From NCBI GenBank assembly GCA_043827325.1, contig JBDRPF010000037.1, positions 8,887 to 72,886 on the forward strand: a DNA stretch of 64,000 nt, written 5' to 3'. Below the pieces are notes generated by a model. It was not told the origin of the DNA. It saw only the letters and a program-made list of their open reading frames with translations, and did no database searches. This DNA is from Pseudomonadota bacterium (GTDB lineage Bacteria; Desulfobacterota; Desulfobacteria; Desulfobacterales; UBA11574). The number at the start of each line of letters is the position of its first letter. Position 1 is the stretch's first letter. Shown piece after piece: positions 1-64,000 of this stretch. Made by a program: the position numbers and the translations under genes.

Positions 1-174
1 GCTGACCATTCCCTTGAGGACGACATAAATTTGATCCGCCCGGCTGCCTCTATGGTAAACAATGGCACCCTTTTTAAATGTTTTTTTGTTCGTGATTTTG
101 GAAAGTTCTTCCAGCTGATCCTTGGAGAACGCCTTGAACACATCCAACTTTTTAAGATTGTCGACTTCGGTCAT
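1..174 (-). CDS. cyclic-nucleotide-binding (Crp/cNMP-type) domain protein, N-terminal part; the gene runs off the left edge
   Basis: Manual minus-strand translation from the ATG at 174 gives MTEVDNLKKLDVFKAFSKDQLEELSKITNKKTFKKGAIVYHRGSRADQIYVVLKGMVS, a typical start of a cNMP-binding barrel. GGAGG lies 6 nt upstream of the ATG. Confidence 0.6.
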   Translation of the reverse strand, partial: MTEVDNLKKLDVFKAFSKDQLEELSKITNKKTFKKGAIVYHRGSRADQIYVVLKGMVS

Positions 175-246
175 AATTAACCTCCTTCCGTGAGCCCATC
201 ATGGGTGGTTTCATTTTACTTCCCTTAAACAGTTGTCTTTTTGATA

Positions 247-999
247 CTATCCGGCCTTTATCTCTTTTCCGAATTTCGCTTTAAAGGCTGTCTCGACAAT
301 ATCGGCGGCCCATTTCGGGCTGCTGATATAATCAAAGTTGATCACCATATCGAATTCATACGGGGTTGCTTCTTTTTTCCCGTAAACTTTTTTAAAGAAA
401 TCTTTTTGCTCCTTGTCTATTTCATTTATCTTGCCGTCGGCTTCGGTTTTGTCCACCTTGAGTATTTTAGAGAGGCGATTGATTCGATGGCTTCGGCCGC
501 CGATGAAACGAACGGCCAGAATGCGGTCTCGCGGTAAAATCAAATGCGTCCCTCTTCCCACAAATATGGTGGGCTCTATATGCGCAAGTGACAGGACGGC
601 GCTGAAAAGATGTCTGCTGTAGTCGCTCTTGATGAATGACTTTTCGCCGAAGATCATCGCCAAAAGTTCACTCATCTTTCCCGGATAGATTTCGTCGAAA
701 AAACCGACCGTTTTTTCACTCAGTTTCGCCTTCTTGGCAATTTCTTCAAGTATCTGCCTGTCAAAAACGCGGTAACCGATTTTTTCCGCCAGGATATCCG
801 CAACCTCAAGAGCACCGACCCCGATCTTTCTGGAAAAACAGATGGTCGGGGGGATCGTTAACTTCGCTTTTGCCGATTTCTTTTGGCGGCGCCGTATTTC
901 TCTTTCGCGCATGTAGCGCTCGGCGAGTTCCGCAGCGCCCGGCCGTCTCGTTGCATACATACCGGGTATGTATTTTGTCTTGTCTCTGGATGCTGTCAT
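247..999 (-). CDS. cytidylate kinase-like family protein (degenerate P-loop)
   Basis: 250-aa ORF. The ICFSRKIGVGALEVADILAEKIGYRVFDRQILEEIAKKA region resembles the cytidylate-kinase-like family. A sigma54 promoter lies 121 nt upstream. Confidence 0.6.
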   Translation of the reverse strand: MTASRDKTKYIPGMYATRRPGAAELAERYMREREIRRRQKKSAKAKLTIPPTICFSRKIGVGALEVADILAEKIGYRVFDRQILEEIAKKAKLSEKTVGFFDEIYPGKMSELLAMIFGEKSFIKSDYSRHLFSAVLSLAHIEPTIFVGRGTHLILPRDRILAVRFIGGRSHRINRLSKILKVDKTEADGKINEIDKEQKDFFKKVYGKKEATPYEFDMVINFDYISSPKWAADIVETAFKAKFGKEIKAG

Positions 1000-1119
1000 G
1001 TAATCCCCCTTTTTATGGTTTGCAGTAACGGTTTAAGTTAATCTAAAATTTCATATTATCAGGAGCATTTGTCAGACCGATGCGTGGACAAATGAAATTT
1101 TTGTTTAACTCAAGAATTA

Positions 1120-1134
1120 GCAATTTGCATGCCA
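1120..1134 (-). promoter_or_regulatory. sigma54 -24/-12 promoter (TGGCAT-GCAAA-TTGC on the minus strand)
   Basis: Exact GG-N10-GC geometry. The enhancer palindrome lies 112 bp upstream. Confidence 0.65.
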
Positions 1135-1226
1135 GTTGCGGACACGCGAGAAATTTTAGTAACCATTTGAATATAAAAGAAATGTTGTGAGGTTGGAAAA
1201 TGAGTGACAAAAGCGCTCGAAAATCG

Positions 1227-1254
1227 TGTCTGAAATTTTTACATGGTGTAAAGG
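1227..1254. promoter_or_regulatory. putative bEBP enhancer (UAS) copy 1: TGTCTGAAATTTTTACAtggTGTAAAGG
   Basis: Member of the 7-copy motif TGTC-N6-TTTTACA-N3-TGTAAAA. Confidence 0.6.
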
Positions 1255-1299
1255 TGGGATTTTGTACAGGGCATCGATTGTTTGTTACAAACCCCACAA

Positions 1300-1986
1300 T
1301 TATTGCGTCACATACATTTCCCGGATGTTTTCCCGGTGATCGATCATGTAGCGCATGGTCGCGGCTTTTTTCAGATCCTCTATCAGTTTCGGCAATCGCG
1401 CACGGTCGATTTGTTGCGCCCGCACATAGAGGTTTCGATATCCGGGAGGGGCGCTTTGATAGGAGGCCAGAATGCTGACGAGCTGTCCTCCATAACTGCG
1501 AACGATGTCCGTAATCTGTTTGATAGACCCCGGATGGTCCTTTATGACAAAAGCGAACTGTACGCCCTTTTTGTACACACCGGTCAGGTTGGTCAAGATC
1601 CGGAACAGGTCCGTCTGGGTTATGATCCCCACGACCCGGCCGTTTTCATCCACAACCGGAACAGCGGAAATTTTGTTTTTTATAAGAATTTGCGCGGTCT
1701 CTTCTATGGAAAAATCCGGAGAAACGGTTATGGGATTTCGGGTCATGATACTTTTCACCTTGATTTTGGAAATCAGATAGAAGAGTTCATGAATTTCCAG
1801 CGACGTGGCATCGGAAGCGGACGCTCTTTTCAAATCCCGATCCGTTATAACCCCCACCAGTTTTTTGTTCTTCATTACCGGAAGAATACGAATGTTGTTT
1901 TCCTTGAGAAGCGTAATGGCCTCCTGCATGGAATCCTCTGCTTCAATCGTGATCACCGGCGCACTCATCCAGTTTGAAACAAGCAT
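1300..1986 (-). CDS. CBS-pair + ACT-like domain protein (AcuB-like)
   Basis: 228 aa with two CBS repeats (VITDRDLKRA, GIITQTDLFRI) and a C-terminal ACT-like region. It is a close paralog of 8502..9182. Confidence 0.8.
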   Translation of the reverse strand: MLVSNWMSAPVITIEAEDSMQEAITLLKENNIRILPVMKNKKLVGVITDRDLKRASASDATSLEIHELFYLISKIKVKSIMTRNPITVSPDFSIEETAQILIKNKISAVPVVDENGRVVGIITQTDLFRILTNLTGVYKKGVQFAFVIKDHPGSIKQITDIVRSYGGQLVSILASYQSAPPGYRNLYVRAQQIDRARLPKLIEDLKKAATMRYMIDHRENIREMYVTQ

Positions 1987-2013
1987 GGGAACACCTCATT
2001 TTATTTGGTTTTG

Positions 2014-2038
2014 AAAAAAACCGGGCCTTTGGCCCCGG
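2014..2038 (-). terminator. hairpin + U-tract directly after the usp stop codon (CCGGGGCC-AAA-GGCCCGG-TTTTTTT on the minus strand)
   Basis: GC stem followed by 7 T. It belongs to the repeated TAAAGAATYCGGG hairpin element. Confidence 0.5.
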
Positions 2039-2043
2039 ATTCT

Positions 2044-2517
2044 TTACTCGCGGCTGTGAGGTTCCGACCGTATGCTCAGCAACGGGACCGGGCAGTGGCG
2101 AAACATCTTCTCTGCTGTTGTGCCGAAAAGAATACCCTTCAGGTTGGTGCGGCCCTTCGGTCCCATAACCACGAGATCTGCATCCTCTTCCCGCACTGTC
2201 TTTATGAGTTCTTCAAACGGGATCCCGACTTTGAAAACCTTTTTGAATAAAAGGTATTTGAAGGATGCCTCCTGCATCATCACGTCGATCTGCCCGGATC
2301 GGTCCTCCGTTTGAAGTTCTATAAATTTTTCAACCGAAATCATCGCGCCGTATATCGCAACTCTTTTCACGATGTCCACTTCCTGCTGATTGATGACATT
2401 CGTTATAATCAAATCGGCCTTGAGGCTCTCGGCCAGTTCGGCAGCATACGTTAAAGCCGCTTTTGAATACTCGGAAAAGTCACAGGCAACCATAATTTTA
2501 CTGATTTTTTTCATCAT
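2044..2517 (-). CDS. universal stress protein (UspA family)
   Basis: 157 aa with [12 protein letters not shown] at the N-terminus and a VVMGPKGRT...[19 protein letters not shown]-binding-type C-terminus. Confidence 0.85.
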
Positions 2518-2566
2518 TTATCTCCTCGCGTTGGACATGTTTAATTGAAGGGTATCCGGTGATAAC

Positions 2567-2581
2567 GCAAAAGGTGTGCCA
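2567..2581 (-). promoter_or_regulatory. sigma54 -24/-12 promoter (TGGCAC-ACCTT-TTGC)
   Basis: Perfect consensus, 50 nt upstream of the usp ATG. The UAS lies 116 bp upstream. Confidence 0.75.
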
Positions 2582-2677
2582 CAGGTGGAACAGAGAGAAC
2601 ACAGAGCATAACTGTTCGATACTTTGGGATATCTTCGGGACTCGATAAAATGTCCCTGTCTGGCGGGATAGGGTTCG

Positions 2678-2706
2678 TGTCAGAATTTTTTACAAAATGT
2701 AAAAGG
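2678..2706. promoter_or_regulatory. putative bEBP enhancer (UAS) copy 2: TGTCAGAATTTTTTACAaaaTGTAAAAGG
   Basis: Perfect 7-3-7 palindrome. Its first 17 nt are identical to those of copy 5. Confidence 0.65.
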
Positions 2707-2753
2707 AGATAAAAACGGATTTTTTGCCGGGACAGTTTTTGGGGGGGACCTCA

Positions 2754-4427
2754 TTAATTTACAGTGAAATTTTCGGCGGGCCCGATAAGGATTTCAGGGT
2801 ATTCCTGTCCTGTCCACGCTTCAGATCCTTTTGTTTTGAACAATTTGGGCATTTTTTTCGATTTTCTTTTTACATCAAGGAGTTTTGTGTTTTTTGGAAG
2901 GACTTTCGTATTTTCCAGGTTGATCAGCGGACGCTGTAACATTTTTTCATAAAGATGGATGTAGTGCTGCGCAGTAACCCTGTGATTGAATCGTGAAGCG
3001 CTTTGCTTCATGATCCGGCCGACCTGCCGCTCTCTTTCTTTCGGGGGTGACATGAAAAATCGCATGGCCTCATCTATGGCCCAGGACAGACCGCCGGCAT
3101 CAAAGGTTTTGAACAAAAAGCCGTTGCCTGTATTGTTAGACGCGTCCAGATGGGTGACCGTGTCGTGAATTCCTCCGGTATCGTGAGCGACGGGAAGGGA
3201 TCCATATAACGCCCCGATCATCTGGGGGAGCCCGCAGGGTTCGAAGCTGGAAGGCATCAGCACAAAATCCGAACCGGCGTAGGCAATGCGGGCCAAACGT
3301 TCCTTGAAGCCGCATACGGCGACCCGGTTGGACAGATTATGGAACCGAACAATGTCTTTGAAATGCCGTTGAAACTCCCCGTCCGCCACAAAGACGAACT
3401 GCAAATTATCCTCCCAATAGCGCGAAACCACCTGATAAAGGATTTCGGACAGCAATTGACAGCCCTTTTGAACCGGGTCCAGGCGCGACGGCCAAAAAAA
3501 GACGGGGGCCTGCACATCCTGAATTAAGCCAAGAGTTGTCTGAAGAACGCGCTTGTTGACCTTTTTTCCTAAAACATGGTCGTTTGCGGAATATCTGCAG
3601 GGCAGCGCCTCATCTCCGGACGGATCATAAGAAGGATCGGGGGCATTCAGAATCCCCGCCGCACATCCGGCGGTGTTTTTGTTGGCCAGTTCCCGCCGCA
3701 GGGAGTCTTTTACAAAACCATGCCGGCCGTCGACGACTTCCTGAAGAAAGGTCGGGCTCACCGTATTGACAAAATGAGCGGCAAAAACCCCGCTTGTCAA
3801 AAAATCGACCGGGATGGCGTTTCTGGTGTTTTCATAGGAAGACGGAAAGGTCTCATAAAAAAGCTGCTGCCAGAACCCGGCGCCGTCGATGCCCCGGTCT
3901 TCGATTTCGGAAAGGGTGCTTCTTACCGTATGGATGTTGTGAATGGTAAACAGGCACGGAATACCCAGATGCCGGGCCATGGCCGGAATGAGACCGGTCA
4001 TCCAGTCGTTGCAATGGATGAGGTCGGGTTGAACTTGAGGGACAATGTTGTTGATCACCTCCCGCTGAAAGGCCAGGGCCATTTTGATGTTTTCATGCGC
4101 GTAACCGGAATAGACATTGTTGAGATAAAAAAACACCCGGTCCTGGGCCAGATGAATTCTTTCTTCAGGTACGGTTTTCCGTATCCTCCTCAGTTCCCTT
4201 CTGACTTCCATCGGCAACCGGCCGTTGAATATGGAACGGTAGTGCGGAAGGGCCACGTGGACATCGGCTCCCTTGCGGTAAAGCGAACTGATCAACGCTG
4301 CCGATACATCGGCAAGTCCCCCGGCTTTGGCATTCAGCTCATCGGATCCGTTGCCCATGCCCTCCGGAAGATAGGTGACTTCAGGCGTCACAATCAAAAC
4401 ACGGGGATTGGTCGAAGCGTTGATCAT
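2754..4427 (-). CDS. glgA: glycogen/starch synthase (GT5) with a C-terminal extension of about 60 aa
   Basis: 557 aa with the KAGGLADV (KxGGL) motif, the EPCGLPQM motif and an RVLIVTPE N-terminus. GGAG RBS. Confidence 0.85.
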   Translation of the reverse strand: MINASTNPRVLIVTPEVTYLPEGMGNGSDELNAKAGGLADVSAALISSLYRKGADVHVALPHYRSIFNGRLPMEVRRELRRIRKTVPEERIHLAQDRVFFYLNNVYSGYAHENIKMALAFQREVINNIVPQVQPDLIHCNDWMTGLIPAMARHLGIPCLFTIHNIHTVRSTLSEIEDRGIDGAGFWQQLFYETFPSSYENTRNAIPVDFLTSGVFAAHFVNTVSPTFLQEVVDGRHGFVKDSLRRELANKNTAGCAAGILNAPDPSYDPSGDEALPCRYSANDHVLGKKVNKRVLQTTLGLIQDVQAPVFFWPSRLDPVQKGCQLLSEILYQVVSRYWEDNLQFVFVADGEFQRHFKDIVRFHNLSNRVAVCGFKERLARIAYAGSDFVLMPSSFEPCGLPQMIGALYGSLPVAHDTGGIHDTVTHLDASNNTGNGFLFKTFDAGGLSWAIDEAMRFFMSPPKERERQVGRIMKQSASRFNHRVTAQHYIHLYEKMLQRPLINLENTKVLPKNTKLLDVKRKSKKMPKLFKTKGSEAWTGQEYPEILIGPAENFTVN

Positions 4428-4487
4428 GCTCTGTTTCTCCGATTTATTTTCTTAACAGAAATAGAAGAGATATAAGACCGGAATCAT

Positions 4488-4514
4488 GGGGGGGCGCATA
4501 AACGCCGCCCCCCC
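4488..4514. other. G7...C7 hairpin (GGGGGGGCG-cataaa-CGCCGCCCCCCC) between the hypothetical gene and glgA
   Basis: Complementary homopolymer arms read directly from the sequence. There is no U-tract. Confidence 0.5.
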
Positions 4515-4561
4515 GACGCAAGAGATGCTGCTCCCTTGCGCGTACAGAACGGGAAGAAGGG

Positions 4562-4825
4562 TTAAAGATCGAGGTGTTGACTCATTTCAAATTCCCATTC
4601 ATCTTCAAGGTACACGGAAATCAACTCCATGGTACGGTAATCCAAAACATCTTCTTCCCACCCAAGTCTGCTCAGAACCTTTTTCAGGTCGGCCGATCCG
4701 GGATCTCTTTCCGTGGCGACAATGTTGGACACGTCCTTGATCAGCCGATCGATTTCAAGGGAGAACAAGTGTCTGTCACCCAGCCTCGTTGATATCAGGT
4801 CTTTAAGTGTTGACATGGCGAACAT
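4562..4825 (-). CDS. hypothetical small acidic protein
   Basis: 87-aa ORF in line between the CBM48 gene and glgA. No recognisable motif and the start is uncertain (4825 or 4816). Confidence 0.35.
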   Translation of the reverse strand: MFAMSTLKDLISTRLGDRHLFSLEIDRLIKDVSNIVATERDPGSADLKKVLSRLGWEEDVLDYRTMELISVYLEDEWEFEMSQHLDL

Positions 4826-4894
4826 CCGGTTCGATCAGTGCACTTCGCACCATCAGGGTGTTATCGTGTCTCCATAAAATGATAGAATTCGGTC

Positions 4895-5191
4895 CTACAG
4901 ATCGGTCAGGTTAAGGACGCTGTTTCGGGTTCCAAAGCAGTTCGGACAGGCCTGCTCATTCCGGGGATCTTCTCTCCAGTTCCCGTCAATTACAAACTTG
5001 TATTCGTATTGTCCCGGAGAAAGCATCACCGTCTTGCTCCATATGCCGTTTCCATCATTTTTCATGGAGTGGCCTTTGGGGTTCCAGTTGTTAAAGTCCC
5101 CGGTCAGAACGACCTCTCCGGCCATCGCCGCTTCGAGTGAAAATGTCACTTTTCGTTTTTTTGCTGTCTGTTTTGATTTGACCTTTGCCAT
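4895..5191 (-). CDS. stand-alone glycogen-binding module protein (CBM48 / AMPK-beta GBD-like)
   Basis: The VLTGDFNNWNP...YEYKFVIDGNWREDP motif set is present. I moved the start to the ATG at 5191 (MAKVKSK), which has GGAGG upstream. Confidence 0.7.
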   Translation of the reverse strand: MAKVKSKQTAKKRKVTFSLEAAMAGEVVLTGDFNNWNPKGHSMKNDGNGIWSKTVMLSPGQYEYKFVIDGNWREDPRNEQACPNCFGTRNSVLNLTDL

Positions 5192-5336
5192 GTCATGCCT
5201 CCTTAAAAAAATTCCGAATCCACAATTAGAATGTGAGCCATCTTTTTGTTTCCTCATTTTTCGTTTTGGTTTGTCATGGTGGCCCCCGTTTGGTTATGAT
5301 GAAAAGTTGAATCCAACAACATGAGTCTCTGATACT

Positions 5337-5351
5337 GCAAGGCACATGCCA
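5337..5351 (-). promoter_or_regulatory. sigma54 -24/-12 promoter (TGGCAT-GTGCC-TTGC)
   Basis: Correct spacing, 146 nt upstream of the CBM48 start. A degenerate UAS lies 115 bp upstream. Confidence 0.6.
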
Positions 5352-5447
5352 TAATGAAGAAAATTTTTACGTTACTTTAACATACTAAAATCGTAATACA
5401 AAATAACCCCGGGCGCGAAAAAACGTGCAATTCAAACAGCAATTGCC

Positions 5448-5473
5448 GGTCGTTGTTTTTACAAGGTGGAAAA
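5448..5473. promoter_or_regulatory. putative bEBP enhancer (UAS) copy 3, degenerate: GGTCGTTGTTTTTACAaggTGGAAAA
   Basis: The left half-site is perfect, the right half has one mismatch and the flank is diverged. Confidence 0.45.
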
Positions 5474-5486
5474 AAACCGGACGGCC

Positions 5487-5669
5487 TTATTCAGTTGCTG
5501 TTGTGTTTTGCCCGCCGCAATATTCACGCCAGGCACAGTCAACCCGGTCGCAGCCATCTTTTTCCTTGCCGAAACAATCCGGGTTCCCCTCTATTCGTTG
5601 AACGCTTCGAATAAGGTGTGTCACATCCGGCAACCTGTTGTTTGGACCGGTGTTTGTTCTGTCTGGCAT
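5487..5669 (-). CDS. small Cys-rich protein (C-x7-C-x4-C-x5-C), paralog of 56341..56586
   Basis: LPDVTHLIRSVQRIEGNPDCFGKEKDGCDRVDCAWREYC aligns with FLDVTALIRSVQRAEGQTDCFRKGISDCDKAECTWRSFC. The RBS is weak. Confidence 0.5.
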   Translation of the reverse strand: MPDRTNTGPNNRLPDVTHLIRSVQRIEGNPDCFGKEKDGCDRVDCAWREYCGGQNTTATE

Positions 5670-6029
5670 TTCTAGCTTATCCGGAGTGATGCATTCTTCT
5701 TGAATGAATCGCCTTTACATATCCATCCGAAACCGTGCGGCGAATCCGCCCTTGACAAAAATGACCCATTAAAACACCCGTCACCGTGTGCAAAAAATGA
5801 TAATGACTGACGATCTATCTATTTCCGACTTTAATCGATTTGTCCATAGGGGGACGGCTTCATTTCTTCTGAGATTATTACCCGGGGGGGAATTTGCCCT
5901 ATACGGCAGGGGGGATTGTCCTGTTCAGCGAAGGAGGGAACACCGGGACTTCACCCCGGATGGAGATTCATGATGGGAATGCGCGGCCAGCCTGAAAAAA
6001 CCGATGCCCCGGTTTAATTCGACATTAGA

Positions 6030-6051
6030 GGGGGGGGTGAAACCACTTCCA
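6030..6051. repeat. inverted-repeat arm GAGGGGGGGGTGAAACCACTTCCA (partner at 8292..8316)
   Basis: The 14-nt core TGAAACCACTTCCA is identical to the reverse complement of 8292..8305, and both arms carry an adjacent G-run. Confidence 0.7.
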
Positions 6052-6081
6052 CTTTAAAATTTGAAACGCTCAGTTTAGGTT

Positions 6082-6759
6082 CTATTCTTTCCAGAGGTCC
6101 ACGTCGATGAGGCCGAGCTTTGCGGCAAAGCGGATCAGTTCCATGTTGCTGTGCAGATCAAGTTTGCGCATGATATTGGCGCGGTGGTTTTCGGCGGTTT
6201 TGGGGCTGATGAAAAGTTTCTCGGCGACCTGTTTTATGGGCAGTCCTTCGGCCAGCAGAACCGTGATCTCCTGCTCCCGGGGGGTCAGGGTGTCGTATTC
6301 GGACCCGGTTGCAACCGCCTCCTTGGCCGGCAATCCAACGAGCTTTTTTACCACCTGCTGGGAAACCGAAGTGTCCATATAATAATTGCCTTTCAGGACA
6401 TGATCCATTCCCTCCAGAAGTTTTTCCGCAGCGGATTCTTTCACCAGGTAGCCGGTTGCGCCCATTTGAAACGACCGAACGATATAGTCTATCTTGGAAT
6501 GCATGCTCACAATCATCACACAGGTCTTGGGAGAAATTGTTAAGATATCGCGGACCAGTTCGATGCCGCTTTTATCCGGGAGGGACACATCCACCAGGGC
6601 CAGGTCCGGTTTGAGGTCCCTGGCCAGTTTAAGGCCGGTTTTTGCGGTGCCGGCTTCTCCGACCACTTCATACTTCGGGCTGCGTCCGATGATTACCTTG
6701 AGGCCTTCCCGAAAAAGCGGGTGGTCGTCAACGATGATGATCTGCTTTCTCTGTGTCAC
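6082..6759 (-). CDS. NarL/FixJ-family response regulator (REC + LuxR-type HTH)
   Basis: 225 aa with IIIVDDHPLFREGL, TPREQEI...LFISPKTAENHRANIM. It is a paralog of 55140..55817 with the identical C-terminus GLIDVDLWKE. Confidence 0.9.
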   Translation of the reverse strand: MTQRKQIIIVDDHPLFREGLKVIIGRSPKYEVVGEAGTAKTGLKLARDLKPDLALVDVSLPDKSGIELVRDILTISPKTCVMIVSMHSKIDYIVRSFQMGATGYLVKESAAEKLLEGMDHVLKGNYYMDTSVSQQVVKKLVGLPAKEAVATGSEYDTLTPREQEITVLLAEGLPIKQVAEKLFISPKTAENHRANIMRKLDLHSNMELIRFAAKLGLIDVDLWKE

Positions 6760-8275
6760 GGTTTTCTTCTTTCGCGGCGAATTTTATCGCTATTTTGGTT
6801 CCTTGCCCGGGGTGGGATTGGACCGTCATTTGCCCTTTGAGCAGGTTCACCCTTTCCTCCATGCTTCGGAGCCCCATCCGTTTTGAACCGTCCAGCGCGC
6901 GCTTTCTCGCCTCCACGTCAAATCCGATTCCGTTGTCTTCTATTCGCAAAATGACGTTGGGCAGGGCACCGAGCAGCCGCACCGCTGCCGTGCCTGCATC
7001 GGCATGTTTTTGAATATTATTGAGGCCTTCCTGGACCAGACGGACAATGTGAATTTTAATATTATCGTCCATATCCAGGTGATCCAAACCGGCGGATTGA
7101 AAGTCAACCCTGATGCCGCTGTTTTTGGAAAACTCTTCGCAGTGCAATTCCAGCGAATGCACGAGCCCGATTTCATCCAGCCCGGGGGGGCGCAAATCAT
7201 AGGCCAGACCCCGAACGGCTGAAATGGTTTGCTCGATAAGCTTGGAATGTTTGGCCGCTTTTTTTCTCAGCTCGGGAGATATGTCATGTTGATCGTCGAA
7301 CAGGGTGTCACAGCCGATTTTCAGTATGGAAAGATTCTGGGCGATGCGATCGTGCAGCTCATAGGAAACCATCTGCCGCTCACGCTCCTGGGCCTGCAAC
7401 AGCATTTGTGACAGGTTCCGGATAAGATCGTCGGCCTGCTTTCGATCGGAAACATCGACAATAAAATTCAGGGAGGCTGGACGGCCTTCCCAGGAGATTA
7501 AGACCCCCTTTTTTTCCAGCCATTTTGTTCCGCCGTCCCGGCTGGTCATTCTGAGAATATAGGAATCAGGGACCGGTTCGCCGTTAAGCCGTTTGAGATG
7601 GTATTCACTTACCATGACGCGATCATCCGGATGGACAAATTCGATAAACGGCCTTGAGGTCAAGTCCGCCTCTGAATAACCGGCGATCCGGGCACCTTCA
7701 GGGTTGACCAGTTTGAGAAATCCGTCCTGGGTCACCAAAATGCCCACGTTGGCATTGTCGACGACCATGCGGTATTTTTTTTCACTCTCCAGCAGACGAT
7801 TTCTTGTTTCCTGGCGTTCGAAAACCAGCCCCAATCTTTCGGCAATGGTGTCGATCAGGGCTCTTTCCTCCTTCTGGAAGGGACCCTCGTCCCCTACAGG
7901 CTTCTCCTCCAGATAACAGACTTCCAAAGCGCCGATCGACTCGCCTTCCGAAACAATGCCGGCGGCCTGCTTCCAGCCGGTTTCTTTGAAATTTATTGTT
8001 TTGAACTCCTGACCTTTGACAGCGATGCGCGCGCAGGCGACTTCAGGATACCGCCATGCGGCACAGATGAGATCGACAGCCCTTTTGGCAACATCATCAA
8101 ATGAAATGCCGGGTTTTTCAATAAGATAAGATATGCCATACAGGCAGTTCAGTTCCTTGACCCGTTCTCGAAGTTCTTGCGCCAGCCTGTTCAACTCCTG
8201 GTCGGTTTGTTTCTGGGAAGGGGAGTTTTTTTTGAGTGCATCGGGTTCCGGCGGTACATGTTCGCTGTTCGTCAT
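6728..8275 (-). CDS. sensor histidine kinase (GAF-like + PAS + HisKA_3 + HATPase)
   Basis: 515 aa with the ELHDRIAQNLS H-box (HisKA_3 type) and DNGIGF, and a PAS region. It overlaps the response-regulator start by 32 nt. Confidence 0.85.
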   Translation of the reverse strand: MTNSEHVPPEPDALKKNSPSQKQTDQELNRLAQELRERVKELNCLYGISYLIEKPGISFDDVAKRAVDLICAAWRYPEVACARIAVKGQEFKTINFKETGWKQAAGIVSEGESIGALEVCYLEEKPVGDEGPFQKEERALIDTIAERLGLVFERQETRNRLLESEKKYRMVVDNANVGILVTQDGFLKLVNPEGARIAGYSEADLTSRPFIEFVHPDDRVMVSEYHLKRLNGEPVPDSYILRMTSRDGGTKWLEKKGVLISWEGRPASLNFIVDVSDRKQADDLIRNLSQMLLQAQERERQMVSYELHDRIAQNLSILKIGCDTLFDDQHDISPELRKKAAKHSKLIEQTISAVRGLAYDLRPPGLDEIGLVHSLELHCEEFSKNSGIRVDFQSAGLDHLDMDDNIKIHIVRLVQEGLNNIQKHADAGTAAVRLLGALPNVILRIEDNGIGFDVEARKRALDGSKRMGLRSMEERVNLLKGQMTVQSHPGQGTKIAIKFAAKEENRDTEKADHHR

Positions 8276-8291
8276 GACATTACCTTTTCGT

Positions 8292-8316
8292 TGGAAGTGG
8301 TTTCAAACCCCCCTCC
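8292..8316. repeat. inverted-repeat arm TGGAAGTGGTTTCAAACCCCCCTCC (partner at 6030..6051)
   Basis: See 6030..6051. This arm lies 17 nt upstream of the kinase ATG. Confidence 0.7.
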
Positions 8317-8453
8317 AATGCCCGATGGCAATGCCGCCAAAGGACGGATAAATTGCGATCCGGATCAAAATGCTTGCCCGCAGCCGGGCATGCCCTCGTC
8401 ACCCCGGCTAAATAAGACAGGGCCGTTAGCGGGGCAGGCATGATTTGAGGTTT

Positions 8454-8467
8454 TGAAACCACTTACA
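8454..8467. repeat. third copy of the core (TGAAACCACTTACA, 13/14 match), inverted relative to 8292..8305
   Basis: Read directly from the sequence. It could pair with 8292..8305 across about 148 nt. Confidence 0.55.
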
Positions 8468-8501
8468 GGGTGCTTAATTCTATATTTTAAATCAATTACT
8501 T

Positions 8502-9182
8502 TCAACAGTAAACTGTTCTGGCGCCTTCGCGATGGTCAATCATGTAAAGGATATTCGCCGTTTCTCTCAGGGTTTTTTGGAGAACCGGGAGTTTTTTCCG
8601 GTCGATCTGATAGGCCCGAATGTAGACCCTTCGGTAGCCGGCCGGAGCCATTTCATTAGACGTCAGGACGTTCACGATGCGCCCGCCGGCGTCCCTGATG
8701 ATGTCTGTGACCTCCTTGACAGTTCCCGGACGATCTTCGACCTCAAAGGCGAACTGAATTCCTTTTTTGCCGACACCGGTGAGTGAAATCATCACGCGAA
8801 AGATATCGCTCTGGGTGATGATTCCCACAATCTCACCGGTTGAATCCACCACCGGGACCCCGGAGATTTTGTGCTCCAAGAGCACCAGCGCCGTCTCTTC
8901 CACGGTGTAATCCGGGGGAACCGTTATCGGCGTTTTGGTCATGACATTTTTAATTTTTATTGTTGAAAGCAGGACCGACAGCGCATGAATTTCCTGTGAG
9001 CTTGCATCCGAGGCGGATGCCCTTTTCAAATCCCGGTCCGTAACAATCCCGACCAGTTCGCCTTTTTTCAGGACCGGCAGTATTCGGATGCTGCGGTCGT
9101 TTAACAGTTTGATGGCATGTTGCATGTAATCGTCAGCGTTTACCGTGATCACCGGCGTGCTCATCCAATTTTTGACCAGCAT
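8502..9182 (-). CDS. CBS-pair + ACT-like domain protein (paralog of 1300..1986)
   Basis: Start trimmed to the ATG at 9182 (MLVKNWMSTPVITV), which has GGAGAT upstream. It aligns along its full length with 1300..1986. Confidence 0.8.
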   Translation of the reverse strand: MLVKNWMSTPVITVNADDYMQHAIKLLNDRSIRILPVLKKGELVGIVTDRDLKRASASDASSQEIHALSVLLSTIKIKNVMTKTPITVPPDYTVEETALVLLEHKISGVPVVDSTGEIVGIITQSDIFRVMISLTGVGKKGIQFAFEVEDRPGTVKEVTDIIRDAGGRIVNVLTSNEMAPAGYRRVYIRAYQIDRKKLPVLQKTLRETANILYMIDHREGARTVYC

Positions 9183-9202
9183 GACGATCTCCTTCCGTTT
9201 TT

Positions 9203-9673
9203 TTACTCCACTACCCAGACCGTGCAGTTTTTGGCATGGCTGACAATTTTGCTGGATATGCTCCCGAACAAAAACTCCTCGCTTATCGACAGGCCATGCC
9301 TGCCGACCACAATCGTACCGCAGCCCCATCGCGCCTGTTCGGCAAGGATGCATTCGGCAATGGAGGGACGATACCGGAGGGTTGTTTTCAGGTCGACCGC
9401 ATTCGGATCAAAGCCTTCTTGAACAAGGATCCGGCGGTATTGCTCGAGCACGCCGTCGATTTCCCGTCGATACTGCCGCAGCCATATCTCCTGCTCAATT
9501 TGGGTGGAGAAGTAATCTTCTTCAGGCGGGTTGATCACGTGCAGCAGAACGACGTCAACCCCCTGGAGGCCTCGCAGCGTCTGCGAAACGTAGGATACGG
9601 CCCTTCGAGAGTTTTCGGACTCATCCACAGCGATTAGAACCTTTCTGTTGTAATCATGATTCATATTTTTCAT
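9203..9673 (-). CDS. universal stress protein (UspA family)
   Basis: Start trimmed to the ATG at 9673 (MKNMNHDYNRKVLIAVDESENS), which has AGGAG upstream. The VVGRHGLS...GSISSKIVSHAKNCTVWVV C-terminus is present. Confidence 0.8.
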   Translation of the reverse strand: MKNMNHDYNRKVLIAVDESENSRRAVSYVSQTLRGLQGVDVVLLHVINPPEEDYFSTQIEQEIWLRQYRREIDGVLEQYRRILVQEGFDPNAVDLKTTLRYRPSIAECILAEQARWGCGTIVVGRHGLSISEEFLFGSISSKIVSHAKNCTVWVVE

Positions 9674-9698
9674 CACTCCTGCTTGCTTTAACCCCGAT

Positions 9699-10694
9699 TC
9701 AACTTTCAGAAGAGATCCGGTCGTGCCCGGCGGAAGAACGGTAGCTTTCGAGATCTTCCAGCAGCTGATCCGTGGTTTCATAAAAACAGTTGGCACCCTT
9801 TGAGAAATGGAGAAGGATTCGGTTGAGGCTCTCGGGGATGTAGGGATAAATTTTTTTCAGATTGGCAATGCGATTATTGAAAACGATGTTTTTATCCCCC
9901 GCCTGGATTCGATGCAGGGCGGGATGAATTTCCCGCCGGAGGTCCGAAATGAGCACATCGCCCTTTCCCACGAGAAACATTAACACATTCCCCAGGCCAA
10001 AAAGATCGTAGCTGTAGATACCCTCCCTCTGCCGGTAATTGAAATCGTAGTCGATCCATCGGTAATTCCCGGTTTCCCGGTCGACGATGAGATGATCTCT
10101 TCTGATGTCTCCGTGCTTTTCTTCATGCGCATGCAGAAACCGGATCGCCCGGATACACTCGACGAAATTGTGCAGAATCGCCGGGAACCGCCGGTTAAAA
10201 TAGGTTTCATGATCCAACGGAATGTCTTCCACCATGGTCGAGAGCGGTTTACCGTATATAAAATCGAGCACCCGAACGATATTGCCGTTCTCGTCGGTCG
10301 CGGCGTAACCGTGCATGAAATTTCTATGGTTTTTTACGAGCCCCAGGATCCGCGCCTCTTTCCTGGGACTGCGGAAGCACTCGAAATGAATATCGCCGAT
10401 ATGGGCGGTAAATCGCTCGTGAAAAACGAGCTTGATGATTTTGCGGCTCCCGTCCTGAAGGTCGAATGCCCGTTTGACCCAGAATTTTTCTTCATCGTCG
10501 AGCCCGAAGCGGCCCTCTTTGGCATTTTGCCGGATGAGGTAGGCCTTTTCGCCAAGGACCACGACGTCGTCGTAACCCACCCGGAAGAAATCCGTCGTAT
10601 CCGTGTGAACCTCAAACGCCCCGAGGTCATGGATGTTTGGAAACCACAGCCGGATCATCCGGCAAAGGGAATCTGTGTTCGGTTTATTCTTCAT
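9699..10694 (-). CDS. atypical protein-kinase-like fold protein (unknown substrate)
   Basis: 331 aa with an HGDIRRDHLIV catalytic-loop-like motif and WIDYDF (DFG-equivalent). No canonical Gly-rich loop is seen. Confidence 0.55.
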   Translation of the reverse strand: MKNKPNTDSLCRMIRLWFPNIHDLGAFEVHTDTTDFFRVGYDDVVVLGEKAYLIRQNAKEGRFGLDDEEKFWVKRAFDLQDGSRKIIKLVFHERFTAHIGDIHFECFRSPRKEARILGLVKNHRNFMHGYAATDENGNIVRVLDFIYGKPLSTMVEDIPLDHETYFNRRFPAILHNFVECIRAIRFLHAHEEKHGDIRRDHLIVDRETGNYRWIDYDFNYRQREGIYSYDLFGLGNVLMFLVGKGDVLISDLRREIHPALHRIQAGDKNIVFNNRIANLKKIYPYIPESLNRILLHFSKGANCFYETTDQLLEDLESYRSSAGHDRISSES

Positions 10695-10753
10695 GCTCGA
10701 TACGATTTCTCCTTAAAAGCCAACATGACCTTTCCACCGAAACCAATGAAGAA

Positions 10754-10773
10754 ACACCTTTGAAGAAAGGTGT
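10754..10773. other. perfect 8-bp hairpin ACACCTTT-gaag-AAAGGTGT in the 98-nt gap after glgP
   Basis: Palindrome read directly from the sequence. It may be an attenuator or a processing site. Confidence 0.45.
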
Positions 10774-10792
10774 CTCACAGAACCTATCCTGT

Positions 10793-13342
10793 TTAGGACC
10801 AGGTGATCAAACCGGGCATAAATTTCAGGCAATCGTCACCCTCGGGTATCGCCCTGACCGTAAACCCGTAGCGACCGGCCAGCCGGCAGGGAACCTGGCA
10901 CGCGTACCGATAATTTCCCCTGCCGAGATTTTCCCTTACGGCCATGGGGGTCGTGTTGATACCTTGCAGCGCATCCACCGATTTCATGTGCCCGTTGTAG
11001 AGTTCCACGCAAACCTCTTCCGGATTCAATTCTCCCAAACTGACCTCGACCGTGACTTCGAAGAATTCGCCGACCCGGAACGGCCCCTTGGCGGTCTGCA
11101 CCGGAAGCCCGATTTGGATCTGTTTCCACAGATTGCACAGCCGCTTTTCCCGGACCGCCAGACCGCGGGCTTCCCGGATGTTTTTTTTCAGCAATGATTC
11201 CAACCGGTGGACAATGGGAACATAAAATCGCTGCTCATATTCACCCACCATGCGAAGGCTGCAGAAATCCTTCATGGCCGTTTTCATCGAGGCCTTCATC
11301 ATTTGAATCCATTGTCTGGGAAGCTCGCCTTCCTGCTCCTCATAAAACCTTGGAATAACTTCATTTTCCAGGACATTATACAAGGCTTGGCTCTCGGTGG
11401 CGTCCTGGTAGGCGTGATCGGCATATTCTTCGCCGCCGCCGATCCGCCATCCGATTTGTTCGGAATAGCCTTCACACCACCACCCGTCCAGAATACTGAC
11501 GTTGAGAACACCGTTTATGGCGGCTTTCATTCCGGAGGTTCCGCAGGCTTCGTTGGGTCTGCGAGGCGTGTTGAGCCAGATGTCGGCGCCCTGAACGAGA
11601 CACCGTGCCAGCGCCATGTCATAACTCTCGATATATACGGCATGCTGACGAATTTCCGGACGCCGGATAAATTCAATCAGGCGTTTGATGATTTCTTTGC
11701 CTTTGTTGTCCCGGGGATGGGCCAGCCCGGCGAAAATGATCTGCACGGGGCGGGTTTCGTTGTTGAGAAGGGCAGACAGCCGCTCAGGGTCCTGAAGCAA
11801 AAGATGGGCGCGCTTGTATTCGGCAAACCTGCGCGCAAAGGCAATCGTCAGCACTTCAGGATCCAGAAGCGTTTGAATCCTGTCGATGGTGCTTTTGGGG
11901 GCGTTTCGCCGTTCGTATTGATTTTTGATGAGGTCACGGCAGGTGCGGATCAATCGCGTTCGGGCCATCTCATGGGCTCGCCAGAGCTCATCTTCGTAAA
12001 TCTCATCAATGCGGTCGATGTTCTCCGGCCGTCGGGAACTCATGTACCACTCCGGACCCAGATAGCGTTCAAACAGCGGCCAAATTTCCTGAGATATAAA
12101 CGTGGAGACATGAATCCCGTTGGTCACGTGCGAGATCGGGATCTCGTCTTCCGGACGCCCCGGCCAGATATGCGCCCACATTTTCCTGGCGGTGCGGCCG
12201 TGGAGCTGGCTGACACCGTTGCGATACTGAGACATTCTCAACCCCAGAATGGACATGGAAAACGGCACGTCTTTATCGAAACCCGCGGGCTGGCCCCAGG
12301 ACAAAATTTCTTCTTCTGTGGCCTTCAGGCGATCCTGCAGGGGTCGGATCCATGGTTTGACCAGATCAACGGGAAAGGAATCATGCCCGGCAGCGACCGG
12401 GGTGTGGGTGGTGAACACCGTGCAGCGGGGAATAATTTGCAATGCGGTCTTCAGGTCGATGTGATAACGCTCCATGAATATGGCAAGGCGTTCCAGGGTG
12501 GAAAATGCCGAATGTCCTTCGTTCATATGGCAGACGGCGGGAAAGATGTTCATGGCGGACAAGGCCCGCATTCCGCCGATGCCCAGCAGTACCTCCTGCG
12601 CCAGGCGAATTTTGGGCTCACCGGCGTAAAGACGTGCCGTAATTTCCCGTGCTTCCGGGGTGTTCTCCGGCAGGTTGGTGTCCAGCAAAAACAGTGGGGT
12701 GCGGCCTATCCGGATTATCCAGACAAACGCGTAAATCCTGCCTTCGGGACCGTCAACCGAAATCGTGATTTCGTTGCCCAGAGAATCCCTGGCGCGCTCC
12801 AGAGGAAGATAATTAAATTCGATTTCCGGATATTCTTCCTGCTGCCAGCCGTCCTGGTCGAGATACTGGCGGAAATAGCCCTTGCGGTACAGCAATCCGA
12901 CCCCGACGAGGGGCAGGGACATGTTGGAAGCGGCTTTCAGGTAATCTCCGGCAAGGACGCCGAGTCCGCCGGCGAAAATGGGAATGCTTTCGTGGATGCC
13001 GAATTCCATCGAGAAATAGGCTGCCGGTCCAATTTCTTCGTAAATATTTCGTGCCTCTTCCACATTTTCAACAACCCGATCCGTGTAGCGGTCCTTTACC
13101 CGCTGGAGGTGGGCCAAAAAGCTGTCATCCCGGGCCAATTGCTCCAGGCGCTCCTGGCTGACATTGGACAACAGGTAAATCGGGTTGCCCCTGCACTCCT
13201 TCCAGATTTGAGGATCAACCCGCCGAAACAGGGTTACCGCGTCCTGTTTCCAGCACCACCACAGGTTTCGGGAGAGCACCTCCAAAAATGACAGCGCGTC
13301 CGGTATGCCCGGGTAAATTTGGTACGTTAGAATATGTTTCAC
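10793..13342 (-). CDS. glgP: alpha-glucan phosphorylase (GT35, archaeal/maltodextrin-type with N-terminal DUF3417-like region)
   Basis: 849 aa with GGLGVLAGD and EACGTSGMKAAINGV (PLP-Lys region). GTG start with an AAGGAA RBS. Confidence 0.85.
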   Translation of the reverse strand: MKHILTYQIYPGIPDALSFLEVLSRNLWWCWKQDAVTLFRRVDPQIWKECRGNPIYLLSNVSQERLEQLARDDSFLAHLQRVKDRYTDRVVENVEEARNIYEEIGPAAYFSMEFGIHESIPIFAGGLGVLAGDYLKAASNMSLPLVGVGLLYRKGYFRQYLDQDGWQQEEYPEIEFNYLPLERARDSLGNEITISVDGPEGRIYAFVWIIRIGRTPLFLLDTNLPENTPEAREITARLYAGEPKIRLAQEVLLGIGGMRALSAMNIFPAVCHMNEGHSAFSTLERLAIFMERYHIDLKTALQIIPRCTVFTTHTPVAAGHDSFPVDLVKPWIRPLQDRLKATEEEILSWGQPAGFDKDVPFSMSILGLRMSQYRNGVSQLHGRTARKMWAHIWPGRPEDEIPISHVTNGIHVSTFISQEIWPLFERYLGPEWYMSSRRPENIDRIDEIYEDELWRAHEMARTRLIRTCRDLIKNQYERRNAPKSTIDRIQTLLDPEVLTIAFARRFAEYKRAHLLLQDPERLSALLNNETRPVQIIFAGLAHPRDNKGKEIIKRLIEFIRRPEIRQHAVYIESYDMALARCLVQGADIWLNTPRRPNEACGTSGMKAAINGVLNVSILDGWWCEGYSEQIGWRIGGGEEYADHAYQDATESQALYNVLENEVIPRFYEEQEGELPRQWIQMMKASMKTAMKDFCSLRMVGEYEQRFYVPIVHRLESLLKKNIREARGLAVREKRLCNLWKQIQIGLPVQTAKGPFRVGEFFEVTVEVSLGELNPEEVCVELYNGHMKSVDALQGINTTPMAVRENLGRGNYRYACQVPCRLAGRYGFTVRAIPEGDDCLKFMPGLITWS

Positions 13343-13358
13343 GGTCGGGTTCCTTTAC

Positions 13359-14309
13359 TTAAAAATAAGATTTCAAAGGGGTGTTCAACGCCTTTTTCAT
13401 GCGGACCTGCTGTTCATCCTTTCTTTTTCGGGCACCATTCAGTTTGGACTTCAGGTCTTTAAGTTCGGTGGGTTTCAAAAGGTAATCATAGGCCCCGAGC
13501 CGCATCGCCCGGACCGCTGTGTCAACTGAGGCATGGGCGGTCAGGACGATCACTTCAACCAGAGGAAATCTCTCTTTTATGTTTCTTAAGGTTTTGATTC
13601 CATCCATTCCCGGCATTGTCAAATCCAGAAAAACGACGTCGACCTCTACACGGTCCAATATTTCCAAGCATTCCTTTCCGCTGTAGGCGGAAGAAACATC
13701 ATCCCCGGCATTTTCCAGCCTCGCGGCCAGCATTTCCACAAAATCTTTTTCATCATCGACGATCAGCACCCGTGCGGGTGTCTTCACCAACTCCGCCCCG
13801 GGCGCTTTTTCGTCGCTCTTTGCATTTTCAGGGACGTTAACAGCGGGCAGGGATGTGTTTGTTTTTTCGTGCTTTTCCGCCACAAGGTTCTCAATCCGCG
13901 CCTTTTCAACACGTTTTACCTGTTCGCGCTTCCTGCGCGCGGCAGCTTCCAGTTTAGAGACGAGTTCATCATAGTCCGTTGGCTTTAAAAGAAAATCAAA
14001 GGCACCTATCTGCATGGCCTCGATAGCGTCCTGTGCATTTCCGTGGCCGGTTAACATGATCACCTCGATCAGGGGGTGGTTCTTTTTAATTTTTTTCAAT
14101 GTTTCGATTCCGTTTATCCCGGGCATCCAGACATCCAGAATGATCACATCAACATCGTCTTCTGCTAACACTGCAAGCAGTTCGAGGCATTCATTGCCGC
14201 CGGGGACCCCGGTAACCGATATCCCCCCTTCTCTGAGGATCAGGGAAAGCATTTCGACAAAATCATGCTCGTCATCGACGATCAGCACCCGGGTCGGAAT
14301 TTGGGCCAT
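13359..14309 (-). CDS. tandem-receiver protein (REC - coiled-coil linker - REC), no output domain
   Basis: 316 aa with two RVLIVDDE...D...MPG..G...K receiver signatures. Confidence 0.85.
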   Translation of the reverse strand: MAQIPTRVLIVDDEHDFVEMLSLILREGGISVTGVPGGNECLELLAVLAEDDVDVIILDVWMPGINGIETLKKIKKNHPLIEVIMLTGHGNAQDAIEAMQIGAFDFLLKPTDYDELVSKLEAAARRKREQVKRVEKARIENLVAEKHEKTNTSLPAVNVPENAKSDEKAPGAELVKTPARVLIVDDEKDFVEMLAARLENAGDDVSSAYSGKECLEILDRVEVDVVFLDLTMPGMDGIKTLRNIKERFPLVEVIVLTAHASVDTAVRAMRLGAYDYLLKPTELKDLKSKLNGARKRKDEQQVRMKKALNTPLKSYF

Positions 14310-15504
14310 GGGTTCTTTCTCCTTTTAATTTGTTGAGAAAATCGGACAAACGATCTTCTTTATATAATTCGTTTTTAACTTCCGAGTGCATCGGGAGCCT
14401 GACGCAAAAAACCGAGCCCTGTCCGAGCTGACTCTCCACTTCGATATTTCCTCCGAGCCGCTCAACGATACCCCGGGTAACATACAGCCCCAGACCGGTA
14501 CCCTGACCGGGGCTTTTGGTGCTGAAGAAAGGTTCAAATATCTTTTCGAAGTTTTCTTTGGGGATCCCTTCACCGGTATCCCGAATGCGGATGACAACCC
14601 TGCCGTCTTCATCTTGCAGCGCGATGCCGATCTTTCCGCCCGGCACACTGGCATGAATCGCATTGTTCAAAAGATTGATGAAAACTTGGCTGAGCTGATA
14701 CGGATCGCTCCAGATGGGTTTTAAGGACGCACTAAATTCCAGATCAATTTTGATGTCTTTGTTGGCCGCCTCCCTGTTGACCAGCAGCAAGGCTTCTTTG
14801 CTCAATTGAACCAGGTTCACTTCGGATAAGACAGACTCGGGTTTTTTTACAAACCCCAAAAGCTGGTGTGTAATTCTCCTGGCCCGGTCAATGCTTTTTG
14901 TGATTTTTTCAAGAGCCATTTCAAAATCCGTTTTTCGGGGCATGCGGGCCAGCTCTTCCCTTTTCAGGAGGAGCTTCATCCATCCGGCCGATTCATTGAT
15001 GATGGCCAGCGGGTTGTTGATTTCATGTGCCATGCCGGTTGCCAGGGTTCCAAGAGAGGCCAGTTTTTCAGCGGCGATCATCTGCTGCTCGATGTTGTTT
15101 CTAAATTCGGCTTCTTTTTGCTGTTCGCAACGCCGGCGTATCTTTTCATGGGCCTGCTTGATTTTACCGGTCAGATGTTCGAGTTCTATGGGTTTGGCAA
15201 GATAGTCAAAGGCCCCTGCCTTGATGCCTTCAACCCCATCCTGGGTCGTGGCCTGACCGGTCAGAAGAATAACCTCGGTTTCGGGGTAATGATGTTTAAT
15301 CTGAACGAGCGTTTCAATGCCGTTCATCCCCGGCATTTTAACGTCCAGCACGACCACATCCATCGGTGATTTTTCGAGAATCGACAGACATTCTTCCCCG
15401 CTTGCCGCCTCTTCAGGCGGCAGTCCCCTTTTCGTAAGACGGTTCACCAGGGGCCGCCTGAAATCGGCTTCGTCATCAACAACAAGAAGACGAATCTTTT
15501 CCAT
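14272..15504 (-). CDS. hybrid REC-histidine kinase (REC + HisKA + HATPase)
   Basis: 410 aa with an N-terminal receiver, the MAHEINNPL H-box and DTGEGI / GTGLGL boxes. It overlaps the next gene by 38 nt. Confidence 0.85.
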   Translation of the reverse strand: MEKIRLLVVDDEADFRRPLVNRLTKRGLPPEEAASGEECLSILEKSPMDVVVLDVKMPGMNGIETLVQIKHHYPETEVILLTGQATTQDGVEGIKAGAFDYLAKPIELEHLTGKIKQAHEKIRRRCEQQKEAEFRNNIEQQMIAAEKLASLGTLATGMAHEINNPLAIINESAGWMKLLLKREELARMPRKTDFEMALEKITKSIDRARRITHQLLGFVKKPESVLSEVNLVQLSKEALLLVNREAANKDIKIDLEFSASLKPIWSDPYQLSQVFINLLNNAIHASVPGGKIGIALQDEDGRVVIRIRDTGEGIPKENFEKIFEPFFSTKSPGQGTGLGLYVTRGIVERLGGNIEVESQLGQGSVFCVRLPMHSEVKNELYKEDRLSDFLNKLKGERTHGPNSDPGADRR

Positions 15505-15978
15505 TCAAGTCCTGTTCCGCTGTTGATAGGCATCCCTTATTTTGGTCAACAGCTCTTTAAAATCGCACGGTTTGGTGAGATAGTCGAAAGCGCCGCATTG
15601 AATGCCTTGCTTGGCAGCCTCCTCGGAACCATGTCCGGTGAGCATGATGACGACAATTTGGGGGTCCATTTTTTTAAATATTTTCAACACCTCAATCCCA
15701 TCCATGTCTTCCATCTTGAGGTCGATAACCGCCAGGTCAAATTCCTTCTTGCGGAGCGCCTGAATAGCCTCCGAGCCGCTGTAGGCCTTGGTCACCTGGA
15801 TATTCCTTTTGGACATCCGTTTCGCGATCACGTCCGCAAACCCTTTTTCATCATCGACAAGGATAAGCCTGATGGAATCCGATTTCGAAACCGGGCCGTT
15901 GACCGGCACACGTGCATCTGTTCGCTCGCCGTTACCGGCGGGATCCGGGTTCGTAGGTGTTCTTTTTTTGTCCGCCAT
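15505..15978 (-). CDS. single-domain response regulator (CheY-like) with a basic N-terminal tail
   Basis: 157 aa, RLILVDDE...DLKMEDMDG...K. Confidence 0.85.
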   Translation of the reverse strand: MADKKRTPTNPDPAGNGERTDARVPVNGPVSKSDSIRLILVDDEKGFADVIAKRMSKRNIQVTKAYSGSEAIQALRKKEFDLAVIDLKMEDMDGIEVLKIFKKMDPQIVVIMLTGHGSEEAAKQGIQCGAFDYLTKPCDFKELLTKIRDAYQQRNRT

Positions 15979-15986
15979 GAAAAATC

Positions 15987-16418
15987 CTAAACCATCCGGG
16001 AAGTAATTTCCCTCGTCCGAGCCTGAATGATCTTGTCTTCGTGAAGCCTTTTCTTGGTCGCGGCTTCCGTCACCTTGGAAGTCAGCTGTTCCATGTCACA
16101 GGGCTTCATGAGATAATCAAAGGCACCCTCTTTCATTCCTTCGATGGCGGACTCCACCGTGGCGTGACCGGTAAGCATGACGACTTCCACCAGGGGATGC
16201 CGCATTTTCATTTCTTTAAGGGCTTCTATCCCATCCATTCCCGGCATTTTGACATCGAGAATGACGACCTCGATATCGTTCTGTTCTTTAAGGCGATCCA
16301 GGCCTTCCTCTCCGCTGAACGCAGTCACAACGTTCATTTTTCTTTTGGTCAAGCGCTTGGTCATCGTTTCCACGAAAGGGACCTCGTCATCCACCAGAAG
16401 TATTTTTGCAATCGTCAT
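15987..16418 (-). CDS. single-domain response regulator (CheY-like)
   Basis: 143 aa, KILLVDDE...DVKMPGMDG...KP. AAGGAG RBS. Confidence 0.9.
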   Translation of the reverse strand: MTIAKILLVDDEVPFVETMTKRLTKRKMNVVTAFSGEEGLDRLKEQNDIEVVILDVKMPGMDGIEALKEMKMRHPLVEVVMLTGHATVESAIEGMKEGAFDYLMKPCDMEQLTSKVTEAATKKRLHEDKIIQARTREITSRMV

Positions 16419-16440
16419 GTTCAGTTCTCCTTTATTTAAT

Positions 16441-18141
16441 TTAATCTGTCTTATGTTTTGGAATGGGAATTTGAATGCTGAATGTCGTCCCCAGGCCGAT
16501 AACGCTTTTCACATTAATTTCCCCGCCCATTTTTTTTATGATGCCGTAACAGATGGACAGTCCCAATCCCGTCCCCTTGCCAACCGGTTTTGTGGTAAAA
16601 AACGGGTCAAAGATTCTGGAAAGATAATCCCTGTGAATGCCGGGACCATTGTCACCCAGATCAATTACAATGTTTTCATCTTCCGCCCGACTGGCGATGG
16701 TGATGACGCCGCCGCCCCTGCTGTCCATGGCGTCCAGGGAGTTGTTGATAAGATTCAGAAAAACCTGCTGCATTTCTGTTTGAGACGCCTCAATAAACGG
16801 CAAATCGTTTTCAAGTTGTTTAGTGATCGAAACCTTGCTGTATTTTGCCCGCTGTTCTGAAAGGCCGACCACATCTTCTATCAGTTCGTTTATTTGAACG
16901 ATCTGGACCCGTGAGTCTGTTTTTCTTGCAAAACTCAGCAGCTTATGAGTGATTTCCTTACAGCGTTTTCCCTGCACGTTAATCTGTCTCAGCGCCCGTT
17001 GGAATTCGTTGAGATTTTCACTTTCTGTGAAATCCTCTTCCTCCAGGAGGTCCTGTATCCACCCGGCCTCTTCAACCATTATGGCAACCGGATTGTTGAT
17101 CTCATGTGCAATGCCTGCCGCCAGTTCACCGACAGATGCCAGCTTGCCGCTTTCGATGACCTGTTGATTGAGCATCTCTTTTTCGCGGTCCGCTTTGGCG
17201 ATTCGATCGACCATTCTCCGGGACAATACAAAAGCCATTGTAATGATGCTGATGCCGCCGATTAAAAAGATTATGACCGCAACATTCTGTGCGCGTCTCA
17301 GGTCCGAAAAGGCATCGGCCGCATTCTGCTTATATACCAGGAGCCACTCGCCGTTCTTGAGAAAAGCGGACACATAGATGTTTTTGATCCCGGAGGCATC
17401 CGGGCCTTCGGAAATGTGGATTTCTTCATCCTTTTCCTCGCCGATTTTCATAAAATTCATGAATGTCTCTTTGCCCGGAATAATGTCGCGAGTCGGGTCG
17501 GTCTGGAATTCCCCCTTTTTGTTCACAATAAATGCAAATCCGGTTTTGCCGATGCGAATATTTCTCACCAGGTTGTTAAAGGAGACAAAATCGATGGTTG
17601 ACCTCAGTATCCAGGGTCTTCCCTGGTAGGTGTTTTTTACCGCGACAATAAAATGAGGTCGGCCGCGAAGTCCCAAAAACACATCGCTGATAAAGTGCTG
17701 GCGGTCGATGGCCTGCTTAAACCAGTCCGCTTCCGAATATTGAGCGTTTGCCAGTTGAAACGGTCCGGCATAGGCGACCTGGAATCCCTGGTCATTGACG
17801 ACGCCGAGGTCTTCAAAAACCGAACCATATCCCTGCTGAAGCAAGGCCAGTCTGTTTTTCAGGAAGGATTCGGAACTCAGCGCTTCAAAATCCGACGTTT
17901 CAGCGAGGAATCGAATGTCACTCAGTTTTTCATTTAAAAATGTGTTGATGTTCTGCCTGTGCTTTTTGATCAGCACTCTCAGGTGATCGTGCACCTTTTC
18001 ATGGTATGATGTTCGGAACTGATTGAGGATAGTGCCGCCGACCAGAATCATGGGCGCAAAGGAAACAATGATGACCGTGAGGATCATTTTTTGGGTCAAC
18101 GATGTGTAGTATGTGCCGTTTTGAGCTTTATTTTTATCCAT
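16441..18141 (-). CDS. membrane sensor histidine kinase (Cache-like periplasmic domain + HisKA + HATPase)
   Basis: 566 aa with two TM segments, the IAHEINNPV H-box and DNGPGI / GTGLGL. It is a paralog of 32341..34041 and 45585..47315. Confidence 0.85.
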   Translation of the reverse strand: MDKNKAQNGTYYTSLTQKMILTVIIVSFAPMILVGGTILNQFRTSYHEKVHDHLRVLIKKHRQNINTFLNEKLSDIRFLAETSDFEALSSESFLKNRLALLQQGYGSVFEDLGVVNDQGFQVAYAGPFQLANAQYSEADWFKQAIDRQHFISDVFLGLRGRPHFIVAVKNTYQGRPWILRSTIDFVSFNNLVRNIRIGKTGFAFIVNKKGEFQTDPTRDIIPGKETFMNFMKIGEEKDEEIHISEGPDASGIKNIYVSAFLKNGEWLLVYKQNAADAFSDLRRAQNVAVIIFLIGGISIITMAFVLSRRMVDRIAKADREKEMLNQQVIESGKLASVGELAAGIAHEINNPVAIMVEEAGWIQDLLEEEDFTESENLNEFQRALRQINVQGKRCKEITHKLLSFARKTDSRVQIVQINELIEDVVGLSEQRAKYSKVSITKQLENDLPFIEASQTEMQQVFLNLINNSLDAMDSRGGGVITIASRAEDENIVIDLGDNGPGIHRDYLSRIFDPFFTTKPVGKGTGLGLSICYGIIKKMGGEINVKSVIGLGTTFSIQIPIPKHKTD

Positions 18142-18189
18142 AACATTACCCGATTAAATGAAAAACTTCAGATGTGCATCCTCAGTTAC

Positions 18190-18204
18190 GCAAAAGATAT
18201 GCCA
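18190..18204 (-). promoter_or_regulatory. sigma54 -24/-12 promoter (TGGCAT-ATCTT-TTGC)
   Basis: 49 nt upstream of the kinase ATG. The UAS lies 116 bp upstream. Confidence 0.7.
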
Positions 18205-18300
18205 CAACAGAAGGAAAAGGGAGAGAGCGAATAACCGACTGATACTTATATAAGTATCGAGTGCCCGACAAACGGTTCTCGCCGGGCGGGGCCGGTGCTG

Positions 18301-18330
18301 TGTCGAGTTTTTTTACAGAATGTAAAAAGG
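18301..18330. promoter_or_regulatory. putative bEBP enhancer (UAS) copy 4: TGTCGAGTTTTTTTACAgaaTGTAAAAAGG
   Basis: Perfect 7-3-7 palindrome. Confidence 0.65.
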
Positions 18331-18371
18331 GGCGGGGGCTAGTGTCGTGTCCCGAAAATAACTTGAATAAT

Positions 18372-18593
18372 TCAACGATCTCGGTACTCCTTTTTCCGGT
18401 ATTCAATAGCCAGCCTTCGCTTTTTTCGCAACCGCTGCTGGATCGTGAAACTCTTGTGCCGGCGCCTGGTTATTTTAAACATGCTTATGTTTTCAATTTT
18501 ATTTCTAAGCTCCAATAACGCACGTTCGACATCGTTGTTCCGCACCAGAACAGACGGGTAGTCGTTATATGTTTCGATCATTGCCTTTGGCAT
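18372..18593 (-). CDS. divergent ribosomal protein S21-like protein
   Basis: MPKAMIETYNDYPSVLVRNNDVERALLELRNKIE...RRRHKSF...RLRKKRRLAIEYRKKEY follows the S21 pattern (VxVRxN..ExALrrfk...RRRxxyxkp..kRkrKk) with an extra N-terminal segment of about 12 aa. The ATG at 18593 has GGAGG 8 nt upstream. Confidence 0.5.
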   Translation of the reverse strand: MPKAMIETYNDYPSVLVRNNDVERALLELRNKIENISMFKITRRRHKSFTIQQRLRKKRRLAIEYRKKEYRDR

Positions 18594-18711
18594 AAAGATC
18601 ACCTCCTGTTGTCAAGGATCGGCTTGCTCCCCGGCGGCAATATCATATTTAAACAACGCGATGACACTATCTCGTTGAAAGATCTTTTTCAATTTTATCC
18701 ATATGGTATTT

Positions 18712-18726
18712 GCAAAAACCAGGCCA
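18712..18726 (-). promoter_or_regulatory. candidate sigma54-type promoter (TGGCCT-GGTTT-TTGC) upstream of the S21-like gene
   Basis: GG-N10-GC spacing is correct but the -24 box is non-consensus. It lies 170 bp from the centre of UAS copy 5. Confidence 0.3.
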
Positions 18727-18876
18727 TGACGGCAATCTGACGGCCATATGATTTCAAAGGCACTTAAGCCCGAATATTTTCAGTGTGGTGGTATATACAT
18801 TCCTTAAAAGAGCCCCCCGACACCCGAGGGACTTAACGCATGAACCGATATATTTTCTATGAATTGATTTCCGACG

Positions 18877-18903
18877 TGTCAGAATTTTTTACAAGGTGTT
18901 AAA
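18877..18903. promoter_or_regulatory. putative bEBP enhancer (UAS) copy 5: TGTCAGAATTTTTTACAaggTGTTAAA
   Basis: One mismatch in the right half-site. Confidence 0.6.
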
Positions 18904-18998
18904 CAGTCCGAAAGGGTTGAAGAAAATTCTCGATCGTAAAGAAAACAAGTCCCCCGAACCGTCCCGATCAATTCCATTTTTGAAGATATCTCGTCATT

Positions 18999-19013
18999 TG
19001 GCACGCCTCTTGC
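18999..19013 (+). promoter_or_regulatory. sigma54 -24/-12 promoter (TGGCAC-GCCTC-TTGC)
   Basis: Perfect consensus, 105 bp downstream of the centre of UAS copy 5. Confidence 0.7.
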
Positions 19014-19151
19014 TGTTAAAATATCAGCTTACGGCATTTACGCCGGCACCGGCAAAGCCAGTAAAACCAAACAAAGACAAATGCGAATTCGGTGAGCGGT
19101 CGGGGATTTTTGCGGCTCAACCGCTCCAGACGCAAACAGGAGGAGGACATT

Positions 19152-19445
19152 ATGGCGGTTAAGGTTATCAGTAAACGGACATTCCAAATGGATGACAAAA
19201 AGAAACTCATCTCGCTGCTTGCGGAATTGCGTTCCCTTTCAAAAGGACAACCCGGCCACATTTCCCGCGAAACATTAAGAAGCCTTGACAATCCGGGAGA
19301 GTACATCGTTATCAGCGAATGGAAAACATCCGAAGACTGGAAAATTTGGTTGAAAAACCAAAAAAGGAGAGAGATCCAGGGAAAGATAGATTCCCTGATC
19401 GGAGAAAAAACCTTTTACGAAATTTTTGAGCCCGAGATCTTTTAA
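19152..19445 (+). CDS. ABM (antibiotic biosynthesis monooxygenase-like) domain protein
   Basis: Start at the ATG at 19152 (MAVKVISK), which has AGGAGG upstream. The EYIVISEWKTSEDWKIWLKN motif is typical of ABM/dimeric alpha-beta barrel proteins. Confidence 0.65.
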   Translation: MAVKVISKRTFQMDDKKKLISLLAELRSLSKGQPGHISRETLRSLDNPGEYIVISEWKTSEDWKIWLKNQKRREIQGKIDSLIGEKTFYEIFEPEIF

Positions 19446-19452
19446 CGAAAAA

Positions 19453-19477
19453 ACACGTCCCCGCACAGGGGCTGTGT
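19453..19477 (+). terminator. imperfect hairpin after the ABM gene
   Basis: ACACGTCCCC-gcaca-GGGGCTGTGT followed by a T-rich stretch. Confidence 0.35.
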
Positions 19478-19714
19478 TGTATATTAGATTGGTAATTTAA
19501 CATACCAACTTCGATTAACCGTCCCGTCATTCCCGCCCCGCATCAAGTGCGGGATAAACTGCGGCGGGGCACGTAGTGAAGCATTAGCGCTATCCAGTAT
19601 TTACATAGGTTTCCTGGATTCCGGCTATCCGCTTCGCTTCGGCCGGAATGACGTTTCTATGATGGTTTCGGAACCGGACGGTATCGGCGAGACACCTTCC
19701 TCTTGAGATTGGAT

Positions 19715-21256
19715 TCAGGCTTTGCGCACCCGTTGTTTCAAGCCCTTGAGAAAGGTCTGCAGCACCTTGATCCGGGCGTACTCCTTGGAGTTCGCCTCCA
19801 CCAGCGTCCACGGAGCATATTCGGTGCTGGTGCGTTCGACCATCTCGTTGACGGCCTGTTCGTAGAGGTCCCAATTTTTCCGGTTCCGCCAATCCTCGTC
19901 GGTGATCTTAAAGAGCTTCCAGGGAGTCTTCTTCCGCTCCTCAAAGCGCCGAAGCTGTTCATCGGGACTGATATGGAAGAAGAACTTTTTCAGCACGTAA
20001 CCGTGTTCGACAAGCTGTTCTTCAAAATCATTGATCTCGGCGTAAGCCCGGCTCCACTCATCCTCCCGGGCAAATCCTTCCACCCGCTCCACCATCACCC
20101 GGCCATACCAGCTCCGGTCAAAAACCGTGATGTGGCCCCGGTCGGGAAGATGGCGCCAGAACCGCCAGAGGTAATGGCGCGACCGCTCCTCATCCGTGGG
20201 GGCCGCGATGGGGACGACGCGGTAGTCCCGGGAGTCCAGGGCCCCGGTGATACGGCGGACGGCGCCCCCCTTTCCTCCCGCATCCCATCCTTCAAAGACC
20301 AGGATGGTGGCGACGCCTTTTTTCTTGGCTTTCCGGTACATCCTGTTGAGTTTCCCCTGCAGGATGTTCAGGTTCTCTTTGTACGCCTTTGGCTCGAGGG
20401 TGCGCGAAAAATCCAGCTTGTCCAGAATGGTGATATATTTTTCACCCAGCCGGGTGTTTTGGTCTTTTCGGATTGATTTTTTTCCGCCCGTATCTTTGGT
20501 GTCGCCCTTCTCTTTCTGAGATGCCGGGGCAATTTTCGATGCCTCCCACGCCTTCAGGCGTTTTTCGATCTGTTCGGCAAGCAGGTTGCCCACGGTGAGG
20601 CACTGATGCCGGCGGTCTGCGGCCTCCACGATTGTCCAGGGGGCCTCTCCCGTGCTGGTGATTCGTATGGCCTTTTCGTCGATCCTGCGGAACAGATCGT
20701 ACATCTTCAGGTGCTTCAAGTCCAACTTGGAAACCCGCCAGCTGTTCCGGGGGTCCTTTTTCAGTTTTTTGAGACTCTTTTTTTGGTCTTTTTTGCTGAG
20801 GTGGAACCAGAATTTGAAGAGCAGCAGCCCGTCGTCCACCAGGGCCTTTTCCAGGTTCCTGATGTGCTGGAGCGCCACGTCGAACTCCTGGTCCGTGCTT
20901 TCTTCGTATGCGCGCTGGAGAATGGGGCGGGAGTACCAGGAACCGAAAAAAATGCCGATCCGCCCATCGGGGGGAAGGGCCCGCCAGAACCGCCAGGCGT
21001 GGGGGCGCTCGCTTTCCTCCTGGGTGGGAGGACCGAATCCGTAAGTCAGCAGAAAGCGGGGGTCCATCCACTCGTGGAGGACGTTGACCACTTCTCCTTT
21101 CCCTGCCCCGTCCGCACCATTGATCAGGATCAGCACGGAAAACGGAGACTCCTTCAACCGCTCCTGAAGATGGAGCAGTTTCACGCGCAATTCGGGGACC
21201 TTTTGTTTATATTCCTCTTTTGTGACACGCAAACCCAATTCAGCAGCTTCGAACAT
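19715..21256 (-). CDS. two-domain polyphosphate kinase 2 family protein (polyphosphate:AMP/NMP phosphotransferase-type)
   Basis: Two PPK2 repeats with Walker-A-like motifs (INGADGAGKGE and FEGWDAGGKGG). Start trimmed to the ATG at 21256 (MFEAAELG), which has AAGGAG upstream. Confidence 0.8.
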   Translation of the reverse strand: MFEAAELGLRVTKEEYKQKVPELRVKLLHLQERLKESPFSVLILINGADGAGKGEVVNVLHEWMDPRFLLTYGFGPPTQEESERPHAWRFWRALPPDGRIGIFFGSWYSRPILQRAYEESTDQEFDVALQHIRNLEKALVDDGLLLFKFWFHLSKKDQKKSLKKLKKDPRNSWRVSKLDLKHLKMYDLFRRIDEKAIRITSTGEAPWTIVEAADRRHQCLTVGNLLAEQIEKRLKAWEASKIAPASQKEKGDTKDTGGKKSIRKDQNTRLGEKYITILDKLDFSRTLEPKAYKENLNILQGKLNRMYRKAKKKGVATILVFEGWDAGGKGGAVRRITGALDSRDYRVVPIAAPTDEERSRHYLWRFWRHLPDRGHITVFDRSWYGRVMVERVEGFAREDEWSRAYAEINDFEEQLVEHGYVLKKFFFHISPDEQLRRFEERKKTPWKLFKITDEDWRNRKNWDLYEQAVNEMVERTSTEYAPWTLVEANSKEYARIKVLQTFLKGLKQRVRKA

Positions 21257-21290
21257 AACATGTCTCCTTTTATTTAGTCCAACATAGAAA

Positions 21291-21320
21291 CCCTGGCCCT
21301 CTGGGCCCGAATTCTTTACT
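21291..21320 (-). repeat. copy of the TAAAGAATYCGGG-hairpin element (GTAAAGAATTCGGGCCCAGAGGGCCAGGGTTTC on the minus strand)
   Basis: It aligns with 2014..2050 and 47346..47375 and lies between the ACS stop and the PPK2 start. Confidence 0.55.
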
Positions 21321-21341
21321 TCTTCCCGCAGCCGCACGATA

Positions 21342-23474
21342 TTAATGGTCTCGCCTGCTGAGCATCGCACGGCTGTCGGCGACGACGCACCCTTTTCCTT
21401 CGGCATAGACGATCAGAGGGTTGATGTCGAGTTCGTTGATTTCCGGATGGTCTGTGACCATTTGAGAGAGCCGCAGAATGCAATCTTTTATCGCTTCGAT
21501 ATCCGAAGGCGGGATTCCCCGAATACCCTGAAGGACCCGATAGGCTTTGATGGACCGGATCATGTTTTCGGCGCTGATCTCTTCCATGGGTGCCAGCCTG
21601 AACGTGACGTCCTTCATGGCCTCCACAAAAATACCCCCGAGGCCGAACATGCACATGGGGCCAAAACGGGGATCTCTCGTTGCACCCAGGATGACCTCGA
21701 CACCGCCCTGTGCCATTTGTTCAACCAGAACGCCGTCGATACGGGCATTCGGGTTATATTTCATGGCGTTTTCAATGATATCTTCGTAGGCTTTCCGGGC
21801 CTCTGCCGCGGAATGTATTTTAAGGCGGACACCGCCGGCATCGGTTTTGTGGACAATATCCCGGGAGTCGATTTTCATGGCGACGGGAAGGCCGACCGCT
21901 TCAACCGCCGCGTCAATTTCCGAGGGGTCTCCGATGGCCGTGCTTTTTAGCAGTGGAAAGCCGTAACATTCCAGTATTTTTGCCGAATCTTTTTCAGGGA
22001 GATAACAACTCTCCCGATCCCCAAGGTATCCGGAAATCAATGCCGTCGCCTTTTCGCGATCCGCGGTGACATGTATGATCTTTCGTTTGATGCTTTTGCT
22101 CAGGTCCCTGCGCTGACTGTGCCGCACCATCGAGGCCATGGCCCTGGCCGCCGCCTCCGGGAAAAAGTAGTTCGGGACGCCGTGCTGTTCCAGATGTCTG
22201 ACGCCTTCTGAAATGTCAACCAGGCCCATAAACGAAGACAGTATCGGTTTTGACGTGTCTTTTGCTACATGGGTGATGATTTTTGCGGTTTCCAGAATGT
22301 CGGTCATTGCCTGTGGCGTGAGGATAATAATGGCGCTGTCAACCCCCTCGTCATCCAGAATGGCCCGTATGGCGGATTCGTACCTTTCATGGGTGGCGTC
22401 TCCGATCACGTCGACAGGGTTGCGAATGCTTGCGGTGGGCGGGAGATGCTCCCGGAGCCTGTTATTGGTCTCCTCTGTGAAAACGGAAAGGGTAAGGCCA
22501 TGACGAATCGCGGCATCCGTGGCCATGATGCCGGGACCTCCGGCATTGGTAATGATGGCGATTCGGTTTCCTTTCGGGAGGGGTTGGAGTGAAAACGCCT
22601 GTGTATAGTGAAACAGCTCGTTCACGCTCTCCACCCGCTGAATTCCGCCCTGGAGAAAAATCGCGTCGTAGGTGGCGTCGGAACCCGCCAGGGACCCGGT
22701 ATGGGATGCCGCGGCCTTTGCGCCTTCTTCCGATCGTCCGGATTTGACGGCAAGAATCGGTTTTCCCGCCTGTATGGTGATTTCTCTGGCAACATCGATA
22801 AACCGGTGCCCGTCTGAAATGTCTTCCAGATACATCAGGATGACCTGGGTGTCCGGATCGTCCTTGAGAAAGCGCAAAAAATCTATCTCATCGATATCCC
22901 CCTTATTTCCGAAGCTCACGAATTTGGAAAAACCGATGTTGCGCCCTGCCGCGGAATCGAGGACGGCGGTGCACAATGCACCCGATTGCGATATAAAAGC
23001 GATGTTTCCGGCTTTTGGCTGCCGTCTGGAAAAGCTGGCGTTCATGCAGACGTCCGGGTGGGTGTTGATGATTCCAAGGCAGTTGGGCCCCATCATGCGG
23101 ATGCCGTGAGATCTTATGAATGCTACCAGTTCGTTCTCCAGCCGGATGCCGTGTCCTCCGATTTCTTTAAACCCCGCGGTGATGACGATTATTCCTTTAA
23201 TTCCTTTTTGCGCGGCTTCTTCAGCGACGCCGAGCACTCTTTCGGCAGGCACAATCACGACGGCCAGATCGACCTCGTCGGGAATGTCTTCCAGTTTCGG
23301 ATAGGCTTTCACGCCCAGTATGGACCTGGATTTCGGGTTTACCGGATATAAAACGCCCTTGTACCCGGCGTACAGCAGGTTTTTAAACACCGCAAGCCCG
23401 ACACTCCCGGAACGGTTGCTGGCGCCGACAACCGCGATGGATTTCGGATTGATGATATACTCCAGATTGTTCAT
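21342..23474 (-). CDS. ADP-forming acetyl-CoA synthetase / acyl-CoA synthetase (NDP-forming), fused alpha-beta
   Basis: CoA-binding N-terminus (PKSIAVVGASNRSGSVG), a succinyl-CoA-synthetase-like phosphohistidine region (SHTGSLAGS) and a C-terminal ATP-grasp. The start was chosen at the ATG at 23474, which has GGGGGAAG upstream; an alternative start is 23528. Confidence 0.8.
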   Translation of the reverse strand: MNNLEYIINPKSIAVVGASNRSGSVGLAVFKNLLYAGYKGVLYPVNPKSRSILGVKAYPKLEDIPDEVDLAVVIVPAERVLGVAEEAAQKGIKGIIVITAGFKEIGGHGIRLENELVAFIRSHGIRMMGPNCLGIINTHPDVCMNASFSRRQPKAGNIAFISQSGALCTAVLDSAAGRNIGFSKFVSFGNKGDIDEIDFLRFLKDDPDTQVILMYLEDISDGHRFIDVAREITIQAGKPILAVKSGRSEEGAKAAASHTGSLAGSDATYDAIFLQGGIQRVESVNELFHYTQAFSLQPLPKGNRIAIITNAGGPGIMATDAAIRHGLTLSVFTEETNNRLREHLPPTASIRNPVDVIGDATHERYESAIRAILDDEGVDSAIIILTPQAMTDILETAKIITHVAKDTSKPILSSFMGLVDISEGVRHLEQHGVPNYFFPEAAARAMASMVRHSQRRDLSKSIKRKIIHVTADREKATALISGYLGDRESCYLPEKDSAKILECYGFPLLKSTAIGDPSEIDAAVEAVGLPVAMKIDSRDIVHKTDAGGVRLKIHSAAEARKAYEDIIENAMKYNPNARIDGVLVEQMAQGGVEVILGATRDPRFGPMCMFGLGGIFVEAMKDVTFRLAPMEEISAENMIRSIKAYRVLQGIRGIPPSDIEAIKDCILRLSQMVTDHPEINELDINPLIVYAEGKGCVVADSRAMLSRRDH

Positions 23475-23583
23475 GTTCTCTTCCCCCTTGGCCGGTTCTT
23501 TCCGGTAATCATGCAAAAGTTGCGCCATGATGAGAGATCGAATTTTCAGCGTCACCCAAAAATCCGAATTTTTATTCCGTGAT

Positions 23584-24483
23584 CTATAAAAAGATTCCCG
23601 AGATGTATTTACCTGCCACGAACATCACGCAGGCACACAGCATGCCTTTGATGAAACGCTGGGGAACGTATTTCTGAGTTCGTGCGCCGAGATACATGCC
23701 CAAAAACCCGCCGACCCCGAACAGGGCGCCTAAACGCCAGTCCGGGGCAACCGAAACCGTCGGATAGAAATTGGCCAATGCGTGATAAAAGACAACGCCG
23801 GCCACGGAAGTGATAAACGTCCCCATCAGGGCGGCACCGGCAACGGCATAGACCGGCAGGCCAATGACCGCCACGAAAAAGGGAGCGACAATAGCGCCGC
23901 CGCCGATCCCGTAAATTCCCCCCGCAATTCCCACCGCAAAGCAGAGACCGTAAACAACCGGTGGTGAAAACGTGTACGTCTCGTTGTCAAATTCAAAAGC
24001 AACCTTTCGCCGTGTGGACACTGTGACGCGAACCTGCCGGGGTGAAACCGACCGGGTGAGGGGGATTTTATCTTTTTCGCTTTTCCTTCCCTTGTACACG
24101 TCGATTAAAAGCCGCCAGCCGATGTACAGAAGGACGCATCCGGCGAAAAATTTAAAATGCACGGGGTCCGGCAAATATTCAATTCGAACCCATGCGCCGA
24201 TAAATACCCCGGGCAGGGTTCCGACGATGACCGCAAGGGTCAACGGCCACAGCATCCGGCCTTCCCGGATATATCGATAGACCCCGGAAGGGATTGCGAC
24301 GATATTAAAGACCTGATTGGTTGCGCTTACGGACGGTGCGGTATACCCCAGGACGCTCATCTGAAAAGGCAGCAGCAGAAACGCACCGCTTACGCCGCCC
24401 ATGGATGTAAAGAACGACACCGAAAAAGCCGCGAAGAACGGAAGAAGAGGGTTTACCTCAACACCGGAAGTTGGAAAAAGCAT
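23584..24483 (-). CDS. TauE/SafE (DUF81) family anion permease
   Basis: 299-aa polytopic membrane protein with repeated GxGGG motifs (GIGGGAIVAPF). Confidence 0.75.
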   Translation of the reverse strand: MLFPTSGVEVNPLLPFFAAFSVSFFTSMGGVSGAFLLLPFQMSVLGYTAPSVSATNQVFNIVAIPSGVYRYIREGRMLWPLTLAVIVGTLPGVFIGAWVRIEYLPDPVHFKFFAGCVLLYIGWRLLIDVYKGRKSEKDKIPLTRSVSPRQVRVTVSTRRKVAFEFDNETYTFSPPVVYGLCFAVGIAGGIYGIGGGAIVAPFFVAVIGLPVYAVAGAALMGTFITSVAGVVFYHALANFYPTVSVAPDWRLGALFGVGGFLGMYLGARTQKYVPQRFIKGMLCACVMFVAGKYISGIFL

Positions 24484-24565
24484 GCGCTGATTACCTTCTT
24501 ACGAAATGTTTTCAGGGAAAAGGATTGAATCTGAATATGTTTATGTAAATCGCTGCTAAACGAAA

Positions 24566-26002
24566 TTAAAACGGATCCTTTTTTACGGAAGTCTCGAGTT
24601 TCAGCTGGTATTTTTCGATTTTGGAGTGCAGCGTCGGCCTGGAAAGCCCGAGGAGTTTTGCCGTCTTTGAGCGGTTGCCGCCGGAGAGGTTCAGCGCCTC
24701 GCTGATAACGATGCTGGCAAAGTGATCCATGCATGAATCAAATATATTGCGTCCGGTTCTGGAGGAAAGTTCCCGTCGAATAAACTGCCTGAGTGTCAGA
24801 TCTTTGCTGTCTGCACCGGCATCATCAGCGGGACTTTTTTCCCGGATGGCCTGATCAATGTCTTCGGGGGAAAGCGGGGCGCCGCGGTTGAATATCAGGG
24901 ATTTTTGAATGGTATTGGCAAGTTCACGCACATTGCCGGGCCAGGAGTGACCGGAAAGGAGCCTTTTTGCCTCATCGGTAATCCCGGGGTTGTTCACTCC
25001 CGCCTCATTTGTAAACCGGGTGAGAAAGAATTCCGTCAAAAGGGGTATATCGTCGGCCCTTTCGTTGAGAAGGGGAAGGCGGATGGTCACCACCTTGAGG
25101 CGATAATAGAGGTCTTCGCGGAACCGGCCGTCTGCAATGGCCGTTTCCAGGTCCCGGTTGGTGGCGGCAATAACGCGCACGTCCACGGGGATGTTCTGGC
25201 GCCCCCCCAGCCGCTCAATACTTTTTTCCTGAAGCAGCCGCAGCATTTTGGCCTGAAGACCAAAAGGCATATCTCCGATTTCATCAAGCAAGACGGTTCC
25301 TCCGTGAGCCTGTTCGATCTTTCCCACACGACGATGTGTGGCACCGGTGAAGGCCCCTTTTTCATACCCGAACAGCTCGCTTTCCAGGAGGGTTTCGGGA
25401 ATGGCCACACAGTTGATCACCAGAAAAGGCTTGTCGGCCCGAAAGCTGTGCTGATAAATCGCCCGGGCCACCAGTTCTTTTCCCGTTCCGGAGTCTCCCC
25501 TGATGAGCACGGTAGCGTCGGTGGGAGCGACCCGCCCGATGGCTTTGTAGACCTCCTGCATCGGAGCGCTTCGCCCGATGATGGCTTCTCTGGAAGCCTG
25601 ATCCGGAGAAATATTCATATCCACCGGCGAACGCATGAAACGTCCTGCTTCAAGCGCTTTTTTGACCACATCCAGCATAACCGGGATATCAAACGGCTTG
25701 AGGATGTAATCGAACGCACCCATCTTGGTGGCTTCGATGGCTGTTTCGGTCGTTCCGTAAGCGGTCATCATAATTACCGGGAGTTTGGGTTCCATCCGGT
25801 GAATGGCCTTAAAGGTTTCCAGACCGTTCATTCCCGGCAGGCGCATGTCCAGGATAACCAGATCCGGGTTCTCTTTCTGAATGACTATAAGCCCGGCTTC
25901 CCCGGAGGCGGCGCTTTTCGCGGAATATCCCTCCTCGGTCAGAAGCTTATCGAAGCTTTTTCTGAGCTGATCATCGTCGTCTATAATGAGAACGATACTC
26001 AC
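24566..26002 (-). CDS. NtrC-family sigma54-dependent response regulator (REC + AAA+ + Fis-type HTH)
   Basis: 478 aa with GDSGTGKE Walker A, canonical GAFTGA, WPGNVREL and C-terminal KTAKLLGLSRPTLHSKI. GTG start. Confidence 0.9.
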   Translation of the reverse strand: MSIVLIIDDDDQLRKSFDKLLTEEGYSAKSAASGEAGLIVIQKENPDLVILDMRLPGMNGLETFKAIHRMEPKLPVIMMTAYGTTETAIEATKMGAFDYILKPFDIPVMLDVVKKALEAGRFMRSPVDMNISPDQASREAIIGRSAPMQEVYKAIGRVAPTDATVLIRGDSGTGKELVARAIYQHSFRADKPFLVINCVAIPETLLESELFGYEKGAFTGATHRRVGKIEQAHGGTVLLDEIGDMPFGLQAKMLRLLQEKSIERLGGRQNIPVDVRVIAATNRDLETAIADGRFREDLYYRLKVVTIRLPLLNERADDIPLLTEFFLTRFTNEAGVNNPGITDEAKRLLSGHSWPGNVRELANTIQKSLIFNRGAPLSPEDIDQAIREKSPADDAGADSKDLTLRQFIRRELSSRTGRNIFDSCMDHFASIVISEALNLSGGNRSKTAKLLGLSRPTLHSKIEKYQLKLETSVKKDPF

Positions 26003-26006
26003 GGTT

Positions 26007-27548
26007 TTATTCCTCTATCGGAAGCGCAATGATAAACGTCGTTCCCCCGCCTTCCTTTGATTCTACATCCAGTCGGCCGCCGTGTTCTTCAATAATGCGC
26101 AGGGCGATGCTCAGGCCGAGGCCGGTGCCTTCATCTTTGTTGGTAAAAAACGGTTCGAAAACCTTTTCTTTTATGGATTCCGGGATCCCGGGGCCGGTGT
26201 CGATCAATCGAATTACGGCTGTTTTCTTATTGGATGACAGGTAATTTTCTTCTTCGTTGATCACGATCGATCCGCCCAGGCCCATGGCTTCGCATGCGTT
26301 TTCTATGATGTTGACAAAGACCTCCTTTAGCTGCTCGGGATCGATCTGGATTTCCGGAAGCGGTTGTTTCCGGATGATTTTTACGTTTACATCGTAGGAT
26401 TTGAGGCGGTGTTCGAGCAGTTGAATGGTCATGTCAACCACCGCGGACGGACTGATCTTCTGAGTTTTGAGCCGGGGAGGCCGAGAAAACTCCAGAAAAT
26501 TCTGAACAATCGTGTCGGTGTGGCGAATTTCTTCGGAGATGACGTCAAAGTCCTCTTTCTGGTAATCCGTGAGTTCGAGGGACCGTCCCAGGGAAAAAAG
26601 GCGCATCTTCACCGATGTGAGCGGGTTGCGAATACTGTGGGCCATTCCCGCGGCCAGCTTGCCGATCAGAACCATCTTTTCAGCTTGCAGAAGGTGTTCG
26701 CGACTGCGTTCAAGTTCGATATGGGTCTGGCCGGCATCCTGGATCAGGCCGTGCACACCTCGACTGAGTGTCGTGATTAAATCGTCCGATTTCATCCGGT
26801 CATCGCCCGGGCCCATCTCTTTTACCAGCCCGAGCAGCGGGTTCAAAATCTGGGTGATGAGAACGATTATTAAAAGAATACCGAGAAACAGAACGACCGT
26901 AATGGCGCCCATTGATACAATTCTCAGCTTTTTGGCAAGAGCAAGGCTTTTCGTTCGTGCATCCGCGATGCGTTTTGTGTGAATGGCTTTGAATTTTTCA
27001 CAGAGTTCCAAAATTATAAAAAATCGGCTGCGCACCTCTTTGTGAAGTTTGAGGCCGGTCTCCCGTTGGCCTGCTTTATAGTGGTCGATAACACGGTCTT
27101 TGCCGGTGATATAAACCCGGTATTCCTGATCGATCCGGTCGATGGCTTCTTTTTGTTCATCGTTTTCGACCAGGGAACGGATCTCATGGAGCCGCTCTAT
27201 AAAAACCTGGCGGTACCCTCCCAGCTGCCGCAGCCACTCGGGATCGTTGTCTAAAAAATAGTAGGTCACAAACCCTTTTTGATTGACCAGTGCGTGTTCC
27301 AGGGCATCGGCTGCTTGAAAGGCTTCCAGGTTACGGTCAATAATCGAGGACAGCAACGCATCACTCTGGTAGGTGTGCCATATGGTGATAAAACCGCCCA
27401 TGGTCGTGATGAAAACCAGGGCGGCCACAACCAGATAAACGCGATTGCGGAGGCTAAACCGGTACCACATTTCGAAGATCCCGTTTTTGTTCAGATGGCC
27501 CAGCGTTATGCCGGGGGCGCTCTTCTGTGCAGAAGTCATCGGCATCAT
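26007..27548 (-). CDS. membrane sensor histidine kinase (helical periplasmic sensor + HisKA + HATPase)
   Basis: MAHSIRNPL H-box and DTGPGI / GTGLGL. The start is uncertain (ATG at 27548 or 27545, or TTG at 27572). Confidence 0.8.
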   Translation of the reverse strand: MMPMTSAQKSAPGITLGHLNKNGIFEMWYRFSLRNRVYLVVAALVFITTMGGFITIWHTYQSDALLSSIIDRNLEAFQAADALEHALVNQKGFVTYYFLDNDPEWLRQLGGYRQVFIERLHEIRSLVENDEQKEAIDRIDQEYRVYITGKDRVIDHYKAGQRETGLKLHKEVRSRFFIILELCEKFKAIHTKRIADARTKSLALAKKLRIVSMGAITVVLFLGILLIIVLITQILNPLLGLVKEMGPGDDRMKSDDLITTLSRGVHGLIQDAGQTHIELERSREHLLQAEKMVLIGKLAAGMAHSIRNPLTSVKMRLFSLGRSLELTDYQKEDFDVISEEIRHTDTIVQNFLEFSRPPRLKTQKISPSAVVDMTIQLLEHRLKSYDVNVKIIRKQPLPEIQIDPEQLKEVFVNIIENACEAMGLGGSIVINEEENYLSSNKKTAVIRLIDTGPGIPESIKEKVFEPFFTNKDEGTGLGLSIALRIIEEHGGRLDVESKEGGGTTFIIALPIEE

Positions 27549-27618
27549 AATGTCTCGGTGAAAGCGACGCAATGTTTTTTTGTTTTTTGGGTGGTGTTCA
27601 TTGTAGCAACATTTCCCT

Positions 27619-29088
27619 TTAGATCGTCACCGGCATTCCCATCAACGGCCAGAGAACCCCGGCGGCAAAGGCGACCACGAGCATCAGCAGAATGCTGGCT
27701 ATCACACCGTACATGAAAAACTCTCCCGGCGTGAACATCTTCGAGTCGTAGGCGATGGCATTGGGCGCCGCGCCGACCAGCAGCATAAAGGGCATACCGG
27801 CGGTCGCCAGCGATGCGAACAGGATGACGTCAGGGGCCACCCCGAGATACGGCGCGATCACCAGGGCCACGGGAAGGGAGATGGCGATGGCCGCCACGTT
27901 CATGATGAAATTGGTCATCACCATCACGAAAAAGGCGATGCTCAACACGAAAACAAACCAGTTTGCTTCCTTGAACAGCACCAGCCAGTTTACCGCGAGC
28001 CATTTGGCGGCGCCGGTGTCCCACAGACAGAAACCGATGCTCATGGCCCCGCCGAACAGCAGGATGATGTTCCAGGGGATTTCTTCGAGGTCATCCAGTT
28101 TAAGTATGCCGGTGAGGAAAAAAAGGATCGTGGAAATCAGGATGACGGCGGTCTTGTCAATCGGCTTTAAAATCGGAAAAAACGACCGTAGGGACAGGAC
28201 CAGGATACAGCAGAAGACAATAACGGCCGCCAATATTTCCTTGCGGGTGATACGGCCCATTTCAGCGTGAAGGGCCGTGGCTTTTTCTCTCAGGCCGGGG
28301 ATGACCTTCTTTTCGGGCTTTAAAAAGATCATAAAAAACCCCCACAGCAGAAACGTCATCAGCCACCCCACCGGGAACATGTAATAGGTGAGTTGAAAGA
28401 ACGAGATGTTTCTGCCGACGATATCGTTGAAGAACCCGAGGGCCACGGCGCCCCGAGCCGCCCCCAGAAGGGTGATAATGCTGCCGGCCCCGGCCACGTA
28501 CGCCATGCCCATAAAAAGCGCCTTTCCGAATTTGGTCGGTTTGTTTCCTTCGCCGTACAGACTGTAAACCGCCAGCAGCAGCGGATAAATGGTGGCCGCA
28601 ACGGCGGTGTGGGCCATAACGTGCGTCAGGGCTACGGTGACCACAAAACATCCCAGCAAAATCATGCTGGTTTTTTCGCCCACGATCACCAGCATCTTAT
28701 AGGCAAGGCGTTTGGTCAGGCCGGTTTTGGTGAAGACCAGCCCGATGACGACGGACGCAAAGATGAACATCACCGACGGGTCCATAAAATCATTAAAGGC
28801 GGTTTTGGCCGGGCGAATCAGGTAAAGGGCCTGTAGAACGCCGATGGTCAGGCTGGTCACGCCGATGGGCACCACCTCGAACACCCACCACGTTCCGGCC
28901 AGAAGAAAAATAGCCAGCGCCCCCTTTCCCTCCCGGGTCAGGGAAAAAGGTTTCCCCAGGGGATCCACGGCATCAGGCCACGGGGATGCGTAGTAAACCA
29001 CGATAAAAAGTATAATGCCTGTGAAGAGAAACAGGGATCGTTTCCAGTTGAAATCGTTTTTAACAGAGGGGTTGGAAGTGCTCGACAT
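27619..29088 (-). CDS. DASS/SLC13-type (ArsB/NhaD superfamily) anion:cation symporter
   Basis: 489-aa polytopic protein with duplicated hairpin-like SxGAxxxG/AAPNA motifs (GAAPNAIAY). AAGGAG RBS. Confidence 0.7.
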   Translation of the reverse strand: MSSTSNPSVKNDFNWKRSLFLFTGIILFIVVYYASPWPDAVDPLGKPFSLTREGKGALAIFLLAGTWWVFEVVPIGVTSLTIGVLQALYLIRPAKTAFNDFMDPSVMFIFASVVIGLVFTKTGLTKRLAYKMLVIVGEKTSMILLGCFVVTVALTHVMAHTAVAATIYPLLLAVYSLYGEGNKPTKFGKALFMGMAYVAGAGSIITLLGAARGAVALGFFNDIVGRNISFFQLTYYMFPVGWLMTFLLWGFFMIFLKPEKKVIPGLREKATALHAEMGRITRKEILAAVIVFCCILVLSLRSFFPILKPIDKTAVILISTILFFLTGILKLDDLEEIPWNIILLFGGAMSIGFCLWDTGAAKWLAVNWLVLFKEANWFVFVLSIAFFVMVMTNFIMNVAAIAISLPVALVIAPYLGVAPDVILFASLATAGMPFMLLVGAAPNAIAYDSKMFTPGEFFMYGVIASILLMLVVAFAAGVLWPLMGMPVTI

Positions 29089-29171
29089 TTATGATCTCCT
29101 TGGTTGTCATTCCGGTCTGTTTCTGATGTTTGTCCGATCAGACGGATCCATGGGTATTTATCGGGTATTTA

Positions 29172-29732
29172 TCAAAGACTGCAGGATTTGACGGCCGCTG
29201 CAATCTCGGAAAACACATCGGTTTTTCTCAAGATGCCAACAATTTCTTTTTCTTTTCCATGCGTTACCAGCAGCGATTGATGACGCCCCATGATCAACTG
29301 GTGGATGGCTTCGTCCAGGGTTGCATTTTCATCAACACATTCGCCTTCGGTTGGGGTATACATAAATGTTTTGACTTTCAGTTGAGCCGCTTTGCGGCAG
29401 ATATCGCTCAACGGTTTGTTCCACAGCTTGTATTCCGTGAGCAGAGACCTCATTTTCAGGGGGCTGTAGCCGAATCTGCTGAGCGATATTTGGTCTTCGA
29501 GTTCGTCGTATTTTGGCTCCAGGGCCCGGATAACGTCGAACTGGCTAACCTTTCCCACGATCCGATGGTTTTTGTCATACACAAGAACCGCTCTCTGCGG
29601 ATAACGGGTCTTGTCCCACTCCTGTTGCGCTTTTTCCAGGGCCATGACGGTTTCATATAAAGTGGCCTCTTCCGGGACCGTTGCGTATTCGGAGATGGGA
29701 ACCATCAAATTTTTTACAATGTTTGATTTCAT
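29172..29732 (-). CDS. CBS-domain protein
   Basis: Start trimmed to the ATG at 29732 (MKSNIVKNLMVP), which has AAGGAGG upstream. CBS repeats are present. Confidence 0.75.
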   Translation of the reverse strand: MKSNIVKNLMVPISEYATVPEEATLYETVMALEKAQQEWDKTRYPQRAVLVYDKNHRIVGKVSQFDVIRALEPKYDELEDQISLSRFGYSPLKMRSLLTEYKLWNKPLSDICRKAAQLKVKTFMYTPTEGECVDENATLDEAIHQLIMGRHQSLLVTHGKEKEIVGILRKTDVFSEIAAAVKSCSL

Positions 29733-29813
29733 CAGAATCCTCCTTAATGTGAACAGCATCCCGCAGCCCCGCTGGAGCGGGACAGCAGATGGCTTTCTCT
29801 TTTGATTCTATCC

Positions 29814-29840
29814 AAAAAAACCGGGTGCGTTGCACCCGGT
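29814..29840 (-). terminator. Rho-independent terminator (CCGGGTGC-aac-GCACCCGG-TTTTTTT on the minus strand)
   Basis: Perfect 8-bp GC stem plus T7, downstream of response regulator 29965..30393. Confidence 0.8.
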
Positions 29841-29964
29841 TGCAAGTTCACCGTAAAAGCACTGACGTGCTTTGACTCAGGCCTTAAAAAAAGCCGGTTT
29901 CGGGACACCGGCCTCATCTTTCAGGAACTTGAATACACGAGCAGCTTTTCCGAGCGCGGACAGG

Positions 29965-30393
29965 TCACCATCCCCGTCTCTTGACGATATTCTCGATCTC
30001 CGCCTTGCGAATACGCGCTTCATGCTCTGCCTTGAGGTCGTAGGATCTGCTTATTTTCGCAACCAGATCCTCGGTATCGGTCGGCTTCATAAGATAATCA
30101 AAGGCACCTAATTTCATGCCTTCGATGGCTGTTTCAACCGTGGCGTTGCCGGTGAGCATGATGACGTGGACGAGCGGTTTCAGGGTTTTAAGTTCCCTCA
30201 ACGTCTCGACACCGTCTTTTCCCGGCATCAATACATCCAGGACAACGACATCGAAGTCCTGTGTGCGGACAAGGTTTATGGCGTCATCACCGGTGAGAGC
30301 GGTCGTGACATCAAACGCCCTCATCTGCAGACGCTGAGACAGGGATTCGACAAAGTCTTTCTCGTCGTCTACCAACAACACTCTTATTTTCAT
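29965..30393 (-). CDS. single-domain response regulator (CheY-like)
   Basis: 142 aa, RVLLVDDEKDF...DVLMPGKDG...KP. Confidence 0.9.
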   Translation of the reverse strand: MKIRVLLVDDEKDFVESLSQRLQMRAFDVTTALTGDDAINLVRTQDFDVVVLDVLMPGKDGVETLRELKTLKPLVHVIMLTGNATVETAIEGMKLGAFDYLMKPTDTEDLVAKISRSYDLKAEHEARIRKAEIENIVKRRGW

Positions 30394-30497
30394 GAATCAC
30401 ACTCCCTTATAAAGCCGTTTCGCTGTTCTATCGGCGCAAAGATGCCTTCTTTGCTGAAAAAATTCTCTGTTCAACGCGGGTTGAAGGAAAATTTGGA

Positions 30498-30947
30498 TCA
30501 GTCTTCTTCGTTGTCCATAATTTTTTTTGCCGATTTATGGTCACCGCCCTCGGCCATGGATGCTGCGACCATGCTTTTTTCGACGCTTTTGAATGCGCGC
30601 TTTATGTGTTGAATCAGCGTTTCCATTGAAGTCGGCTTTTCGAGATACTCAAACGCACCCAACCGGCGCGCCTCTTTTTCATCCTTTTCCGAACCGTGGC
30701 CGGTCAGCATGATCACCTGGACCTTGGGGTAGGCCTTTTTGACCCGTCGAAGCACTTCCATGCCGTCAATGCCGGGCATTTTGAGATCCAGAACCATAAC
30801 GTCCGGGACCTCCTCATCAACGAGCCGCAACGCCTCTTCCCCGTTCAGGGCGACGCCGGAATCAAGATCGCGCATCTTTATCCGTTCAGACAGGCTTTGT
30901 ACAAAATCTTCTTCATCATCGACCAGTAACACTTTAATTTCTTTCAT
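30498..30947 (-). CDS. single-domain response regulator with an acidic C-terminal tail (tandem duplicate A)
   Basis: 149 aa, highly similar (roughly 80-85% identity by eye) to 31325..31786. Confidence 0.9.
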   Translation of the reverse strand: MKEIKVLLVDDEEDFVQSLSERIKMRDLDSGVALNGEEALRLVDEEVPDVMVLDLKMPGIDGMEVLRRVKKAYPKVQVIMLTGHGSEKDEKEARRLGAFEYLEKPTSMETLIQHIKRAFKSVEKSMVAASMAEGGDHKSAKKIMDNEED

Positions 30948-31069
30948 TTTTATCCCCTTTGTTTAATCGTTTCCGTAAGGAGTTTTTTATTTTCGAAAGA
31001 TGGAACGTGGTTTTAACTGCATCCCGATTAAGTTTTTTATCTGTAGAAATTTTTTTATCCACTGTTAGA

Positions 31070-31084
31070 GCAAAGGATGTGCCA
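31070..31084 (-). promoter_or_regulatory. sigma54 -24/-12 promoter (TGGCAC-ATCCT-TTGC)
   Basis: Perfect consensus, 123 nt upstream of ATG 30947. The UAS lies 115 bp upstream. Confidence 0.7.
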
Positions 31085-31179
31085 AAAGGGAAAAGGCGCT
31101 CAAAATGTTTTAACAAACTGAAAAAATGGAACAAATTAAAACAGGGGGCTGGCGATTAAAAAACAGCCGGGGGTTGACC

Positions 31180-31208
31180 TGTCAGATATTTTTACAGGTT
31201 GTAAAAGG
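31180..31208. promoter_or_regulatory. putative bEBP enhancer (UAS) copy 6: TGTCAGATATTTTTACAggtTGTAAAAGG
   Basis: Perfect 7-3-7 palindrome. Confidence 0.65.
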
Positions 31209-31324
31209 AGATTTTAAAGACAATTCAAAAAGATTTTGTCGAACAAAGCGAGGATTGGGATTTCGCTGCTGTTATAAAATCGTTTTACCAACCCCGCCGC
31301 TTGATACGGTTTTCAATCTCCGCG

Positions 31325-31786
31325 TCAGTCTTTTTCATTATCCTCTTCTTCGTCCAAAATTTCTTTTGCCGATTTGTAATCACCGTTTTCTGCAAGTGCC
31401 GCCGCCGCCATGCTCTTTTGAAAGTAGCTAAACGCGCTTTTTATGTGCTTGGTAAGGATGTCAATGGAGGTCGGTTTTTCGAGATATTCAAAGGCGCCCA
31501 ACCGGCGCGCCTCTGTTTCATCTTTTTCCGAACCGTGGCCCGTCAGCATGATCACCTGAACCTTGGGGTACGCTTTTTTGACCCGCCGAAGCACTTCCAT
31601 GCCGTCAATTCCCGGCATTTTAAGATCCAGGACCATAACGTCCGGCACCTCCTCATCAACGAGCCGCAATGCCTCTTCTCCGTCCAGGGCGACGCTGGAA
31701 TCAAGCTCGCGCATCTTTATCCGTTCAGACAGGCTTTGTACAAAATCTTCTTCATCATCCACTAAAAGCACCTTGATTTTTTTCAT
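31325..31786 (-). CDS. single-domain response regulator with an acidic C-terminal tail (tandem duplicate B)
   Basis: Start at the ATG at 31786 (MKKIKVLLVDDEEDF). It is a paralog of 30498..30947. Confidence 0.85.
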   Translation of the reverse strand: MKKIKVLLVDDEEDFVQSLSERIKMRELDSSVALDGEEALRLVDEEVPDVMVLDLKMPGIDGMEVLRRVKKAYPKVQVIMLTGHGSEKDETEARRLGAFEYLEKPTSIDILTKHIKSAFSYFQKSMAAAALAENGDYKSAKEILDEEEDNEKD

Positions 31787-31948
31787 TTTAAATCCCTTTC
31801 TCACGTGGTTTTTTCGGGCGTCATTGTTTTTGAAAGCCAGAACGTTGTTTTAAAGCGAACACCGAAGCCGTAATGGGAAAATTCACTTCATTAATATAAT
31901 ATGTCAGCAGTGATGAAGTAAAGATTTTTCTCCTTATTTCATGCGAAC

Positions 31949-32067
31949 TTATTTAATTGCAGACGGCAGGGCCAGCAGAACGTTTGGAGCCGATTTCTTC
32001 ATTTGGGCAAAACCGCCCGGAGCGACAGTGATTTTTTGTAATATCGACCCGTTTTCGGAAACAGATA
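31949..32067 (-). pseudogene. remnant of the 3' end of a degenerate-kinase gene (homolog of 44521..45189)
   Basis: The minus-strand translation ..SVSENGSILQKITVAPGGFAQMKKSAPNVLLALPSAIK* matches ISVSENWSILQEIAASLGGFAKMEESAPGILLTLPSAIK*. Nucleotide identity is roughly 80% over about 118 nt with 44521..44638. There is no upstream coding continuation. Confidence 0.75.
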
Positions 32068-32069
32068 AA

Positions 32070-32097
32070 TTTTACACCCTGTAAAAAATTCCCGACG
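32070..32097. promoter_or_regulatory. putative bEBP enhancer (UAS) copy 7 (reverse complement: CGTCGGGAATTTTTTACAgggTGTAAAA)
   Basis: Perfect 7-3-7 palindrome that directly abuts the pseudogene remnant. Confidence 0.6.
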
Positions 32098-32187
32098 CCT
32101 GATTGGTTGTTCTTTTAAATTTCCCGCTCTCGTCAAAATAAAATACTAATAAATCAAACGGTTAGACAGCCTGCCCCGATTTTTATT

Positions 32188-32202
32188 GGGCATGCTTTTT
32201 GC
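32188..32202 (+). promoter_or_regulatory. sigma54 -24/-12 promoter (GGGCAT-GCTTT-TTGC)
   Basis: GG-N10-GC spacing is correct. It lies 111 bp from the centre of UAS copy 7 and 139 nt upstream of the kinase ATG. Confidence 0.6.
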
Positions 32203-32340
32203 ATATAGCATATGGAATTGCTTCGGATAGCTGTCAAACTTAGAACCCACAATTAAAGACAACTGTGCAGGGATAAAGGATCGGGTGAAATTTTTTACGG
32301 CAAATGAACATAAATTAATCATTACATATTTTCTATTACG

Positions 32341-34041
32341 ATGAAAAAGAATCATTACGCTTCATTGAAAAAGATCATTCTGGCCTGCATGATCGTGGTG
32401 CCGTTGATACCCTTTGGCATGGTCATCGCTATCGGTTATACCTATTTTATCAGTTCCCTGGAAAACAGTACCATCGCGAGCATGAACCGAATCGTCGAAG
32501 ACCATCGTCACATGATTGAATCCTTTCTGGATGAGCGCAAGGCCGATTTGGAATTCATTATCCAGTCGTATTCGTACGATTATTTGAGCCGGCCGGATAA
32601 TCTTCGGATAATCTTCGGTCAATTGAAGCGGGTTTCCAATGCCTTTGTCGATCTGGGAATTTTGAGTGAAGCGGGCGTCCATCTGGCATACCAGGGACCG
32701 TATGCGCTCACCGGCAAGGTGTATAAAGAAACAGACTGGTTCGCAGAAGTGAAGAAAAATGGCTATTATATCAGCGATGTTTTTCTCGGGTTCCGGCAGG
32801 TGCCTCATTTTATCATTGCGATTTCCAGAAAGGATGGAGACAGGGAGTGTGTCATTCGGGCAACGATAGACACGTTTACATTCAATGCACTGGTCGAACA
32901 GGTTCGAATCGGCAAAACCGGCGAAGCGTATCTTCTCAATAAAGAAAACATCCTCCAGACCAATCGTCGCTCCGGTGGGAATTTAATGGAAAAGCTTTCC
33001 GACAGGATCAGGTATCCGGCATCCCATCACGGAATTCAGACGTTTATCAATAAAGATTCAGACGGAAAAAAATATCTTTATGCAACCACCTGGCTCAAAA
33101 ATAAAGATTGGCTGCTGGTTGTGAGGCTGGATCAGGCAGATGCCTTCAGGTCCCTCCGGTCTGCCGGATATCTGATTTTTCTTACGACGGTTATCGGCGG
33201 TGCGGTCATCGTTACCCTGGCCTTTTTTTTGACGAATCGAATCATCGGTCGCATGGAACGAATGGACTCGGAAAAGGCCTCGCTGAGCCAGCAGCTTATA
33301 CTGGCGGCACGACTTGCGGAAATCGGCGAAATGGCGGCGGGTTTTGCCCATGAAATCAACAATCCCCTCCAAATCATGAAAACGGAACAGGCACTGATCG
33401 AAATGATTTTCTCAGAATTGAAAGAAAAACAACAGCTCCGGGATTCGGAAGATTTAACAGAGCTGGAAGATTCCCTTGACCAGATTAAAATCCAGATAAA
33501 TCGTTGCGCAAAGATTACCCAGGCCATTCTAAAGTTTGCCCGGCAAGACAAACCTTCGCATCAAAAGGTCGACTTAGAAACAATTATTCCTGAGTGCACC
33601 GGGATGATATCAAAAAATGCCAGTGTCCACGGCATCGCCATCGATCAGAAGATTTCAGAAGACCTGCCGCTGGTTTTTGGAGACCCCGTTCAGTTTCAGC
33701 AGGTTTTGCTCAATCTTTACAACAACGCCATAGATGCGATTATCGAAAAACACGGGGCCGAGGGTGGCCAACTTGTGATCGAGGCAGGGGTGGAAAATGA
33801 ACAATCCATTGAAATTTCCGTCATGGACAACGGATGCGGCATCAACCCGGAGAATCAGGAAAAGATTTTTTCACCGTTTTATACCACCAAACCGGTTGGA
33901 AAGGGGACCGGTCTCGGCCTTTCGGTTTGCTTCGGAATTGTAGAAAGCATGGGCGGGGTCATGGACGTCAGCAGTGAGCAAGGTGTCGGCACGACATTCA
34001 GGATACGGTTGCCTGTCGCTGATCCGCAGCCCGCCCGATAA
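32341..34041 (+). CDS. membrane sensor histidine kinase (Cache-like + HisKA + HATPase)
   Basis: 566 aa with the FAHEINNPL H-box and DNGCGI / GTGLGL. It is a paralog of 16441..18141. Confidence 0.85.
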   Translation: MKKNHYASLKKIILACMIVVPLIPFGMVIAIGYTYFISSLENSTIASMNRIVEDHRHMIESFLDERKADLEFIIQSYSYDYLSRPDNLRIIFGQLKRVSNAFVDLGILSEAGVHLAYQGPYALTGKVYKETDWFAEVKKNGYYISDVFLGFRQVPHFIIAISRKDGDRECVIRATIDTFTFNALVEQVRIGKTGEAYLLNKENILQTNRRSGGNLMEKLSDRIRYPASHHGIQTFINKDSDGKKYLYATTWLKNKDWLLVVRLDQADAFRSLRSAGYLIFLTTVIGGAVIVTLAFFLTNRIIGRMERMDSEKASLSQQLILAARLAEIGEMAAGFAHEINNPLQIMKTEQALIEMIFSELKEKQQLRDSEDLTELEDSLDQIKIQINRCAKITQAILKFARQDKPSHQKVDLETIIPECTGMISKNASVHGIAIDQKISEDLPLVFGDPVQFQQVLLNLYNNAIDAIIEKHGAEGGQLVIEAGVENEQSIEISVMDNGCGINPENQEKIFSPFYTTKPVGKGTGLGLSVCFGIVESMGGVMDVSSEQGVGTTFRIRLPVADPQPAR

Positions 34042-34070
34042 GAATCAGAATTTTTTGAAGCGGTAATCAA

Positions 34071-34451
34071 ATGGAAAAAATCAAAATGATGCTGGTGGAC
34101 GACGAGGAACGATTCCTTTGCACCACCCGGAAGCTGCTCAAGAAGAAGGGCTATGACCTTCAAACCGCCTCGAGCGGTATAGAAGCATTGGAAAAATTGA
34201 AAACGAAAGACATCCACGTAGTTATCCTGGACGTAAAACTGCCGGGCATGGACGGAATTGCCACCTTGAAGGAAATCAAAAAGAGCTATCCCGGGGTTGA
34301 AGTTATCATGCTGACCGGACACGCAACGGTCGAGACGGCCGTGGAAGGCTTAAAGTCCGGGGCGGCCGACTACCTGACCAAGCCCATCGACATACACGAG
34401 CTTGTCGACAAAGCACACACCGTATTTGAAAAAGGAAGGAAATATGTCTGA
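34071..34451 (+). CDS. single-domain response regulator (CheY-like)
   Basis: 126 aa, [11 protein letters not shown]...DVKLPGMDG...KP. Confidence 0.9.
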
Positions 34452-34839
34452 AACACCTCGAGTTTTGATTGTTGACGATGAAAAGAGATTCCGGATTACG
34501 TTGAGCAAGCTTCTCAAAACCAACGGCATATCTGCAAAAGGGGTGGAAAGCGGAGAGAATGCCCTGGAAGAGCTGGTTAAAAATTCATATGACGTGGTTC
34601 TTTTGGATGTGAAAATGCCGGGGATCAGCGGCATAGAGGTCCTGAAACAGATGAAAAAACAGGGTTGCGACGCAGAGGTCATTGTGCTCTCCGGACATGC
34701 GTCCGTCGATGCTGCCCTGGAAATCATGAATTTCGGTGCTTATGATTATCTGTTAAAGCCCATGGACGTCGACGACCTCCTGGCCAAAATTTCACTGGCC
34801 CATGAGCGGAAAATCGAAAGGAAAAAGATTGAGAAATAA
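34444..34839 (+). CDS. single-domain response regulator (CheY-like)
   Basis: Start at the ATG at 34444 ([16 protein letters not shown]), overlapping the previous stop by 8 nt. Confidence 0.85.
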
Positions 34840-34871
34840 AGGGGAGGGATTTCCATCCGGACACCGCTTTT

Positions 34872-37484
34872 TTATTGGTCGCCCAGATCAAAACTATATT
34901 CTCCGTTTAGAAAGCGTTCGGCCAGGTATGCCACACTCTCTTCTCCGGTCATCAGCATGTCCATCTGACGGGTGTACAGGAGGAGTCGGCCAAGGCAATC
35001 CAGTTTTTCCTCGATGACTTCGGGTTCGTGCTTGCCAAAACGCGCCGTCACCCTGTCTCCCTGAACCTCCACAAGAAAACCCATCTCTTCGAGAATCTTT
35101 GCGATGAGCCGGGCCCGGCGGTTTCTGCGGAGGTCGTCGGCCGCGCCGCCCTTAAATTGAAAGTTGATGTAATTCTTGGTGCTTGTCTTGCCGCAGTAGG
35201 TGTCCAGGATGCTGTAATGGTATCCCACCCGGGAGCTGAAATTGAGATATTTGTCTGAAATAATGGCATAACTCTTGTCGCCGAACCGTTCCGCGGCAAT
35301 ATTCGGAGGAGAAAACATCTGTTCGCTCATTACGGATAAAAATCCCTTCAATTCAACCGGCCTTGGCTCTAAACTTCTCAGGTCGTCCCGCAGCATCCCT
35401 TTGAGCAGCGCATTGAACGGTGCAGAAGTAATGCGATCCACCGTCACTTTGGCCTGCGATGCCGGCGCTTCGATCAGCCCCCCGTCCAGATCGATAATGT
35501 ACAGATCGATGGGGAGGGGCGCACTCAATTTTACGGAAATCTTTCCGTGTCCGGTAACCAGATCACTGATTTGGAATAGTTCGGCGTAGGAAAGTTCATG
35601 GATCAACCGCATGATGTCATGGATCGTCTTGCAGTTCTGTGGCGCAAAGGCCGGCGATTTGGGATCCACAAGGTTCAACGGAACAACCATGTCCGCCATT
35701 TTTCGCAACGTCCGGTATACAGGAGTGTCTTTCATGAAAATGCCCCGTTGCACCTTCATGCCGGCAAGCTCCGGAACTTTTCCCAGATACACGCATCCGG
35801 AATAGGCATCCACCGTCACTTCCACACCGTGTTCAACCCTGGAAGTTGCCCATTGCGTGTTTAAAAGAGCGGGGATTCCAAACTCCCTGGCAAGGGACGC
35901 CATGTGCCCGAGCACACTTCCCGAATCGGTCAGAATGGCCTGCGCCCTGGGCATAACGATAACGTATTGAGGTGACGGATGCGGGGCAACGAGCACACCT
36001 CCCTCTGGAAATGACGCCAGATCGTCTTCAGAGCGAACGTGATGGGCGGGTCCGAATCCCACACCCTGACAGGCCACGTCGCCCTTCTCCAAGAGCAGGG
36101 TGTATCCCGGCAATCGCTTAGGGGTTGCCAATCCGTTTCGGCTGTGTTGCGGCTCGCGCCTCAGCGGCCGGGCCTGAAGGATAAAAAGATTATCGCCGTG
36201 ATCAATGGCCCATTCGATATCTTGCGGGCATTCAAAGTGGGTTTCCAATTTCATGGCGTGCTCGGCCAGGACCCTCATCTGATCTTCCGTAAGGCAGGGC
36301 TGGTTTTGGAGTACGGACTCAACCGGTTCTTCCATGAGATAGCCGTCCTGCCGGGTGGTCAGCCGCACCGGTTTCTCGGAAATTTTTGACTCCAGGAGAA
36401 CAGGCCGGGAGTCCTTTGACAGAGAGTAGGAATCAGGGGTGATAGTACCGTCGACAACATACGGACCCAGCCCCCACACCGCATTGATGATGATGTGGTC
36501 TTCCAGGACATTAAAGGGATGCCTGCTGTACATAACCCCGCTGATCCTGGCCGGAATCATTTCCATGCAGGCCACGCTCATGACCACGTCTTCGAACGGG
36601 ATGCCCATGTGAAACCGGTAAGACATGGCTCGCGGCGTGAACAGGCTTGCCAGGATTTTTTTATATTCCAATATGATTCTTTCCGGCGGTACGTTCAGGG
36701 CGCTCACATACTGACCGGCAAAGGACAGCTCGCTGTCTTCCCCGATGGCGCTGCTGCGCATGGCAATCTTTATGTTCCCCGGGCCGGAAACACTTGCGGC
36801 ACAAAGCGCCGCGTAGGCCCCGGAAATCGCTTTTTCAACGTCCGCAGGGACTTTTGCTTGAAGGAAAAGTCTCTGAATGTTTTCGCTGATGCGGATAACG
36901 GACTCGGTGTCGTTGGCTTTGAGTTCCATTTTTTGCTTTCGGATTTCATCAGTCAAATCGTTGGACCGGACAAACATGTCGAACGCCCGGGTGGTGATGG
37001 CAAACCCCGGGGGCACGGGGATGTTTGCACGATTCATGAGTTCACCGAGATTGGCGTTTTTTCCACCGACAAAATCAACCATTTCTTTTGTGATTCGGGC
37101 ATACGGCAAAACATAATCCAGAACCACGGGCCCGCTCCTGCGTTCCAGCTCCTGTTTGACGGCCTGATGAATATTCTCCAGAACTTCCGCAAGAAACGGA
37201 TATTTGCGGTCGGACAGATTTTCGAAACTGTTGATCATCCGGGCGGCATGGAATATGACCCGGGTGGACTGTGCGTGGATGTAGGACATGCCGAACACGT
37301 CCTGCCCGCGGAGTTTTTCTTCAATATCTGAAATGATTTTAAGGAGTTCCGAGTTCGACCCCAGCAGAGATTTGAAATTGTCGTACTTCTTCCTGAAGGC
37401 ACTCATTGTCTGCTGGCTGGAACGGTGCCGCCGGGGGTTTTTTTTGAACAAGGAATAAAGCAGATCGATCATTTTAAGCATCAA
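34872..37484 (-). CDS. PEP/pyruvate-binding (PPDK_N ATP-grasp) + swivelling phosphohistidine domain protein with an unassigned C-terminal domain of about 300 aa (PpsA-like dikinase)
   Basis: 870 aa with GGKNANLGEL (ATP-grasp) and TDSGSVLGHMASLAREFGIPAL (mobile His domain). I could not see a PEP-utilizer TIM-barrel signature. Its start overlaps the bEBP stop by 11 nt. Confidence 0.7.
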   Translation of the reverse strand: MMLKMIDLLYSLFKKNPRRHRSSQQTMSAFRKKYDNFKSLLGSNSELLKIISDIEEKLRGQDVFGMSYIHAQSTRVIFHAARMINSFENLSDRKYPFLAEVLENIHQAVKQELERRSGPVVLDYVLPYARITKEMVDFVGGKNANLGELMNRANIPVPPGFAITTRAFDMFVRSNDLTDEIRKQKMELKANDTESVIRISENIQRLFLQAKVPADVEKAISGAYAALCAASVSGPGNIKIAMRSSAIGEDSELSFAGQYVSALNVPPERIILEYKKILASLFTPRAMSYRFHMGIPFEDVVMSVACMEMIPARISGVMYSRHPFNVLEDHIIINAVWGLGPYVVDGTITPDSYSLSKDSRPVLLESKISEKPVRLTTRQDGYLMEEPVESVLQNQPCLTEDQMRVLAEHAMKLETHFECPQDIEWAIDHGDNLFILQARPLRREPQHSRNGLATPKRLPGYTLLLEKGDVACQGVGFGPAHHVRSEDDLASFPEGGVLVAPHPSPQYVIVMPRAQAILTDSGSVLGHMASLAREFGIPALLNTQWATSRVEHGVEVTVDAYSGCVYLGKVPELAGMKVQRGIFMKDTPVYRTLRKMADMVVPLNLVDPKSPAFAPQNCKTIHDIMRLIHELSYAELFQISDLVTGHGKISVKLSAPLPIDLYIIDLDGGLIEAPASQAKVTVDRITSAPFNALLKGMLRDDLRSLEPRPVELKGFLSVMSEQMFSPPNIAAERFGDKSYAIISDKYLNFSSRVGYHYSILDTYCGKTSTKNYINFQFKGGAADDLRRNRRARLIAKILEEMGFLVEVQGDRVTARFGKHEPEVIEEKLDCLGRLLLYTRQMDMLMTGEESVAYLAERFLNGEYSFDLGDQ

Positions 37485-39984
37485 GACCTTCCAAAACCGG
37501 AACGTAGCGCGTTGCAGGCCCCTGGCCCACTTTTTTCAACAGCCCTTTTTTCACCAGGTCCTGCAGGTCGTATATGGCGGTTCGCGGAGAGAGATCTCCC
37601 CCGACGATCTCCTGATATTCGCTGCGGGAAATCCATCCCCGCTGCACGATTGATGGATACGCCTTTTCCTGGCGCGGGTTCATTTTTCCCCTGTAATTGT
37701 TTGGAATTAATGGTGTTTTAGGAAGCGGTTGTCGGCTGAAAACGACCCCGGCTCCGTTATCCCGGACAACGGCCGGAAAACCGGCGCCGGGTTCATCGCT
37801 CGCGGCCGGATGCGTCATGCCCCGGCCAGGCGCTTCGGACTCCAATTTGATAGCTTCTGCCTGGATCACGTTTCCTTCCGCCATGACCACAGCCCTGATG
37901 ATACAGTTCATCAACTCCCGGACATTTCCCGGCCAGTCGTATTGTTTCATTTTCTCCAGCGCGCCCCGGCTCAGCCCAAGCTCTCCCTTGCTTGCCATTA
38001 TGGCGGCCTGTTTGAGATAATGTCGGGTCAGGACAGCAATATTTTCTTTCTGTTCTCTCAGCGAAGGCGTGTAGATGGTGATGACTTTGAGCCGGAAGTA
38101 AAGATCGCTCCTGAACACCCCTTGTTCAATGAGCGCCTTGAGATCGGCATTCGTCGCCACGATCAATCTTACATCGACCGATATCTCCCTGTCACGGCCC
38201 AGCGGTTTGATTCTGCGCATGGCGATTGCCCGAAGCAGCGATTGCTGGACGGCGGATGACGCGGTCTGAATTTCATCCAGAAACAGGGTCCCGCCGTTTG
38301 CTTCCAAAAATGCGCCCTTGCGGTCGGTTTTCGCTTCGGTGAATGCGCCTTTGACATGACCGAAAAGCGTGTCCAGCAATAAATTTTCGTCCAGCTCGCC
38401 GCAATTTATGGAGATAAACGGCTTTCCCGACCGATTGCTGTGATGGTGGATCGCCTCTGCCGCCAGTTGTTTGCCGGTTCCGGTTTCGCCGATGATGAGG
38501 ACATCCACATCCGCCTGTGCCGCTTTCCATATATCCGATTTAAGTGCTTCAATTTTCGTGCCAAAACCCAAGATACCGGAAATTTCGATGCCCGACGAGC
38601 CTGTGGAGTGCACCGGAAATTCCTTCTCCAGCGTCGCTTTCTCCTTGAGACTGACCGTTTCGATCTCTTTATCTCTGATCCGGATTTCATCGAGCTGCCG
38701 TTTCATCGTGGCAATCATGGTATTGATGGCGTTCTGCAATACGGTTGTTTCAACGCCGGATCGCGGCAACCGTATCTCTTCCAGTTCATCGGGTTCCCGC
38801 ATGGTGTTCACCGCCCGGGAGAGTTCGAATATCGGCCGGGTGATGAACCGGGCAAATATAAATATCAGCAGGGAAACGACCAGGATCGTCAAAAGCGTGA
38901 TGACGAACATGACATCGATCTGCTTGTAGCCGGCAACAAGGGTCAGCCTGACACGGTCAACATATGCCACGCCGCCGTAAATTACGGGCTCGGCATTTTT
39001 ATCCGGACTAAAGCGAACAGGGGCATAAGAAACGTAGTATTCTTTGATGTCAGACCTGTACTCCTCGTCCCGGAGCTTCATAACATCCCGTTTTCCCTCG
39101 TGGGTATCCCGGACCATTTTCCAGAAGTGGCCGAACACCGAGGCCGGCCTGAAAGCAGACGGCAGATCCGGTCTTCCCAGGGTACCGGTAAATCCGGACC
39201 GCGCCAGATCGGTCGTCAGTTCCTTGTCCGGTTTATCCGGGTCCTCCGACTGGAAAAGGATCCACCCGTCTTTGTCGAAAAAATAGAGATACCGAACTTC
39301 GGGACTGCGCGGGAATGCCCAGATCGGCGATTTTGGGGAATTGTAAACGGACAGGATGTTTCTCAACGTGCGGACGTCCACTGAAAGAATCACATACCCG
39401 GGTTCGCGTCCTTTCCGATCATAGGCAATACCCAGATAGATAACCCGGGAAGATATTTTTCGGTTCGGGTTGGACGGGGATGGAAAGGGGTGCTCCACTT
39501 CAACGATGTTGGATATCCAAACGTCATTTTTACCTAAATTTTTTATTTGGTCATAAAAAAGAAGGGGGTTGGGGCGGACCTCGGAAATTTGTTCCGGGGG
39601 GATCTGCAAGATCTCGTCATCCTTTGCTACCAGAACAATGTGTGATGGGCCTGTTTGCGAAATATACGCAAATTCGCGGTAGGCAACGCCGCCGGCTCGC
39701 CGGGTGTTTGCGAGAAAGTTGCGCATTCCTGCCAGATCAAGTTCATTTTGCGCGACAAACGCGAGATCTTGCCTGCACCGCTCCAGAAATCTTTCAATTT
39801 CGTGAGCAAACGCCAGGGTTTGAACCCTGATGACCCTTTCGATGGCAATGTTGATGAAGTGGCAGGTCACCCGGTAGCTGATGTAGCCGGTTATGGCCAG
39901 TATGGCCACTATTGGCGGAATCAGCCAGACCAGAAGCTTGGTTTTGATGCTGGTCGATTTGAAACCGTTCTTGAATACGGACAT
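37474..39984 (-). CDS. membrane-anchored sigma54 enhancer-binding protein (2 TM + periplasmic sensor + HAMP-like + AAA+ + C-terminal winged-helix)
   Basis: 836 aa with GETGTGKQ Walker A, GAFTEA in place of GAFTGA, and WPGNVREL. The C-terminus LSPRTAIYDLQDLVKKGLLKKVGQGPATRYV is wHTH-like rather than Fis-type. Confidence 0.75.
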   Translation of the reverse strand: MSVFKNGFKSTSIKTKLLVWLIPPIVAILAITGYISYRVTCHFINIAIERVIRVQTLAFAHEIERFLERCRQDLAFVAQNELDLAGMRNFLANTRRAGGVAYREFAYISQTGPSHIVLVAKDDEILQIPPEQISEVRPNPLLFYDQIKNLGKNDVWISNIVEVEHPFPSPSNPNRKISSRVIYLGIAYDRKGREPGYVILSVDVRTLRNILSVYNSPKSPIWAFPRSPEVRYLYFFDKDGWILFQSEDPDKPDKELTTDLARSGFTGTLGRPDLPSAFRPASVFGHFWKMVRDTHEGKRDVMKLRDEEYRSDIKEYYVSYAPVRFSPDKNAEPVIYGGVAYVDRVRLTLVAGYKQIDVMFVITLLTILVVSLLIFIFARFITRPIFELSRAVNTMREPDELEEIRLPRSGVETTVLQNAINTMIATMKRQLDEIRIRDKEIETVSLKEKATLEKEFPVHSTGSSGIEISGILGFGTKIEALKSDIWKAAQADVDVLIIGETGTGKQLAAEAIHHHSNRSGKPFISINCGELDENLLLDTLFGHVKGAFTEAKTDRKGAFLEANGGTLFLDEIQTASSAVQQSLLRAIAMRRIKPLGRDREISVDVRLIVATNADLKALIEQGVFRSDLYFRLKVITIYTPSLREQKENIAVLTRHYLKQAAIMASKGELGLSRGALEKMKQYDWPGNVRELMNCIIRAVVMAEGNVIQAEAIKLESEAPGRGMTHPAASDEPGAGFPAVVRDNGAGVVFSRQPLPKTPLIPNNYRGKMNPRQEKAYPSIVQRGWISRSEYQEIVGGDLSPRTAIYDLQDLVKKGLLKKVGQGPATRYVPVLEGLDA

Positions 39985-40114
39985 GACGTTTAACCCTTCC
40001 GGTTATCCGTTTCTGCGAGTTGCCTTCCATTATTCGCAAATTCTCGCATTTTCATGGGGGTCTTATACAGTAAATCTCGATATCACGCAAGATAAATTTA
40101 TCCTTCTCTTATTT

Positions 40115-40132
40115 ATTCGATTTCATTCGATT
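40115..40132. promoter_or_regulatory. direct repeat ATTCGATT x2 (10-bp register) upstream of the 40189 promoter
   Basis: ttATTCGATTtcATTCGATTga lies 57-74 bp upstream of the -24 box. Related TTCGCAAATTCTCGCA occurs at about 40033. Confidence 0.3.
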
Positions 40133-40188
40133 GATATTACACTAAATTCCCTATGAAACATTGTTTTGCCATATCGCCGTTGACTGCA

Positions 40189-40203
40189 TGGCACGCATCT
40201 TGC
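40189..40203 (+). promoter_or_regulatory. sigma54 -24/-12 promoter (TGGCAC-GCATC-TTGC)
   Basis: Perfect consensus, 71 nt upstream of usp 40274 and divergent from the bEBP gene. There is no TTTTACA palindrome upstream. Confidence 0.75.
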
Positions 40204-40273
40204 TCATTGTTCTAATAACGCAGCCTTCAAGCAAGGAAATAAGGATAACCTGATACAGAAAGGGGGGAGGGTA

Positions 40274-40684
40274 ATGAAAATTTTAGTGGCGATGGATGAT
40301 TCGGATTTTTCACGAAAGGCGCTGGCAAAGGCCATAGCTCTCGCAAAATTTGAGCCGTCAGAGCTGTTTATCTTATCTGTTACGCCTTTTTTGGGCGCCA
40401 TTGATGAGTTGTCGCCCGGACTGATCGACAAATTAAAGGAAAGAGCGGAAAACATCGTGAAAAAAGCGGCGAAAACCGCCCAAAAGGAACGCCTTCAGAC
40501 AAAGGTGTTTACCGAGCAGGGCGTATCGCCAGCAAATAATATCATTCGGCTTGCGGAAGAGAATAAAATGGACCTCATTGTCGTGGGGCATCGCGGAAAA
40601 GCCAATCTGGAAAAATTTTTGCTGGGCAGTGTGGCGTCCCGGGTTATTTCCCACGCATCGTGCTCCGTATTAATCGTTAAATAA
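40274..40684 (+). CDS. universal stress protein (UspA family)
   Basis: 136 aa, KILVAMDDSDFS...VVGHRGKANLEKFLLGSVASRVISHASCSVLIV. GGAGGG RBS. Confidence 0.85.
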   Translation: MKILVAMDDSDFSRKALAKAIALAKFEPSELFILSVTPFLGAIDELSPGLIDKLKERAENIVKKAAKTAQKERLQTKVFTEQGVSPANNIIRLAEENKMDLIVVGHRGKANLEKFLLGSVASRVISHASCSVLIVK

Positions 40685-40714
40685 CAGCGTATGAGAGGAA
40701 ACAAGGAGGGTATC

Positions 40715-41014
40715 ATGAAAATCATTGCAGGAAGAATTATTGCATCGTTGACAGTACTGTATCTTTGGCTGCCGTCAATCGTCCGGGCAGGCGGAGAAGC
40801 GGCCGGTGAAATCGTCGTGGTGGCCGACACGCGTGTTCTTAACAGCGGTATTTTGAAATACTTTTCCGACCTGTACAACACCAATATCCTTTTGTTTGCC
40901 CTGTGGGCCGTGGTGTTGACCGCCGTTTACGGGTGCTTTCTGGGGGTGTTGATGGATATGATCATGTCACGGACCGGGCTTGATCTCAAGAGCAGAAAAA
41001 TTATCGAGCATTAG
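40715..41014 (+). CDS. small membrane protein (signal/anchor + 1 TM), unknown function
   Basis: Start at the ATG at 40715 (MKIIAGR), which has AAGGAGGG upstream. It has a hydrophobic N-terminus and the LLFALWAVVLTAVYGCFLGVLM helix. Confidence 0.55.
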   Translation: MKIIAGRIIASLTVLYLWLPSIVRAGGEAAGEIVVVADTRVLNSGILKYFSDLYNTNILLFALWAVVLTAVYGCFLGVLMDMIMSRTGLDLKSRKIIEH

Positions 41015-41045
41015 GGATAATAAGAAGGATTAAGGAGGTATCAAC

Positions 41046-42095
41046 GTGGAATTCTTAGCAAACACTGATTGGTTGTATCTTTATATGCCCATCTCCGGGG
41101 TCAAGATTTTCTGGCCCGGCCTGGTTTTGATCGGGTTTTCGGTGGGTGTTATCGGGGGGTTTTTCGGCATGGGCGGCGCCTGGATGGTGACGCCGGGGCT
41201 TAACATTCTCGGGTTTCCCATGGCGTTTGCCATCGGAACGGATATCGCACACATTGCCGGAAAATCAATGGTTTCGACCATGCGCCACTCCAAATTCGGC
41301 AACGTAGACTACAAGCTGGGCTTCGTCATGATAATCGGCACCATGGTCGGTATCGAGTGCGGCGCACAGATCATTATGTACCTGGAGCGTCTGGGAATGG
41401 TCGGCTCCGTCGTCCGCTGGGTGTATGTCTTTTTTCTGGCGCTGATCGCTTTCATGGTTTTTTTTGATTATGCCAAAGCGGTTCAGAAGAAAAAGGCCGG
41501 GGAGGTCGGTGAGCACGGCGCGGAAGGGATTACCTGGTACAAAACCCTGCACAAGATAAAGATTGCGCCCATGATGCACTTCAAGACCGCCGGTATCACA
41601 TGCTCGGCATGGCTTCCGATCATGGTCAGTTACTTAACCGGCGTTCTGGCCGGCTTCCTGGGCATCGGGGGCGGGTTGCTGCGCATGCCCGCGCTGGTCT
41701 ATCTGATCGGCACCCCCACCCACATCGCCGTGGGCACGGACCTGTTCGAGGTCATGATCTCCGGGCTGTATGGCGCTTTCACCTACTCGCTGAAAGGTCG
41801 TATTGAAATCGTTGCCGTGTTCGTTATGCTGACCGGCGCCGCCATCGGGGCCCAGATCGGTACCGTGGCAACCAAGTACGCCAGGGGATACGGCATCCGC
41901 ATCGCCTTCGGCATCGCCGTGGTCTGCTGCATGATTTCCGTTATCCTGAAGCAGTTCAAGTATAACATGTCTGCCGCGGTTCTCATTCTAGGCACCATTT
42001 CGCTGATCTGCCTGTACATCATAAAGATCATGTTCACGGGCGCCGCGCAGGAGCTGCGTGACAAGAAAATCGCTGCCGGATTGGCGAAAGTATAA
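41046..42095 (+). CDS. TauE/SafE (DUF81) family anion permease
   Basis: 349 aa with GGFFGMGGAWMVTPG and GFLGIGGGLLRMPAL repeats. GTG start with an AAGGAGG RBS. Confidence 0.75.
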   Translation: MEFLANTDWLYLYMPISGVKIFWPGLVLIGFSVGVIGGFFGMGGAWMVTPGLNILGFPMAFAIGTDIAHIAGKSMVSTMRHSKFGNVDYKLGFVMIIGTMVGIECGAQIIMYLERLGMVGSVVRWVYVFFLALIAFMVFFDYAKAVQKKKAGEVGEHGAEGITWYKTLHKIKIAPMMHFKTAGITCSAWLPIMVSYLTGVLAGFLGIGGGLLRMPALVYLIGTPTHIAVGTDLFEVMISGLYGAFTYSLKGRIEIVAVFVMLTGAAIGAQIGTVATKYARGYGIRIAFGIAVVCCMISVILKQFKYNMSAAVLILGTISLICLYIIKIMFTGAAQELRDKKIAAGLAKV

Positions 42096-42129
42096 CCGGT
42101 TTAATTGAAACCACAAAGGAGAAACAGCC

Positions 42130-42465
42130 ATGAAAAAGAAGGTTTATCTGTCAGCGCTGTGTTTGGCCGTATGTCTGTTCTTCGCGGCGAACGGCAGCGC
42201 CTCTGAGGTTATCCAGGGGAAGTGTCTCGTGTATAACACGGACGCCAAAACAATCAAGATCGAAGAGTTTGACACAAACTTCAGCAAGGACGCGCCCTAC
42301 GGGCAACCGACCGGCATCATCAGTGACGTCGACTGCTCAACGGCGAAAATCGGAATTTTCCCGGAACCCGGAGATATCCTTAGGATTGCATACCGGGTCA
42401 AGGGCGAGGTGAAAGAAGCCATTAAAGTCATGAATGTGTCAAAGCAGGAGTTACGGAAAAAATAA
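42130..42465 (+). CDS. small secreted protein (signal peptide), unknown function
   Basis: 111 aa, MKKKVYLSALCLAVCLFFAANGSASE signal peptide. AAGGAGA RBS. Confidence 0.6.
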   Translation: MKKKVYLSALCLAVCLFFAANGSASEVIQGKCLVYNTDAKTIKIEEFDTNFSKDAPYGQPTGIISDVDCSTAKIGIFPEPGDILRIAYRVKGEVKEAIKVMNVSKQELRKK

Positions 42466-42488
42466 CATCATCCATTTCTACAACCGGG

Positions 42489-42515
42489 CCTGCAACCGGT
42501 ACGGACGGTTGCAGG
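42489..42515 (+). terminator. perfect 9-bp hairpin CCTGCAACC-(9 nt)-GGTTGCAGG after the secreted-protein gene
   Basis: Read directly from the sequence. There is no U-tract, so terminator function is uncertain. Confidence 0.4.
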
Positions 42516-42603
42516 TCGTACCGGGAAGCGAAAGAGCAGGGCATGACAGGATTAAAGGAAAAACATATCAGGCACTGCCGACCCCCGGAGAAAGGAACGC
42601 GAC

Positions 42604-42819
42604 ATGCGCCAGGAAAATAATCGAAAGCAAAATATTGTTTTGATCATGGTTGACACGCTGGTTTTGCTGGAGTTGATGTTCAGCATCTATCTCGGCTATC
42701 AGAACCCGGAAAATATAACGGCTGTTTTCTTGAAAACATATATTCCCGTGGTTATTGTGACCATACTCATCGGAAGGTTTTTTATCAGAAGATTGGGTTC
42801 GGAAGAAGCAAAAGCCTAA
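42604..42819 (+). CDS. hypothetical small 2-TM membrane protein
   Basis: 71 aa with two hydrophobic helices. GGAGAAAGGAA lies upstream. Confidence 0.35.
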   Translation: MRQENNRKQNIVLIMVDTLVLLELMFSIYLGYQNPENITAVFLKTYIPVVIVTILIGRFFIRRLGSEEAKA

Positions 42820-42910
42820 TTACAGGTGCCAGGCGGGTTTTAGGATTTGATAGCGCCTGCTCGAAAATTGTAATGCAATGTTCGGGACAGGGACATCGGA
42901 AGTGCCAAAA

Positions 42911-43315
42911 TCAGCGCCCCCCGTCAGCGCCCCCCTTTTGTGCTGTTTTACTCAAAGCACCCTCGATCGATCGCTTGAGCTTGTCAATATCGATCGGCTT
43001 ACTGAGATGGCCGTCAAAGCCGATCTCTTCCAGATGTTTCGGCTCAAACCGGGCAAGATGGCCGGAAAACGCATAGACAACCGCCTCTGAGTTTATCGCA
43101 CGAATTCTTCTGCACAATTCAATGCCGTCCATGTCCGGCATGAGTAAATCTACGATGATCAGGGGGAATGCTTCTTTCTCCAGGATCCTCAAGGCCGCAT
43201 CCGCATGTTCGGCAAATTCGACATCGTATCCCAGCCGAACGAGCATTTTTTTCATGGATTTCCGTTGAAATTCATCATCGTCAACAAATAAGATCTTCTT
43301 TGAATGTGCCGTCAT
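42911..43315 (-). CDS. single-domain response regulator (CheY-like)
   Basis: 134 aa, KILFVDDDEFQ...DLLMPDMDG...KP. Confidence 0.85.
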   Translation of the reverse strand: MTAHSKKILFVDDDEFQRKSMKKMLVRLGYDVEFAEHADAALRILEKEAFPLIIVDLLMPDMDGIELCRRIRAINSEAVVYAFSGHLARFEPKHLEEIGFDGHLSKPIDIDKLKRSIEGALSKTAQKGGADGGR

Positions 43316-43358
43316 TTATGGATGTGTCCCAACGGGTTGTTGCCCCGGACTAAATATA

Positions 43359-43400
43359 TTTTCTATGAAAGACCTTGGAAGAAAGGTGTTTCATAGAAAA
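43359..43400. repeat. perfect 12-nt inverted repeat TTTTCTATGAAA-(18 nt)-TTTCATAGAAAA
   Basis: Read directly from the sequence. It lies between the stop at 43422 and the response-regulator start at 43315. Confidence 0.7.
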
Positions 43401-43421
43401 CATTCGGGATAATGGATGCGG

Positions 43422-44240
43422 TCAAATCTCTTTTCCATCCGGTTTGATTGCGATGAGGTAATCCGGCGCAATCGGGTCCGCCAGCGGATAGGTGGCATTG
43501 GTGGATTCCGATTCGACCTCCGTCGCAACGATCTCTCCCACCGGCTCCCGGTGTTTGTTCAGAACAACGAGGTGATCCCCGGGACGGACCCCGTGTTGGC
43601 TTCCCAGCCCGAAGACGACCTCCCAGTCGGTCTTTCGCTTGGCCAGTTTGTAAATGGGGCCGACCCCTTCCGACTGAAGGGCTTCAAGCTCTTTCCCCCC
43701 TTCCCGCATGGTAATATAAATACAGTACAGCGCCAGGGGAAAAAGCACCAGTGTCATCCAGAACGGAGCAAACCCGAAATATCGCTGCGAAAGGGAGGAA
43801 AAACTCTTGCGGTAAGCTCGGTCGTTTTGAAAAAGCCGGATGGTGAATTTCGGCGCCTTTTCATCGAAACCCTCGGCTTCCTGAAAGAGGCTGACGACAT
43901 AGTCGCCCTGGGGTGCCGATTTGGCACTTTCCAGCACCCCCCGCCACAGCCTTCCCTTTGCTTCCAGAAAACGGAGTCGAAAAAAATCGTATTGCGGCGT
44001 GTAGGTAATGATTTCATCGTACGGTGTGCGGTTGGGCTTTGTCCCGGCAATCTGGGTATAGTACTTGACCCGGTTCTCATCCACCGGTGCGGTCAACTTT
44101 CCGCTGATATAGACCGGGTTGCCGGCAACGGCTTTAAAGGTGTATTTGGAACCGGTGACGACCATGATCAAGGTGTCGAGGATGGACAGAGCGAGCAGAA
44201 TGAGAACAAGAACCGCAACTTTTCTGTTAGGCAAACTCAT
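43422..44240 (-). CDS. hypothetical membrane protein (N-terminal TM, periplasmic region, central TM, cytoplasmic beta-rich C-terminus)
   Basis: 272-aa ORF in line within the kinase operon. No recognisable motif. Confidence 0.5.
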   Translation of the reverse strand: MSLPNRKVAVLVLILLALSILDTLIMVVTGSKYTFKAVAGNPVYISGKLTAPVDENRVKYYTQIAGTKPNRTPYDEIITYTPQYDFFRLRFLEAKGRLWRGVLESAKSAPQGDYVVSLFQEAEGFDEKAPKFTIRLFQNDRAYRKSFSSLSQRYFGFAPFWMTLVLFPLALYCIYITMREGGKELEALQSEGVGPIYKLAKRKTDWEVVFGLGSQHGVRPGDHLVVLNKHREPVGEIVATEVESESTNATYPLADPIAPDYLIAIKPDGKEI

Positions 44241-44520
44241 GGCATGTGCTTCCCGTCACCCAAGGATTAATCGGATATTTTTCTTGGATTCGTTTTCGAC
44301 AATCAAATGGCGGCAACCAGATACTTTACCCGAATGCCCTTGAGCCCCACGTTTTCCAGAAATGCTTCCAGGGACTTTCCGCTCATGCATGGCGCCCTTC
44401 CTTTTTAGACAGACACGTTATAGAAACGGAACTTGCGTTCGGATTCTAAAAGCGCTGAAGAATTTGTGGGCCAGGGAAAACGGCAGCGATACAGTTTGTA
44501 ACAATACGCGACCGGATTCT

Positions 44521-45189
44521 TTACTTGATTGCAGAAGGCAGGGTCAGCAGAATGCCGGGAGCCGATTCCTCCATTTTCGCAAAACCGCCCAGAGAGGCAG
44601 CGATTTCTTGTAATATCGACCAGTTTTCTGAAACAGATATGGTATTGCTAAAGGCGGTTTCACGAAGCGAATCCCCTTCGCATAAAAAATAAACTTCCTG
44701 TTTTTCACCGCCTTTCCGGGGATAAATGTTAATTTGTCCCCCGGAGGTCATCACGTTTAGACAACATTCGATGCATTTATACAGTGCTCTCTGTAACAGA
44801 AGCGGATGGGTCATAATCGTGATCGGTTGGTCCGGGGGGTGGACTTTTAGAACGACATTTTTTAATCTGGCATAGCGGGCAGTCAGCGCGATCAGCTGTT
44901 CGGTCATTTCGTAGAGATCGATTATAGAAATGCTCTCATCGGTGCTGTGTGCAAATTTGTTGAGCCGGTTCGTCAATTCGACTCCCCGTTTGATCTGGGT
45001 CTTAATTCTATCCAGGGAAATTTGAATCTTGTCCTGATGTGAAGGGATCGCCTCCGGAGCAATGGCCAAGATGTCTTCCATCAGGCCCGATGCCTGCTGG
45101 ATGATGGCGAGAACATTTTTTATCTCATGCGTAAACCCGGCGGTGATTTTCCCGAAAAAGGCAACGTTGTTCTCATCTGGTGTTTTCAT
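44521..45189 (-). CDS. degenerate histidine-kinase-like protein (DHp H-box retained, ATP-lid boxes absent)
   Basis: FTHEIKNVL H-box is present but I saw no DxGxG or GxGxGL boxes. Start placed at the ATG at 45189 (MKTPDENN), which has GGGAAGGAAAA upstream; an alternative start is the GTG at 45210. Confidence 0.6.
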   Translation of the reverse strand: MKTPDENNVAFFGKITAGFTHEIKNVLAIIQQASGLMEDILAIAPEAIPSHQDKIQISLDRIKTQIKRGVELTNRLNKFAHSTDESISIIDLYEMTEQLIALTARYARLKNVVLKVHPPDQPITIMTHPLLLQRALYKCIECCLNVMTSGGQINIYPRKGGEKQEVYFLCEGDSLRETAFSNTISVSENWSILQEIAASLGGFAKMEESAPGILLTLPSAIK

Positions 45190-45210
45190 TTTTCCTTCCC
45201 AAACAGCCAC

Positions 45211-45588
45211 TCAACTTGGCGGTATGTTTTTGACGGCTTCTTCCATTTTTCGAATCAATTCATCGATTTTTACCGGCTTCATCAGGTAGTCATGAGCCCC
45301 CAACTGCATCCCCTCGGCCCCTTCTGTCGCAGACCCGCGGCCGGTCAAAAGGATAACCGGAAGTTGAGGGGCCCGGGCTTTCACCTGCTGCAAGACATCC
45401 AGACCGCTTATCCCCGGCATCAGGAGATCCAGTACCACCAGATGCGGAGGGTCATTTTCAATTATTTGCAGTGCACGCTCGCCATCGGAGGCCGTCAGAA
45501 CCTGATATCCTCTCAATTGGAGTCTTTCCGCCAGAGTGTCGACAAAGTCTTTCTCATCGTCTACGAGCAAAAGCTTCGGTTTCGTCAT
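45211..45588 (-). CDS. single-domain response regulator (CheY-like)
   Basis: 125 aa, KLLLVDDEKDF...DLLMPGISG...KP. There is an ATGA overlap with the kinase stop. Confidence 0.9.
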   Translation of the reverse strand: MTKPKLLLVDDEKDFVDTLAERLQLRGYQVLTASDGERALQIIENDPPHLVVLDLLMPGISGLDVLQQVKARAPQLPVILLTGRGSATEGAEGMQLGAHDYLMKPVKIDELIRKMEEAVKNIPPS

Positions 45589-47315
45589 GGTTGTCCCTGA
45601 TTCAGTTGTGGATGTTTTTTCAAATAGACGGTAAATGTCGTTCCCCGGCCTTCAGTGCTCTGAACTTTCACATCTCCGCCCAGTTTTTTAACAATGCCGT
45701 AGGTGATGGACAGACCAAGGCCGGTGCCGTATCCTTTTTTGCTTGTGAAAAAGGGCTCGAAGATATGTTTTTGAGTCTCAGCGGACATCCCGCAGCCGTT
45801 GTCCTGTATCGAAATCCCGATGAACTCGGCATCCTCGTCCCACGTCGTAATTGTAACCTGTCCACCGTCCGCGACTGCCGCGAAGCCGTTGGTCAAGATA
45901 TTCAAAAAAACCTGCTGCAATTGTCCGATGTCGGAGGATATTCTGGGAAGATCTCCCGCAAACTGAAGCCGGATGTCGATGTTTCTGTAGATGTATTCTT
46001 TTTCCAGAAAACCGAGCACTTCTTTAATGAGCTCGTTGACCTCCAGCATCTCGAACGTGACTTCCATCCGGCGGGCAAATCCCAGAAGGCGGTGGGTGAT
46101 CGTTTTGCAGCGTTCGACCGATTGAATAACGGAATCGATCAGTTCAAGAAATTTCCCCCCCCCCTCGACATGTTTTCCATATTCGATGAGGTCTTTCATC
46201 AGTCCGGCTTTTTCGTTGATAATAGCCATGGGGTTGTTGATTTCATGGGCCACGCCGGCCGCCAGTCTCCCGATGGACGAAAGCTTCTGGGAATGCTCGA
46301 GTTCCCGGAACGCGAGTTCGCGTTTTTCATCCGCCTCCCGCATGTTTTTCACCAGCACGCCGACAAGCTTGAAGACGACCAGAATAATGAGGGCGACGCT
46401 GGTTATAAAAATGAAAAACATTTCGCTTTTGAGTGTAAACCATGCCTGCAAAACTGCGGAACTGGGCTTGACGACGACCAGGGTGTAATCCGGCTTGTCC
46501 AGACGGGTGTAGACCGTTATGATCTGGCGTCCGACGGGATCGGTTCCTTCGGTCACCACGGATCCGTATTTGCCCGGGGGGGGCGAAAATGGGCAGGGCT
46601 CCAGGACCTTTCCGTAAAACTTGGAGCCGGTCTGAAAAATGCCTTTGTTGTTAATCAAAAAGGCATCGCTTTCCGGATTCAGTCCCATTGAAGCGATAAG
46701 CTTATCAAAAATATCCGTATCAAAGGTGGCGCGCAGGATCCAGCACCCTCTTTCCTCGTTGAACAACTGGACCGCGATGGCGATGTGGGGAAATTTTCGA
46801 TACCCCATAAAAACGTCGCTGATGTAAACGCCTCTTACAACCACCTCCTGGAACCAGCCCTGTTGTGAATAATCTTTTCCCAAAAGATCGTAGGGGCCTG
46901 CGTAGCTGACCTGAATGCCCTGGCAGTCGATCAGCCCCAGGTCTACAAATCCGCCGAATTCCGCTTTTAAAATGCGAAAAATACGGTTCAGGTTTTTTTC
47001 GTCGGCCAGCTCTTCAAAAGAATATGCCGAAGCAATGAATTTTACGTTGGCGAGTTTTTGGTCAAGAAAGAGTTCGAAGGAATGCTTGGTTTTGTTGGAC
47101 AGCAGTCGAAGCGGATTCACGATTTCGTTTTTTATCGTTGCTTGATACAGGTAATGGTTGATGGCGGTCATGAGCACCAGGGGAACAAGGGTCACCAGAA
47201 GCATCAGGATGACAATATTCCTTCGAAGGATGCGGTAGCGATCCGGAGAGGCTTCTTCACTGCCCGGCTGCAATAGGCCGCGTATAAGACGTTGATGCCA
47301 ATTTAAATCCGCCAT
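45585..47315 (-). CDS. membrane sensor histidine kinase (Cache-like + HisKA + HATPase)
   Basis: 576 aa with the VAHEINNPM H-box and DNGCGM / GTGLGL. It contains G10 and C8 homopolymer tracts. Confidence 0.85.
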   Translation of the reverse strand: MADLNWHQRLIRGLLQPGSEEASPDRYRILRRNIVILMLLVTLVPLVLMTAINHYLYQATIKNEIVNPLRLLSNKTKHSFELFLDQKLANVKFIASAYSFEELADEKNLNRIFRILKAEFGGFVDLGLIDCQGIQVSYAGPYDLLGKDYSQQGWFQEVVVRGVYISDVFMGYRKFPHIAIAVQLFNEERGCWILRATFDTDIFDKLIASMGLNPESDAFLINNKGIFQTGSKFYGKVLEPCPFSPPPGKYGSVVTEGTDPVGRQIITVYTRLDKPDYTLVVVKPSSAVLQAWFTLKSEMFFIFITSVALIILVVFKLVGVLVKNMREADEKRELAFRELEHSQKLSSIGRLAAGVAHEINNPMAIINEKAGLMKDLIEYGKHVEGGGKFLELIDSVIQSVERCKTITHRLLGFARRMEVTFEMLEVNELIKEVLGFLEKEYIYRNIDIRLQFAGDLPRISSDIGQLQQVFLNILTNGFAAVADGGQVTITTWDEDAEFIGISIQDNGCGMSAETQKHIFEPFFTSKKGYGTGLGLSITYGIVKKLGGDVKVQSTEGRGTTFTVYLKKHPQLNQGQP

Positions 47316-47345
47316 CTATTTGTCCTGTTTTATCCGGTCATGAAA

Positions 47346-47375
47346 ACCCGGCCCCTTGGGCCCGGATTCTTTATT
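47346..47375 (-). repeat. copy of the TAAAGAATYCGGG-hairpin element (ATAAAGAATCCGGGCCCAAGGGGCCGGGTTTTC on the minus strand) inside the kinase 5' leader
   Basis: It aligns with 2014..2050 and 21291..21320 and lies between promoter 47412 and ATG 47315. Confidence 0.55.
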
Positions 47376-47411
47376 GAAACGCACCACAAATTATACCTTC
47401 CTCCTATCAAA

Positions 47412-47426
47412 GCAAAATGCATGCCA
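47412..47426 (-). promoter_or_regulatory. sigma54 -24/-12 promoter (TGGCAT-GCATT-TTGC)
   Basis: Correct spacing, 97 nt upstream of the kinase ATG. No TTTTACA palindrome was found upstream. Confidence 0.65.
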
Positions 47427-47704
47427 CGACGACATTTTATCATACTGTCAAATTATTAAATAAATCAAATAAAGAAATTTTCTCACCGGTGGAATTGGGG
47501 GAATTATTTGAGTGCATCAGCAGCCTTTAGATATTGCTCACACTCAGTCCCCTCCGTCTTATTTTTTCGCCAACATCTCAGGTTAACGTCAAGTCGTGAC
47601 AGATTGAAATTATCCCATAAAAATCAGAATTGTCAATATCTGTGCTTTTTTGCCAATATCGAGACATTCAAAAAAGCGTATGGCATACAGATAACAATTG
47701 ATTA

Positions 47705-48760
47705 CTATTGGCCGGTTTTTAGCTTTTCCCAATAGTGCTCGTAAACGACGATCGCTTCACCGATGTCGTTTTGAAACTCCGAACGGTGTAAAACTTCGTT
47801 GGGCGGATACGCCACCGGGCTGTTGCGGACGGCCTCGGGCAACAGTTTGAATGCCTCACGATTGGGTGTGGCATAGCCGATTTCGGCTGCAATTTGGGCG
47901 GCGATATCGGGCCGCAGAATGAAATTGATGAAGCTGTGGGCGTTCTCCACATTCGGCGCATTTTTCGGAATCGCCAAACAGTCGGTCCAAAAGATGCCTC
48001 CCTCTTTGGGCCAGATAAACTTAAGTTGCGGATTTTCTTCCATAGCCTGAAACGCTTCACCGTTCCAGATCATGCCGAGCGTAACCTCGCCGTTTAAGTA
48101 AGGCATCTTGGGGTTGTCGGAGTTAAACAACCGCACGTTGGGCAAAAGCCCGGTCAACAGCTCGTAAGACGCCTTGATCTGATCCGTATCGGTGGCATTG
48201 ACGGAATGGCCGTTCAGGGCCAGGGCGATGCCGAAAACCTCCCGCAAATCATCCTGCAGCAACACTGCCTGGCGATAGGCCGGGTTCCAAAGATCGCGCC
48301 AGGAGGTTACGGAGGCCGGGTCGATCCGGGCGCTGTCGACCATCAAACCGGTACCGCCCCACATATAGGGAACACTGTAGCGGTTTTGGGGGTCATAGGG
48401 TTTATCGAGCAGCGCCGGGTCCAGGTTTGTAAGATTTGTCAGCTTGCTTTTGTCCAGCGGCGCCAAAAGGCCTTCCCGCCGCATCTTGCTGACGAAATAG
48501 CTGCTGGGAACGATGATGTCATACCCCTTGGCACCCATCAGCTTCACTTTGGCATACAGGGTTTCATTGCTTTCATAGGTGGCATATACCACATTGATCC
48601 CGGTCTCGCGTGTAAACTGAGACAAAATCGGATCCGGCATGTACTCGGTCCAGTTGTAGACCACCACTTCACCGCCGGCAACAGCCGGTGAAACGCCCGG
48701 AAAAAACCCCAGACAGAGGCTCAGGCTCAGTATTGTCATGAATATAAGTATTTTTTTCAT
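47705..48760 (-). CDS. potD: spermidine/putrescine ABC transporter substrate-binding protein
   Basis: 351 aa with a signal peptide and PotD-like motifs (VVVYNWTEYMP, IWNGEA). It belongs to the potABCD gene set. Confidence 0.85.
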   Translation of the reverse strand: MKKILIFMTILSLSLCLGFFPGVSPAVAGGEVVVYNWTEYMPDPILSQFTRETGINVVYATYESNETLYAKVKLMGAKGYDIIVPSSYFVSKMRREGLLAPLDKSKLTNLTNLDPALLDKPYDPQNRYSVPYMWGGTGLMVDSARIDPASVTSWRDLWNPAYRQAVLLQDDLREVFGIALALNGHSVNATDTDQIKASYELLTGLLPNVRLFNSDNPKMPYLNGEVTLGMIWNGEAFQAMEENPQLKFIWPKEGGIFWTDCLAIPKNAPNVENAHSFINFILRPDIAAQIAAEIGYATPNREAFKLLPEAVRNSPVAYPPNEVLHRSEFQNDIGEAIVVYEHYWEKLKTGQ

Positions 48761-49527
48761 CGGTTACGCTCCTTTAAAAGAAGTTGTGAGGCGAGTACCA
48801 AAAAAACCGTGACGGTCAATAGAATTGCACACAGGGCGTTGACTTCGGGCTTTACCCCCAGTTTAACCATGGAATAGATCCGCAGCGGCAAAATCTCGAA
48901 TCCGGGTCCGGTCACGAAAAAACTGATGATCACATCGTCCAGTGACAAGGTGAACGACAGCAGCCATCCGGCCATAACAGCCGGAATGATCAGCGGCAAA
49001 ATGACGTATCGAAACGTTTCGAACTCTCCGGCCCCCAGGTCCTGGGCCGCTTCCACCACGTGCCGGTCAAAACCATGCATGCGTGAGGCGACCGTGACCG
49101 CCACAAAGGGCAGGCAAAATGTAATGTGAGCCAAAAGCAGGGTCAAAAACCCCAGTTCCAGGCGAGCGGCCACAAACATGACTAAAAGCGCAACTCCCAT
49201 GACGATGTCCGGGGAGATAATCACAATCAAAACAACGGTCTGGATCAGTTTCCGGCCCTTGTATCGGTAGCGGCTCGAAGCCAACGCCGCCAGGGTTCCC
49301 AGCAATGTTGCCCCGGTGGCCGCCAAAAAAGCGAGCATCAGTGAATTGCGCGCGGCGGTCAAGATCCGGATGTCGGCAAACAACTCAACATACCAGCGCA
49401 ACGAAAAACTTTTCCAGCCGATGGCGTATTTGGAGCTGTTGAAGGAAAAAACCATCAGCACCAGAATGGGCAGATACAAGAAAACGTAGCCCATGGCCAG
49501 GTAGCCGTATTTCATCAATCTGTTCAT
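48757..49527 (-). CDS. potC: spermidine/putrescine ABC transporter permease
   Basis: Start trimmed to the ATG at 49527 (MNRLMKYGY), a 4-nt overlap with the potB stop. EAAQDLGAG EAA loop. Confidence 0.85.
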   Translation of the reverse strand: MNRLMKYGYLAMGYVFLYLPILVLMVFSFNSSKYAIGWKSFSLRWYVELFADIRILTAARNSLMLAFLAATGATLLGTLAALASSRYRYKGRKLIQTVVLIVIISPDIVMGVALLVMFVAARLELGFLTLLLAHITFCLPFVAVTVASRMHGFDRHVVEAAQDLGAGEFETFRYVILPLIIPAVMAGWLLSFTLSLDDVIISFFVTGPGFEILPLRIYSMVKLGVKPEVNALCAILLTVTVFLVLASQLLLKERNR

Positions 49528-50387
49528 ACCGCCACCGTAATGGATTTTTGCGCCTTGGCAACACTGCGCTGGTAAACGGCAATCAGAACGATCATGATAA
49601 GGGTCAACAGGATGCTGGCCGCTGCGCCGGCGGGCCAATTCCGGGCGGTCATGAACTGGTTCTTGATGAAGTTGCCTATCAGCAGGCTTTTGGCGCCGCC
49701 CAGAATGTCGGGAATGTAAAACATACCCAAAGCGGGCAGAAAAACCAGCGTGATTCCGGCGACGATACCCGGCATGGTTAAGGGAAGGGCTACGTGTAAA
49801 AAGGTTCTGATTTTACCGGCTCCCAGATCCTGAGCCACTTCGATGAGCTGTGGATCCAACTTTTCAACCGAGGCGTAGATGGGCAAAATCATAAACGGCA
49901 CCAGAGTGTATACCAGTCCGATTAGCACCGCCAAGTCACTGTAGAGCATCCGAACCGGGTGATCGATAAGCCCTGAGGCCATCAATACCTGGTTAAGAAG
50001 ACCATTTGTTTTAAGAATGAATACCAAAGCATAGCTGCGGATCAGGGAATTGGTCCAGAAAGGGATGATCACCAGCATGAGCAGCAGATTTTTGCCGCGT
50101 GCCCCCAAACGCGCCAGAACGTAAGCAAACGGGTAGCCGGTTGCCAAGCATACCAGCGCCGTGGTGCCTGCCAACAGCATGGAATTCCAGAAGATACGCA
50201 AAAAAGCCGGGGCCAGAATAGCGCCGTATCCCTCAAAAGACAACTGCGGCACAATCAGCGCGGTTTCACTGCGGGTCATGAAGCTGACCGTGCAGATCAA
50301 TAAAAAGGGAATCAGGGAAAAGACGGTCAGCCACAGTCCGGTGGCGGCAATGGTGATTTTTTTAAACAGATTGGGCATCTTCATCAA
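49524..50387 (-). CDS. potB: spermidine/putrescine ABC transporter permease
   Basis: 287 aa, EVAQDLGAG EAA loop. Confidence 0.85.
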   Translation of the reverse strand: MMKMPNLFKKITIAATGLWLTVFSLIPFLLICTVSFMTRSETALIVPQLSFEGYGAILAPAFLRIFWNSMLLAGTTALVCLATGYPFAYVLARLGARGKNLLLMLVIIPFWTNSLIRSYALVFILKTNGLLNQVLMASGLIDHPVRMLYSDLAVLIGLVYTLVPFMILPIYASVEKLDPQLIEVAQDLGAGKIRTFLHVALPLTMPGIVAGITLVFLPALGMFYIPDILGGAKSLLIGNFIKNQFMTARNWPAGAAASILLTLIMIVLIAVYQRSVAKAQKSITVAV

Positions 50388-51567
50388 TAAAAACGATTTC
50401 CCATCCTTTGATCCAACTTACAAACACTCTTTCTCCGGCTGCTGCGATCATGCTTTCGTCGTTTTCATCGAAAAACTCGGTCACCAGCAACTGTTTGCCG
50501 TTGGTTAAGGTTATGGCGATGTCGTAGGTGGTTCCCTTGTAAATGGTTTCATCCACCTGACCCTCTATCCACAGGGTGTCATCCCCGGCCGGCTTCTGAC
50601 GGTTGACGAGAAGATCTTCAGGACGCAGCATCACCTTGATACGCTGGCCGGAACTCAAAGCTTCTTTGGTTTTAAGCAGGCAGGGTTTTGCCTGGCCTTC
50701 AACCAGGGCTTTCACCGATCCGTCCTTGAACTGTTCTTCCAGACCGAGGATCTCCCCGTCCAGGATGTTGGTTTCACCCACGAATTTAGCTACTTTCAGG
50801 CTGACCGGATTTTCGTAGACTTCAACCGGTGTTCCGATCTGTTGGATGCATCCGTCCTGCAACACCACCACCCGGTCCGAAACCGACAGCGCTTCCTGCT
50901 GATCGTGCGTGACATGGATGAAAGTGATACCCAGCCTGCGCTGCAAATGTTTCAATTCGCGCTGCATCTGTTTGCGAAGCTTGGCGTCCAAGGCGCTCAG
51001 CGGCTCATCCAGCAAGAGTACCAGGGGGTTGTTCACTGCGGCGCGGGCGATGGCCACGCGCTGCTGCTGTCCCCCGGAAAGCTGGTTAGGTTTGCGCCCG
51101 GCCATCTCTTCCAGTGCCACCATGCGCAACATGGCGATCACCCGCGATCGGACCTCATCAGGCGCAATGCGGCTCATTTTTAAACCAAAAGCCACGTTGT
51201 CAAAAACATTCATGTGGGGAAAAAGTGCGTAGCTCTGAAACACGGTGTTCACTTTGCGTTGGTTGGGAGGAAGGTCGGTAATATCTTTACCGGCGATTAA
51301 AATTCGCCCCCGGGTGGGAGCTTCAAAGCCGGCGATAAGCCGAAGCATGGTGGTCTTTCCACAGCCGCTGGGCCCCAGGAGAGTGAGAAACTCCTGGTTG
51401 CGAATGGCCAGATTGATGTCGTGCAACACCGTATGGCCGCCAAACGCAATGGTAACATTTTTGAGTTGAATAATGGCACTGTTCGGGTCCGGCAAGTCAA
51501 CACCTTTTTTCAGAGAATCGGCAACCGCAGAAGACCTTATAAATGATTTTTTATCGAAACAAAACAT
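50362..51567 (-). CDS. potA: spermidine/putrescine ABC transporter ATPase
   Basis: GPSGCGKTT Walker A, LSGGQQQRVAIARA signature and a TOBE-like C-terminus. The start is uncertain: there is no RBS at 51567, and an internal TTG start is possible. Confidence 0.85.
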   Translation of the reverse strand: MFCFDKKSFIRSSAVADSLKKGVDLPDPNSAIIQLKNVTIAFGGHTVLHDINLAIRNQEFLTLLGPSGCGKTTMLRLIAGFEAPTRGRILIAGKDITDLPPNQRKVNTVFQSYALFPHMNVFDNVAFGLKMSRIAPDEVRSRVIAMLRMVALEEMAGRKPNQLSGGQQQRVAIARAAVNNPLVLLLDEPLSALDAKLRKQMQRELKHLQRRLGITFIHVTHDQQEALSVSDRVVVLQDGCIQQIGTPVEVYENPVSLKVAKFVGETNILDGEILGLEEQFKDGSVKALVEGQAKPCLLKTKEALSSGQRIKVMLRPEDLLVNRQKPAGDDTLWIEGQVDETIYKGTTYDIAITLTNGKQLLVTEFFDENDESMIAAAGERVFVSWIKGWEIVFIDEDAQSV

Positions 51568-51616
51568 TTTTCTGTAAGACCTAAACTGAACGATTATCGA
51601 GGTGGAACCTCAAAAT

Positions 51617-52216
51617 TCAAAAACCCGCGTCGCGAGCAGTGGTTGACTTTTCCGGGTGTTTTCCGGTAATTCCGTTGTAAAAAGAACGGATTGTCTTCAT
51701 GTCTGTTTCGATGTTTCCGGTTGGATAAATGGTCGGTCCCATTCCGCCCTTTTTTCGTCGATAATCGAGAAAACCCAGTACAATCGGAACATCTGCACCG
51801 ACAGCAATATAATAAAAACCGGTTTTCCACTTTTTCACGCGTTTTCGGGTTCCGGCCGGGGCAATGGTCAGGATAAGATTTTCATGCTGATGAAATCGCC
51901 GGATCGACTGTTCAACAGTATTGGTCGATCTGGAGCGGTTTATAGGTATTCCCCCCAGCCATTTGAAGAACCCCTCCAACGGCCACTGAAAAAGGATATC
52001 TTTTCCCATCCAGCTTATGTTGATTCCCAGAACAAAGGCGACGAACAAAGCGTACGGGAGGTCCCAGTTGGAAGTGTGGGGCGCTCCGGTAAGGACAAAT
52101 CGGGGACAATCCGGTTTCCGGCCCACGGCCTGCCATCCGGTGGCCTTCAGCATAACTATTGAAATATAATATAAAATTTTGTTTAACACCGGTGTGTTGA
52201 AGATGGTGTAATTCAT
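51617..52216 (-). CDS. lysophospholipid/1-acyl-glycerol-3-phosphate acyltransferase family protein
   Basis: 199 aa with the HTSNWD (HX4D) motif and APAGTR. Confidence 0.7.
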   Translation of the reverse strand: MNYTIFNTPVLNKILYYISIVMLKATGWQAVGRKPDCPRFVLTGAPHTSNWDLPYALFVAFVLGINISWMGKDILFQWPLEGFFKWLGGIPINRSRSTNTVEQSIRRFHQHENLILTIAPAGTRKRVKKWKTGFYYIAVGADVPIVLGFLDYRRKKGGMGPTIYPTGNIETDMKTIRSFYNGITGKHPEKSTTARDAGF

Positions 52217-52279
52217 ATTTATTCTTCACCCTCTTTTAGCAGGATGCGGGTGTTCCGAAAAACAACCGGAATCTGTTTT

Positions 52280-53623
52280 TCAATACCCAGCTTCCTCCAA
52301 ACGCGCCGCCTCCGCCCTGCCTTTTTCTTCGTCCACAAAATAGAAAAGTGTTCCGCCGATTAGAAAGAGAAGTAAAATGGAGGCAATCCCCCAGCGAGAC
52401 GCCAGTTGGCCGACTGCGACAATCTGTTCGGGAGTGGGAGACGCCGGCATCAAAATTCGGCGTGCCGTCAATCCAACGATCCCCATCAACAAAGGGCCTA
52501 GGATTGTCGCAAATTTCCCCAGCATGTTATAGAACCCGTAGTATTCGGCGGCCTGGTTTTTGGGGATCAGCCTGGAGTAATAAGACCGGCTCAGCGCTTG
52601 AATGCCGCCCTGAACGCAACCGATCGCAATCGCAAGGATGTAAAACTCCCTCTTGCCGGTCATCATCGTTCCCCAGAGAGTAATGATAATATACATGCCG
52701 ATAGCCAGGTATATTGACTTGCGTACACTCCAGCGCTGTCCCAGCTTTCCAAACGCCAGCGCGCAGGGGAATCCGACAAATTGCGTGATGAGCAAGGCGA
52801 CGATTAAATCATTCGAGGCAAATCCCAGGGACATGCCGTAATCGACCGCCATTCGAATAATGGTATCCACACCGTCAATATAAAACCAGTAAGCGAACAG
52901 GAAAAGAAGGATGGTTTTGAGGTGACGGATTTTTTTAAAGGTGTCGATGAATTGCCGAAGTCCATCGATGATGAAATTGGCACCGTGCGATGAGGCGTCG
53001 GCTGTCTTTTTTTCGGGCACCCACAGAATGATAAAAACAGTAAAAACCCCCCACCACAGCGCCACAGAAATAAAGGCATATCGGACGGCAGTTTCCGGGT
53101 CGGGCAATCCGAATTTTTCAGGCATCAACACCATGAGAACATTTACAAGAAAAAGGAGCCCTCCCCCGAGATATCCCATTGAAAAGCCCCAGCCGGACAC
53201 GTAATCGATGTTGCTCTCATCCGCCACGCCGGGCAGAAGCGAATCATAAAATATGTTTGCACCGGAAAATCCGATGATCCCCATGGTATATATGAAGATG
53301 GCCCAGAGCCAATCCCCCTTTTGGACAAGGAACAGGGCGGCCGTCATTAGAACCCCAAGGTACGCGAAAAAAAGAAGGAACTTCTTTTTTGCAGACCCCC
53401 TGTCCGCGATCGCACCCAGAACCGGTGCCATCAGCGCGACGAACAGACCGGCGAGAGCGTTGCCGAACGCGAGCTGGGCTGTACTCGTGTTAACGTCGGT
53501 ACCGTAGCTGCAATATTGCTTGAAATAAATGGGAAAAAAACCGGCCATCACGGTTGTTGCAAAAGCGGAGTTCGCCCAGTCGTACATGACCCAGCCCCAT
53601 ACAGCCTTTTTATCTTTATCCAT
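52280..53623 (-). CDS. MFS transporter (UMF1/Atg22-like family)
   Basis: Start trimmed to the ATG at 53623 (MDKDKKAVWGWVMYDWANSAF), a typical UMF1 N-terminus. About 12 TM segments. Confidence 0.75.
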   Translation of the reverse strand: MDKDKKAVWGWVMYDWANSAFATTVMAGFFPIYFKQYCSYGTDVNTSTAQLAFGNALAGLFVALMAPVLGAIADRGSAKKKFLLFFAYLGVLMTAALFLVQKGDWLWAIFIYTMGIIGFSGANIFYDSLLPGVADESNIDYVSGWGFSMGYLGGGLLFLVNVLMVLMPEKFGLPDPETAVRYAFISVALWWGVFTVFIILWVPEKKTADASSHGANFIIDGLRQFIDTFKKIRHLKTILLFLFAYWFYIDGVDTIIRMAVDYGMSLGFASNDLIVALLITQFVGFPCALAFGKLGQRWSVRKSIYLAIGMYIIITLWGTMMTGKREFYILAIAIGCVQGGIQALSRSYYSRLIPKNQAAEYYGFYNMLGKFATILGPLLMGIVGLTARRILMPASPTPEQIVAVGQLASRWGIASILLLFLIGGTLFYFVDEEKGRAEAARLEEAGY

Positions 53624-53921
53624 ATATCGAATCCGTTTTATCCGTCTTTGCCTGAATACGCTGCACAGGTCGGGTGAACTTGTTAACACACCACTTCTAG
53701 TGAAATAAGGGACTTTTATTAGCATGGATCCAAAAAAGATTGCAAAACAAATGATCTCTAACCCTTTCGATTGTTTGAGACCCGGGGCAGGGGAAACACC
53801 TACCGTTTCAGGAGATTTTCCTATAAAAAAATGTTTCATGGAAAATATTTGGATTAGCGGTTTGATCCAATTGCGGATTAATGTTAATATCCGGTTAGTC
53901 ACTTAGGCCTTAATTTTCTAC

Positions 53922-55106
53922 ATGGATTGGATGGTTTCCCTTGCCCTGGAGGACGCTCAGATGACTGGCCGATCGACCTATACAAAATTGAAAGAAAGAA
54001 TCAGAGACTTAGAGAAAGAATTGCCGATGCACAAACAGATGGAGGAGGAACTCAGGCGAAGCGAGGAGAAGTACAGATTGCTGGTGCAGAACCTCCCGAG
54101 CATTGTGTACAGAGGATATACAGACTGGTCCGTTGAGTTTTTTGACAGAAAAATCGAGTTGCTCACGGGTTATGACGCAGACGAATTCAATACCCAAAGA
54201 ATAAAATGGTCCGATATCATCATCAGAGAAGATATTGAAACCGCAAGGAAGTGTTTTCTCGAGGCCCTGAAGACGGACAAGTCGTATGTCAGGGAATACA
54301 GGATCAGGTCCAAGGCCGGAAACATTCACTGGATACAGGAAAGGGGCCAGATCATTTGCGACAGTGCGGGAGAGGTTGAATATGTGAGCGGTGTATTTTT
54401 TGATATCACTGACCGGAAGCGGACCGAAGAACATATTCGCAACCTTACCCGGCAAATGATGAAAACCCAGGAGAACGAACGCCGGCGCATCGCACGCGAC
54501 CTGCATGACAACGTGGCTCAAAATTTATCACTATTGAAAATTGGCTGGGATACCCTTTTTGATGAACTGCCGTCCATTCCGCTTCATATACGTCAAAAGG
54601 CCCACGATCTCTCAAAGATACTCCAGAAATCCATAACGGCGGTCCGGGATTTGGCCTATGATTTGCGCCCTCCCGGCCTGGACCAGCTCGGACTCGTCCG
54701 AACGGTGTATCAATACTGCGAGGAATTCTCAGAAAAAAATGGGGTACGAATTGACTTCTCTGCCGCCGGCCTGGATGATTTAAAAATTCCGTTTGACACG
54801 GAAATCAACTTGTACCGTCTGATTCAGGAAGCCCTGTGGAACGTTAAAAAGCATGCGGATGCCGGCCATGTCGCCATTCGGCTGGTTGCCTCGCATCCCG
54901 ATATTATCCTTCGCATAGAGGATGACGGAAAGGGATTCAATGTTAAAGAACGGCTTGTTGCAGCGTCCAATGAGAAACGGATGGGGCTGCGAAGCATGGA
55001 GGAAAGGGTCAGTCTGCTCGAGGGAAAAATACGGATTAAGTCGCGTCCGGAAAAAGGTACAAAAATCCTGGTGATCGTCCCGCACAGCAAAGAAAGCGAT
55101 CATTAA
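53922..55106 (+). CDS. cytoplasmic sensor histidine kinase (PAS + HisKA_3 + HATPase), paralog of 6728..8275
   Basis: 394 aa with the DLHDNVAQNLS H-box and DDGKGF. The kinase core is highly similar to that of 6728..8275. Confidence 0.85.
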   Translation: MDWMVSLALEDAQMTGRSTYTKLKERIRDLEKELPMHKQMEEELRRSEEKYRLLVQNLPSIVYRGYTDWSVEFFDRKIELLTGYDADEFNTQRIKWSDIIIREDIETARKCFLEALKTDKSYVREYRIRSKAGNIHWIQERGQIICDSAGEVEYVSGVFFDITDRKRTEEHIRNLTRQMMKTQENERRRIARDLHDNVAQNLSLLKIGWDTLFDELPSIPLHIRQKAHDLSKILQKSITAVRDLAYDLRPPGLDQLGLVRTVYQYCEEFSEKNGVRIDFSAAGLDDLKIPFDTEINLYRLIQEALWNVKKHADAGHVAIRLVASHPDIILRIEDDGKGFNVKERLVAASNEKRMGLRSMEERVSLLEGKIRIKSRPEKGTKILVIVPHSKESDH

Positions 55107-55139
55107 CAGCACCTGTCAGCAGTATCACGGAGAAGCCCT

Positions 55140-55817
55140 ATGACCGCCAAGAAAAGCATACTGATTATTGATGACCACCCGCTGTTCAGGGAAGGGCTAA
55201 AAACGATTATCGGACGCGAATCCAGTTACGAGGTGGTCGGGGAGGCAGGGACGGGGAGGGAAGGTCTTCAGATGGCCAAAACGCTCAAACCGGATCTGAT
55301 TTTAATGGATTTGTCCTTGCCGGATCAAAGCGGCATTCAACTGACCCGCGAGATACGAAGCCTTTTCCCCGGAGTCCGCATCTTGATTGTCAGTATGCAT
55401 TCCAAAATTGATTATATTGCCGAGGCGTTCCAGGCAGGAGCAAAAGGGTATGTGGTAAAGGATTCAGCCTCTGAAAGGCTTTTGCAGGGTCTTGATTCTG
55501 TGACAAGCGGCGAATATTTCCTGGACAGCTCCGTATCTCATGCGGTTGTCGCGAATCTTCTGAGATTACCGCTGAAAGAGGCAAAAATTACGGATGCCGA
55601 TTACGGAAGCTTGACGCCCAGAGAACAAGAGGTGATGCGGTTTTTGGCGGAAGGGCTTTCGAGCAGAGCGGTTGCGGACAAACTTTTTATCAGTCCGAAG
55701 ACCGTTGAGAATCACCGCGCAAACATTATGAACAAGCTCGGGCTTCACAGCACCATGGAACTGGTTCGCTACGCCGCAAAGATCGGCTTAATAGACGTGG
55801 ATCTCTGGAAGGAATAG
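55140..55817 (+). CDS. NarL/FixJ-family response regulator (REC + LuxR-type HTH), paralog of 6082..6759
   Basis: 225 aa, the same length as its paralog and with the same C-terminal GLIDVDLWKE. Confidence 0.9.
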   Translation: MTAKKSILIIDDHPLFREGLKTIIGRESSYEVVGEAGTGREGLQMAKTLKPDLILMDLSLPDQSGIQLTREIRSLFPGVRILIVSMHSKIDYIAEAFQAGAKGYVVKDSASERLLQGLDSVTSGEYFLDSSVSHAVVANLLRLPLKEAKITDADYGSLTPREQEVMRFLAEGLSSRAVADKLFISPKTVENHRANIMNKLGLHSTMELVRYAAKIGLIDVDLWKE

Positions 55818-56043
55818 CCCCGAATTTATTTAGTCCTCCATTTGATCGTGTAAATCATGGCCTTGACCTTCTCGTCGCGAGATATTCCGTCCGGGACAGC
55901 TTCCCGCCTTATGGGGACATCCCCCACTAAAATGAAGCCTTTTCTCTATGGACAACGATACTGCCGATCTGATAATCACATCTTAAAATTAGACAGTTAA
56001 GTTCAAATTTGACACTTCGTCCGCATTAAACAGAGGAGGAATT

Positions 56044-56253
56044 ATGATTTCTTCTCCATGCAAAAATTGCTCCAGGAGAAACATGCCAAAAGAGACCTGT
56101 GCAAGGGATTGCCAGGTGCTTCAAGCGGTGCAGGATATTCAGGCGGCATCCGGAAAGAACAGCTTTTTAAGTGGAATAGACTGCACCGAAGAGAGCAGAT
56201 ACGCCGTATCGTTTCCGCTCACGCGAACTTTTGACACGGTCTGGACGGCATGA
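56044..56253 (+). CDS. hypothetical small Cys-rich protein (CKNC...C...C N-terminus)
   Basis: 69 aa. GAGGAGG lies 7 nt upstream of the ATG. No recognisable family. Confidence 0.4.
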   Translation: MISSPCKNCSRRNMPKETCARDCQVLQAVQDIQAASGKNSFLSGIDCTEESRYAVSFPLTRTFDTVWTA

Positions 56254-56340
56254 TCCGACAGAGCCATCTGATGGGAATTGAACCCGTGAAATGCCCGGGT
56301 TGAAGATGCTGATTTCTTTGATATAATAGTTGAGGAGGCC

Positions 56341-56586
56341 GTGGTGGCAATAAAAGACAAAAGCGGGATCGATGCCGCCAAAAAGGACGAGCGCACCAAA
56401 AATGGAACAAAAATAGTGCCCGTCGGCATCGGGCCGGACGCTGAAAAAAAGAATTTTCTGGATGTCACGGCCCTCATTAGAAGTGTTCAACGCGCTGAAG
56501 GCCAGACGGACTGCTTTCGGAAAGGGATATCCGATTGCGATAAGGCTGAATGCACGTGGCGATCCTTTTGTCTTGAAACACATTAG
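56341..56586 (+). CDS. small Cys-rich protein (C-x7-C-x4-C-x5-C), paralog of 5487..5669
   Basis: 81 aa with a GTG start after GAGGAGG. It shares the DVTxLIRSVQRxEGxxDCFxK...CDxxxCxWRxxC block. Confidence 0.55.
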   Translation: MVAIKDKSGIDAAKKDERTKNGTKIVPVGIGPDAEKKNFLDVTALIRSVQRAEGQTDCFRKGISDCDKAECTWRSFCLETH

Positions 56587-56719
56587 AGGGAAAGGAGGTG
56601 GCAACCGAAAAACGGCTTTTTTCTTCACAGGTTCACGCCCCATCCTCATCCTGACCGCTTATGACCCCATTGTCTTTCTGACCTGTATTGCGACGCTTTC
56701 TGCAAATCCGTTCCAGACC

Positions 56720-57541
56720 CTATGCGTTGCCGTAGAGCTCCGGACGTCTGTTGGGAAGGAAGTACCGCATCCTGTGATTTCGAACGTTGTCTAAATCCTC
56801 GGCCTTAAGGTCTGAAACCATCATTCCTTCCTTATCACTTAACATATTGCCAATGACTTCGCCGGATGGCCCGATGAGCACTGCAACACCCGGGAAATGG
56901 AGGCCTTTGTCATTTTCTCCGGTCTGGTTGCATGCGACGACGAAAAGACCGTTGTCATAGGCCCGAGCAGGCAGGTGGCGCATCCACGACCTGTATTTCT
57001 CTTCAGGCGTTCCTCTCGGTGATGCGTGCGGCATGAAAATAATGTCGGCACCCTTCATGGCCATACGGGTGGTAAGTTCCGGAAAATGAGCGTCATAACA
57101 GAGCTGAATTCCAAATTTCAATCCGCACGCTTCAAACAGGGGAATTCTGTCGCCGGGTTTGAATACAGAACGTTCGGGCGGAGAGATGTGGATTTTCCGG
57201 TATACCCCGATGCCTCCATCAGGTTTTATTATCAGGTGACTTGCAAACAGACTGCCGGTCTCATCTTTTTTGACTTTTTCGGCAACCCCGGCAAGAATGA
57301 CCATGTTTTCAGATTTGGCCAGCCGTGACAGGTCCCGGGTTATGGGGCCAGGAACCTGCAGGGCGGCCGTTCTTATATCCTCACCCGTAGTGTACCCGGT
57401 CACATTCAATTCCGGGAAACAGATAATCGCCGCCCCTTCCTTTTTGGCCTCCTTAATCCATCGGGCCATACGTTCCAGGTTGCCGGCGGTGTTATCCACT
57501 TGCGAATTGAAGACGGCGACGGCGATGCGGATATCTTTCAT
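56720..57541 (-). CDS. carbon-nitrogen hydrolase (nitrilase superfamily) protein
   Basis: 273 aa with E (FPELNVTGY), K (YRKIH) and C (QLCYDAHFPE) catalytic-triad contexts. Confidence 0.8.
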   Translation of the reverse strand: MKDIRIAVAVFNSQVDNTAGNLERMARWIKEAKKEGAAIICFPELNVTGYTTGEDIRTAALQVPGPITRDLSRLAKSENMVILAGVAEKVKKDETGSLFASHLIIKPDGGIGVYRKIHISPPERSVFKPGDRIPLFEACGLKFGIQLCYDAHFPELTTRMAMKGADIIFMPHASPRGTPEEKYRSWMRHLPARAYDNGLFVVACNQTGENDKGLHFPGVAVLIGPSGEVIGNMLSDKEGMMVSDLKAEDLDNVRNHRMRYFLPNRRPELYGNA

Positions 57542-57551
57542 TTCATAAGAC

Positions 57552-58007
57552 CTAAAGTGTAAAGTGCGCCTTTATCTTATACACCTTCGTGGCAGGAAGG
57601 TTGATAATTTCATTTATTTGAGTTTCCCTGGATATATTTTTAAGGTTTTCCTCTATCTCTTCCATGGAGGGAGCGATAAACGTAAACCACACATTGAATT
57701 CGTTATCCCGCTGGTAGTTGTGTGTTACTCCGGGATAGCGGTTTACGGTACGCGCAAAATGGTCGATTTTGTTTTCCGGTACCTTTGCTGCGCATAGCGT
57801 GCTGACAAATCCCAGTTTTTCAGGAACAAAATTTCCACCGACCCGACGAATGATGCCCGTTTTTTTCAAACGGCCAAGGCGCTTTAGGACGTCAATTTCA
57901 GACAGTCCGAGGCTTTCCGCAATTGAAAGATAAGGGCGAGGCGTTATGGGGAAGTCGGATTGTATGCGGTTTAGAATCGTCCGGTCGATGTCGTCTATTT
58001 TTGACAT
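57552..58007 (-). CDS. Lrp/AsnC-like siroheme decarboxylase subunit (AhbA/AhbB, NirD/L-like)
   Basis: Start at the ATG at 58007 (MSKIDDIDRTILNRIQSDFPITPRPY), which has AAGGAGA upstream. GVTHNYQRDNEFNVWFT is typical of AhbA/B and NirDLGH proteins. Confidence 0.65.
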   Translation of the reverse strand: MSKIDDIDRTILNRIQSDFPITPRPYLSIAESLGLSEIDVLKRLGRLKKTGIIRRVGGNFVPEKLGFVSTLCAAKVPENKIDHFARTVNRYPGVTHNYQRDNEFNVWFTFIAPSMEEIEENLKNISRETQINEIINLPATKVYKIKAHFTL

Positions 58008-58160
58008 GGGGGTCTCCTTATCCTGATTTACCCGCATTGGGAAAATTATGGCGCGTTCCGAGCATTATTTATAAATCGAACGTGCAGCTTACGGGTTCTG
58101 GGACCGTCAAACTCACAGAAAAATATCCCCTTTAATAATCATAACGCCTCGCAACGATAT

Positions 58161-58195
58161 AAAAAAAGGCCCTGCGTTTGATGCAGAGCCTTTTT
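58161..58195 (-). terminator. Rho-independent terminator after dsrC (GGCTCTGC-atcaaac-GCAGGGCC-TTTTTTT on the minus strand)
   Basis: GC stem plus T7. Confidence 0.75.
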
Positions 58196-58229
58196 ACAAG
58201 TTGGGTGAAACCGATCACGATATTTTTAA

Positions 58230-58547
58230 CTATACACATCCTGTCGGTTTCGGAAGACCAGCCATTTTACATGCTCCCTTTCCGGGTCCTGAAGGGAAGA
58301 GTTCATAAATGTGTTTCAGTTTGAAACCGGTAACCTTTGACAGAATACGAACCATCGGCGCAATTCCGTTTTTTCTGTAATAGTCCTGAAGCACCTCGAT
58401 AACCTTCCGGTGCTCATCGTTGAGCTCCTCAATACCTTCCTGGTTTTTTACCCACTGGACCCACTCCTCGCACCAGCCATCAAAGCTTTCGATAAAGCCG
58501 TCTTCATCTATCGTAAATGTTTTTCCCATAAAATCAACCGTTGCCAT
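58230..58547 (-). CDS. dsrC: DsrC (TusE/DsrC family) with both conserved C-terminal cysteines
   Basis: 105 aa ending GACKMAGLPKPTGCV, the canonical DsrC C-terminal arm. Confidence 0.85.
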   Translation of the reverse strand: MATVDFMGKTFTIDEDGFIESFDGWCEEWVQWVKNQEGIEELNDEHRKVIEVLQDYYRKNGIAPMVRILSKVTGFKLKHIYELFPSGPGKGACKMAGLPKPTGCV

Positions 58548-58774
58548 TTAAAAAACCTCCTTCTCTCTTTATGTATTTATCTTAATGACCTTTGGCGATC
58601 TGTGGCCTGTCGATCAACCTGTACACTTTGAAGAGTTTAAACTATATTATTGAATCGTCAATGTCAATATCAAAAAGGCACTTATATGCCGAGCAGGAAA
58701 AATTTGTTAAATTAATTAGAGGATTCGGTAAAATTTATTAAAATAACAGATGGATACAATTTAGTTTAAAAGGC

Positions 58775-60745
58775 CTATTTTGCCTCAATATCGACGATAT
58801 CAACACGATTTTCAACGCCCAGAACACCGAGACGCGCATTTACGGATTCCACCCTGTTGAGAAGTCTTTCCATCCCCCGATCAAATGTGCATTCATGGTC
58901 TTTTCGCACATGAACGACCAGTTTGGATGCGCCGAATCTGAAAGCGTTGAGCATGTCCAGGTCGGAGAGCCGCCCCAGGCAGTCCATGTAAACCGTATCT
59001 TTTGATTCGAGCATTTTTCTCGAGGTCACGTTTCGGATGCAGGCGAATCGGACCATGCCGTCACCGGACTTCTTGAGGACGGCCTGTATTTCCTCCGCGA
59101 GTCGGCCTTCGGGGAACCGGCCGACATTAATCACCGCACCGGGGCACTCGACAGCGCACATGCCGCAGGCCACACAGAACGCTTCAGGAAAAGATACCCT
59201 TCGTCCTCTGAACTCCGGAACGCCGAAGGGGCAGACCCGCAGGCAGGTGAGACACGCGGAACAATAGCGGTCCGGAATAAGTCCGGCACCCAGGCCGCAG
59301 TTCATGCATCTCCTTGATTCAATCATCGCCTGCTCCTCGGTGTATGCCTTCTCGTAATCCATGAATCCCTTGATCCTTTCCCTGGGAGGCATCAGGATTA
59401 TAGGCTGACGATCCTCTTTGGAAATCCTGTTTGCATGGGCATCATCGAGTCTTCCCACCACTTTCCCTTCTTTTTTCTGCAGCGGTTCCACCTTGCCGGT
59501 CTTGAGGTAGTTGTTTACAATCCGTGCGGCCTTCTGACCGTGAGCCACCGCCTGGATGGCAGATCCGGGACCGCTTGCCACCTCGCCGCAGGCAAATAGC
59601 CCGCTGACGCTCGTTGCCAGGGTGTTGGGGTCTACGATAAGCCTGAACCCCTGAGTATCGATGTCGGTACCCTCGGTCCAGCTCAGATCGGATCGTTGGC
59701 CGATGGCGAGTATGATGGTATCTCCTTCCAGACGGGTGATCCGATCATCGAAAAATGTGGGAGAGAACCGACCGTTTTCATCGAATACACTCTCCACCGC
59801 CTTGCAGGTGAGCCCGCAAACATCACCGTCTTCCAATTCCACGCACTCGGGGCCCCAGGAAGGATTTATATCGATACCTTCCTCAACAGCCTCTTCAATT
59901 TCCCACGGCGAGGCAGGAATAATATCCATGGACTCCAGGCAGACCATGGTTACTTTCTCGGCACCAAGTCTCTTGGCCGACCGGGCGACGTCAATCGCCA
60001 CGTTGCCGCCGCCGACGACGATGACATTTTTACCGATTTCAGGTGCATCACCCCTGGCAAGCGCTCTTAAAAACGGCAGGGCGAGTAGCACGTTTCCGGC
60101 GTCCATTCCGGGGAGGGGAAGGGTGTGGCTGTCCTGAAGCCCGATAGCAACAATGACAGCGTCGAAGCCGGTTTTTTGGAGATCGTCTATGGTGAAGTCT
60201 TTACCGAGGCACTTTCCCGTGTGCAGTTTAATCGGCAGGCCGAAAATGGCGTCGATGTCCTCCTGAAGGGCCTCTCTGGGAAGACGGTAACGCGGAATTG
60301 CGTTCATCATCATTCCACCCGCTTTTTCCTCCCGATCGAACACCTCTACCGTGTGCCCTCTCAGGGCCAGGTCGCGCGCCGCGGTGAGTCCCGAAGGGCC
60401 CGCTCCGACGATGGCGACCCGCTTCCCGCTCTCTCCCGGCGGCAGATCGGGAACAGATCGGTGGGTCTTTCGGTATTCTCTCATCGTTTCATAGACAAAC
60501 CGCTTGAGCGCCCTTGCCGAAAGCGCTTCATCCACGTCTTTTCTGCGGCAGTTGTCCTCGCATGCGTGGGGGCAGATTCGGCCGCACGCCGAACCAAAAG
60601 GGTTCACCGTCCGGATAATCTCAAAGGCATCCTCATACCTGCCTTCGGAGATTGCGGCAATATATCCCCGAACATCTGTGCCCGCGGGACAGGCATCAGA
60701 ACACGGCGGCCGGAACTCATTGTTTTTTTTGGAATGATCGGGCAT
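58775..60745 (-). CDS. GltD-like NAD(P)H:acceptor oxidoreductase fused to 2x[4Fe-4S] ferredoxin and an MvhD/FlpD-like domain
   Basis: 656 aa with N-terminal Cys clusters as in glutamate synthase small subunit, GAGPSGL and GGGNVAID dinucleotide folds, CxxCxxCxxxCP motifs, and a C-terminal CIRN...DCLGR region similar to MvhD. Confidence 0.7.
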   Translation of the reverse strand: MPDHSKKNNEFRPPCSDACPAGTDVRGYIAAISEGRYEDAFEIIRTVNPFGSACGRICPHACEDNCRRKDVDEALSARALKRFVYETMREYRKTHRSVPDLPPGESGKRVAIVGAGPSGLTAARDLALRGHTVEVFDREEKAGGMMMNAIPRYRLPREALQEDIDAIFGLPIKLHTGKCLGKDFTIDDLQKTGFDAVIVAIGLQDSHTLPLPGMDAGNVLLALPFLRALARGDAPEIGKNVIVVGGGNVAIDVARSAKRLGAEKVTMVCLESMDIIPASPWEIEEAVEEGIDINPSWGPECVELEDGDVCGLTCKAVESVFDENGRFSPTFFDDRITRLEGDTIILAIGQRSDLSWTEGTDIDTQGFRLIVDPNTLATSVSGLFACGEVASGPGSAIQAVAHGQKAARIVNNYLKTGKVEPLQKKEGKVVGRLDDAHANRISKEDRQPIILMPPRERIKGFMDYEKAYTEEQAMIESRRCMNCGLGAGLIPDRYCSACLTCLRVCPFGVPEFRGRRVSFPEAFCVACGMCAVECPGAVINVGRFPEGRLAEEIQAVLKKSGDGMVRFACIRNVTSRKMLESKDTVYMDCLGRLSDLDMLNAFRFGASKLVVHVRKDHECTFDRGMERLLNRVESVNARLGVLGVENRVDIVDIEAK

Positions 60746-61001
60746 TTTTTTATATTCTCCTTGGCATGTTTTTCGAAAATCGCCGGAAACAGGCGGCGAT
60801 CCGGGAAATAATATTCTTTATCCTTGATGCTGCCGATCCGACAGCCCCATTCAAAATATCAGCAATATGTATAAACAGAGGGCTTGTCAACTCAAAACCT
60901 CAACGTTTCACAATATCGACGCGGGTTCACTTCAAGAGGTTGATCCGCTCGAGTTTATTGAAATTAATTGATAATTGGATCGTTCCGATGTATGAGTTCA
61001 A

Positions 61002-61952
61002 TTGATGTGTTCTAATGCTTTAAAACAAAACGTCGTTGTCATCTGCGGACCAACCGCAATGGGGAAAACCACGGTCGCGATCAATCTCGCCGGGAGTTTC
61101 AATGCCGAAATCGTGGGTGCCGATTCCATGCAGGTCTATCGACACATGGATATCGGTACGGCCAAGCCGACCCCTGACGAACGGGCTGCCGTTTCCCATC
61201 ATATGATTGATATCATCGAACCGGACGAACCCTTGGATGCCAGGCAGTATGCCGAAATGGCACGAGAAAAGATTGCCTCGCTCCATGCCCGGTGTATCAC
61301 GCCTTTTGTTGTGGGCGGCACCGGTTTCTACATCAAAGCACTGCTCCACGGCCTGTTCGAGGATGCGCCGTCGGATCCCGATATCCGAATGCGTTTAAAG
61401 CAGGAGGCAAAAGACCATGGCAGCGCACTTCTTCACGGCCGTCTGGGAAAATGCGACCCCGGAACGGCCGAAAGATTGCACCCCAACGACACCTACAGGA
61501 TTGTCAGGGCTCTGGAGGTGTATGAATTGACCGGAAAGCCGATTTCCGCGTATCATAGCAAACACGGCTTTTCGGAAAAGCCGTTTAATGTCTTGAAAAT
61601 CGGCCTCTGTCTAAACCGCGATTTGATTTACGATCGTATTAACCGGAGGGTCGATTCGATGATCGCGGCCGGTTTTCTCGACGAGGTTAAGGGGTTGCTT
61701 GACATGGGGTTTACGGCCGATCTCAAATCCATGCAATCCATCGGCTACCGACACATGGTCGGTTTTATCAACGGTCGCTTTTCCAGGGATGAGATGCTGC
61801 GGACATTGAAGCGGGATACGAGAAGATATGCAAAGCGCCAGCTGACATGGTTTAGGGCGGACCCCGAAATACGATGGTCGCAACCGGATCGGCTGGAGGA
61901 AATCCGCCGTGCCGTAAAAAAGTTCTTGCAGCCCGAGGCCGGCAGCCGATAA
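61002..61952 (+). CDS. miaA: tRNA dimethylallyltransferase
   Basis: 316 aa with GPTAMGKT P-loop, DSMQVYRHMDIGTAKP and RQLTWFR. Confidence 0.9.
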   Translation: MMCSNALKQNVVVICGPTAMGKTTVAINLAGSFNAEIVGADSMQVYRHMDIGTAKPTPDERAAVSHHMIDIIEPDEPLDARQYAEMAREKIASLHARCITPFVVGGTGFYIKALLHGLFEDAPSDPDIRMRLKQEAKDHGSALLHGRLGKCDPGTAERLHPNDTYRIVRALEVYELTGKPISAYHSKHGFSEKPFNVLKIGLCLNRDLIYDRINRRVDSMIAAGFLDEVKGLLDMGFTADLKSMQSIGYRHMVGFINGRFSRDEMLRTLKRDTRRYAKRQLTWFRADPEIRWSQPDRLEEIRRAVKKFLQPEAGSR

Positions 61953-62006
61953 CAATGTTTCATACAAAATATTCAAGCCAACGCCATCAGGGTGAGAAAT
62001 ACAATG

Positions 62007-63659
62007 AAAATAGCGATCGCACAGATTAACCCGGTCATCGGCGACTTTGAACACAATTTTAACCGGATGAAGCATTTTGCAGATAGGGCCGTCGATTCTT
62101 CGTGCGATTTGATTGTCTTTTCGGAACTTGCCGTGTCCGGTTATCCGCCTCTCGATTTACTTGAAAAAACGGATTTTATCGATGCAAACCTCGCCTGTTT
62201 AAGCAGACTGATGGCGTCGATCCGGGGCATCGGGGTCGTGTGCGGGTTTATAGATACAAATCCCGCAGACAGGGGAAAACCCCTGTTCAATTCCGCTGTG
62301 CTTTTCGAAAACGGTCAAATACTTCACAAGGTCCATAAGCGGCTTCTCCCAACATACGACGTGTTCGATGAGAGACGATATTTCGAACCCGGGGCGGAAA
62401 GCGCGTCCTATCCATACAAAGGGCGCAGGATCGGTCTCACGGTTTGCGAAGATGCCTGGAACGATGCGGACATCTTCAAGAGGAGGGCCTACCCTATAGA
62501 TCCCGTAGCCCTGGTTGTAGAAGACGGTGCGGATATTGTCATCAATATATCGGCGTCCCCGTTTCGCGTCGGGAACAGAGAATTCAGGTGGCACATGTAC
62601 GGATCCATGGCCCGGAAATACGGCATCCCTTTTATTTTTGCCAATCAGGTCGGCGGTAACGACAGCGTGCTTTACGATGGGTTAAGCACTGTTTTTGATA
62701 CAAAGGGAAAAATAACAATCAGGGCTCGTGATTTTGCGGAAGACCTTGTGATCTTTGATACGGAAGCATCTTCGTCCGAATCGTATAAGGATCAGCTCCG
62801 TGCCGTCTCAAAATCGGATATAGAATCTATCCTGAACGCTCTCGTCATGGGGACACGCGACTATGTGACCAAATGCGGCTTTTCAACGGTTGTCTTCGGA
62901 TTGAGCGGAGGCATAGATTCTGCGGTGACGGCATGTATCGCCGTTCGGGCCCTGGGTCGGGAAAATGTTACGGCTGTATTTATGCCGTCCCGATATACGT
63001 CTGCCGATAACGTTGAGGATACGAGAAGACTTGCCGAAAATATCGGGATAGAAATAAAAACGATTCCCGTCGACGGCATTTTTGACGAATTTTTAACGTA
63101 TCTCTCCCCCTCTTTTGATAATAAAAATCCGGGAATCACCGAGCAGAACATTCAGGCGAGAATACGCGGCAGTATTCTCATGGGGCTGTCCAACAGGCAC
63201 GGCAGCCTCGTTCTTTCCACGGGAAACAAATCCGAACTCGCTGTCGGATACTGTACGCTGTATGGTGACATGAACGGTGGATTGGCCGTAATATCAGACG
63301 TTCCGAAAACCATGGTCTATGAACTCGCCCGGTTCATAAACACGGAAAAAGAGGTTATTCCACAGCGGATCATGGAAAAGGCCCCCTCGGCGGAACTCAA
63401 ACCGGATCAGACGGACCAGGATGACTTGCCGCCGTATGAAATTCTTGACCAAATATTGAAAGGATACATCGAAGACCTCAAAAGTGTGGACGATCTGGTC
63501 AAGATGGGGTTCGACAGACACCTGGTGAAGGATGTCGTATCGAGGATTCATCGGAATGAATACAAACGATACCAGGCGGCCCCCGGTCTTAAAGTGACGT
63601 CAAAAGCATTCGGGTTCGGAAGAATATATCCGCTTGCGCAAAGGTATACACCCGTTTAG
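62007..63659 (+). CDS. nadE: glutamine-dependent NAD+ synthetase (C-N hydrolase + NAD synthase domains)
   Basis: MKIAIAQINPVIGDF N-terminus, SGGIDS PP-loop and GNKSELAVGYCTLYGDM. An alternative GTG start lies at 61992. Confidence 0.9.
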   Translation, partial: KIAIAQINPVIGDFEHNFNRMKHFADRAVDSSCDLIVFSELAVSGYPPLDLLEKTDFIDANLACLSRLMASIRGIGVVCGFIDTNPADRGKPLFNSAVLFENGQILHKVHKRLLPTYDVFDERRYFEPGAESASYPYKGRRIGLTVCEDAWNDADIFKRRAYPIDPVALVVEDGADIVINISASPFRVGNREFRWHMYGSMARKYGIPFIFANQVGGNDSVLYDGLSTVFDTKGKITIRARDFAEDLVIFDTEASSSESYKDQLRAVSKSDIESILNALVMGTRDYVTKCGFSTVVFGLSGGIDSAVTACIAVRALGRENVTAVFMPSRYTSADNVEDTRRLAENIGIEIKTIPVDGIFDEFLTYLSPSFDNKNPGITEQNIQARIRGSILMGLSNRHGSLVLSTGNKSELAVGYCTLYGDMNGGLAVISDVPKTMVYELARFINTEKEVIPQRIMEKAPSAELKPDQTDQDDLPPYEILDQILKGYIEDLKSVDDLVKMGFDRHLVKDVVSRIHRNEYKRYQAAPGLKVTSKAFGFGRIYPLAQRYTPV

Positions 63660-64000
63660 TTATACTCAAAGCCGCACCAGGTGGTGATATTTTCGATGGG
63701 TTCACGGTCGCTTTTGACCTGGTTTGCCGGGAAATCCCAGTTGGGATAGCCAATGGCGATGGCGGTTATGATCCTTTTGTCATTCGGGATTCCGGCATGT
63801 TCCCTCAACACTTCCGGATACAGAACACCCTGATTTTCAATGCAGGTGCCTAAACCGAAATCCAGGGCAGCAAGACAGATGTTTTGAACCAGCATCCCGA
63901 TATCCAGCGATGGTCGTGCTTCCGGGAGCATTCGATCCAGGGTGATGATGATGATTGCCGGTGCATTGAAGTAGCGAAACCCCAGCGCCATCCACCCCGC
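63656..64000 (-). CDS. nitroreductase-family protein, C-terminal part; the gene runs off the right edge
   Basis: The translation ...APAIIIITLD...LAALDFGLGTCIENQG...IAIGYP is typical of nitroreductase folds. The frame remains open to the window end. Confidence 0.6.
   Translation of the reverse strand, partial: AGWMALGFRYFNAPAIIIITLDRMLPEARPSLDIGMLVQNICLAALDFGLGTCIENQGVLYPEVLREHAGIPNDKRIITAIAIGYPNWDFPANQVKSDREPIENITTWCGFEYN

Follow-up and report, generated by a model that had tools for sequence, protein, structure and literature searches.

The window, by which we mean the whole 64-kb stretch of DNA that was analysed, carries seven copies of a palindrome, each close to a predicted sigma-54 promoter. 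This raises the question of whether the copies are parts of one regulatory system and, if so, which protein acts through them. A previous sequence-only reading had proposed a sigma-54 regulon and left its activator open.

The element and its predicted promoters

The dyad TTTTACA-N3-TGTAAAA has 8 matches in the window when up to 2 mismatches are allowed (0.30 expected), and none of 100 shuffles gave 8 or more. Seven of these copies are located 105-116 bp upstream of a TGGCAY-N5-TTGC sequence (Table 1). The eighth match has 2 mismatches and is not a true copy; its position, 31109-31125, coincides in part with the IHF-like site of promoter 31070. Scanning of the whole 64 kb with a position weight matrix (PWM) gave no additional UAS scoring 23 or more. 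Perfect TGGCAY-N5-TTGC sequences are found 8 times in the window (0.28 expected) and six of them pair with a copy of the palindrome; promoter 32188, the partner of the remaining copy, has one mismatch (GGGCAT). GG and GC are 10 bp apart and co-oriented with the gene, and the promoters lie 50-150 bp upstream of the start codons. The window itself lacks rpoN. For the seven palindromes and the seven promoter elements, coordinates and sequences in the sequence-only reading were all correct, and its centre-to-GG distances agree with those of Table 1 within 0.5 bp. Its gene calls were also right for all seven targets, including the ABM protein, the RR pair and the HK-RR-RR genes, and the short operon that it had drawn from 30947 to 29965 is upheld by the two terminators found after the RR pair.

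Table 1 Elements, promoters, targets and regulatory genes in the window
Feature	Position	Strand	Sequence or domains	PWM score	Centre-to-GG (bp)	Partner or targets
UAS 1	1225..1254	-	CCTTTACAccaTGTAAAAAtttCaGACAcg	35.7	112.5	promoter 1120
Sigma-54 promoter 1120	1120..1134	-	TGGCATGCAAATTGC			cytidylate-kinase-like gene 247-999, then partial cNMP-binding ORF
IHF-like site	1160-1172		ATTCAAATGGTTA			promoter 1120
UAS 2	2676..2705	-		41.6	116.5	promoter 2567
Promoter 2567	2567-2581					Usp 2044-2517, CBS 1300-1986
IHF-like site	2609-2621					promoter 2567
UAS 3	5445..5485	-		23.7 (-) / 25.1 (+)	115.5	promoter 5337
Promoter 5337	5337-5351					CBM48 4895-5257, hypothetical 4562-4825, GlgA 2754-4427
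UAS 4	18299..18328	-		34.6	116.5	promoter 18190
Promoter 18190	18190-18204					dCache HK 16441-18141, RR, RR, REC-HK 14272-15504, REC-REC, GlgP 10793-13342, kinase-like, CBS; possibly on to PAS-HK/LuxR-RR, as far as 6082
IHF-like site	18232-18244					promoter 18190
UAS 5	18875..18904	-		37.5	105.5	ABM promoter 18999
ABM promoter 18999	18999-19013	+				ABM protein
Promoter-like site	18712-18726	-				73-aa ORF 18372-18593
UAS 6	31178..31207	-		41.1	115.5	promoter 31070
Promoter 31070	31070-31084					RR 30498-30947, RR 29965-30393
IHF-like site	31111-31123					promoter 31070
Two tandem intrinsic-terminator hairpins	29819..29912	-				after the RR pair
UAS 7	32069..32098	+		27.7	111.5	promoter 32188
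Promoter 32188	32188-32202		GGGCATGCTTTTTGC			dCache HK 32341-34041, RR, RR
IHF site	32152-32164		AATCAAACGGTTA (perfect IHF consensus)			promoter 32188
Candidate activator, NtrC-family response regulator	24566..26002	-	REC (D52), AAA+ (GAFTGA 216-221), Fis-type HTH			
Partner sensor histidine kinase	26007..27572	-	4HB_MCP/CHASE3-like periplasmic module, HisKA, HATPase			
DASS transporter, upstream of the kinase	27619-29088					
CBS protein, upstream of the kinase	29172-29759					

The term palindrome describes only part of the element. The dyad is present in all seven copies, but the complete element, TTTTACA-N3-TGTAAAAA-N5-C-N-GACA, lacks symmetry and occurs in a fixed orientation. It is composed of the 7-N3-7 dyad and of a third half-site, GACA, located one helical turn further on, with TGT-N11-ACA overlapping ACA-N3-TGT. 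Tandem dimer sites in the style of NtrC, NmpR or GlrR are absent; the element combines its three half-sites in one composite site, and no second conserved block was observed around it from -15 to +45. The weakest copy is UAS 3, which is near-symmetric, with GTC/GAC arms at both ends. UAS 5 is inverted relative to the ABM promoter. It has the usual orientation toward a promoter-like site with one mismatch, 170.5 bp away, upstream of a 73-aa ORF.

An IHF-like site, defined as WATCAANNNNTTR with at most 2 mismatches between UAS and promoter, is found at 5 of the 7 sites of the window, once as a perfect match; at 5337 and 18999 the match is weak. About 39 bp separate the site from the -24 box downstream of it. 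Taking 79 sites together, matches start at -40 to -38 from TGG in 35 of them, and at about 1 site per position elsewhere.

Conservation of the element

A motif-only scan of 185,579 species genomes identified the element in about 75 Thermodesulfobacteriota loci belonging to several orders. TGGCAY-N5-TTGC is present at 100-122 bp in 66 of the 76 Thermodesulfobacteriota sites, with 7 more at 90-160 bp. In the other phyla, a promoter accompanies 1 of 46 matches, the other 45 being rpoC coding sequence (most of them) or chance-like, without promoter. The main mode of the element-promoter distance is about 116 bp (115.5-117.5 bp in 41 of 79 sites) and a minor mode is one helical turn shorter. The GACA arm is promoter-proximal by 64 to 2, so that natural sites are fixed in orientation as well as in spacing. 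Counted from the promoter side, the fetched loci contain 69 perfect sigma-54 promoters, 66 of them with the element upstream, and 8 of these elements did not match the search pattern. The families of downstream genes recur across genomes. The comparative scan that the sequence-only reading had proposed thus supports its sigma-54 regulon: in unrelated genomes, the element nearly always has a promoter at about 116 bp.

A candidate activator and its kinase

Two bEBPs are encoded in the window, as had been noted before, and in other genomes one of them, 24566-26002, shows a strong linkage to the element. Its Pfam matches are Response_reg, Sigma54_activat, AAA_lid_14 and HTH_8. It scores below every NCBIfam equivalog cut-off, including those of NtrC (TIGR01818; 480.5 vs 558.6), AtoC (456.5 vs 714), ZraR (385.6 vs 760) and GlrR (365.6 vs 763). 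Promoters 40189 and 47412 had been described as neighbours of both bEBPs; they belong to the neighbourhood of the second one, not to that of 24566-26002.

Among about 75 motif-picked loci of 8 kb, 8 include an ortholog of the regulator (67-74% identity, with the same kinase), and a kinase of the 26007-27572 type adjoins the bEBP in orthologous loci too. When loci are anchored on orthologs of the regulator, 9 of 12 contain the element; the 75 loci anchored on paralogous bEBPs, about 0.75 Mb of sequence, have no copy. The element usually starts about 30-120 bp (often 60 bp or less) from the stop codon of the regulator ortholog and reads away from it. In Desulfonema magnum and at loci L001 and L205, it is located ahead of the operon that holds the regulator. 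The recognition helix is invariant among 24566-type regulators, as is the element. The best candidate, and most probably the activator, is 24566-26002, together with the kinase 26007-27572.

Alternatively, the protein that binds this sigma-54 enhancer could be another bEBP, with its gene elsewhere in the genome; the kinase and the 24566-type regulator would then be members or neighbours of the regulon. Candidates would be numerous, with dozens of bEBPs (50-70) encoded in Desulfobacteria (PMC12316311), and other bEBP genes do occur in the motif-picked loci L014, L032 and L088. The element was not found at three ortholog loci where sequence was available (L207, L127 and L128), nor directly upstream of the regulator's own operon in the window, where two terminators separate the promoter-31070 operon from CBS-DASS-HK-bEBP. 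Against this, one orthologous group dominates among the bEBPs near motif-picked sites, with 8 members (9 with L062) vs 3-4 others. Because the element sits near the stop codon and reads away, the regulator gene is not simply a target. The empty paralog loci and the joint invariance of helix and element also argue against a different bEBP, which we consider unlikely.

Proposed mechanism

Our preferred explanation, which we regard as likely, is that each copy is the UAS of a sigma-54 promoter, run by the 24566-26002 regulator and its kinase with the assistance of IHF. The kinase 26007-27572 would sense the periplasm and phosphorylate the regulator. The phosphorylated NtrC-family protein would bind, as an oligomer, to the UAS, whose centre is about 140 bp before the predicted start of transcription. 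An IHF-type bend centred near -60 would then bring the AAA+ ring to the sigma-54 RNA polymerase at -24/-12, and ATP hydrolysis would open the promoter. The anatomy, its conservation and the linkage of regulator and element are direct observations, whereas binding, the action of IHF, sigma-54 dependence and the signal are inferred. Less favourable to this explanation are the one composite unit in place of NtrC-type tandem dimer sites and the weak IHF-like match at two promoters of the window.

A very improbable alternative is that the palindrome is the operator of a regulator without an AAA+ domain (a repressor, an anti-activator or a nucleoid protein), and that the true bEBP site is elsewhere. 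AT-rich dyads are common as operators, and a classical enhancer, which works irrespective of orientation and distance, would not usually be held so strictly to one orientation and spacing. However, the IHF-like site is the only other conserved block from -260 to the promoter. Sigma-54 promoters require a bEBP, and a UAS near -140 with IHF near -60 is the standard activator geometry. Recurrent linkage of the element to non-bEBP DNA-binding genes was not found. Finally, the crowding of seven similar units, each of about 150 bp, into 32 kb might evoke a dispersed repeat (duplicated promoter cassette or miniature mobile element) without common regulation, but this idea was rejected as hardly credible, because conservation is limited to three functional blocks, the spacers between palindrome and promoter are mutually unrelated (mean identity 0.29 vs 0.27 for shuffles), and the same block architecture is kept across several orders, upstream of orthologous and non-orthologous genes of about 75 genomes.

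Predicted regulon and possible signal

With the 24566-26002 regulator acting at the UAS, the regulon in the window would comprise seven, possibly eight, promoters. Its predicted members are dCache-kinase/receiver modules, Usp and CBS nucleotide-sensing proteins and genes of glycogen synthesis and breakdown; in relatives, it would also include DASS-type transporters, putatively of sulfate. In view of this gene content, the regulator would head a cascade of signalling proteins linked to the status of energy or of electron acceptors, and our guess is that such a status is the signal. Proteins with 80-91% identity to the DASS protein of the window are found in many assemblies of Desulfobacterales and Desulfatiglans, and one of them is named sodium/sulphate symporter. 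The window also encodes DsrC.

More tentatively, the 4HB/CHASE3 kinase and the NtrC-type regulator may be the master switch of a conserved response to shortage of electron acceptor or energy in sulfate-reducing Thermodesulfobacteriota, acting via the stereospecific, fixed-orientation UAS-IHF-promoter module; we find this broader proposal somewhat less probable than not. If true, the DASS (sulfate) transporter, the Cache-kinase modules, the Usp/CBS energy sensors and glycogen turnover would be switched on.

Comparison with known systems

The module resembles NtrC and NifA/nifH promoters, with a dyad UAS having TGT/ACA cores about 100-150 bp upstream, an intervening IHF bend, a GG-N10-GC promoter, and an activator bearing a GAFTGA AAA+ domain and a Fis-type HTH. 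The NtrC site, TGCACCA-N3-TGGTGCA, has the same 7-N3-7 layout but is used as tandem dimer sites, whereas the present element is AT-rich, of another sequence, and forms one composite three-half-site unit. In addition, its spacing and orientation are fixed across orders, and the regulated functions differ.

Within the same phylum, bEBP regulons of Desulfovibrio vulgaris Hildenborough were reconstructed by Kazakov et al. 2015 (PMC4641369). The logic of a co-localised bEBP gene, UAS and sigma-54 promoter is shared. Their motif groups have TGT and ACA half-sites 9, 11 or 12 bp apart, with a three-half-site motif for DVU2956, and the targets include TSUP/TauE transporters and regulatory genes. In contrast to the present case, none of these regulons contains glycogen, Usp or CBS genes, and most have 1-4 operons, compared with at least 7 in one window here.

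In NmpRSTU of Myxococcus xanthus (McAllister et al. 2025, PMC11841059), an NtrC-like response regulator ends a multi-component relay with a REC-HisKA-CA hybrid kinase and a single-domain receiver. The autoregulated NmpR regulon contains a CBS protein and Usp and responds to terminal electron acceptor shortage. The same domain parts are found here, with the bEBP 24566-26002, the REC-HK 14272-15504 and many single RRs. In D. magnum, the gene order is DASS, REC-HK, RR, bEBP, so that hybrid kinase and single receiver are directly beside the regulator. The NmpR site differs, being GCGCA-N5-TGCGC in two copies 14-15 bp apart (PMC11841059). The sensor of NmpRSTU is a haem protoglobin kinase and its signal is oxygen, whereas no globin-type kinase was found among the Pfam matches of the window.

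A cluster containing a DASS-type sulfate transporter, two-component systems, Usp and CBS proteins was described in Desulfosarcina variabilis and 26 other sulfate reducers (PMC11887813, Sci Adv 2025). Compared by gene content (fig. S21), it has the same DASS transporter, Cache-domain kinases, receivers, Usp and CBS. It differs in that sulfate sensing was proposed to occur via the Cache kinases, and no sigma-54 promoter, enhancer or NtrC-type regulator is described for the cluster. The present element is a candidate cis-code for this sulfate-transporter/two-component cluster of Desulfobacteraceae, for which none had been reported. Should the kinase and regulator indeed be a master switch, the element would supply the cis-regulatory code still lacking for the published sulfate-uptake cluster, and the system would parallel, in anaerobes, the regulons of NmpR (oxygen) and DosR (hypoxia). 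The design of the gene switch is well known; what is new is this element and its predicted regulon in sulfate reducers.

A shared element ahead of seven sigma-54-type promoters

Pfam confirmed the earlier gene calls, which are listed in the table under promoters named by their start coordinates. With at most two mismatches, the dyad TTTTACA-N3-TGTAAAA has 8 matches in the window (0.30 expected), a number that no shuffle reached. Seven of these matches are the palindromes of the sequence-only reading, here called UAS 1-7. The eighth overlaps an IHF-like site and was rejected as a chance match. The -24/-12 pattern TGGCAY-N5-TTGC has 8 perfect matches in the window (0.28 expected). The constant palindrome-promoter spacing noted earlier is recovered: 6 of the 8 perfect promoters lie 105.5-116.5 bp from a palindrome, centre to GG, and the seventh palindrome-paired promoter, 32188, has one mismatch.

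Oriented by the promoters, the element extends beyond the dyad and is asymmetric: (C/T)TTTTACA-N3-TGTAAAAA-N5-C-N-GACA. It contains three TGT/ACA half-sites in the order ACA-N3-TGT-N11-ACA. Allowing three mismatches, the extended pattern matches the seven sites only (10 matches over both strands of the window, 0.13 expected), and a position weight matrix adds no site with a score of at least 23 across the 64 kb. UAS 3 is the weakest copy and is nearly symmetric. It scores equally in both orientations because GTC/GAC arms are present on both sides (GGTCGttgTTTTTACAaggTGGAAAAAaaccGGACG), giving four half-sites instead of three. A dispersed repeat and a duplicated cassette were both rejected, because the spacers of about 90 bp are mutually unrelated, at random identity (mean 0.29; shuffles 0.27).

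Features of the window, with coordinates and strands
Feature	Position (strand)	Genes or remarks
Promoter 1120	1120 (-)	Cytidylate-kinase-like 247-999, then partial cNMP-binding ORF at left window end
Promoter 2567	2567 (-)	Usp 2044-2517, CBS 1300-1986
Promoter 5337	5337 (-)	CBM48 4895-5257, hypothetical, GlgA 2754-4427
UAS 3	5445-5485	Weakest copy
PAS/HisKA_3 kinase and LuxR-type regulator pairs	6082-8275 (-); 53922-55817 (+)	DosS/DosR-like
Promoter 18190	18190 (-)	dCache kinase 16441-18141, two receivers, REC-HK hybrid, REC-REC, GlgP, kinase-like, CBS, PAS-kinase/LuxR-type regulator
73-aa ORF	18372-18593 (-)	Basic
Promoter-like site	18712-18726 (-)	One mismatch
Promoter 18999	18999 (+)	ABM 19092-19445
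Candidate activator	24566-26002	bEBP; followed by TauE, ADP-forming acetyl-CoA synthetase, PPK2
Genes between operons	24566-29759	CBS 29172-29759, DASS transporter 27619-29088, 4HB/CHASE3 kinase 26007-27572, candidate activator
Tandem terminators	29893-29912; 29819-29841 (-)	After receiver pair
Promoter 31070	31070 (-)	Two receivers, 30947-29965
Eighth dyad match	31109-31125	Rejected
IHF-like site	32152-32164	Perfect
Promoter 32188	32188 (+)	dCache kinase, RR, RR from 32341
PPDK_N-like gene	34872-37484	Paired with second bEBP
Second bEBP	37474-39984 (-)	dCache sensor, AAA+
Promoter 40189	40189-40203 (+)	Usp, hypothetical, TauE
Promoter 47412	47412-47426 (-)	dCache kinase
DsrC-like protein	58230-58547 (-)	
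FAD/FeS oxidoreductase	58775-60745 (-)	Large; MvhD-like (FlpD) end

The matrix finds no element near promoters 40189 and 47412 or elsewhere in 33-64 kb, in agreement with the earlier remark that these two promoters lack the palindrome. Other activators probably control them, such as the second bacterial enhancer-binding protein (bEBP). This protein, divergent from the perfect promoter 40189, has GAFTEA in place of GAFTGA, and no HTH was matched in it by Pfam. Its pairing with a PPDK_N-like gene recurs in a locus from another genome (L207, 511-5897), where the pair adjoins the 4HB kinase and regulator.

The sequence originates from a groundwater metagenome. Its DsrC-like protein is a mark of a sulfate or sulfite reducer and adjoins the FAD/FeS oxidoreductase; these two hallmarks of dissimilatory sulfur metabolism fit the Desulfobacterales assignment. 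Two paralogous kinase-regulator pairs were also observed. Near-promoter matches at 7192 and 54652 (TGGCCTATGATTTGC) fall inside both kinase genes, in shared coding sequence, and were discarded as promoters.

An inverted copy and a possible additional member

UAS 5, at 18887, had been paired with the ABM promoter. The distance is within the 105.5-116.5 bp range, but the copy is inverted relative to the usual orientation, a rare arrangement (2/66). Read in the orientation usual for the element, it points to a one-mismatch promoter-like site 170.5 bp away, itself about 120 bp upstream of a 73-aa ORF (MPKAMIETYNDYPSVLVRNNDVERALLELRNK...) with a strong Shine-Dalgarno sequence (GGAGGTGA). This ORF may be an eighth, unannotated member of the regulon. 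No match was found in Pfam or NCBIfam, and no homolog among the fetched loci. Its identification as ribosomal protein bS21 was rejected, the sole PDB match being weak (7ooc_T, E=0.56).

The element predicts the promoter in other genomes

One genome per species (185,579 species) was scanned with TTTACA-N3-TGTAAAA-N6-GACA, a pattern that excludes the promoter. At least 120 loci matched, in two classes. About 75 of the matches listed are Thermodesulfobacteriota loci, spanning Desulfobacterales, Syntrophobacterales, Desulfomonile, Desulfobaccales, a Desulfohalobiaceae MAG, NaphS2, Desulfosudis and Desulfatitalea. The association proposed for related genomes is borne out there: 66 of the 76 Thermodesulfobacteriota sites among the matches listed have TGGCAY-N5-TTGC (at most one mismatch) on the GACA side at 100-122 bp; the promoter lies at 90-160 bp in 7 and is absent in 3. 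In other phyla, a promoter accompanies 1 of the 46 sites listed, in L109, labelled Anaerolineales. Element and promoter of L109 (TTTACACTTTGTAAAAAAAGTGGACA ... AGGCATGGTTATTGC) are identical to those of L081, from a Thermodesulfobacteriota MAG; because of this duplication, L109 is probably a mis-binned contig. The 45 other sites served as negative control. Most of those listed are a single rpoC coding string, TTTACARGGTGTAAAAATYRAYGACA, encoding ..YRLQGVKINDKH.. of RNA polymerase beta-prime (for example in L016, L026 and L038, among the non-Thermodesulfobacteriota loci L005-L122), and none of the listed rpoC matches has a sigma-54 promoter.

The promoters also served as the starting point. In all fetched loci, an element scoring at least 20 was found within 260 bp upstream of 66/69 perfect sigma-54 promoters, with the GACA arm promoter-proximal in 64 cases versus 2. 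Eight of these elements fall outside the search pattern, so that they are independent of it.

Among the matches listed, element-promoter distances peak sharply at 115.5-117.5 bp (41/79 sites), with a smaller peak one helical turn closer to the promoter. The sole other conserved block in the promoter-aligned sites is IHF-like, WATCAANNNNTTR, starting -40 to -38 from TGG in 35 of the 79 sites listed, versus about 1 match per position elsewhere. Five of the seven window promoters have it with at most two mismatches. Spacing and block position thus suggest an architecture with the UAS centred near -140 and an IHF-like site near -60, followed by the -24/-12 element. Fixed across orders, this spacing and orientation make a good natural case for asking why some sigma-54 enhancers are stereospecific.

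A candidate activator

No activator had been identified in the sequence-only reading. An NtrC-family bEBP of the window is now a candidate, tied to the element by three lines of evidence. It carries D52, a GAFTGA motif and a Fis-type HTH, scores under every named NCBIfam equivalog cut-off, and is 75-86% identical to proteins of many Desulfobacterales assemblies; its closest named relative is in Desulfonema magnum. Orthologs (67-74% identity) occur with the same kinase, a 4HB/CHASE3 protein, within 8 of about 75 motif-picked 8-kb loci among the matches listed, and a ninth, L062, has a relative at 55%. The element usually begins just past the ortholog's stop, reading away from the gene. Only 3-4 further bEBP genes are present in the motif-picked loci listed. 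Reciprocally, the element is present in 9/12 ortholog-anchored loci (L001-L003, L204-L206, L124-L126), and loci picked for paralogous bEBPs at 38-50% identity (75 loci, about 0.75 Mb in all) gave no site scoring even 18. Nine orthologs (69-100% identity) share an unchanged recognition helix, ..LGLSRPTLHSKIEKY.., in keeping with a conserved site. This bEBP is a good candidate for the regulator acting at the element.

The third line of evidence comes from three loci where the element precedes the genes that include the bEBP, which suggests autoregulation there. Element and promoter lie directly upstream of DASS, REC-HK, RR and bEBP in D. magnum (L002, CP061800), upstream of RR-RR-CBS-DASS-HK-bEBP without an intervening terminator in L001, and upstream of a same-strand string ending DASS-HK-bEBP in L205. 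In L002 the predicted sigma-54 promoter is followed by a long leader of about 305 nt before DASS translation would start (6080-6386). In the window, promoter 31070 might likewise drive the genes from the receiver pair to the bEBP, but two strong tandem intrinsic terminators follow the receiver pair and lie about 60 bp ahead of the CBS-DASS-kinase-bEBP genes, so this promoter probably stops short of the regulator. No promoter of these genes is evident in the window, and we keep autoregulation for L001, L002 and L205 only.

Genes of the regulon

The first genes 3' of the element in other genomes were assigned by Pfam family (n=67, among the matches listed). They encode receivers (Response_reg, 16), Usp (10), CBS (5), DASS transporters (4), dCache kinases (4), TauE (3), PstS-like binding proteins (2), and CstA, malic enzyme, acetyl-CoA synthetase and a Na/Pi cotransporter (1 each). 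Recurring operon chains are CBS, RR, DASS, dCache kinase, RR and dCache kinase, RR(, RR); GlgP, CBM48 and the cytidylate-kinase-like gene are found again in closer relatives. Related contigs, 90-95% alike, occur in metatranscriptome X19 as undirected fragments of 160-290 nt that give no transcription starts, and none in the RNA run of the source study. A search for RNA runs covering the NaphS2 and Desulfosudis oleivorans loci gave none.

Discussion

Desulfobacteraceae and their relatives account for much of marine-sediment carbon mineralisation; to our knowledge, how they regulate sulfate uptake and respond to energy limitation is largely unknown. The shared element and its promoters are a real observation. 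The comparative evidence supports the reading of the element as a sigma-54 enhancer, which we consider well supported, and the well-defined system is plausibly linked to sulfate and energy status. Activator binding, sigma-54 dependence, the role of IHF and the signal are what we infer from these patterns. The hypothesis is directly testable in cultured Desulfonema magnum, Desulfosarcina, Desulfosudis oleivorans and NaphS2, and the regulon can be read from any metagenome-assembled genome.

The literature searched held no paper pairing this motif with sigma-54. In a 2025 survey, Desulfobacteria have up to 69 bEBPs and sigma-54 promoters enriched ahead of kinases and CheY-like receivers (PMC12316311). 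The D. vulgaris sigma-54 regulome includes motif groups whose TGT and ACA half-sites are spaced by 9, 11 or 12 bp, and a single motif with three half-sites (PMC4641369). It contains no regulon of this kind: most of its regulons cover 1-4 operons and none has glycogen, Usp or CBS genes. By composition, the window matches a 30.5-kb cluster that a 2025 Desulfobacteraceae study describes as conserved across 26 sulfate reducers (PMC11887813); it comprises Cache kinases and receivers, DASS-type sulfate transporters, and Usp and CBS proteins. Sulfate and energy-status sensing was proposed there, and no sigma-54 promoter or enhancer was reported. To this cluster, described without transcriptional logic, our analysis adds a precise cis-element that can be searched for, a predicted promoter class, and the names of a candidate regulator and its kinase. 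Among characterised systems, NmpRSTU of Myxococcus xanthus is the closest analogue (PMC11841059). Its site (GCGCA-N5-TGCGC, two copies) and sensor are unlike those of the window, but there a REC-HisKA-CA hybrid kinase feeds an NtrC-like regulator, whose autoregulated regulon is activated under oxygen shortage and counts a CBS protein and a Usp among its members.

What the first reader, a model, noticed from the sequence alone, without database searches (positions are those of the whole stretch)
8502..18330. A sigma54-driven string of about 9.6 kb fuses a multi-step REC phosphorelay to glycogen phosphorylase, a kinase-like protein, Usp and CBS/ACT
Nine co-directional genes lie here with gaps of 0-25 nt, apart from one 98-nt gap that holds a perfect hairpin at 10754-10773. 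The order is Cache-HK, CheY-like, CheY-like, REC-HK hybrid, REC-REC, GlgP, atypical kinase-like protein, Usp, CBS/ACT. None of the five receiver-containing proteins has a DNA-binding or enzymatic output domain. The only visible outputs are the co-transcribed metabolic and adenylate-sensing genes. This suggests a branched phosphorelay that controls glycogen mobilisation post-translationally. Examples would be REC proteins docking on GlgP, or on the kinase-like, Usp or CBS proteins. I know of no described example of such wiring.
Basis: inference. Interest (0 to 1): 0.65.

Follow-up and report, generated by a model that had tools for sequence, protein, structure and literature searches.

The report
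Sigma-54 operon joining signalling and glycogen genes
The nine genes are real and probably form one sigma-54-driven operon, but the link between the signalling genes and glycogen phosphorylase occurs only in this genome; what is conserved is a shared sigma-54 regulon, apparently undescribed, that covers energy-reserve enzymes and small nucleotide-sensing proteins in Desulfobacterales.

Summary
Nine co-directional minus-strand genes (18141 to 8502) carry the stated domains, follow a sigma-54 promoter, and are interrupted only by one 98-nt gap holding a hairpin.

The junction between the REC-REC gene and glgP appears in 0 of 3 loci with a REC-REC orthologue, 0 of 80 glgP loci and 0 of 80 loci of the kinase-like gene. 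In relatives the signalling module is followed instead by Usp1 and CBS/ACT1 behind their own sigma-54 promoter. The kinase-like gene pairs with Usp in 78 of 79 informative loci.

No HPt domain is present and the second kinase carries its receiver at the N-terminus. The signalling genes are therefore a multi-kinase, receiver-only network resembling RedCDEF, not a canonical phosphorelay.

The new result is a shared promoter architecture:
- An enhancer palindrome TTTACA-N3-TGTAAA lies about 107 nt upstream of the -24/-12 element, often with an IHF consensus between them.
- It heads this operon, six other units in the window, and about 70 units in related loci.
- In relatives those units include glgP itself, Usp1, CBM48, the CMK-like gene and the kinase-like gene.
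- All 13 orthologues of the NtrC-type activator at 24566-26002 have this palindrome within 1 kb downstream.

Glycogen phosphorylase is therefore linked to the signalling genes by co-regulation in one sigma-54 regulon, not by conserved post-translational wiring.

The parts
18311..18327 (-). Enhancer (UAS) palindrome TTTTACAttcTGTAAAA, 107 nt upstream of the -24/-12 element
   Evidence: 18 strand-matches, about 8 sites, in the window against 1.2 expected; 0 of 100 shuffles reach this. The same element sits at the same distance in 6 other window promoters and about 70 promoters in related loci.
18232..18244 (-). IHF consensus TATCAGTCGGTTA (WATCARNNNNTTR) between the UAS and the promoter. It overlaps the palindrome GATACTTATATAAGTATC at 18241-18258.
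   Evidence: 40 of 64 unique UAS-promoter spacers carry the consensus at a fixed position 30-49 nt upstream of -24, against 1.45 in shuffles.
18189..18204 (-). Sigma-54 -24/-12 promoter element TGGCATatcttTTGCG, 47 nt upstream of the kinase ATG
   Evidence: An identical 16-mer heads the Usp1 orthologues in L082 and L083.
16441..18141 (-). Membrane sensor kinase: dCache_1 + HisKA (HEINNP H-box) + HATPase_c
   Evidence: The orthologue in L081 is 83% identical.
15987..16418 (-). Single-domain receiver (143 aa) of NtrC-type REC class
   Evidence: D12, D13, D57, T87 and K109 are all present. An RNA contig spans the junction between the kinase gene and this gene.
15505..15978 (-). Single-domain receiver (157 aa) with a 35-aa N-terminal tail
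14272..15504 (-). Soluble kinase with an N-terminal receiver (REC-HisKA-HATPase). This is a receiver-regulated second-tier kinase, not a phosphorelay hybrid.
   Evidence: The H-box and the G1, F and G2 boxes are visible in the sequence.
13359..14309 (-). Dual-receiver protein (REC-REC) without an output domain
   Evidence: Only 3 orthologous clusters were found in 5.8 billion proteins.
10793..13342 (-). Alpha-glucan (glycogen/maltodextrin) phosphorylase: DUF3417 + GT35, TIGR02094 type. GTG start with an AAGGAA ribosome-binding site, 16 nt after the REC-REC stop.
   Evidence: The PLP-lysine motif TSGMKAAING is visible in the sequence.
10751..10776 (-). Hairpin with an 11-bp stem and a CUUC loop in the 98-nt glgP-KinL gap. 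The U-tail is weak, so it is a possible partial terminator or stabiliser.
   Evidence: the 106-nt stretch around the gap, 10695-10800, has z = -2.1; not called by the terminator scan.
9699..10694 (-). KinL: a divergent Hanks-type protein-kinase-like protein, invariably paired with the downstream Usp
   Evidence: KinL is followed by Usp2 in 78 of 79 informative loci.
9203..9673 (-). Usp2: a universal stress protein with the ATP-binding-type motif G-x2-G-x9-G-S
   Evidence: the motif is read from the sequence.
8502..9182 (-). CBS-CBS-(ACT) protein (CBSACT2), a paralogue of 1300-1986
24566..26002 (-). NtrC-type sigma-54 activator (REC-AAA+-HTH_8), the best candidate binder of the UAS. It lies outside the reported coordinates.
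   Evidence: All 13 orthologues (72-75% identical) have a UAS within 1 kb downstream of their stop, against a background of 0.04 per kb. Its own string is headed by the UAS at 31190-31206 and the sigma-54 site at 31069-31084.
1300..2704 (-). Usp1 (2044-2517) and CBSACT1 (1300-1986) with their own UAS (2688-2704) and sigma-54 site (2566-2581). These are the orthologues of the pair that follows the signalling module in relatives.

Best explanation
The nine genes most likely form one sigma-54-dependent operon in this groundwater Desulfobacterales genome. The operon is a lineage-specific joining of separately conserved modules that all belong to one sigma-54 regulon.

The modules are:
- (i) A rare receiver-only signalling module: Cache-kinase, two single receivers, a receiver-regulated kinase and a dual receiver.
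- (ii) glgP.
- (iii) The very widespread pair of a kinase-like protein and Usp.
- (iv) A CBS/ACT paralogue.

The regulon is defined by a fixed promoter architecture. The enhancer palindrome TTTACA-N3-TGTAAA is followed by an IHF site and then the -24/-12 element about 107 nt downstream of the palindrome.

The likely activator is the NtrC-family response regulator at 24566-26002, with its kinase at 26007-27572. Its own operon carries the same promoter.

Shown here: the domains, the promoter architecture and its conservation, regulon membership of glgP, Usp1, CBM48, CMK-like and KinL in relatives, and non-conservation of the junction between the signalling genes and glgP.

Inferred: the signalling module works as a two-tier kinase cascade with phosphate sinks, resembling RedCDEF. 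Its output is inferred to be cross-talk onto the NtrC-type activator, or binding to the small nucleotide-sensing proteins Usp1 and CBS/ACT1 that are its only conserved neighbours. By this reading glycogen breakdown is tied to it by shared transcription, as part of an energy-reserve response. That response also includes glycogen synthase and CBM48. If the NtrC-headed string is read through to 19715, it would also take in PPK2 and ADP-forming acetyl-CoA synthetase.
For: - Domains and gene models.
- There is a single sigma-54 site at the head of the string and none inside it.
- The UAS is enriched 15-fold in the window, with 0 of 100 shuffles reaching the count.
- The composite UAS/sigma-54 promoter has a spacing mode of 108 nt. 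It occurs in 7 window units, in 28 sites in L001-L083 and in 43 sites in L084-L163.
- An IHF consensus is present in 40 of 64 unique spacers, against 1.45 expected.
- glgP has its own UAS/sigma-54 promoter in L089, L108, L109, L110 and L112. It lies just downstream of UAS-driven Usp1 in L097 and L156, and further downstream in the same direction in L087, L096, L134 and L162, where other genes (Usp copies or REC-PAS-HK-NarL) intervene or the promoter heads an upstream Usp.
- The KinL-Usp2 adjacency holds in 78 of 79 informative loci.
- KinL has its own sigma-54 promoter in L001, L004 and L007, but none in the window's 98-nt gap.
- REC-REC orthologues are followed by orthologues of Usp1 (67% identity) and CBSACT1 (78% identity) behind their own UAS/sigma-54 promoter.
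- All 13 NtrC orthologues have a UAS within 1 kb downstream.
- All receivers keep the phospho-acceptor residues.
- No HPt domain was found in the nine proteins.
- Near-identical transcripts of the kinase, receivers and glgP exist in estuary metatranscriptomes.
Against: - No direct transcript evidence spans the REC-REC/glgP or glgP/KinL junctions, so co-transcription of the whole string is inferred from spacing alone.
- The hairpin may terminate part of the transcription.
- The assignment of the activator rests on gene neighbourhood only. The window's own NtrC gene has no UAS immediately downstream, and Desulfobacteria carry dozens of activators (PMC12316311).
- The phosphotransfer order and any cross-talk to NtrC are untested.
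- rpoN itself was not sought, because it lies outside the window.
- Loci from metagenome and genome collections may include near-duplicates, so the counts are not fully independent.
Confidence: 0.6

Rival explanations
1. A branched phosphorelay has phosphorylated receiver proteins that dock on GlgP, KinL, Usp or CBS/ACT, and so controls glycogen mobilisation post-translationally.
For: - The genes are tightly spaced and probably co-transcribed here.
- None of the four receiver proteins has a DNA-binding domain.
- REC-REC is next to a Usp-CBS/ACT pair in all three relatives that have it.
- Proteins that fuse a similar REC domain to CBS or to cytidylate-kinase-like domains exist.
- HPr docking on and phosphorylating GlgP is a precedent (PMC13324651).
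Against: - The junction between the signalling genes and glgP is found in no relative: 0 of 3, 0 of 80 and 0 of 80 loci.
- In relatives Usp-CBS/ACT sits 355-450 nt away behind its own promoter.
- The CBS and CMK-like parts of the fusion proteins are not close homologues of the window proteins.
- No HPt domain is present.
- A receiver-containing sigma-54 activator of the same regulon is encoded nearby.
Confidence: 0.15
2. The KinL-Usp2 pair, not the receivers, is the post-translational regulator of glycogen enzymes. KinL would be a Hanks-type kinase that phosphorylates GlgP or GlgA, or Usp2 as an adaptor, in the manner of phosphorylase kinase or of Myxococcus Pkn4 acting on PFK.
For: - KinL has a protein-kinase fold. 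The AF2 model has pLDDT 84.6, and the Foldseek top hits are PknS, PpkA, Stk1 and ASK1 at probability 1.0.
- Family-invariant residues fit a G-loop, lysine, glutamate, HGD and DxD arrangement.
- In the closest clade the pair is directly adjacent to glgP (window; L002 and L084 as KinL-Usp2-glgP with a 20-nt gap) or to glgA (L004).
- Pkn4 phosphorylating PFK is a precedent in a related phylum (PMC6213207, its reference 90).
Against: - In most KinL loci no glycogen gene lies within 10 kb; only about 7 of 80 have one.
- The only invariant partner is Usp2.
- The catalytic-loop asparagine is replaced by histidine, and the Pfam kinase score is below the cut-off, so catalytic activity is uncertain.
Confidence: 0.15
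3. The string is an accidental juxtaposition from recent rearrangement, with no functional meaning. The modules act independently and merely share a strand.
For: - Every inter-module junction is unique to this genome.
- A contig from a population with about 93% identity stops aligning exactly at the glgP stop codon, which hints at a different downstream neighbour.
- A MITE-like repeat lies just downstream of the string.
Against: All modules carry, or in relatives sit behind, the same UAS/IHF/sigma-54 promoter type. They also recur in the same neighbourhoods in many genomes in shuffled order. This argues for a common regulon rather than chance.
Confidence: 0.1

Closest known systems
RedCDEF 'four-component' system of Myxococcus xanthus (PMC2755868)
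   Same: Both have a membrane histidine kinase, a dual-receiver protein without an output domain, a second kinase-type protein and a single-domain receiver, encoded together. Signalling occurs among the components themselves, including a phosphate sink or phosphatase logic, with no DNA-binding output in the cluster.
   Different: Here there are two single receivers. The second kinase carries an N-terminal receiver and has intact ATP-binding boxes, whereas RedE does not autophosphorylate. The cluster is under a sigma-54/UAS promoter and is joined to metabolic genes. Orthology to the Red proteins was not tested and is unlikely beyond the domain level.
NtrB/NtrC-type sigma-54 regulons (enhancer, IHF, -24/-12 architecture), for example those catalogued in Desulfovibrio vulgaris (PMC4641369)
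   Same: The -24 GG and -12 GC elements, a palindromic enhancer about 100 nt upstream, an IHF site between them, and an autoregulated operon encoding a REC-AAA+-HTH activator and its kinase.
   Different: The enhancer sequence TTTACA-N3-TGTAAA and the gene content differ: Usp, CBS/ACT, a cytidylate-kinase-like protein, a kinase-like protein, CBM48, glgP and receiver-only cascades. These are not mentioned in the D. vulgaris regulome paper, and the cross-phylum sigma-54 survey mentions neither glycogen nor phosphorylase and names Usp only for Planctomycetia.
HPr control of E. coli glycogen phosphorylase (PMC13324651)
   Same: It shows that a small phospho-carrier protein of a signalling chain can dock on GlgP, phosphorylate it and regulate it allosterically.
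   Different: HPr belongs to the PTS and is not a receiver domain. E. coli GlgP is the classical GT35 type (TIGR02093), whereas the window enzyme is the DUF3417/TIGR02094 type. No evidence here points to a GlgP-receiver contact.
Pkn4 acting on phosphofructokinase in Myxococcus xanthus (PMC6213207, its reference 90), and eukaryotic phosphorylase kinase
   Same: A Hanks-type kinase targets an enzyme of carbohydrate catabolism. By my recollection, not checked here, pkn4 lies next to pfk and the control concerns glycogen consumption.
   Different: KinL is far more divergent, with Pfam below the cut-off and the catalytic asparagine replaced by histidine. Its invariant neighbour is a Usp, not a metabolic enzyme. 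No substrate is known.

Membership tests
Sigma-54-dependent promoter with enhancer | -24 GG and -12 GC elements with 10-nt spacing, matching TGGCAC-N5-TTGCW | tested here: met
   TGGCATatcttTTGCG at 18189-18204, scoring 9 of 12 with both invariant dinucleotides. An identical site lies in front of the Usp1 orthologues in L082 and L083.
Sigma-54-dependent promoter with enhancer | Upstream activator site about 100 nt away, and an IHF bending site between | tested here: met
   The UAS at 18311-18327 lies 107 nt upstream of the -24/-12 element. The IHF consensus lies at 18232-18244.
Sigma-54-dependent promoter with enhancer | Transcription start mapped, and dependence on rpoN and an activator | not testable with these tools
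   Only short metatranscriptome contigs from relatives are available. rpoN lies outside the window.
Multi-step His-Asp-His-Asp phosphorelay | An HPt or Spo0B-type histidine phosphotransferase between two receivers | tested here: not met
   The Pfam scan of all nine proteins finds only Response_reg, HisKA, HATPase_c and dCache_1.
Multi-step His-Asp-His-Asp phosphorelay | A hybrid kinase with a C-terminal receiver that accepts from its own transmitter | tested here: not met
   The receiver of the 410-aa protein is N-terminal, at residues 7-115, ahead of HisKA.
RedCDEF-like multi-component two-component system | Two kinase-type proteins, a dual receiver and single receiver(s), all without an output domain, in one cluster | tested here: met
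   All receivers keep D12, D13, D57, T87 and K109.
RedCDEF-like multi-component two-component system | Phosphotransfer from the dual receiver back to the second kinase, and phosphatase action on the single receiver | not testable with these tools
   This needs in vitro phosphotransfer profiling.
GT35 alpha-glucan phosphorylase (TIGR02094 subfamily) | Family HMM score above the curated cut-off, and the PLP-lysine motif | tested here: met
   TIGR02094 scores 802 bits against a cut-off of 191.7. The motif EACGTSGMKAAING is present in the translation.
Hanks-type (eukaryote-like) Ser/Thr protein kinase | Pfam Pkinase score above the gathering score | tested here: not met
   21.9 bits against a cut-off of 31.7.
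Hanks-type (eukaryote-like) Ser/Thr protein kinase | Bilobal protein-kinase fold | tested here: met
   The AF2 model has pLDDT 84.6. The Foldseek top hits are PknS, PpkA, Stk1 and ASK1 at probability 1.0, with TM 0.5-0.6.
Hanks-type (eukaryote-like) Ser/Thr protein kinase | Catalytic residues: the VAIK lysine, the alpha-C glutamate, the HRD aspartate, the catalytic-loop asparagine and the DFG aspartate | tested here: inconclusive
   K85/K88, E113, H194-G-D196 and D215-x-D217 are invariant across the family. The asparagine position is an invariant histidine, H201. The residue assignment was made by eye and not checked on the model.
Universal stress protein, ATP-binding class | Usp HMM above the cut-off, and the motif G-x2-G-x9-G(S/T) | tested here: met
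   PF00582 scores 67.9 bits against a cut-off of 24. GRHGLSISEEFLFGS is present in the translation.
CBS-pair + ACT (AcuB-like) protein | Two CBS domains followed by an ACT domain | tested here: inconclusive
   CBS scores 107 bits over two stretches. ACT scores 17.6 bits against a cut-off of 27.

The most novel reading that the evidence does not exclude
Desulfobacterales may possess a dedicated energy-reserve sigma-54 regulon with a second, post-translational control layer on glycogen phosphorylase and synthase. In that layer an atypical Hanks-type kinase-like protein works with its obligatory ATP-binding Usp partner and with receiver-only cascades. This would be a bacterial counterpart of phosphorylase-kinase control. 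The window's operon would then be the most condensed form of the circuit.
Probability: 0.12. Interest if true: 0.7.

Novelty: new variant of a known kind. Interest (0 to 1): 0.4.

Why it matters
Sulfate reducers of the Desulfobacterales carry dozens of sigma-54 activators (up to 69 in one genome, PMC12316311), and what many of them control appears to be unknown.

This work yields a concrete, testable regulon. It has a defined enhancer sequence, a candidate activator, and a target set made of reserve-polymer enzymes and small nucleotide-sensing proteins. The targets include glycogen phosphorylase, glycogen synthase with CBM48, Usp, CBS/ACT and a cytidylate-kinase-like protein, together with a kinase-like/Usp pair found in at least 489 species; PPK2 and ADP-forming acetyl-CoA synthetase lie co-directionally downstream of the NtrC-headed unit and may belong too.

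The regulon gives a handle on how these slow-growing sediment and groundwater bacteria manage energy reserves. It also assigns a context to a large family of uncharacterised kinase-like proteins.

The result further shows that the apparent fusion of a phosphorelay to GlgP is a local operon rearrangement and not a new signalling principle.

Tried and rejected
- **RNA evidence for transcription units.** Only short Logan contigs from estuary metatranscriptomes of near relatives matched. One spans the junction between the kinase and the first receiver. None spans REC-REC/glgP or glgP/KinL. The same-study groundwater metatranscriptome gave almost nothing. The result is inconclusive.
- **Rosetta-stone argument.** Proteins that fuse a similar REC domain to CBS or to Cytidylate_kin2 domains turned up. 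Their non-REC parts are not close homologues of the window's CBS/ACT or CMK-like proteins. I kept this only as a weak, domain-level hint.
- **First enhancer search.** I used the wrong spacer, N4, and the search returned chance level. Correcting it to N3 gave the strong signal.
- **The 73-aa basic ORF at 18372-18593.** I guessed it was S21-like, but it has no Pfam match, so I dropped the guess.
- **Internal promoters.** No sigma-54 site scoring 9 or more lies within 300 nt upstream of any gene inside the string. The sigma-70-like and terminator-like counts are at shuffle level.
- **Literature.** The D. vulgaris sigma-54 regulome paper does not mention glycogen, Usp, CBS or the motif. No paper combined glycogen, Desulfobacterales, Usp, CBS and sigma-54.
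- **Contigs from populations about 93-97% identical (runs X2-X4).** They hint that the sequence just beyond the glgP stop and just upstream of KinL differs from the window. The contig sequences cannot be read, so I did not use this as evidence.

Full report
**1. What is in the sequence**

All nine genes lie on the minus strand between 18141 and 8502.

- A dCache_1-HisKA-HATPase membrane kinase (16441-18141).
- Two single-domain receivers (15987-16418 and 15505-15978).
- A soluble kinase with an N-terminal receiver (14272-15504).
- A dual receiver (13359-14309).
- An alpha-glucan phosphorylase of the DUF3417/TIGR02094 type (10793-13342), scoring 802 bits against a cut-off of 191.7.
- A 331-aa protein with a sub-threshold protein-kinase match (9699-10694).
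- A Usp (9203-9673).
- A CBS-CBS protein with a weak ACT match (8502-9182).

The gaps between genes are 22, 8, 0, -38, 16, 98, 25 and 20 nt.

The hairpin in the 98-nt gap is real and has an 11-bp stem at 10751-10776. Its U-tail is weak, and the terminator scan does not call it.

Three small corrections apply. There are four receiver-containing proteins with five receiver domains, not five proteins. One of them has a kinase output. One gene pair overlaps.

All five receiver domains, and those of neighbouring genes, keep the CheY residues D12, D13, D57, T87 and K109.

An independent Logan contig from the source groundwater run covers 2029-19523 without a difference.

**2. The promoter**

The only sigma-54-type element in or before the string is TGGCATatcttTTGCG at 18189-18204. 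It lies 47 nt before the kinase ATG.

I compared upstream regions of other window genes and of orthologues elsewhere. This exposed a shared palindrome, TTTACA-N3-TGTAAA, usually followed by A-rich sequence and GACAC.

The palindrome gives 18 strand-matches, about 8 sites, in the window against 1.2 expected, and 0 of 100 shuffles reach this count.

Seven of the sites lie 96-107 nt upstream of a -24/-12 element. They head the following units:
- The CMK-like gene (247-999).
- Usp1-CBSACT1 (2517-1300).
- CBM48 (5257-4895).
- The nine-gene string.
- A plus-strand ABM gene (19152-19445).
- A string running REC, REC, CBS, Na/sulfate-type symporter, kinase, NtrC-type activator (from 31069 down to 24566).
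- A second dCache kinase (32341-34041).

The same composite promoter occurs 28 times in the KinL- and REC-REC-anchored loci and 43 times in the glgP-anchored loci. Its spacing mode is 108 nt.

In 40 of 64 unique spacers an exact IHF consensus lies 30-49 nt upstream of the -24 element, against 1.45 in shuffles. The string's own promoter is among them, with the consensus at 18232-18244.

The description "sigma-54-driven" is therefore well supported, and the string is one unit of a larger regulon.

**3. Is the gene order conserved?**

I anchored the comparison three ways.

*(a) Anchoring on the kinase-like protein (KinL).*
- KinL belongs to a large, highly conserved Desulfobacterales family. There are 2834 hits at 60-87% identity, and relatives occur in at least 489 species-level genomes.
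- In 80 genome loci, KinL is followed directly by a Usp2 orthologue in 78 of 79 informative cases.
- glgP is never directly upstream of KinL, and the five signalling genes are never adjacent to it.
- Glycogen genes lie near KinL in only about 7 loci.
- In the closest clade the adjacency is striking but permuted. The window has glgP-KinL-Usp2. L002 and L084 have Usp ... KinL-Usp2-glgP, with a 20-nt gap before glgP. L004 has glgA-KinL-Usp2.

*(b) Anchoring on REC-REC.*
- The REC-REC protein has only three orthologous clusters in 5.8 billion proteins.
- In a single-cell genome (L081) the signalling module also holds a Na/sulfate-type symporter and an extra receiver. It is followed, after 355 nt, by orthologues of the window's Usp1 (67% identity) and CBSACT1 (78% identity), not by glgP.
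- L082 and L083 show the same arrangement after 450 nt.
- Those Usp genes have their own enhancer and sigma-54 site.
- In the same single-cell genome, KinL-Usp2 sits after glgA on another contig (L004).

*(c) Anchoring on glgP.*
- In 80 glgP-anchored metagenome loci the signalling module is never upstream of glgP.
- Close glgP orthologues (78-85% identity) are preceded by Usp1, by a PAS-kinase/NarL pair, or by KinL-Usp2.
- In five loci glgP is preceded directly by its own enhancer and sigma-54 promoter.
- The clade at about 60% identity has a glgP-glgA operon instead.

Every inter-module junction of the window string is therefore unique to this genome. The modules themselves recur in the same neighbourhoods, in shuffled order, behind the same promoter type.

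**4. The likely activator**

The window's NtrC-type protein (24566-26002) has REC, AAA+ and HTH_8 domains. It lies behind the kinase gene at 26007-27572, in a string headed by the same enhancer.

The order REC, REC, CBS, symporter, kinase, NtrC is conserved in L087, L096, L134 and L156.

All 13 orthologues at 72-75% identity have an enhancer palindrome within 1 kb downstream of their stop codon. The density across all fetched loci is 0.04 per kb.

This neighbourhood evidence is good, but it is not proof.

It also offers a DNA-binding output for the output-less receivers. The operon's kinases have the HEINNP H-box of the NtrB/AtoS/ZraS class, and the receivers score best against NtrC-family receivers. 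Cross-talk is therefore plausible, but it is inferred.

**5. The kinase-like protein**

An AlphaFold2 model built on 18 family members is confident, with pLDDT 84.6 and pTM 0.85.

The model matches Hanks-type kinases best. The top hits are PknS, PpkA, Stk1 and ASK1 at probability 1.0, with TM 0.5-0.6. A profile search of PDB sequences gives only weak kinase hits.

Family-invariant residues fit a G-loop (EGRFG), a lysine (K85/K88), a glutamate (E113), HGD196 and D215-x-D217. The catalytic-loop asparagine position is an invariant histidine.

KinL is best described as a divergent protein-kinase-like protein of unknown substrate. Its one constant partner is an ATP-binding-type Usp.

**6. Mechanism**

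Best supported, at about 0.6: the string is one sigma-54 operon created by a lineage-specific joining of modules of a single regulon. Glycogen phosphorylase is tied to the signalling genes by shared transcription, within an energy-reserve response.

The signalling genes are not a canonical phosphorelay, because no HPt domain is present and the hybrid kinase has an N-terminal receiver. They form a two-tier, receiver-only network resembling RedCDEF (PMC2755868).

Rivals:
It keeps some support for Usp and CBS/ACT but not for GlgP.
- A model in which KinL-Usp2 is the post-translational regulator of glycogen enzymes, at about 0.15. It is supported by the adjacency in the nearest clade and by the Pkn4-PFK precedent (PMC6213207).
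- Meaningless juxtaposition, at about 0.1.

**7. Comparison with known systems and novelty**

Known precedents cover each element:
- Multi-component receiver-only systems: RedCDEF (PMC2755868).
- Enhancer/IHF/sigma-54 promoters.
- Phospho-carrier control of GlgP: HPr (PMC13324651).

I found no description of this enhancer or of this regulon content. I checked the D. vulgaris sigma-54 regulome, a cross-phylum sigma-54 survey and a combined full-text search.

The string itself is a new variant of known kinds. The regulon and the KinL-Usp pair are the parts worth following up.

**8. Verdict**

Sigma-54 drive, probable co-transcription and the Usp/CBS link hold. The conserved wiring from the receivers to GlgP does not.
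- Interest is 0.4.

Noticed in passing
window 1300-5351 (minus strand): A second glycogen cluster: CBM48/AMPK1_CBM protein (4895-5257), glycogen synthase (2754-4427), then a paralogous Usp1 (2044-2517) and CBS/ACT1 (1300-1986) pair and a cytidylate-kinase-like gene (247-999). Three of these units have their own enhancer and sigma-54 promoter. Usp1 and CBSACT1, rather than the copies inside the string, are the orthologues of the pair that follows the signalling module in relatives.
   Followed up: yes
window 8292-8467: A MITE-like element of about 176 nt, flanked by 19-nt inverted repeats, lies between the CBS/ACT gene and the PAS-kinase gene. It shows very high depth and loose ends in other metagenomes, so it is a repeated mobile element. 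Another high-depth stretch lies at about 19540-19650.
   Followed up: partly
window 30498-30947 and 31325-31804 (minus strand): Two almost identical single-domain receiver genes lie in tandem, which suggests a recent duplication. The first of them opens the conserved string REC, REC, CBS, symporter, kinase, NtrC.
   Followed up: partly
window 32341-34041 (plus strand): A second dCache kinase of exactly the same length (566 aa), 36% identical to the operon's kinase, has its own enhancer (32070-32086), IHF consensus and sigma-54 site (32188-32203).
   Followed up: partly
window 19715-31084 (minus strand): A co-directional string is headed by the same promoter type. It encodes two receivers, a CBS protein, a DASS-family symporter, a 4HB/CHASE3 kinase, the NtrC-type activator, TauE, ADP-forming acetyl-CoA synthetase and a two-domain PPK2. 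Together with the nine-gene string and the glycogen cluster, it makes a co-directional island of about 31 kb from 31069 to 247.
   Followed up: partly
window 18372-18593 (minus strand): A 73-aa, very basic ORF with a good ribosome-binding site lies just upstream of the operon's enhancer. It has no Pfam match. A resemblance to ribosomal protein S21 was only an impression and was not confirmed.
   Followed up: partly
L001-L080 (KinL-anchored genome loci): The KinL-Usp pair is present in at least 489 species-level genomes of Desulfobacterales and relatives, at 60-87% identity, and has no known function. In several genomes (L006, L008, L009, L010, L014, L072) it follows the cytidylate-kinase-like gene, which carries the enhancer and sigma-54 promoter.
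   Followed up: partly
window 34872-39984 and 40189-40204: A second, 836-aa sigma-54 activator without a receiver domain sits next to a PEP-synthase/PPDK-like gene. A perfect sigma-54 consensus lies at 40189-40204 on the plus strand. Neither is linked to the TTTACA-N3-TGTAAA enhancer.
   Followed up: no

Follow-up and report, generated by a model that had tools for sequence, protein, structure and literature searches.

The closest described relative of the locus analyzed here is the DVU0151 regulon of Desulfovibrio vulgaris, known from comparative genomics (Kazakov et al., 2015; PMC4641369). DVU0151 is a sigma-54 activator (bEBP) with a GAFSEA loop, a variant listed in that work among those expected to stay active, and with a winged helix in the place of the Fis-type HTH; it faces a divergent sigma-54 target operon, DVU0150-DVU0146, and its published upstream sites are of the TTTCGCGCAA type. 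Its N-terminus was presented as an "unknown sensing domain," and membrane topology, Cache or HAMP domains, a PpsA-like neighbor, and receiver genes are unmentioned in that paper. The DVU0145-DVU0150 cluster is induced in syntrophic co-culture (PMC4265775), and in D. desulfuricans 27774 three adjacent genes encoding a small protein (Ddes_1642), a sigma-54 regulator (Ddes_1643), and a "pyruvate phosphate dikinase" (Ddes_1644) are all NO-repressed. No genetic tests of the DVU0151 regulon were found in the searchable literature, and literature searches on membrane-bound bEBPs, on what TSUP permeases of sulfate reducers transport, and on the locus tags of orthologues returned no functional data.

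Gene content of the locus

The window, i.e., the whole stretch of 64,000 nucleotides that was analyzed, contains the following features; an ORF check confirmed the coordinates of all ORFs of the module.

32341-34041, plus strand: dCache histidine kinase, upstream of the receiver genes
34071-34451, plus strand: first receiver-only gene, between the kinase and the next receiver
34441..34839, plus strand: receiver-only protein, convergent with the dikinase, its end 33 nt from the dikinase stop
34872..37481 (ATG start) or 34872..37484 (TTG start), minus strand: PpsA-like dikinase, named here PpsL, 869-870 aa (profiles, model)
37474..39984, minus strand: one-component membrane bEBP, 836 aa (ORF, profiles, hydropathy, model)
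40189..40203, plus strand: sigma-54 promoter TGGCAC-N5-TTGC, TGGCACGCATCTTGC, facing the Usp/TauE operon (exact match and conservation)
40274..40684, plus strand: Usp with a G-x2-G-x9-G-S motif of the ATP-binding type, first operon gene here
40691..41014, plus strand: small membrane protein of the DVU0150 family (125.5 bits with NCBIfam NF040783, cutoff 70)
41046..42095, plus strand: TauE/SafE (TSUP family) permease, 349 aa (Pfam TauE, 141 bits against 32.6)
42130..42465, plus strand: small (111 aa) secreted protein bearing a signal peptide (weak DUF4881 match)
42604..42819, plus strand: conserved 71-aa protein with two TM segments (orf71), last operon gene in the window
42911..43315, minus strand: response regulator consisting of a receiver only, next after the 272-aa gene in the downstream direction, at the position of DVU0145 (PMC4265775)
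43422..44240, minus strand: 272-aa membrane protein, homologue of a 271-aa operon gene of other genomes

In all, 13 receiver matches lie within the window.

This gene cluster is real and widely conserved in sulfate-reducing bacteria. Like the DVU0151 regulon, the window locus has a one-component bEBP with a GAF(S/T)EA loop, a long N-terminal sensing region, and a C-terminal winged helix without Fis HTH, as well as a divergent sigma-54 promoter, TTTCGCGCAA-like upstream sites, and an operon in which genes for small envelope proteins come after those for a DVU0150-family protein and a TSUP permease. It differs from that regulon in its GAFTEA (not GAFSEA) loop, in the leading Usp gene, and in the inverted pair formed by the 272-aa gene and its receiver. 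The nearest named genus member, Nitratidesulfovibrio sp. HK-II (L022), shows 47% identity to the window bEBP over the full length, DVU0151 itself being compared by its published description.

The preliminary description had taken the locus for an undescribed module, a claim that has to be withdrawn for its core (the bEBP and its divergent sigma-54 operon), since the regulator family, the loop variant, the winged-helix C-terminus, and the operon with its binding sites were already published (PMC4641369). What appears to be undescribed in the searchable literature is the link of this core to a PEP-synthase-like enzyme and to receiver proteins. The new elements are a PpsA-like protein in which the PEP/pyruvate TIM barrel is missing and the C-terminal domain is specific to the family, the fact that this protein tracks the TauE operon more closely than the bEBP, and the receiver-only gene that is its usual neighbor, in the window as elsewhere. 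We consider it probable that the locus corresponds to the DVU0151 regulon as its orthologue in Desulfobacteraceae and that it works as proposed below, including the role given to the dikinase.

The membrane-integral regulator

The bEBP is composed of the following parts, all encoded on the minus strand.

39880-39936: TM1, aa 17-35 (Kyte-Doolittle hydropathy)
38935-39867: periplasmic dCache-like domain, about aa 40-350 (weak profile match and model)
38857-38913: TM2, aa 358-376 (Kyte-Doolittle hydropathy)
38653-38856: HAMP-like helices, aa 377-444 (weak profile match and model)
37834-38571: AAA+ sigma-54 domain, aa 472-717 (Pfam)
38332..38349: GAFTEA sigma-54 contact loop (translation; E invariant in the family)
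aa 716-758: disordered linker
37495-37683: winged helix, aa 768-830 (model and weak profile matches)

The anatomy foreseen in the preliminary description, i.e., two TM helices flanking a periplasmic domain, a HAMP-like linker, an AAA+ core with GAFTEA instead of GAFTGA, and a winged helix rather than a Fis-type HTH, was recovered as to TM topology, loop, and winged helix, with a putative HAMP-like linker. Both TM segments are strong in the hydropathy profile. The periplasmic domain scores 26.3 bits with dCache_1, under the Pfam gathering score of 45, and several homologues have precomputed PF02743 matches; its model consists of a long stalk helix and two alpha/beta modules (pLDDT 85-93). After TM2, HAMP is matched with 18.9 bits, under the cutoff of 25, several homologues having precomputed PF00672 matches, and the model contains helices at residues 354-396 and 411-444. 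The core matches PF00158 (Sigma54_activat) with 199.6 bits (cutoff 20.2) over profile positions 6-167 of 168, and AAA_lid_14 with 67.9 bits. The glutamate of the loop-1 motif is invariant in 20 homologues. The best Foldseek matches of the model are NtrC1, ZraR, and PspF, and confidence in the AAA+ part of the model is low (pLDDT 30-60). Since AAA+ matches dominate this search, it is silent on the sensor and on the winged helix. The C-terminus is modeled as helix-helix-helix-strand-strand (pLDDT 80-90), shows weak profile matches to winged-helix proteins and no Pfam match to HTH_8, and forms a block that is invariant across the family alignment; as modeled, the DNA-binding domain is a winged helix that replaces the Fis HTH.

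Like the classical bEBPs (NtrC, DctD, NifA, PspF, DmpR), this protein has an AAA+ domain with Walker A/B and loop-1 motifs and belongs to a scheme of activation from upstream sites at a -24/-12 promoter. The classical proteins, however, are soluble, with REC, GAF, PAS, or V4R inputs and a Fis-type HTH, whereas the window family is membrane-integral, with an extracytoplasmic sensor and a winged helix. [quoted passage not shown]

Two further proposals on this family were rejected. A sensor shared by the bEBP and the neighboring kinase was discarded because their alignment is limited to the stalk-helix motif, and a V-type ATPase as common target of the bEBP paralogues was seen in 2 of 68 loci only.

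The divergent operon, its promoter, and its upstream sites

All the genes expected after the promoter at 40189, i.e., those for Usp, the small membrane protein, the TauE/SafE permease, and the small secreted protein, are present, and the operon extends further to the 71-aa protein. Usp occupies the first position in about 12 of the 39 TauE-type loci only. The permease, with about eight hydrophobic segments by hydropathy, is 80-90% identical across orders; it shares the Pfam TauE assignment and the multi-TM anion-permease architecture of other TSUP permeases and differs from them in its longer central loop (349 aa in total) and in its constant pairing with a small membrane protein of the DVU0150 family. 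The 111-aa secreted protein is the counterpart of a 112-aa gene product of D. aminophilus and stands where the putative lipoproteins DVU0148/DVU0147 are found, a likeness of position alone. The 272-aa gene is inverted both in the window and in its closest relative (L001). The operon products most likely form a membrane transport complex for an anion. Three metatranscriptomes of the same groundwater study gave no coverage over 34800-44300, a sequence found in the DNA run only.

The perfect sigma-54 promoter reported before this operon is an exact match and is conserved across orthologous loci: a GG-N10-GC promoter faces the operon at every locus inspected, in 31 of the 39 loci by the strict pattern and in seven more as near-consensus variants recognized by eye. 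Matches of the type TGGCACGCATCTTGC number four in the window, where chance alone would give 0.08. No other sigma-54 promoter turned up in a search of the regions preceding the 272-aa gene and orf71 and of the region following the dikinase; a loose GG-N10-GC scan of L001 alone was uninformative.

Upstream of the promoter, the family shares the motif wTATC[GT][CT]GCAAAA, derived independently of the published DVU0151 sites and matching them, e.g., TTTTTCGCGCAAAA (Kazakov et al.); GCGCAAAA is enriched in these regions (9 sequences against 0.0 expected). The window contains these elements.

40029..40052, plus strand: two weaker adjoining motif matches, ATTATTCGCAAATT (8.0 bits) and AATTCTCGCATTTT (5.3 bits), probable distal sites; the ATTATTCGCAAATT region, 40029-40042, is the second-best site of the window
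40080..40093, plus strand: best window match to the family motif, ATATCACGCAAGAT, 11.3 bits, with TCACGCAA at 40083-40090 inside it
40115-40122 and 40125-40132, plus strand: direct repeat of ATTCGATT, two copies, not the family motif
40163..40176, minus strand: weak match to the motif, CGATATGGCAAAAC (6.4 bits), located 13-26 bp upstream from the -24 element

The best match, of the TTTCGCGCAA type, is marginal at 11.3 bits against the 95th percentile of shuffled sequences (10.8 bits), and therefore the assignment of sites rests on conservation and not on the window alone. Read in this way, 40080-40093 is the probable distal bEBP site. A promoter-proximal site at the position of CGATATGGCAAAAC is present in 20 of 31 related loci.

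The PpsA-like dikinase

The gene downstream of the bEBP encodes PpsL, whose domains are as follows.

aa 1-113: N-terminal helical domain
aa 124-440: ATP-grasp
aa 462-566: phospho-His swivel domain with the invariant His526
aa 575-869: C-terminal domain, family-specific, not a TIM barrel

An overlap of 11 nt with the bEBP stop (TAA, 37476-37474) had been reported; this figure is right if translation begins at TTG 37484, but the likelier start is ATG 37481, with GGAAGG 5 nt upstream, which reduces the overlap to 8 nt. On the sequence, the PpsA-like gene is translationally coupled to the bEBP.

In Pfam, PpsL matches only PPDK_N (319.7 bits) and the PEP-utilizers mobile domain (65 bits), with no match to PEP-utilizers_C. 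Its ATP-grasp and His domains match PpsA and rifampin phosphotransferase structures, and His526 is invariant among its homologues. The C-terminal 296 aa found nothing in Pfam at E<=5, and the domain profile nothing among PDB sequences at E<=10; a Foldseek search with the whole model gave matches to the ATP-grasp and His domains and none for the C-terminal domain, whose modeled secondary structure is not (beta-alpha)8. Clusters containing this domain number 1219, and almost all of them share one architecture of about 830-900 aa; the domain is arginine-rich and invariant, and it looks like a small-anion site. PpsL thus shares with PpsA, PPDK, rifampin phosphotransferase, phenylphosphate synthase, and PigC/RedH the ATP-grasp and the mobile phospho-histidine domain. 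Its order grasp-His-substrate is that of PpsA, with the His domain before the substrate domain, in contrast to the grasp-substrate-His order of rifampin phosphotransferase and PigC-type enzymes, with whose models it scores 217 bits against 999 and 219 against 1300. Its substrate domain is unrelated to both the PEP/pyruvate TIM barrel and the rifampin-binding domain, it has the extra N-terminal helical domain, and its context of a transporter operon and receiver proteins sets it apart from the other His-swivel dikinases. PpsL is probably an ATP-dependent His-swivel dikinase with a substrate domain of its own.

Conservation of the neighborhood

The sensor-regulator, the promoter, and the operon behave as a conserved unit, as had been supposed: the divergent DVU0150-family/TauE operon is found in the same order in 39 of 68 bEBP-family loci, with the sigma-54 promoter facing it. 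The PpsA-like gene also proved to be a conserved neighbor, lying directly downstream of the bEBP in 21 of the 39 TauE-type loci and elsewhere within 8 kb in six more; in ten the dikinase is not within 8 kb, several of these loci being truncated. The idea that it is a specific partner of the bEBP found no support in the survey from the dikinase side: of the 23 loci with at least 5 kb of flanking sequence on either side, 21 contain a TauE orthologue and 9 a bEBP of the window family. In Desulfobacterales, Desulfovibrionales, and Syntrophobacterales, the operon travels with the non-canonical dikinase and receiver-only proteins. PpsL most likely belongs functionally to the TauE system, either phosphorylating a solute handled there or being controlled by the neighboring receiver-only proteins.

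Alternative explanations

The repeats of ATTCGATT, rightly described as lying 57-74 bp upstream of the promoter, had been put forward as the enhancer for the bEBP, a position compatible with that role, and they have ATTCG in common with the site ATTCGCAA at 40032-40039. Nevertheless, they give no score with the family motif, which differs from them and agrees with the published TTTCGCGCAA-like sites; they are absent from L001, which keeps TCGCAA-type sites; and sites are rare between -80 and -41 in the 31 loci. Being short, two-copy, and absent from the closest relative, the repeats cannot be claimed as above chance, and we regard an enhancer role for them as improbable. It is harder still to believe that the PpsA-like gene encodes a common PEP synthase of gluconeogenesis, placed downstream of the regulator by coincidence. 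Phosphoenolpyruvate synthase is indeed its best named match, and many databases label it pyruvate, water dikinase, but it scores far under the curated cutoffs of the PEP synthase NCBIfam models (367 against 598 and 359 against 740), its PDB matches end at about residue 577, where an unrelated conserved domain replaces the PEP/pyruvate TIM barrel, and its gene order with the TauE operon is kept across orders. Judged by these sequence features, PpsL is not a PEP synthase.

A more serious competitor, unlikely in our opinion, makes the dikinase a signaling component and not a metabolic enzyme: it would exchange phosphate with, or be switched by, receiver-only proteins fed by the dCache histidine kinase, and would modulate the receiver-less bEBP in a branched sensory circuit. 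Its conserved extra N-terminal helical domain speaks for such a role, as does the position of the receivers, since 22 of 57 PpsL loci and 15 of 35 PpsL2 loci have a receiver-only gene no more than 700 nt from the 3' end of the dikinase gene, against 6 of 56 and 7 of 35, respectively, at the 5' end. The receiver at 34441-34839 has orthologues at the corresponding place in L085 (88% identity), L091 (63%), and L044 (58%), the kinase and receiver arrangement of 32341..34451 being conserved in L085; in L155 a receiver adjoins the dikinase with no kinase; in D. aminophilus a receiver directly precedes the second dikinase paralogue; and bEBP paralogues without TauE face dCache kinases. However, receiver genes are abundant in such genomes, as the matches in the window alone illustrate, TauE accompanies the dikinase more often than any regulator does, and the C-terminal domain of the dikinase has the look of a small-anion site. 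We know of no precedent for phosphotransfer between the swivel histidine of a PEP-utilizer and a receiver aspartate, which also counts against the signaling role.

Proposed mechanism and significance

Domain anatomy, conserved gene order, promoter, and motif are observed features; we infer the ligand, the direction of transport, the dikinase substrate, and every regulatory step of the model that follows. The bEBP would sit in the inner membrane with its double-PAS (dCache-like) domain in the periplasm, where binding or loss of a ligand would be transmitted through TM2 and the HAMP-like helices to permit assembly of the AAA+ ring. The winged helix, on its disordered linker of about 45 residues, would bind the wTATC[GT][CT]GCAAAA sites upstream of the promoter, TATCGCGCAA-type DNA being its candidate target, and the GAFTEA loop would remodel sigma-54 RNA polymerase at TGGCAC-N5-TTGC (40189). 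Transcripts for Usp, the DVU0150-family protein, the TauE/TSUP permease, the small periplasmic protein, and the small membrane protein would result. Going further, and only tentatively, the sigma-54 activator, the DVU0150/TauE operon, the dikinase with a C-terminal domain all its own, and the receiver-only proteins next to it might constitute one envelope system of Desulfobacterota, in which the dikinase would either phosphorylate the transported anion or serve receivers as a novel type of phosphodonor or target, and which would underlie the syntrophy-specific response of D. vulgaris.

The novelty of the locus is bounded by the core regulon already in the literature. DVU0145-0150 nevertheless belongs to the small number of gene sets induced specifically during syntrophic growth of Desulfovibrio with a methanogen, and this syntrophy cluster now has a handle in its regulator, a bEBP integral to the membrane whose extracytoplasmic sensor is putatively of the Cache type. 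The results offer a ligand for screening, a DNA site for testing, and an enzyme for assay, and the bEBP family provides a natural test of a membrane-tethered sigma-54 activator with a GAFTEA loop and a predicted winged-helix DNA-binding domain.

Organization of the locus and its relation to the DVU0151 regulon

All the elements that the preliminary description listed were found in the DNA where it had placed them. The regulator, its neighbor and the divergent operon are organized as follows:

37474..39984, minus strand: 836-aa membrane sigma-54 activator (bEBP)
38332-38349: GAFTEA loop of the bEBP, its sigma-54 contact loop
34872..37484: PpsA-like (dikinase) gene, with only PPDK_N and the mobile His domain recognized by Pfam
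40189-40203: sigma-54 promoter TGGCACGCATCTTGC
Downstream of the 40189 promoter: Usp gene
Same operon: 107-aa protein, NCBIfam "DVU0150 family" (125.5, curated cutoff 70)
Same operon: TauE/TSUP permease
Same operon: 111-aa secreted protein
Same operon: conserved 71-aa two-TM protein, absent from the preliminary description

The DVU0150-family match of the small membrane protein led us to a comparative genomics study of Desulfovibrio vulgaris (Kazakov et al., 2015; PMC4641369). In that work, DVU0151 is described as a single-component EBP whose loop reads GAFSEA and as the sole EBP of D. vulgaris without a Fis HTH; together with its orthologues, it matches a winged-helix superfamily model. It is divergent from the sigma-54 operon DVU0150-DVU0146, which encodes a small membrane protein, a TSUP transporter, two lipoproteins and a hypothetical protein. 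The DVU0145-0150 cluster is up in syntrophic co-culture with methanogens and down after the return to sulfate respiration (PMC4265775). Judged by its sequence, the regulator-promoter-operon unit of the window is a new member of this predicted regulon, and thus the core of the module had already been described and is not the undescribed one that had been claimed. The original observation and the interpretation as a conserved regulator-promoter-operon unit hold; the novelty of the core and the proposal of the ATTCGATT repeats as the upstream element are not supported.

The unit is well conserved. A divergent DVU0150-family/TauE operon is present in 39 of the 68 bEBP-family loci, and Usp leads it in about 12 loci. 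The dikinase gene lies directly downstream of the bEBP in 21 of these 39 loci and elsewhere within 8 kb in 6, and a more distant paralogue is the sole dikinase in 2. A strict sigma-54 pattern faces the TauE operon in 31 of the 39 loci; seven of the remaining eight, read by eye with L064 left out, have a near-consensus CGGCAC, TGGCCC or TGGCGC, or a weak -12 element (L039). The window contains four perfect sigma-54 promoters (0.08 expected), and the three further TGGCAC-N5-TTGC promoters, at 2567-2581(-), 18999-19013(+) and 31070-31084(-), make it rich in sigma-54 regulons.

Between the secreted-protein and 71-aa genes, 42489-42515 can form a hairpin with a perfect stem of 10 bp and a loop of 7 nt (CCTGCAACCG-GTACGGA-CGGTTGCAGG). 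It is not followed by a T-run and may serve in processing or attenuation within the operon. The metatranscriptomes of the same study gave zero reads over the locus, and the TSUP literature offered no lead on the transported substrate.

Candidate binding sites upstream of the TauE operon

The sequences upstream of the 31 promoters show strong enrichment of one motif: 9 of them contain GCGCAAAA (0.0 expected), and TCTCGCAA, TCGCGCAA and TCGTGCAA are each present in 6-7 (0.1 expected). EM refinement yielded wTATC[GT][CT]GCAAAA, in agreement with the published predicted DVU0151 sites, which include TTTTTCGCGCAAAA (PMC4641369). The candidate matches in the window are:

40080-40093: 11.3 bits
40029-40042: 8.0 bits
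40039-40052: 5.3 bits
40163-40176, opposite strand to the other three: 6.4 bits

The 95th percentile of shuffled sequences was 10.8 bits, and therefore these assignments lean on conservation and not on the window alone. The ATTCGATT repeats, which had been proposed as the upstream element, do not score with the family motif; L001, the closest relative, lacks them and retains upstream sites of the TCGCAA type.

Among the 31 loci, the motif sites fall into a distal group at -180 to -81 and a proximal one, no more than 40 bp from the -24 element, in 20 loci, with few sites in between; since the model was trained on the same 31 upstream sequences, only the positional pattern is informative and the counts are no test. 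The proximal copies (window 40163-40176; L003, L006-L013, L021, L028-L035, L058, L064) are often on the opposite strand and unusually close for a bEBP site.

Architecture and family of the bEBP

The Pfam search recognized a complete sigma-54 interaction domain (PF00158, 199.6 bits) and an AAA lid, gave weak matches to dCache_1 (aa 59-267) and HAMP (aa 377-426), and detected no Fis-type HTH. Hydropathy indicated two strong membrane segments (aa 17-35 and aa 358-376). An AlphaFold2 model, built from an alignment of 20 homologues, shows a long stalk helix (aa 13-79), two alpha/beta modules (aa 84-343, pLDDT 85-93), one long helix passing via TM2 into the HAMP-like helices, a disordered linker (aa 716-758) and a helix-helix-helix-strand-strand unit at the C-terminus (aa 770-829, pLDDT 80-90), whose modeled topology is that of a winged helix. 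Profile and Pfam matches of this C-terminus were weak throughout and all to winged-helix domains (Fic C-terminal domain, MotA, MarR, TrmB and Penicillinase_R). Foldseek searches with the whole models gave mainly AAA+ hits for the bEBP and only ATP-grasp and His-domain hits for the dikinase, with no informative match to the unusual domain of either protein.

The family is large, with 381 matches below 1e-20 among the candidates scored. Its members are full-length homologues with 50-74% identity from Desulfobacterales, Desulfovibrionaceae and Syntrophobacterales, and in the alignment of 20 of them the E of GAFTEA and the winged-helix block RTA-YDL-D...G....G-G--T-Y are invariant.

Some paralogues have other partners. 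In L083 (= L014), positions 188-7620, an entire V-type ATPase operon takes the place of the TauE operon and is transcribed divergently from a paralogue that shares 52% identity with the bEBP and has both GAFTEA and dCache, as is the case in only 2 of the 68 loci. Others face, or are co-operonic with, a dCache histidine kinase (L045 5981-7690(-), L052 5989-7692(-), L084 4236-5933(-)); the two kinases of the window (32341-34041 and 45585-47315) are also of this type. The family is therefore wider than the TauE regulon. The window also encodes an NtrC-type REC-AAA+ sigma-54 activator (about 24857-25993(-)), unrelated to the bEBP beyond the AAA+ core.

Two contigs of the DNA run that contains the window deviate from it: one lacks 334 nt of the AAA+ region, so that 37935 is followed directly by 38270, and has a flank of only 20 nt on one side; the other, a variant of low depth, covers 42805-42947. 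Strain variation, or cross-assembly involving paralogous genes, is the probable cause.

The PpsA-like dikinase and the receiver genes

The 11-nt overlap previously noted between the bEBP and the dikinase gene holds from TTG 37484; the likeliest start is ATG 37481, with GGAAGG 5 nt upstream, which reduces it to 8 nt. An assignment as PpsA was rejected, with scores about half of the equivalog cutoffs. PDB and Foldseek matches are confined to the ATP-grasp and His-swivel domains, and His526 is invariant. The last 296 residues had no relative in Pfam or PDB; their modeled secondary structure differs from that of a TIM barrel, and invariant Arg, Lys and aromatic residues are numerous in them. This domain occurs in 1219 clusters in a search of 1.84 billion representatives, nearly all of which share one architecture and measure about 830-900 aa; shorter members look like fragments.

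When the C-terminal domain was used as query to survey 80 metagenomic loci, 23 had 5 kb or more on either side and were counted: 21 contain the TauE orthologue and only 9 this bEBP. These counts tie the dikinase to the transporter operon and not to this particular activator, as whose partner it had been proposed. Nine of the 12 TauE-positive, bEBP-negative loci retain a sigma-54 promoter before the Usp or DVU0150-family gene, with NtrC-type REC-AAA+ regulators in place of the bEBP in some of these nine. The adjacent genes Ddes_1642-1644 of D. desulfuricans 27774 (small protein, sigma-54 regulator and "pyruvate phosphate dikinase") are all NO-repressed.

Many genomes carry two PpsA-like paralogues per cluster (about 36% identical), PpsL next to the bEBP and PpsL2 where the TauE operon ends, as in D. 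aminophilus (L081 212-2800 and 9001-11601) and in L005, L016, L021, L061, L096 and L144; the window has a single one. The fuller D. aminophilus cluster reads PpsL2 <- REC <- 271 aa <- 81 aa <- 112 aa <- TauE <- DVU0150 <> bEBP -> PpsL. In most other genomes, the 272-aa membrane protein and receiver genes likewise continue the TauE operon on the same strand, and this pair is inverted in the window (42911-44240(-)) and in L001 (about 4549-5361(+)). A 229-aa protein encoded at 44521-45210(-), between a receiver gene and the 272-aa gene, has only a weak HisKA match and no recognizable ATPase domain; it could be a phosphotransfer protein or a kinase that has degenerated.

The substrate of the dikinase is most likely a solute of the TauE system. 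The main rival explanation is a signaling role through receiver proteins. Receiver-only genes are found no more than 700 nt from the dikinase 3' end in 22 of 57 (PpsL) and 15 of 35 (PpsL2) cases, and at the 5' end in 6 of 56 and 7 of 35, respectively. A distance of 33 nt separates the end of the window receiver (34441-34839) from the dikinase stop; its L085 orthologue is placed likewise and is better conserved, at 88% identity, than the bEBP itself (74%). In about half of all loci, receiver-only genes adjoin PpsA-like genes, with or without a nearby histidine kinase (window 34071-34839; L085 7972-8869; L155 7919-8461; L081 2817-3188).

Proposed mechanism

From the anatomy and conservation of the bEBP and the operon we infer every regulatory step. 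Most likely, the periplasmic Cache-type domain would sense a ligand, the HAMP-like helices would pass the signal on, the AAA+ ring would assemble at the membrane, and the tethered winged helix would bind the predicted TCGCGCAA-type sites, whereupon the sigma-54 polymerase would open the promoter of the TSUP transporter operon. Two points go beyond what the literature searched says about this regulon: the membrane/Cache topology, stated explicitly, and the association of the dikinase with receiver proteins.
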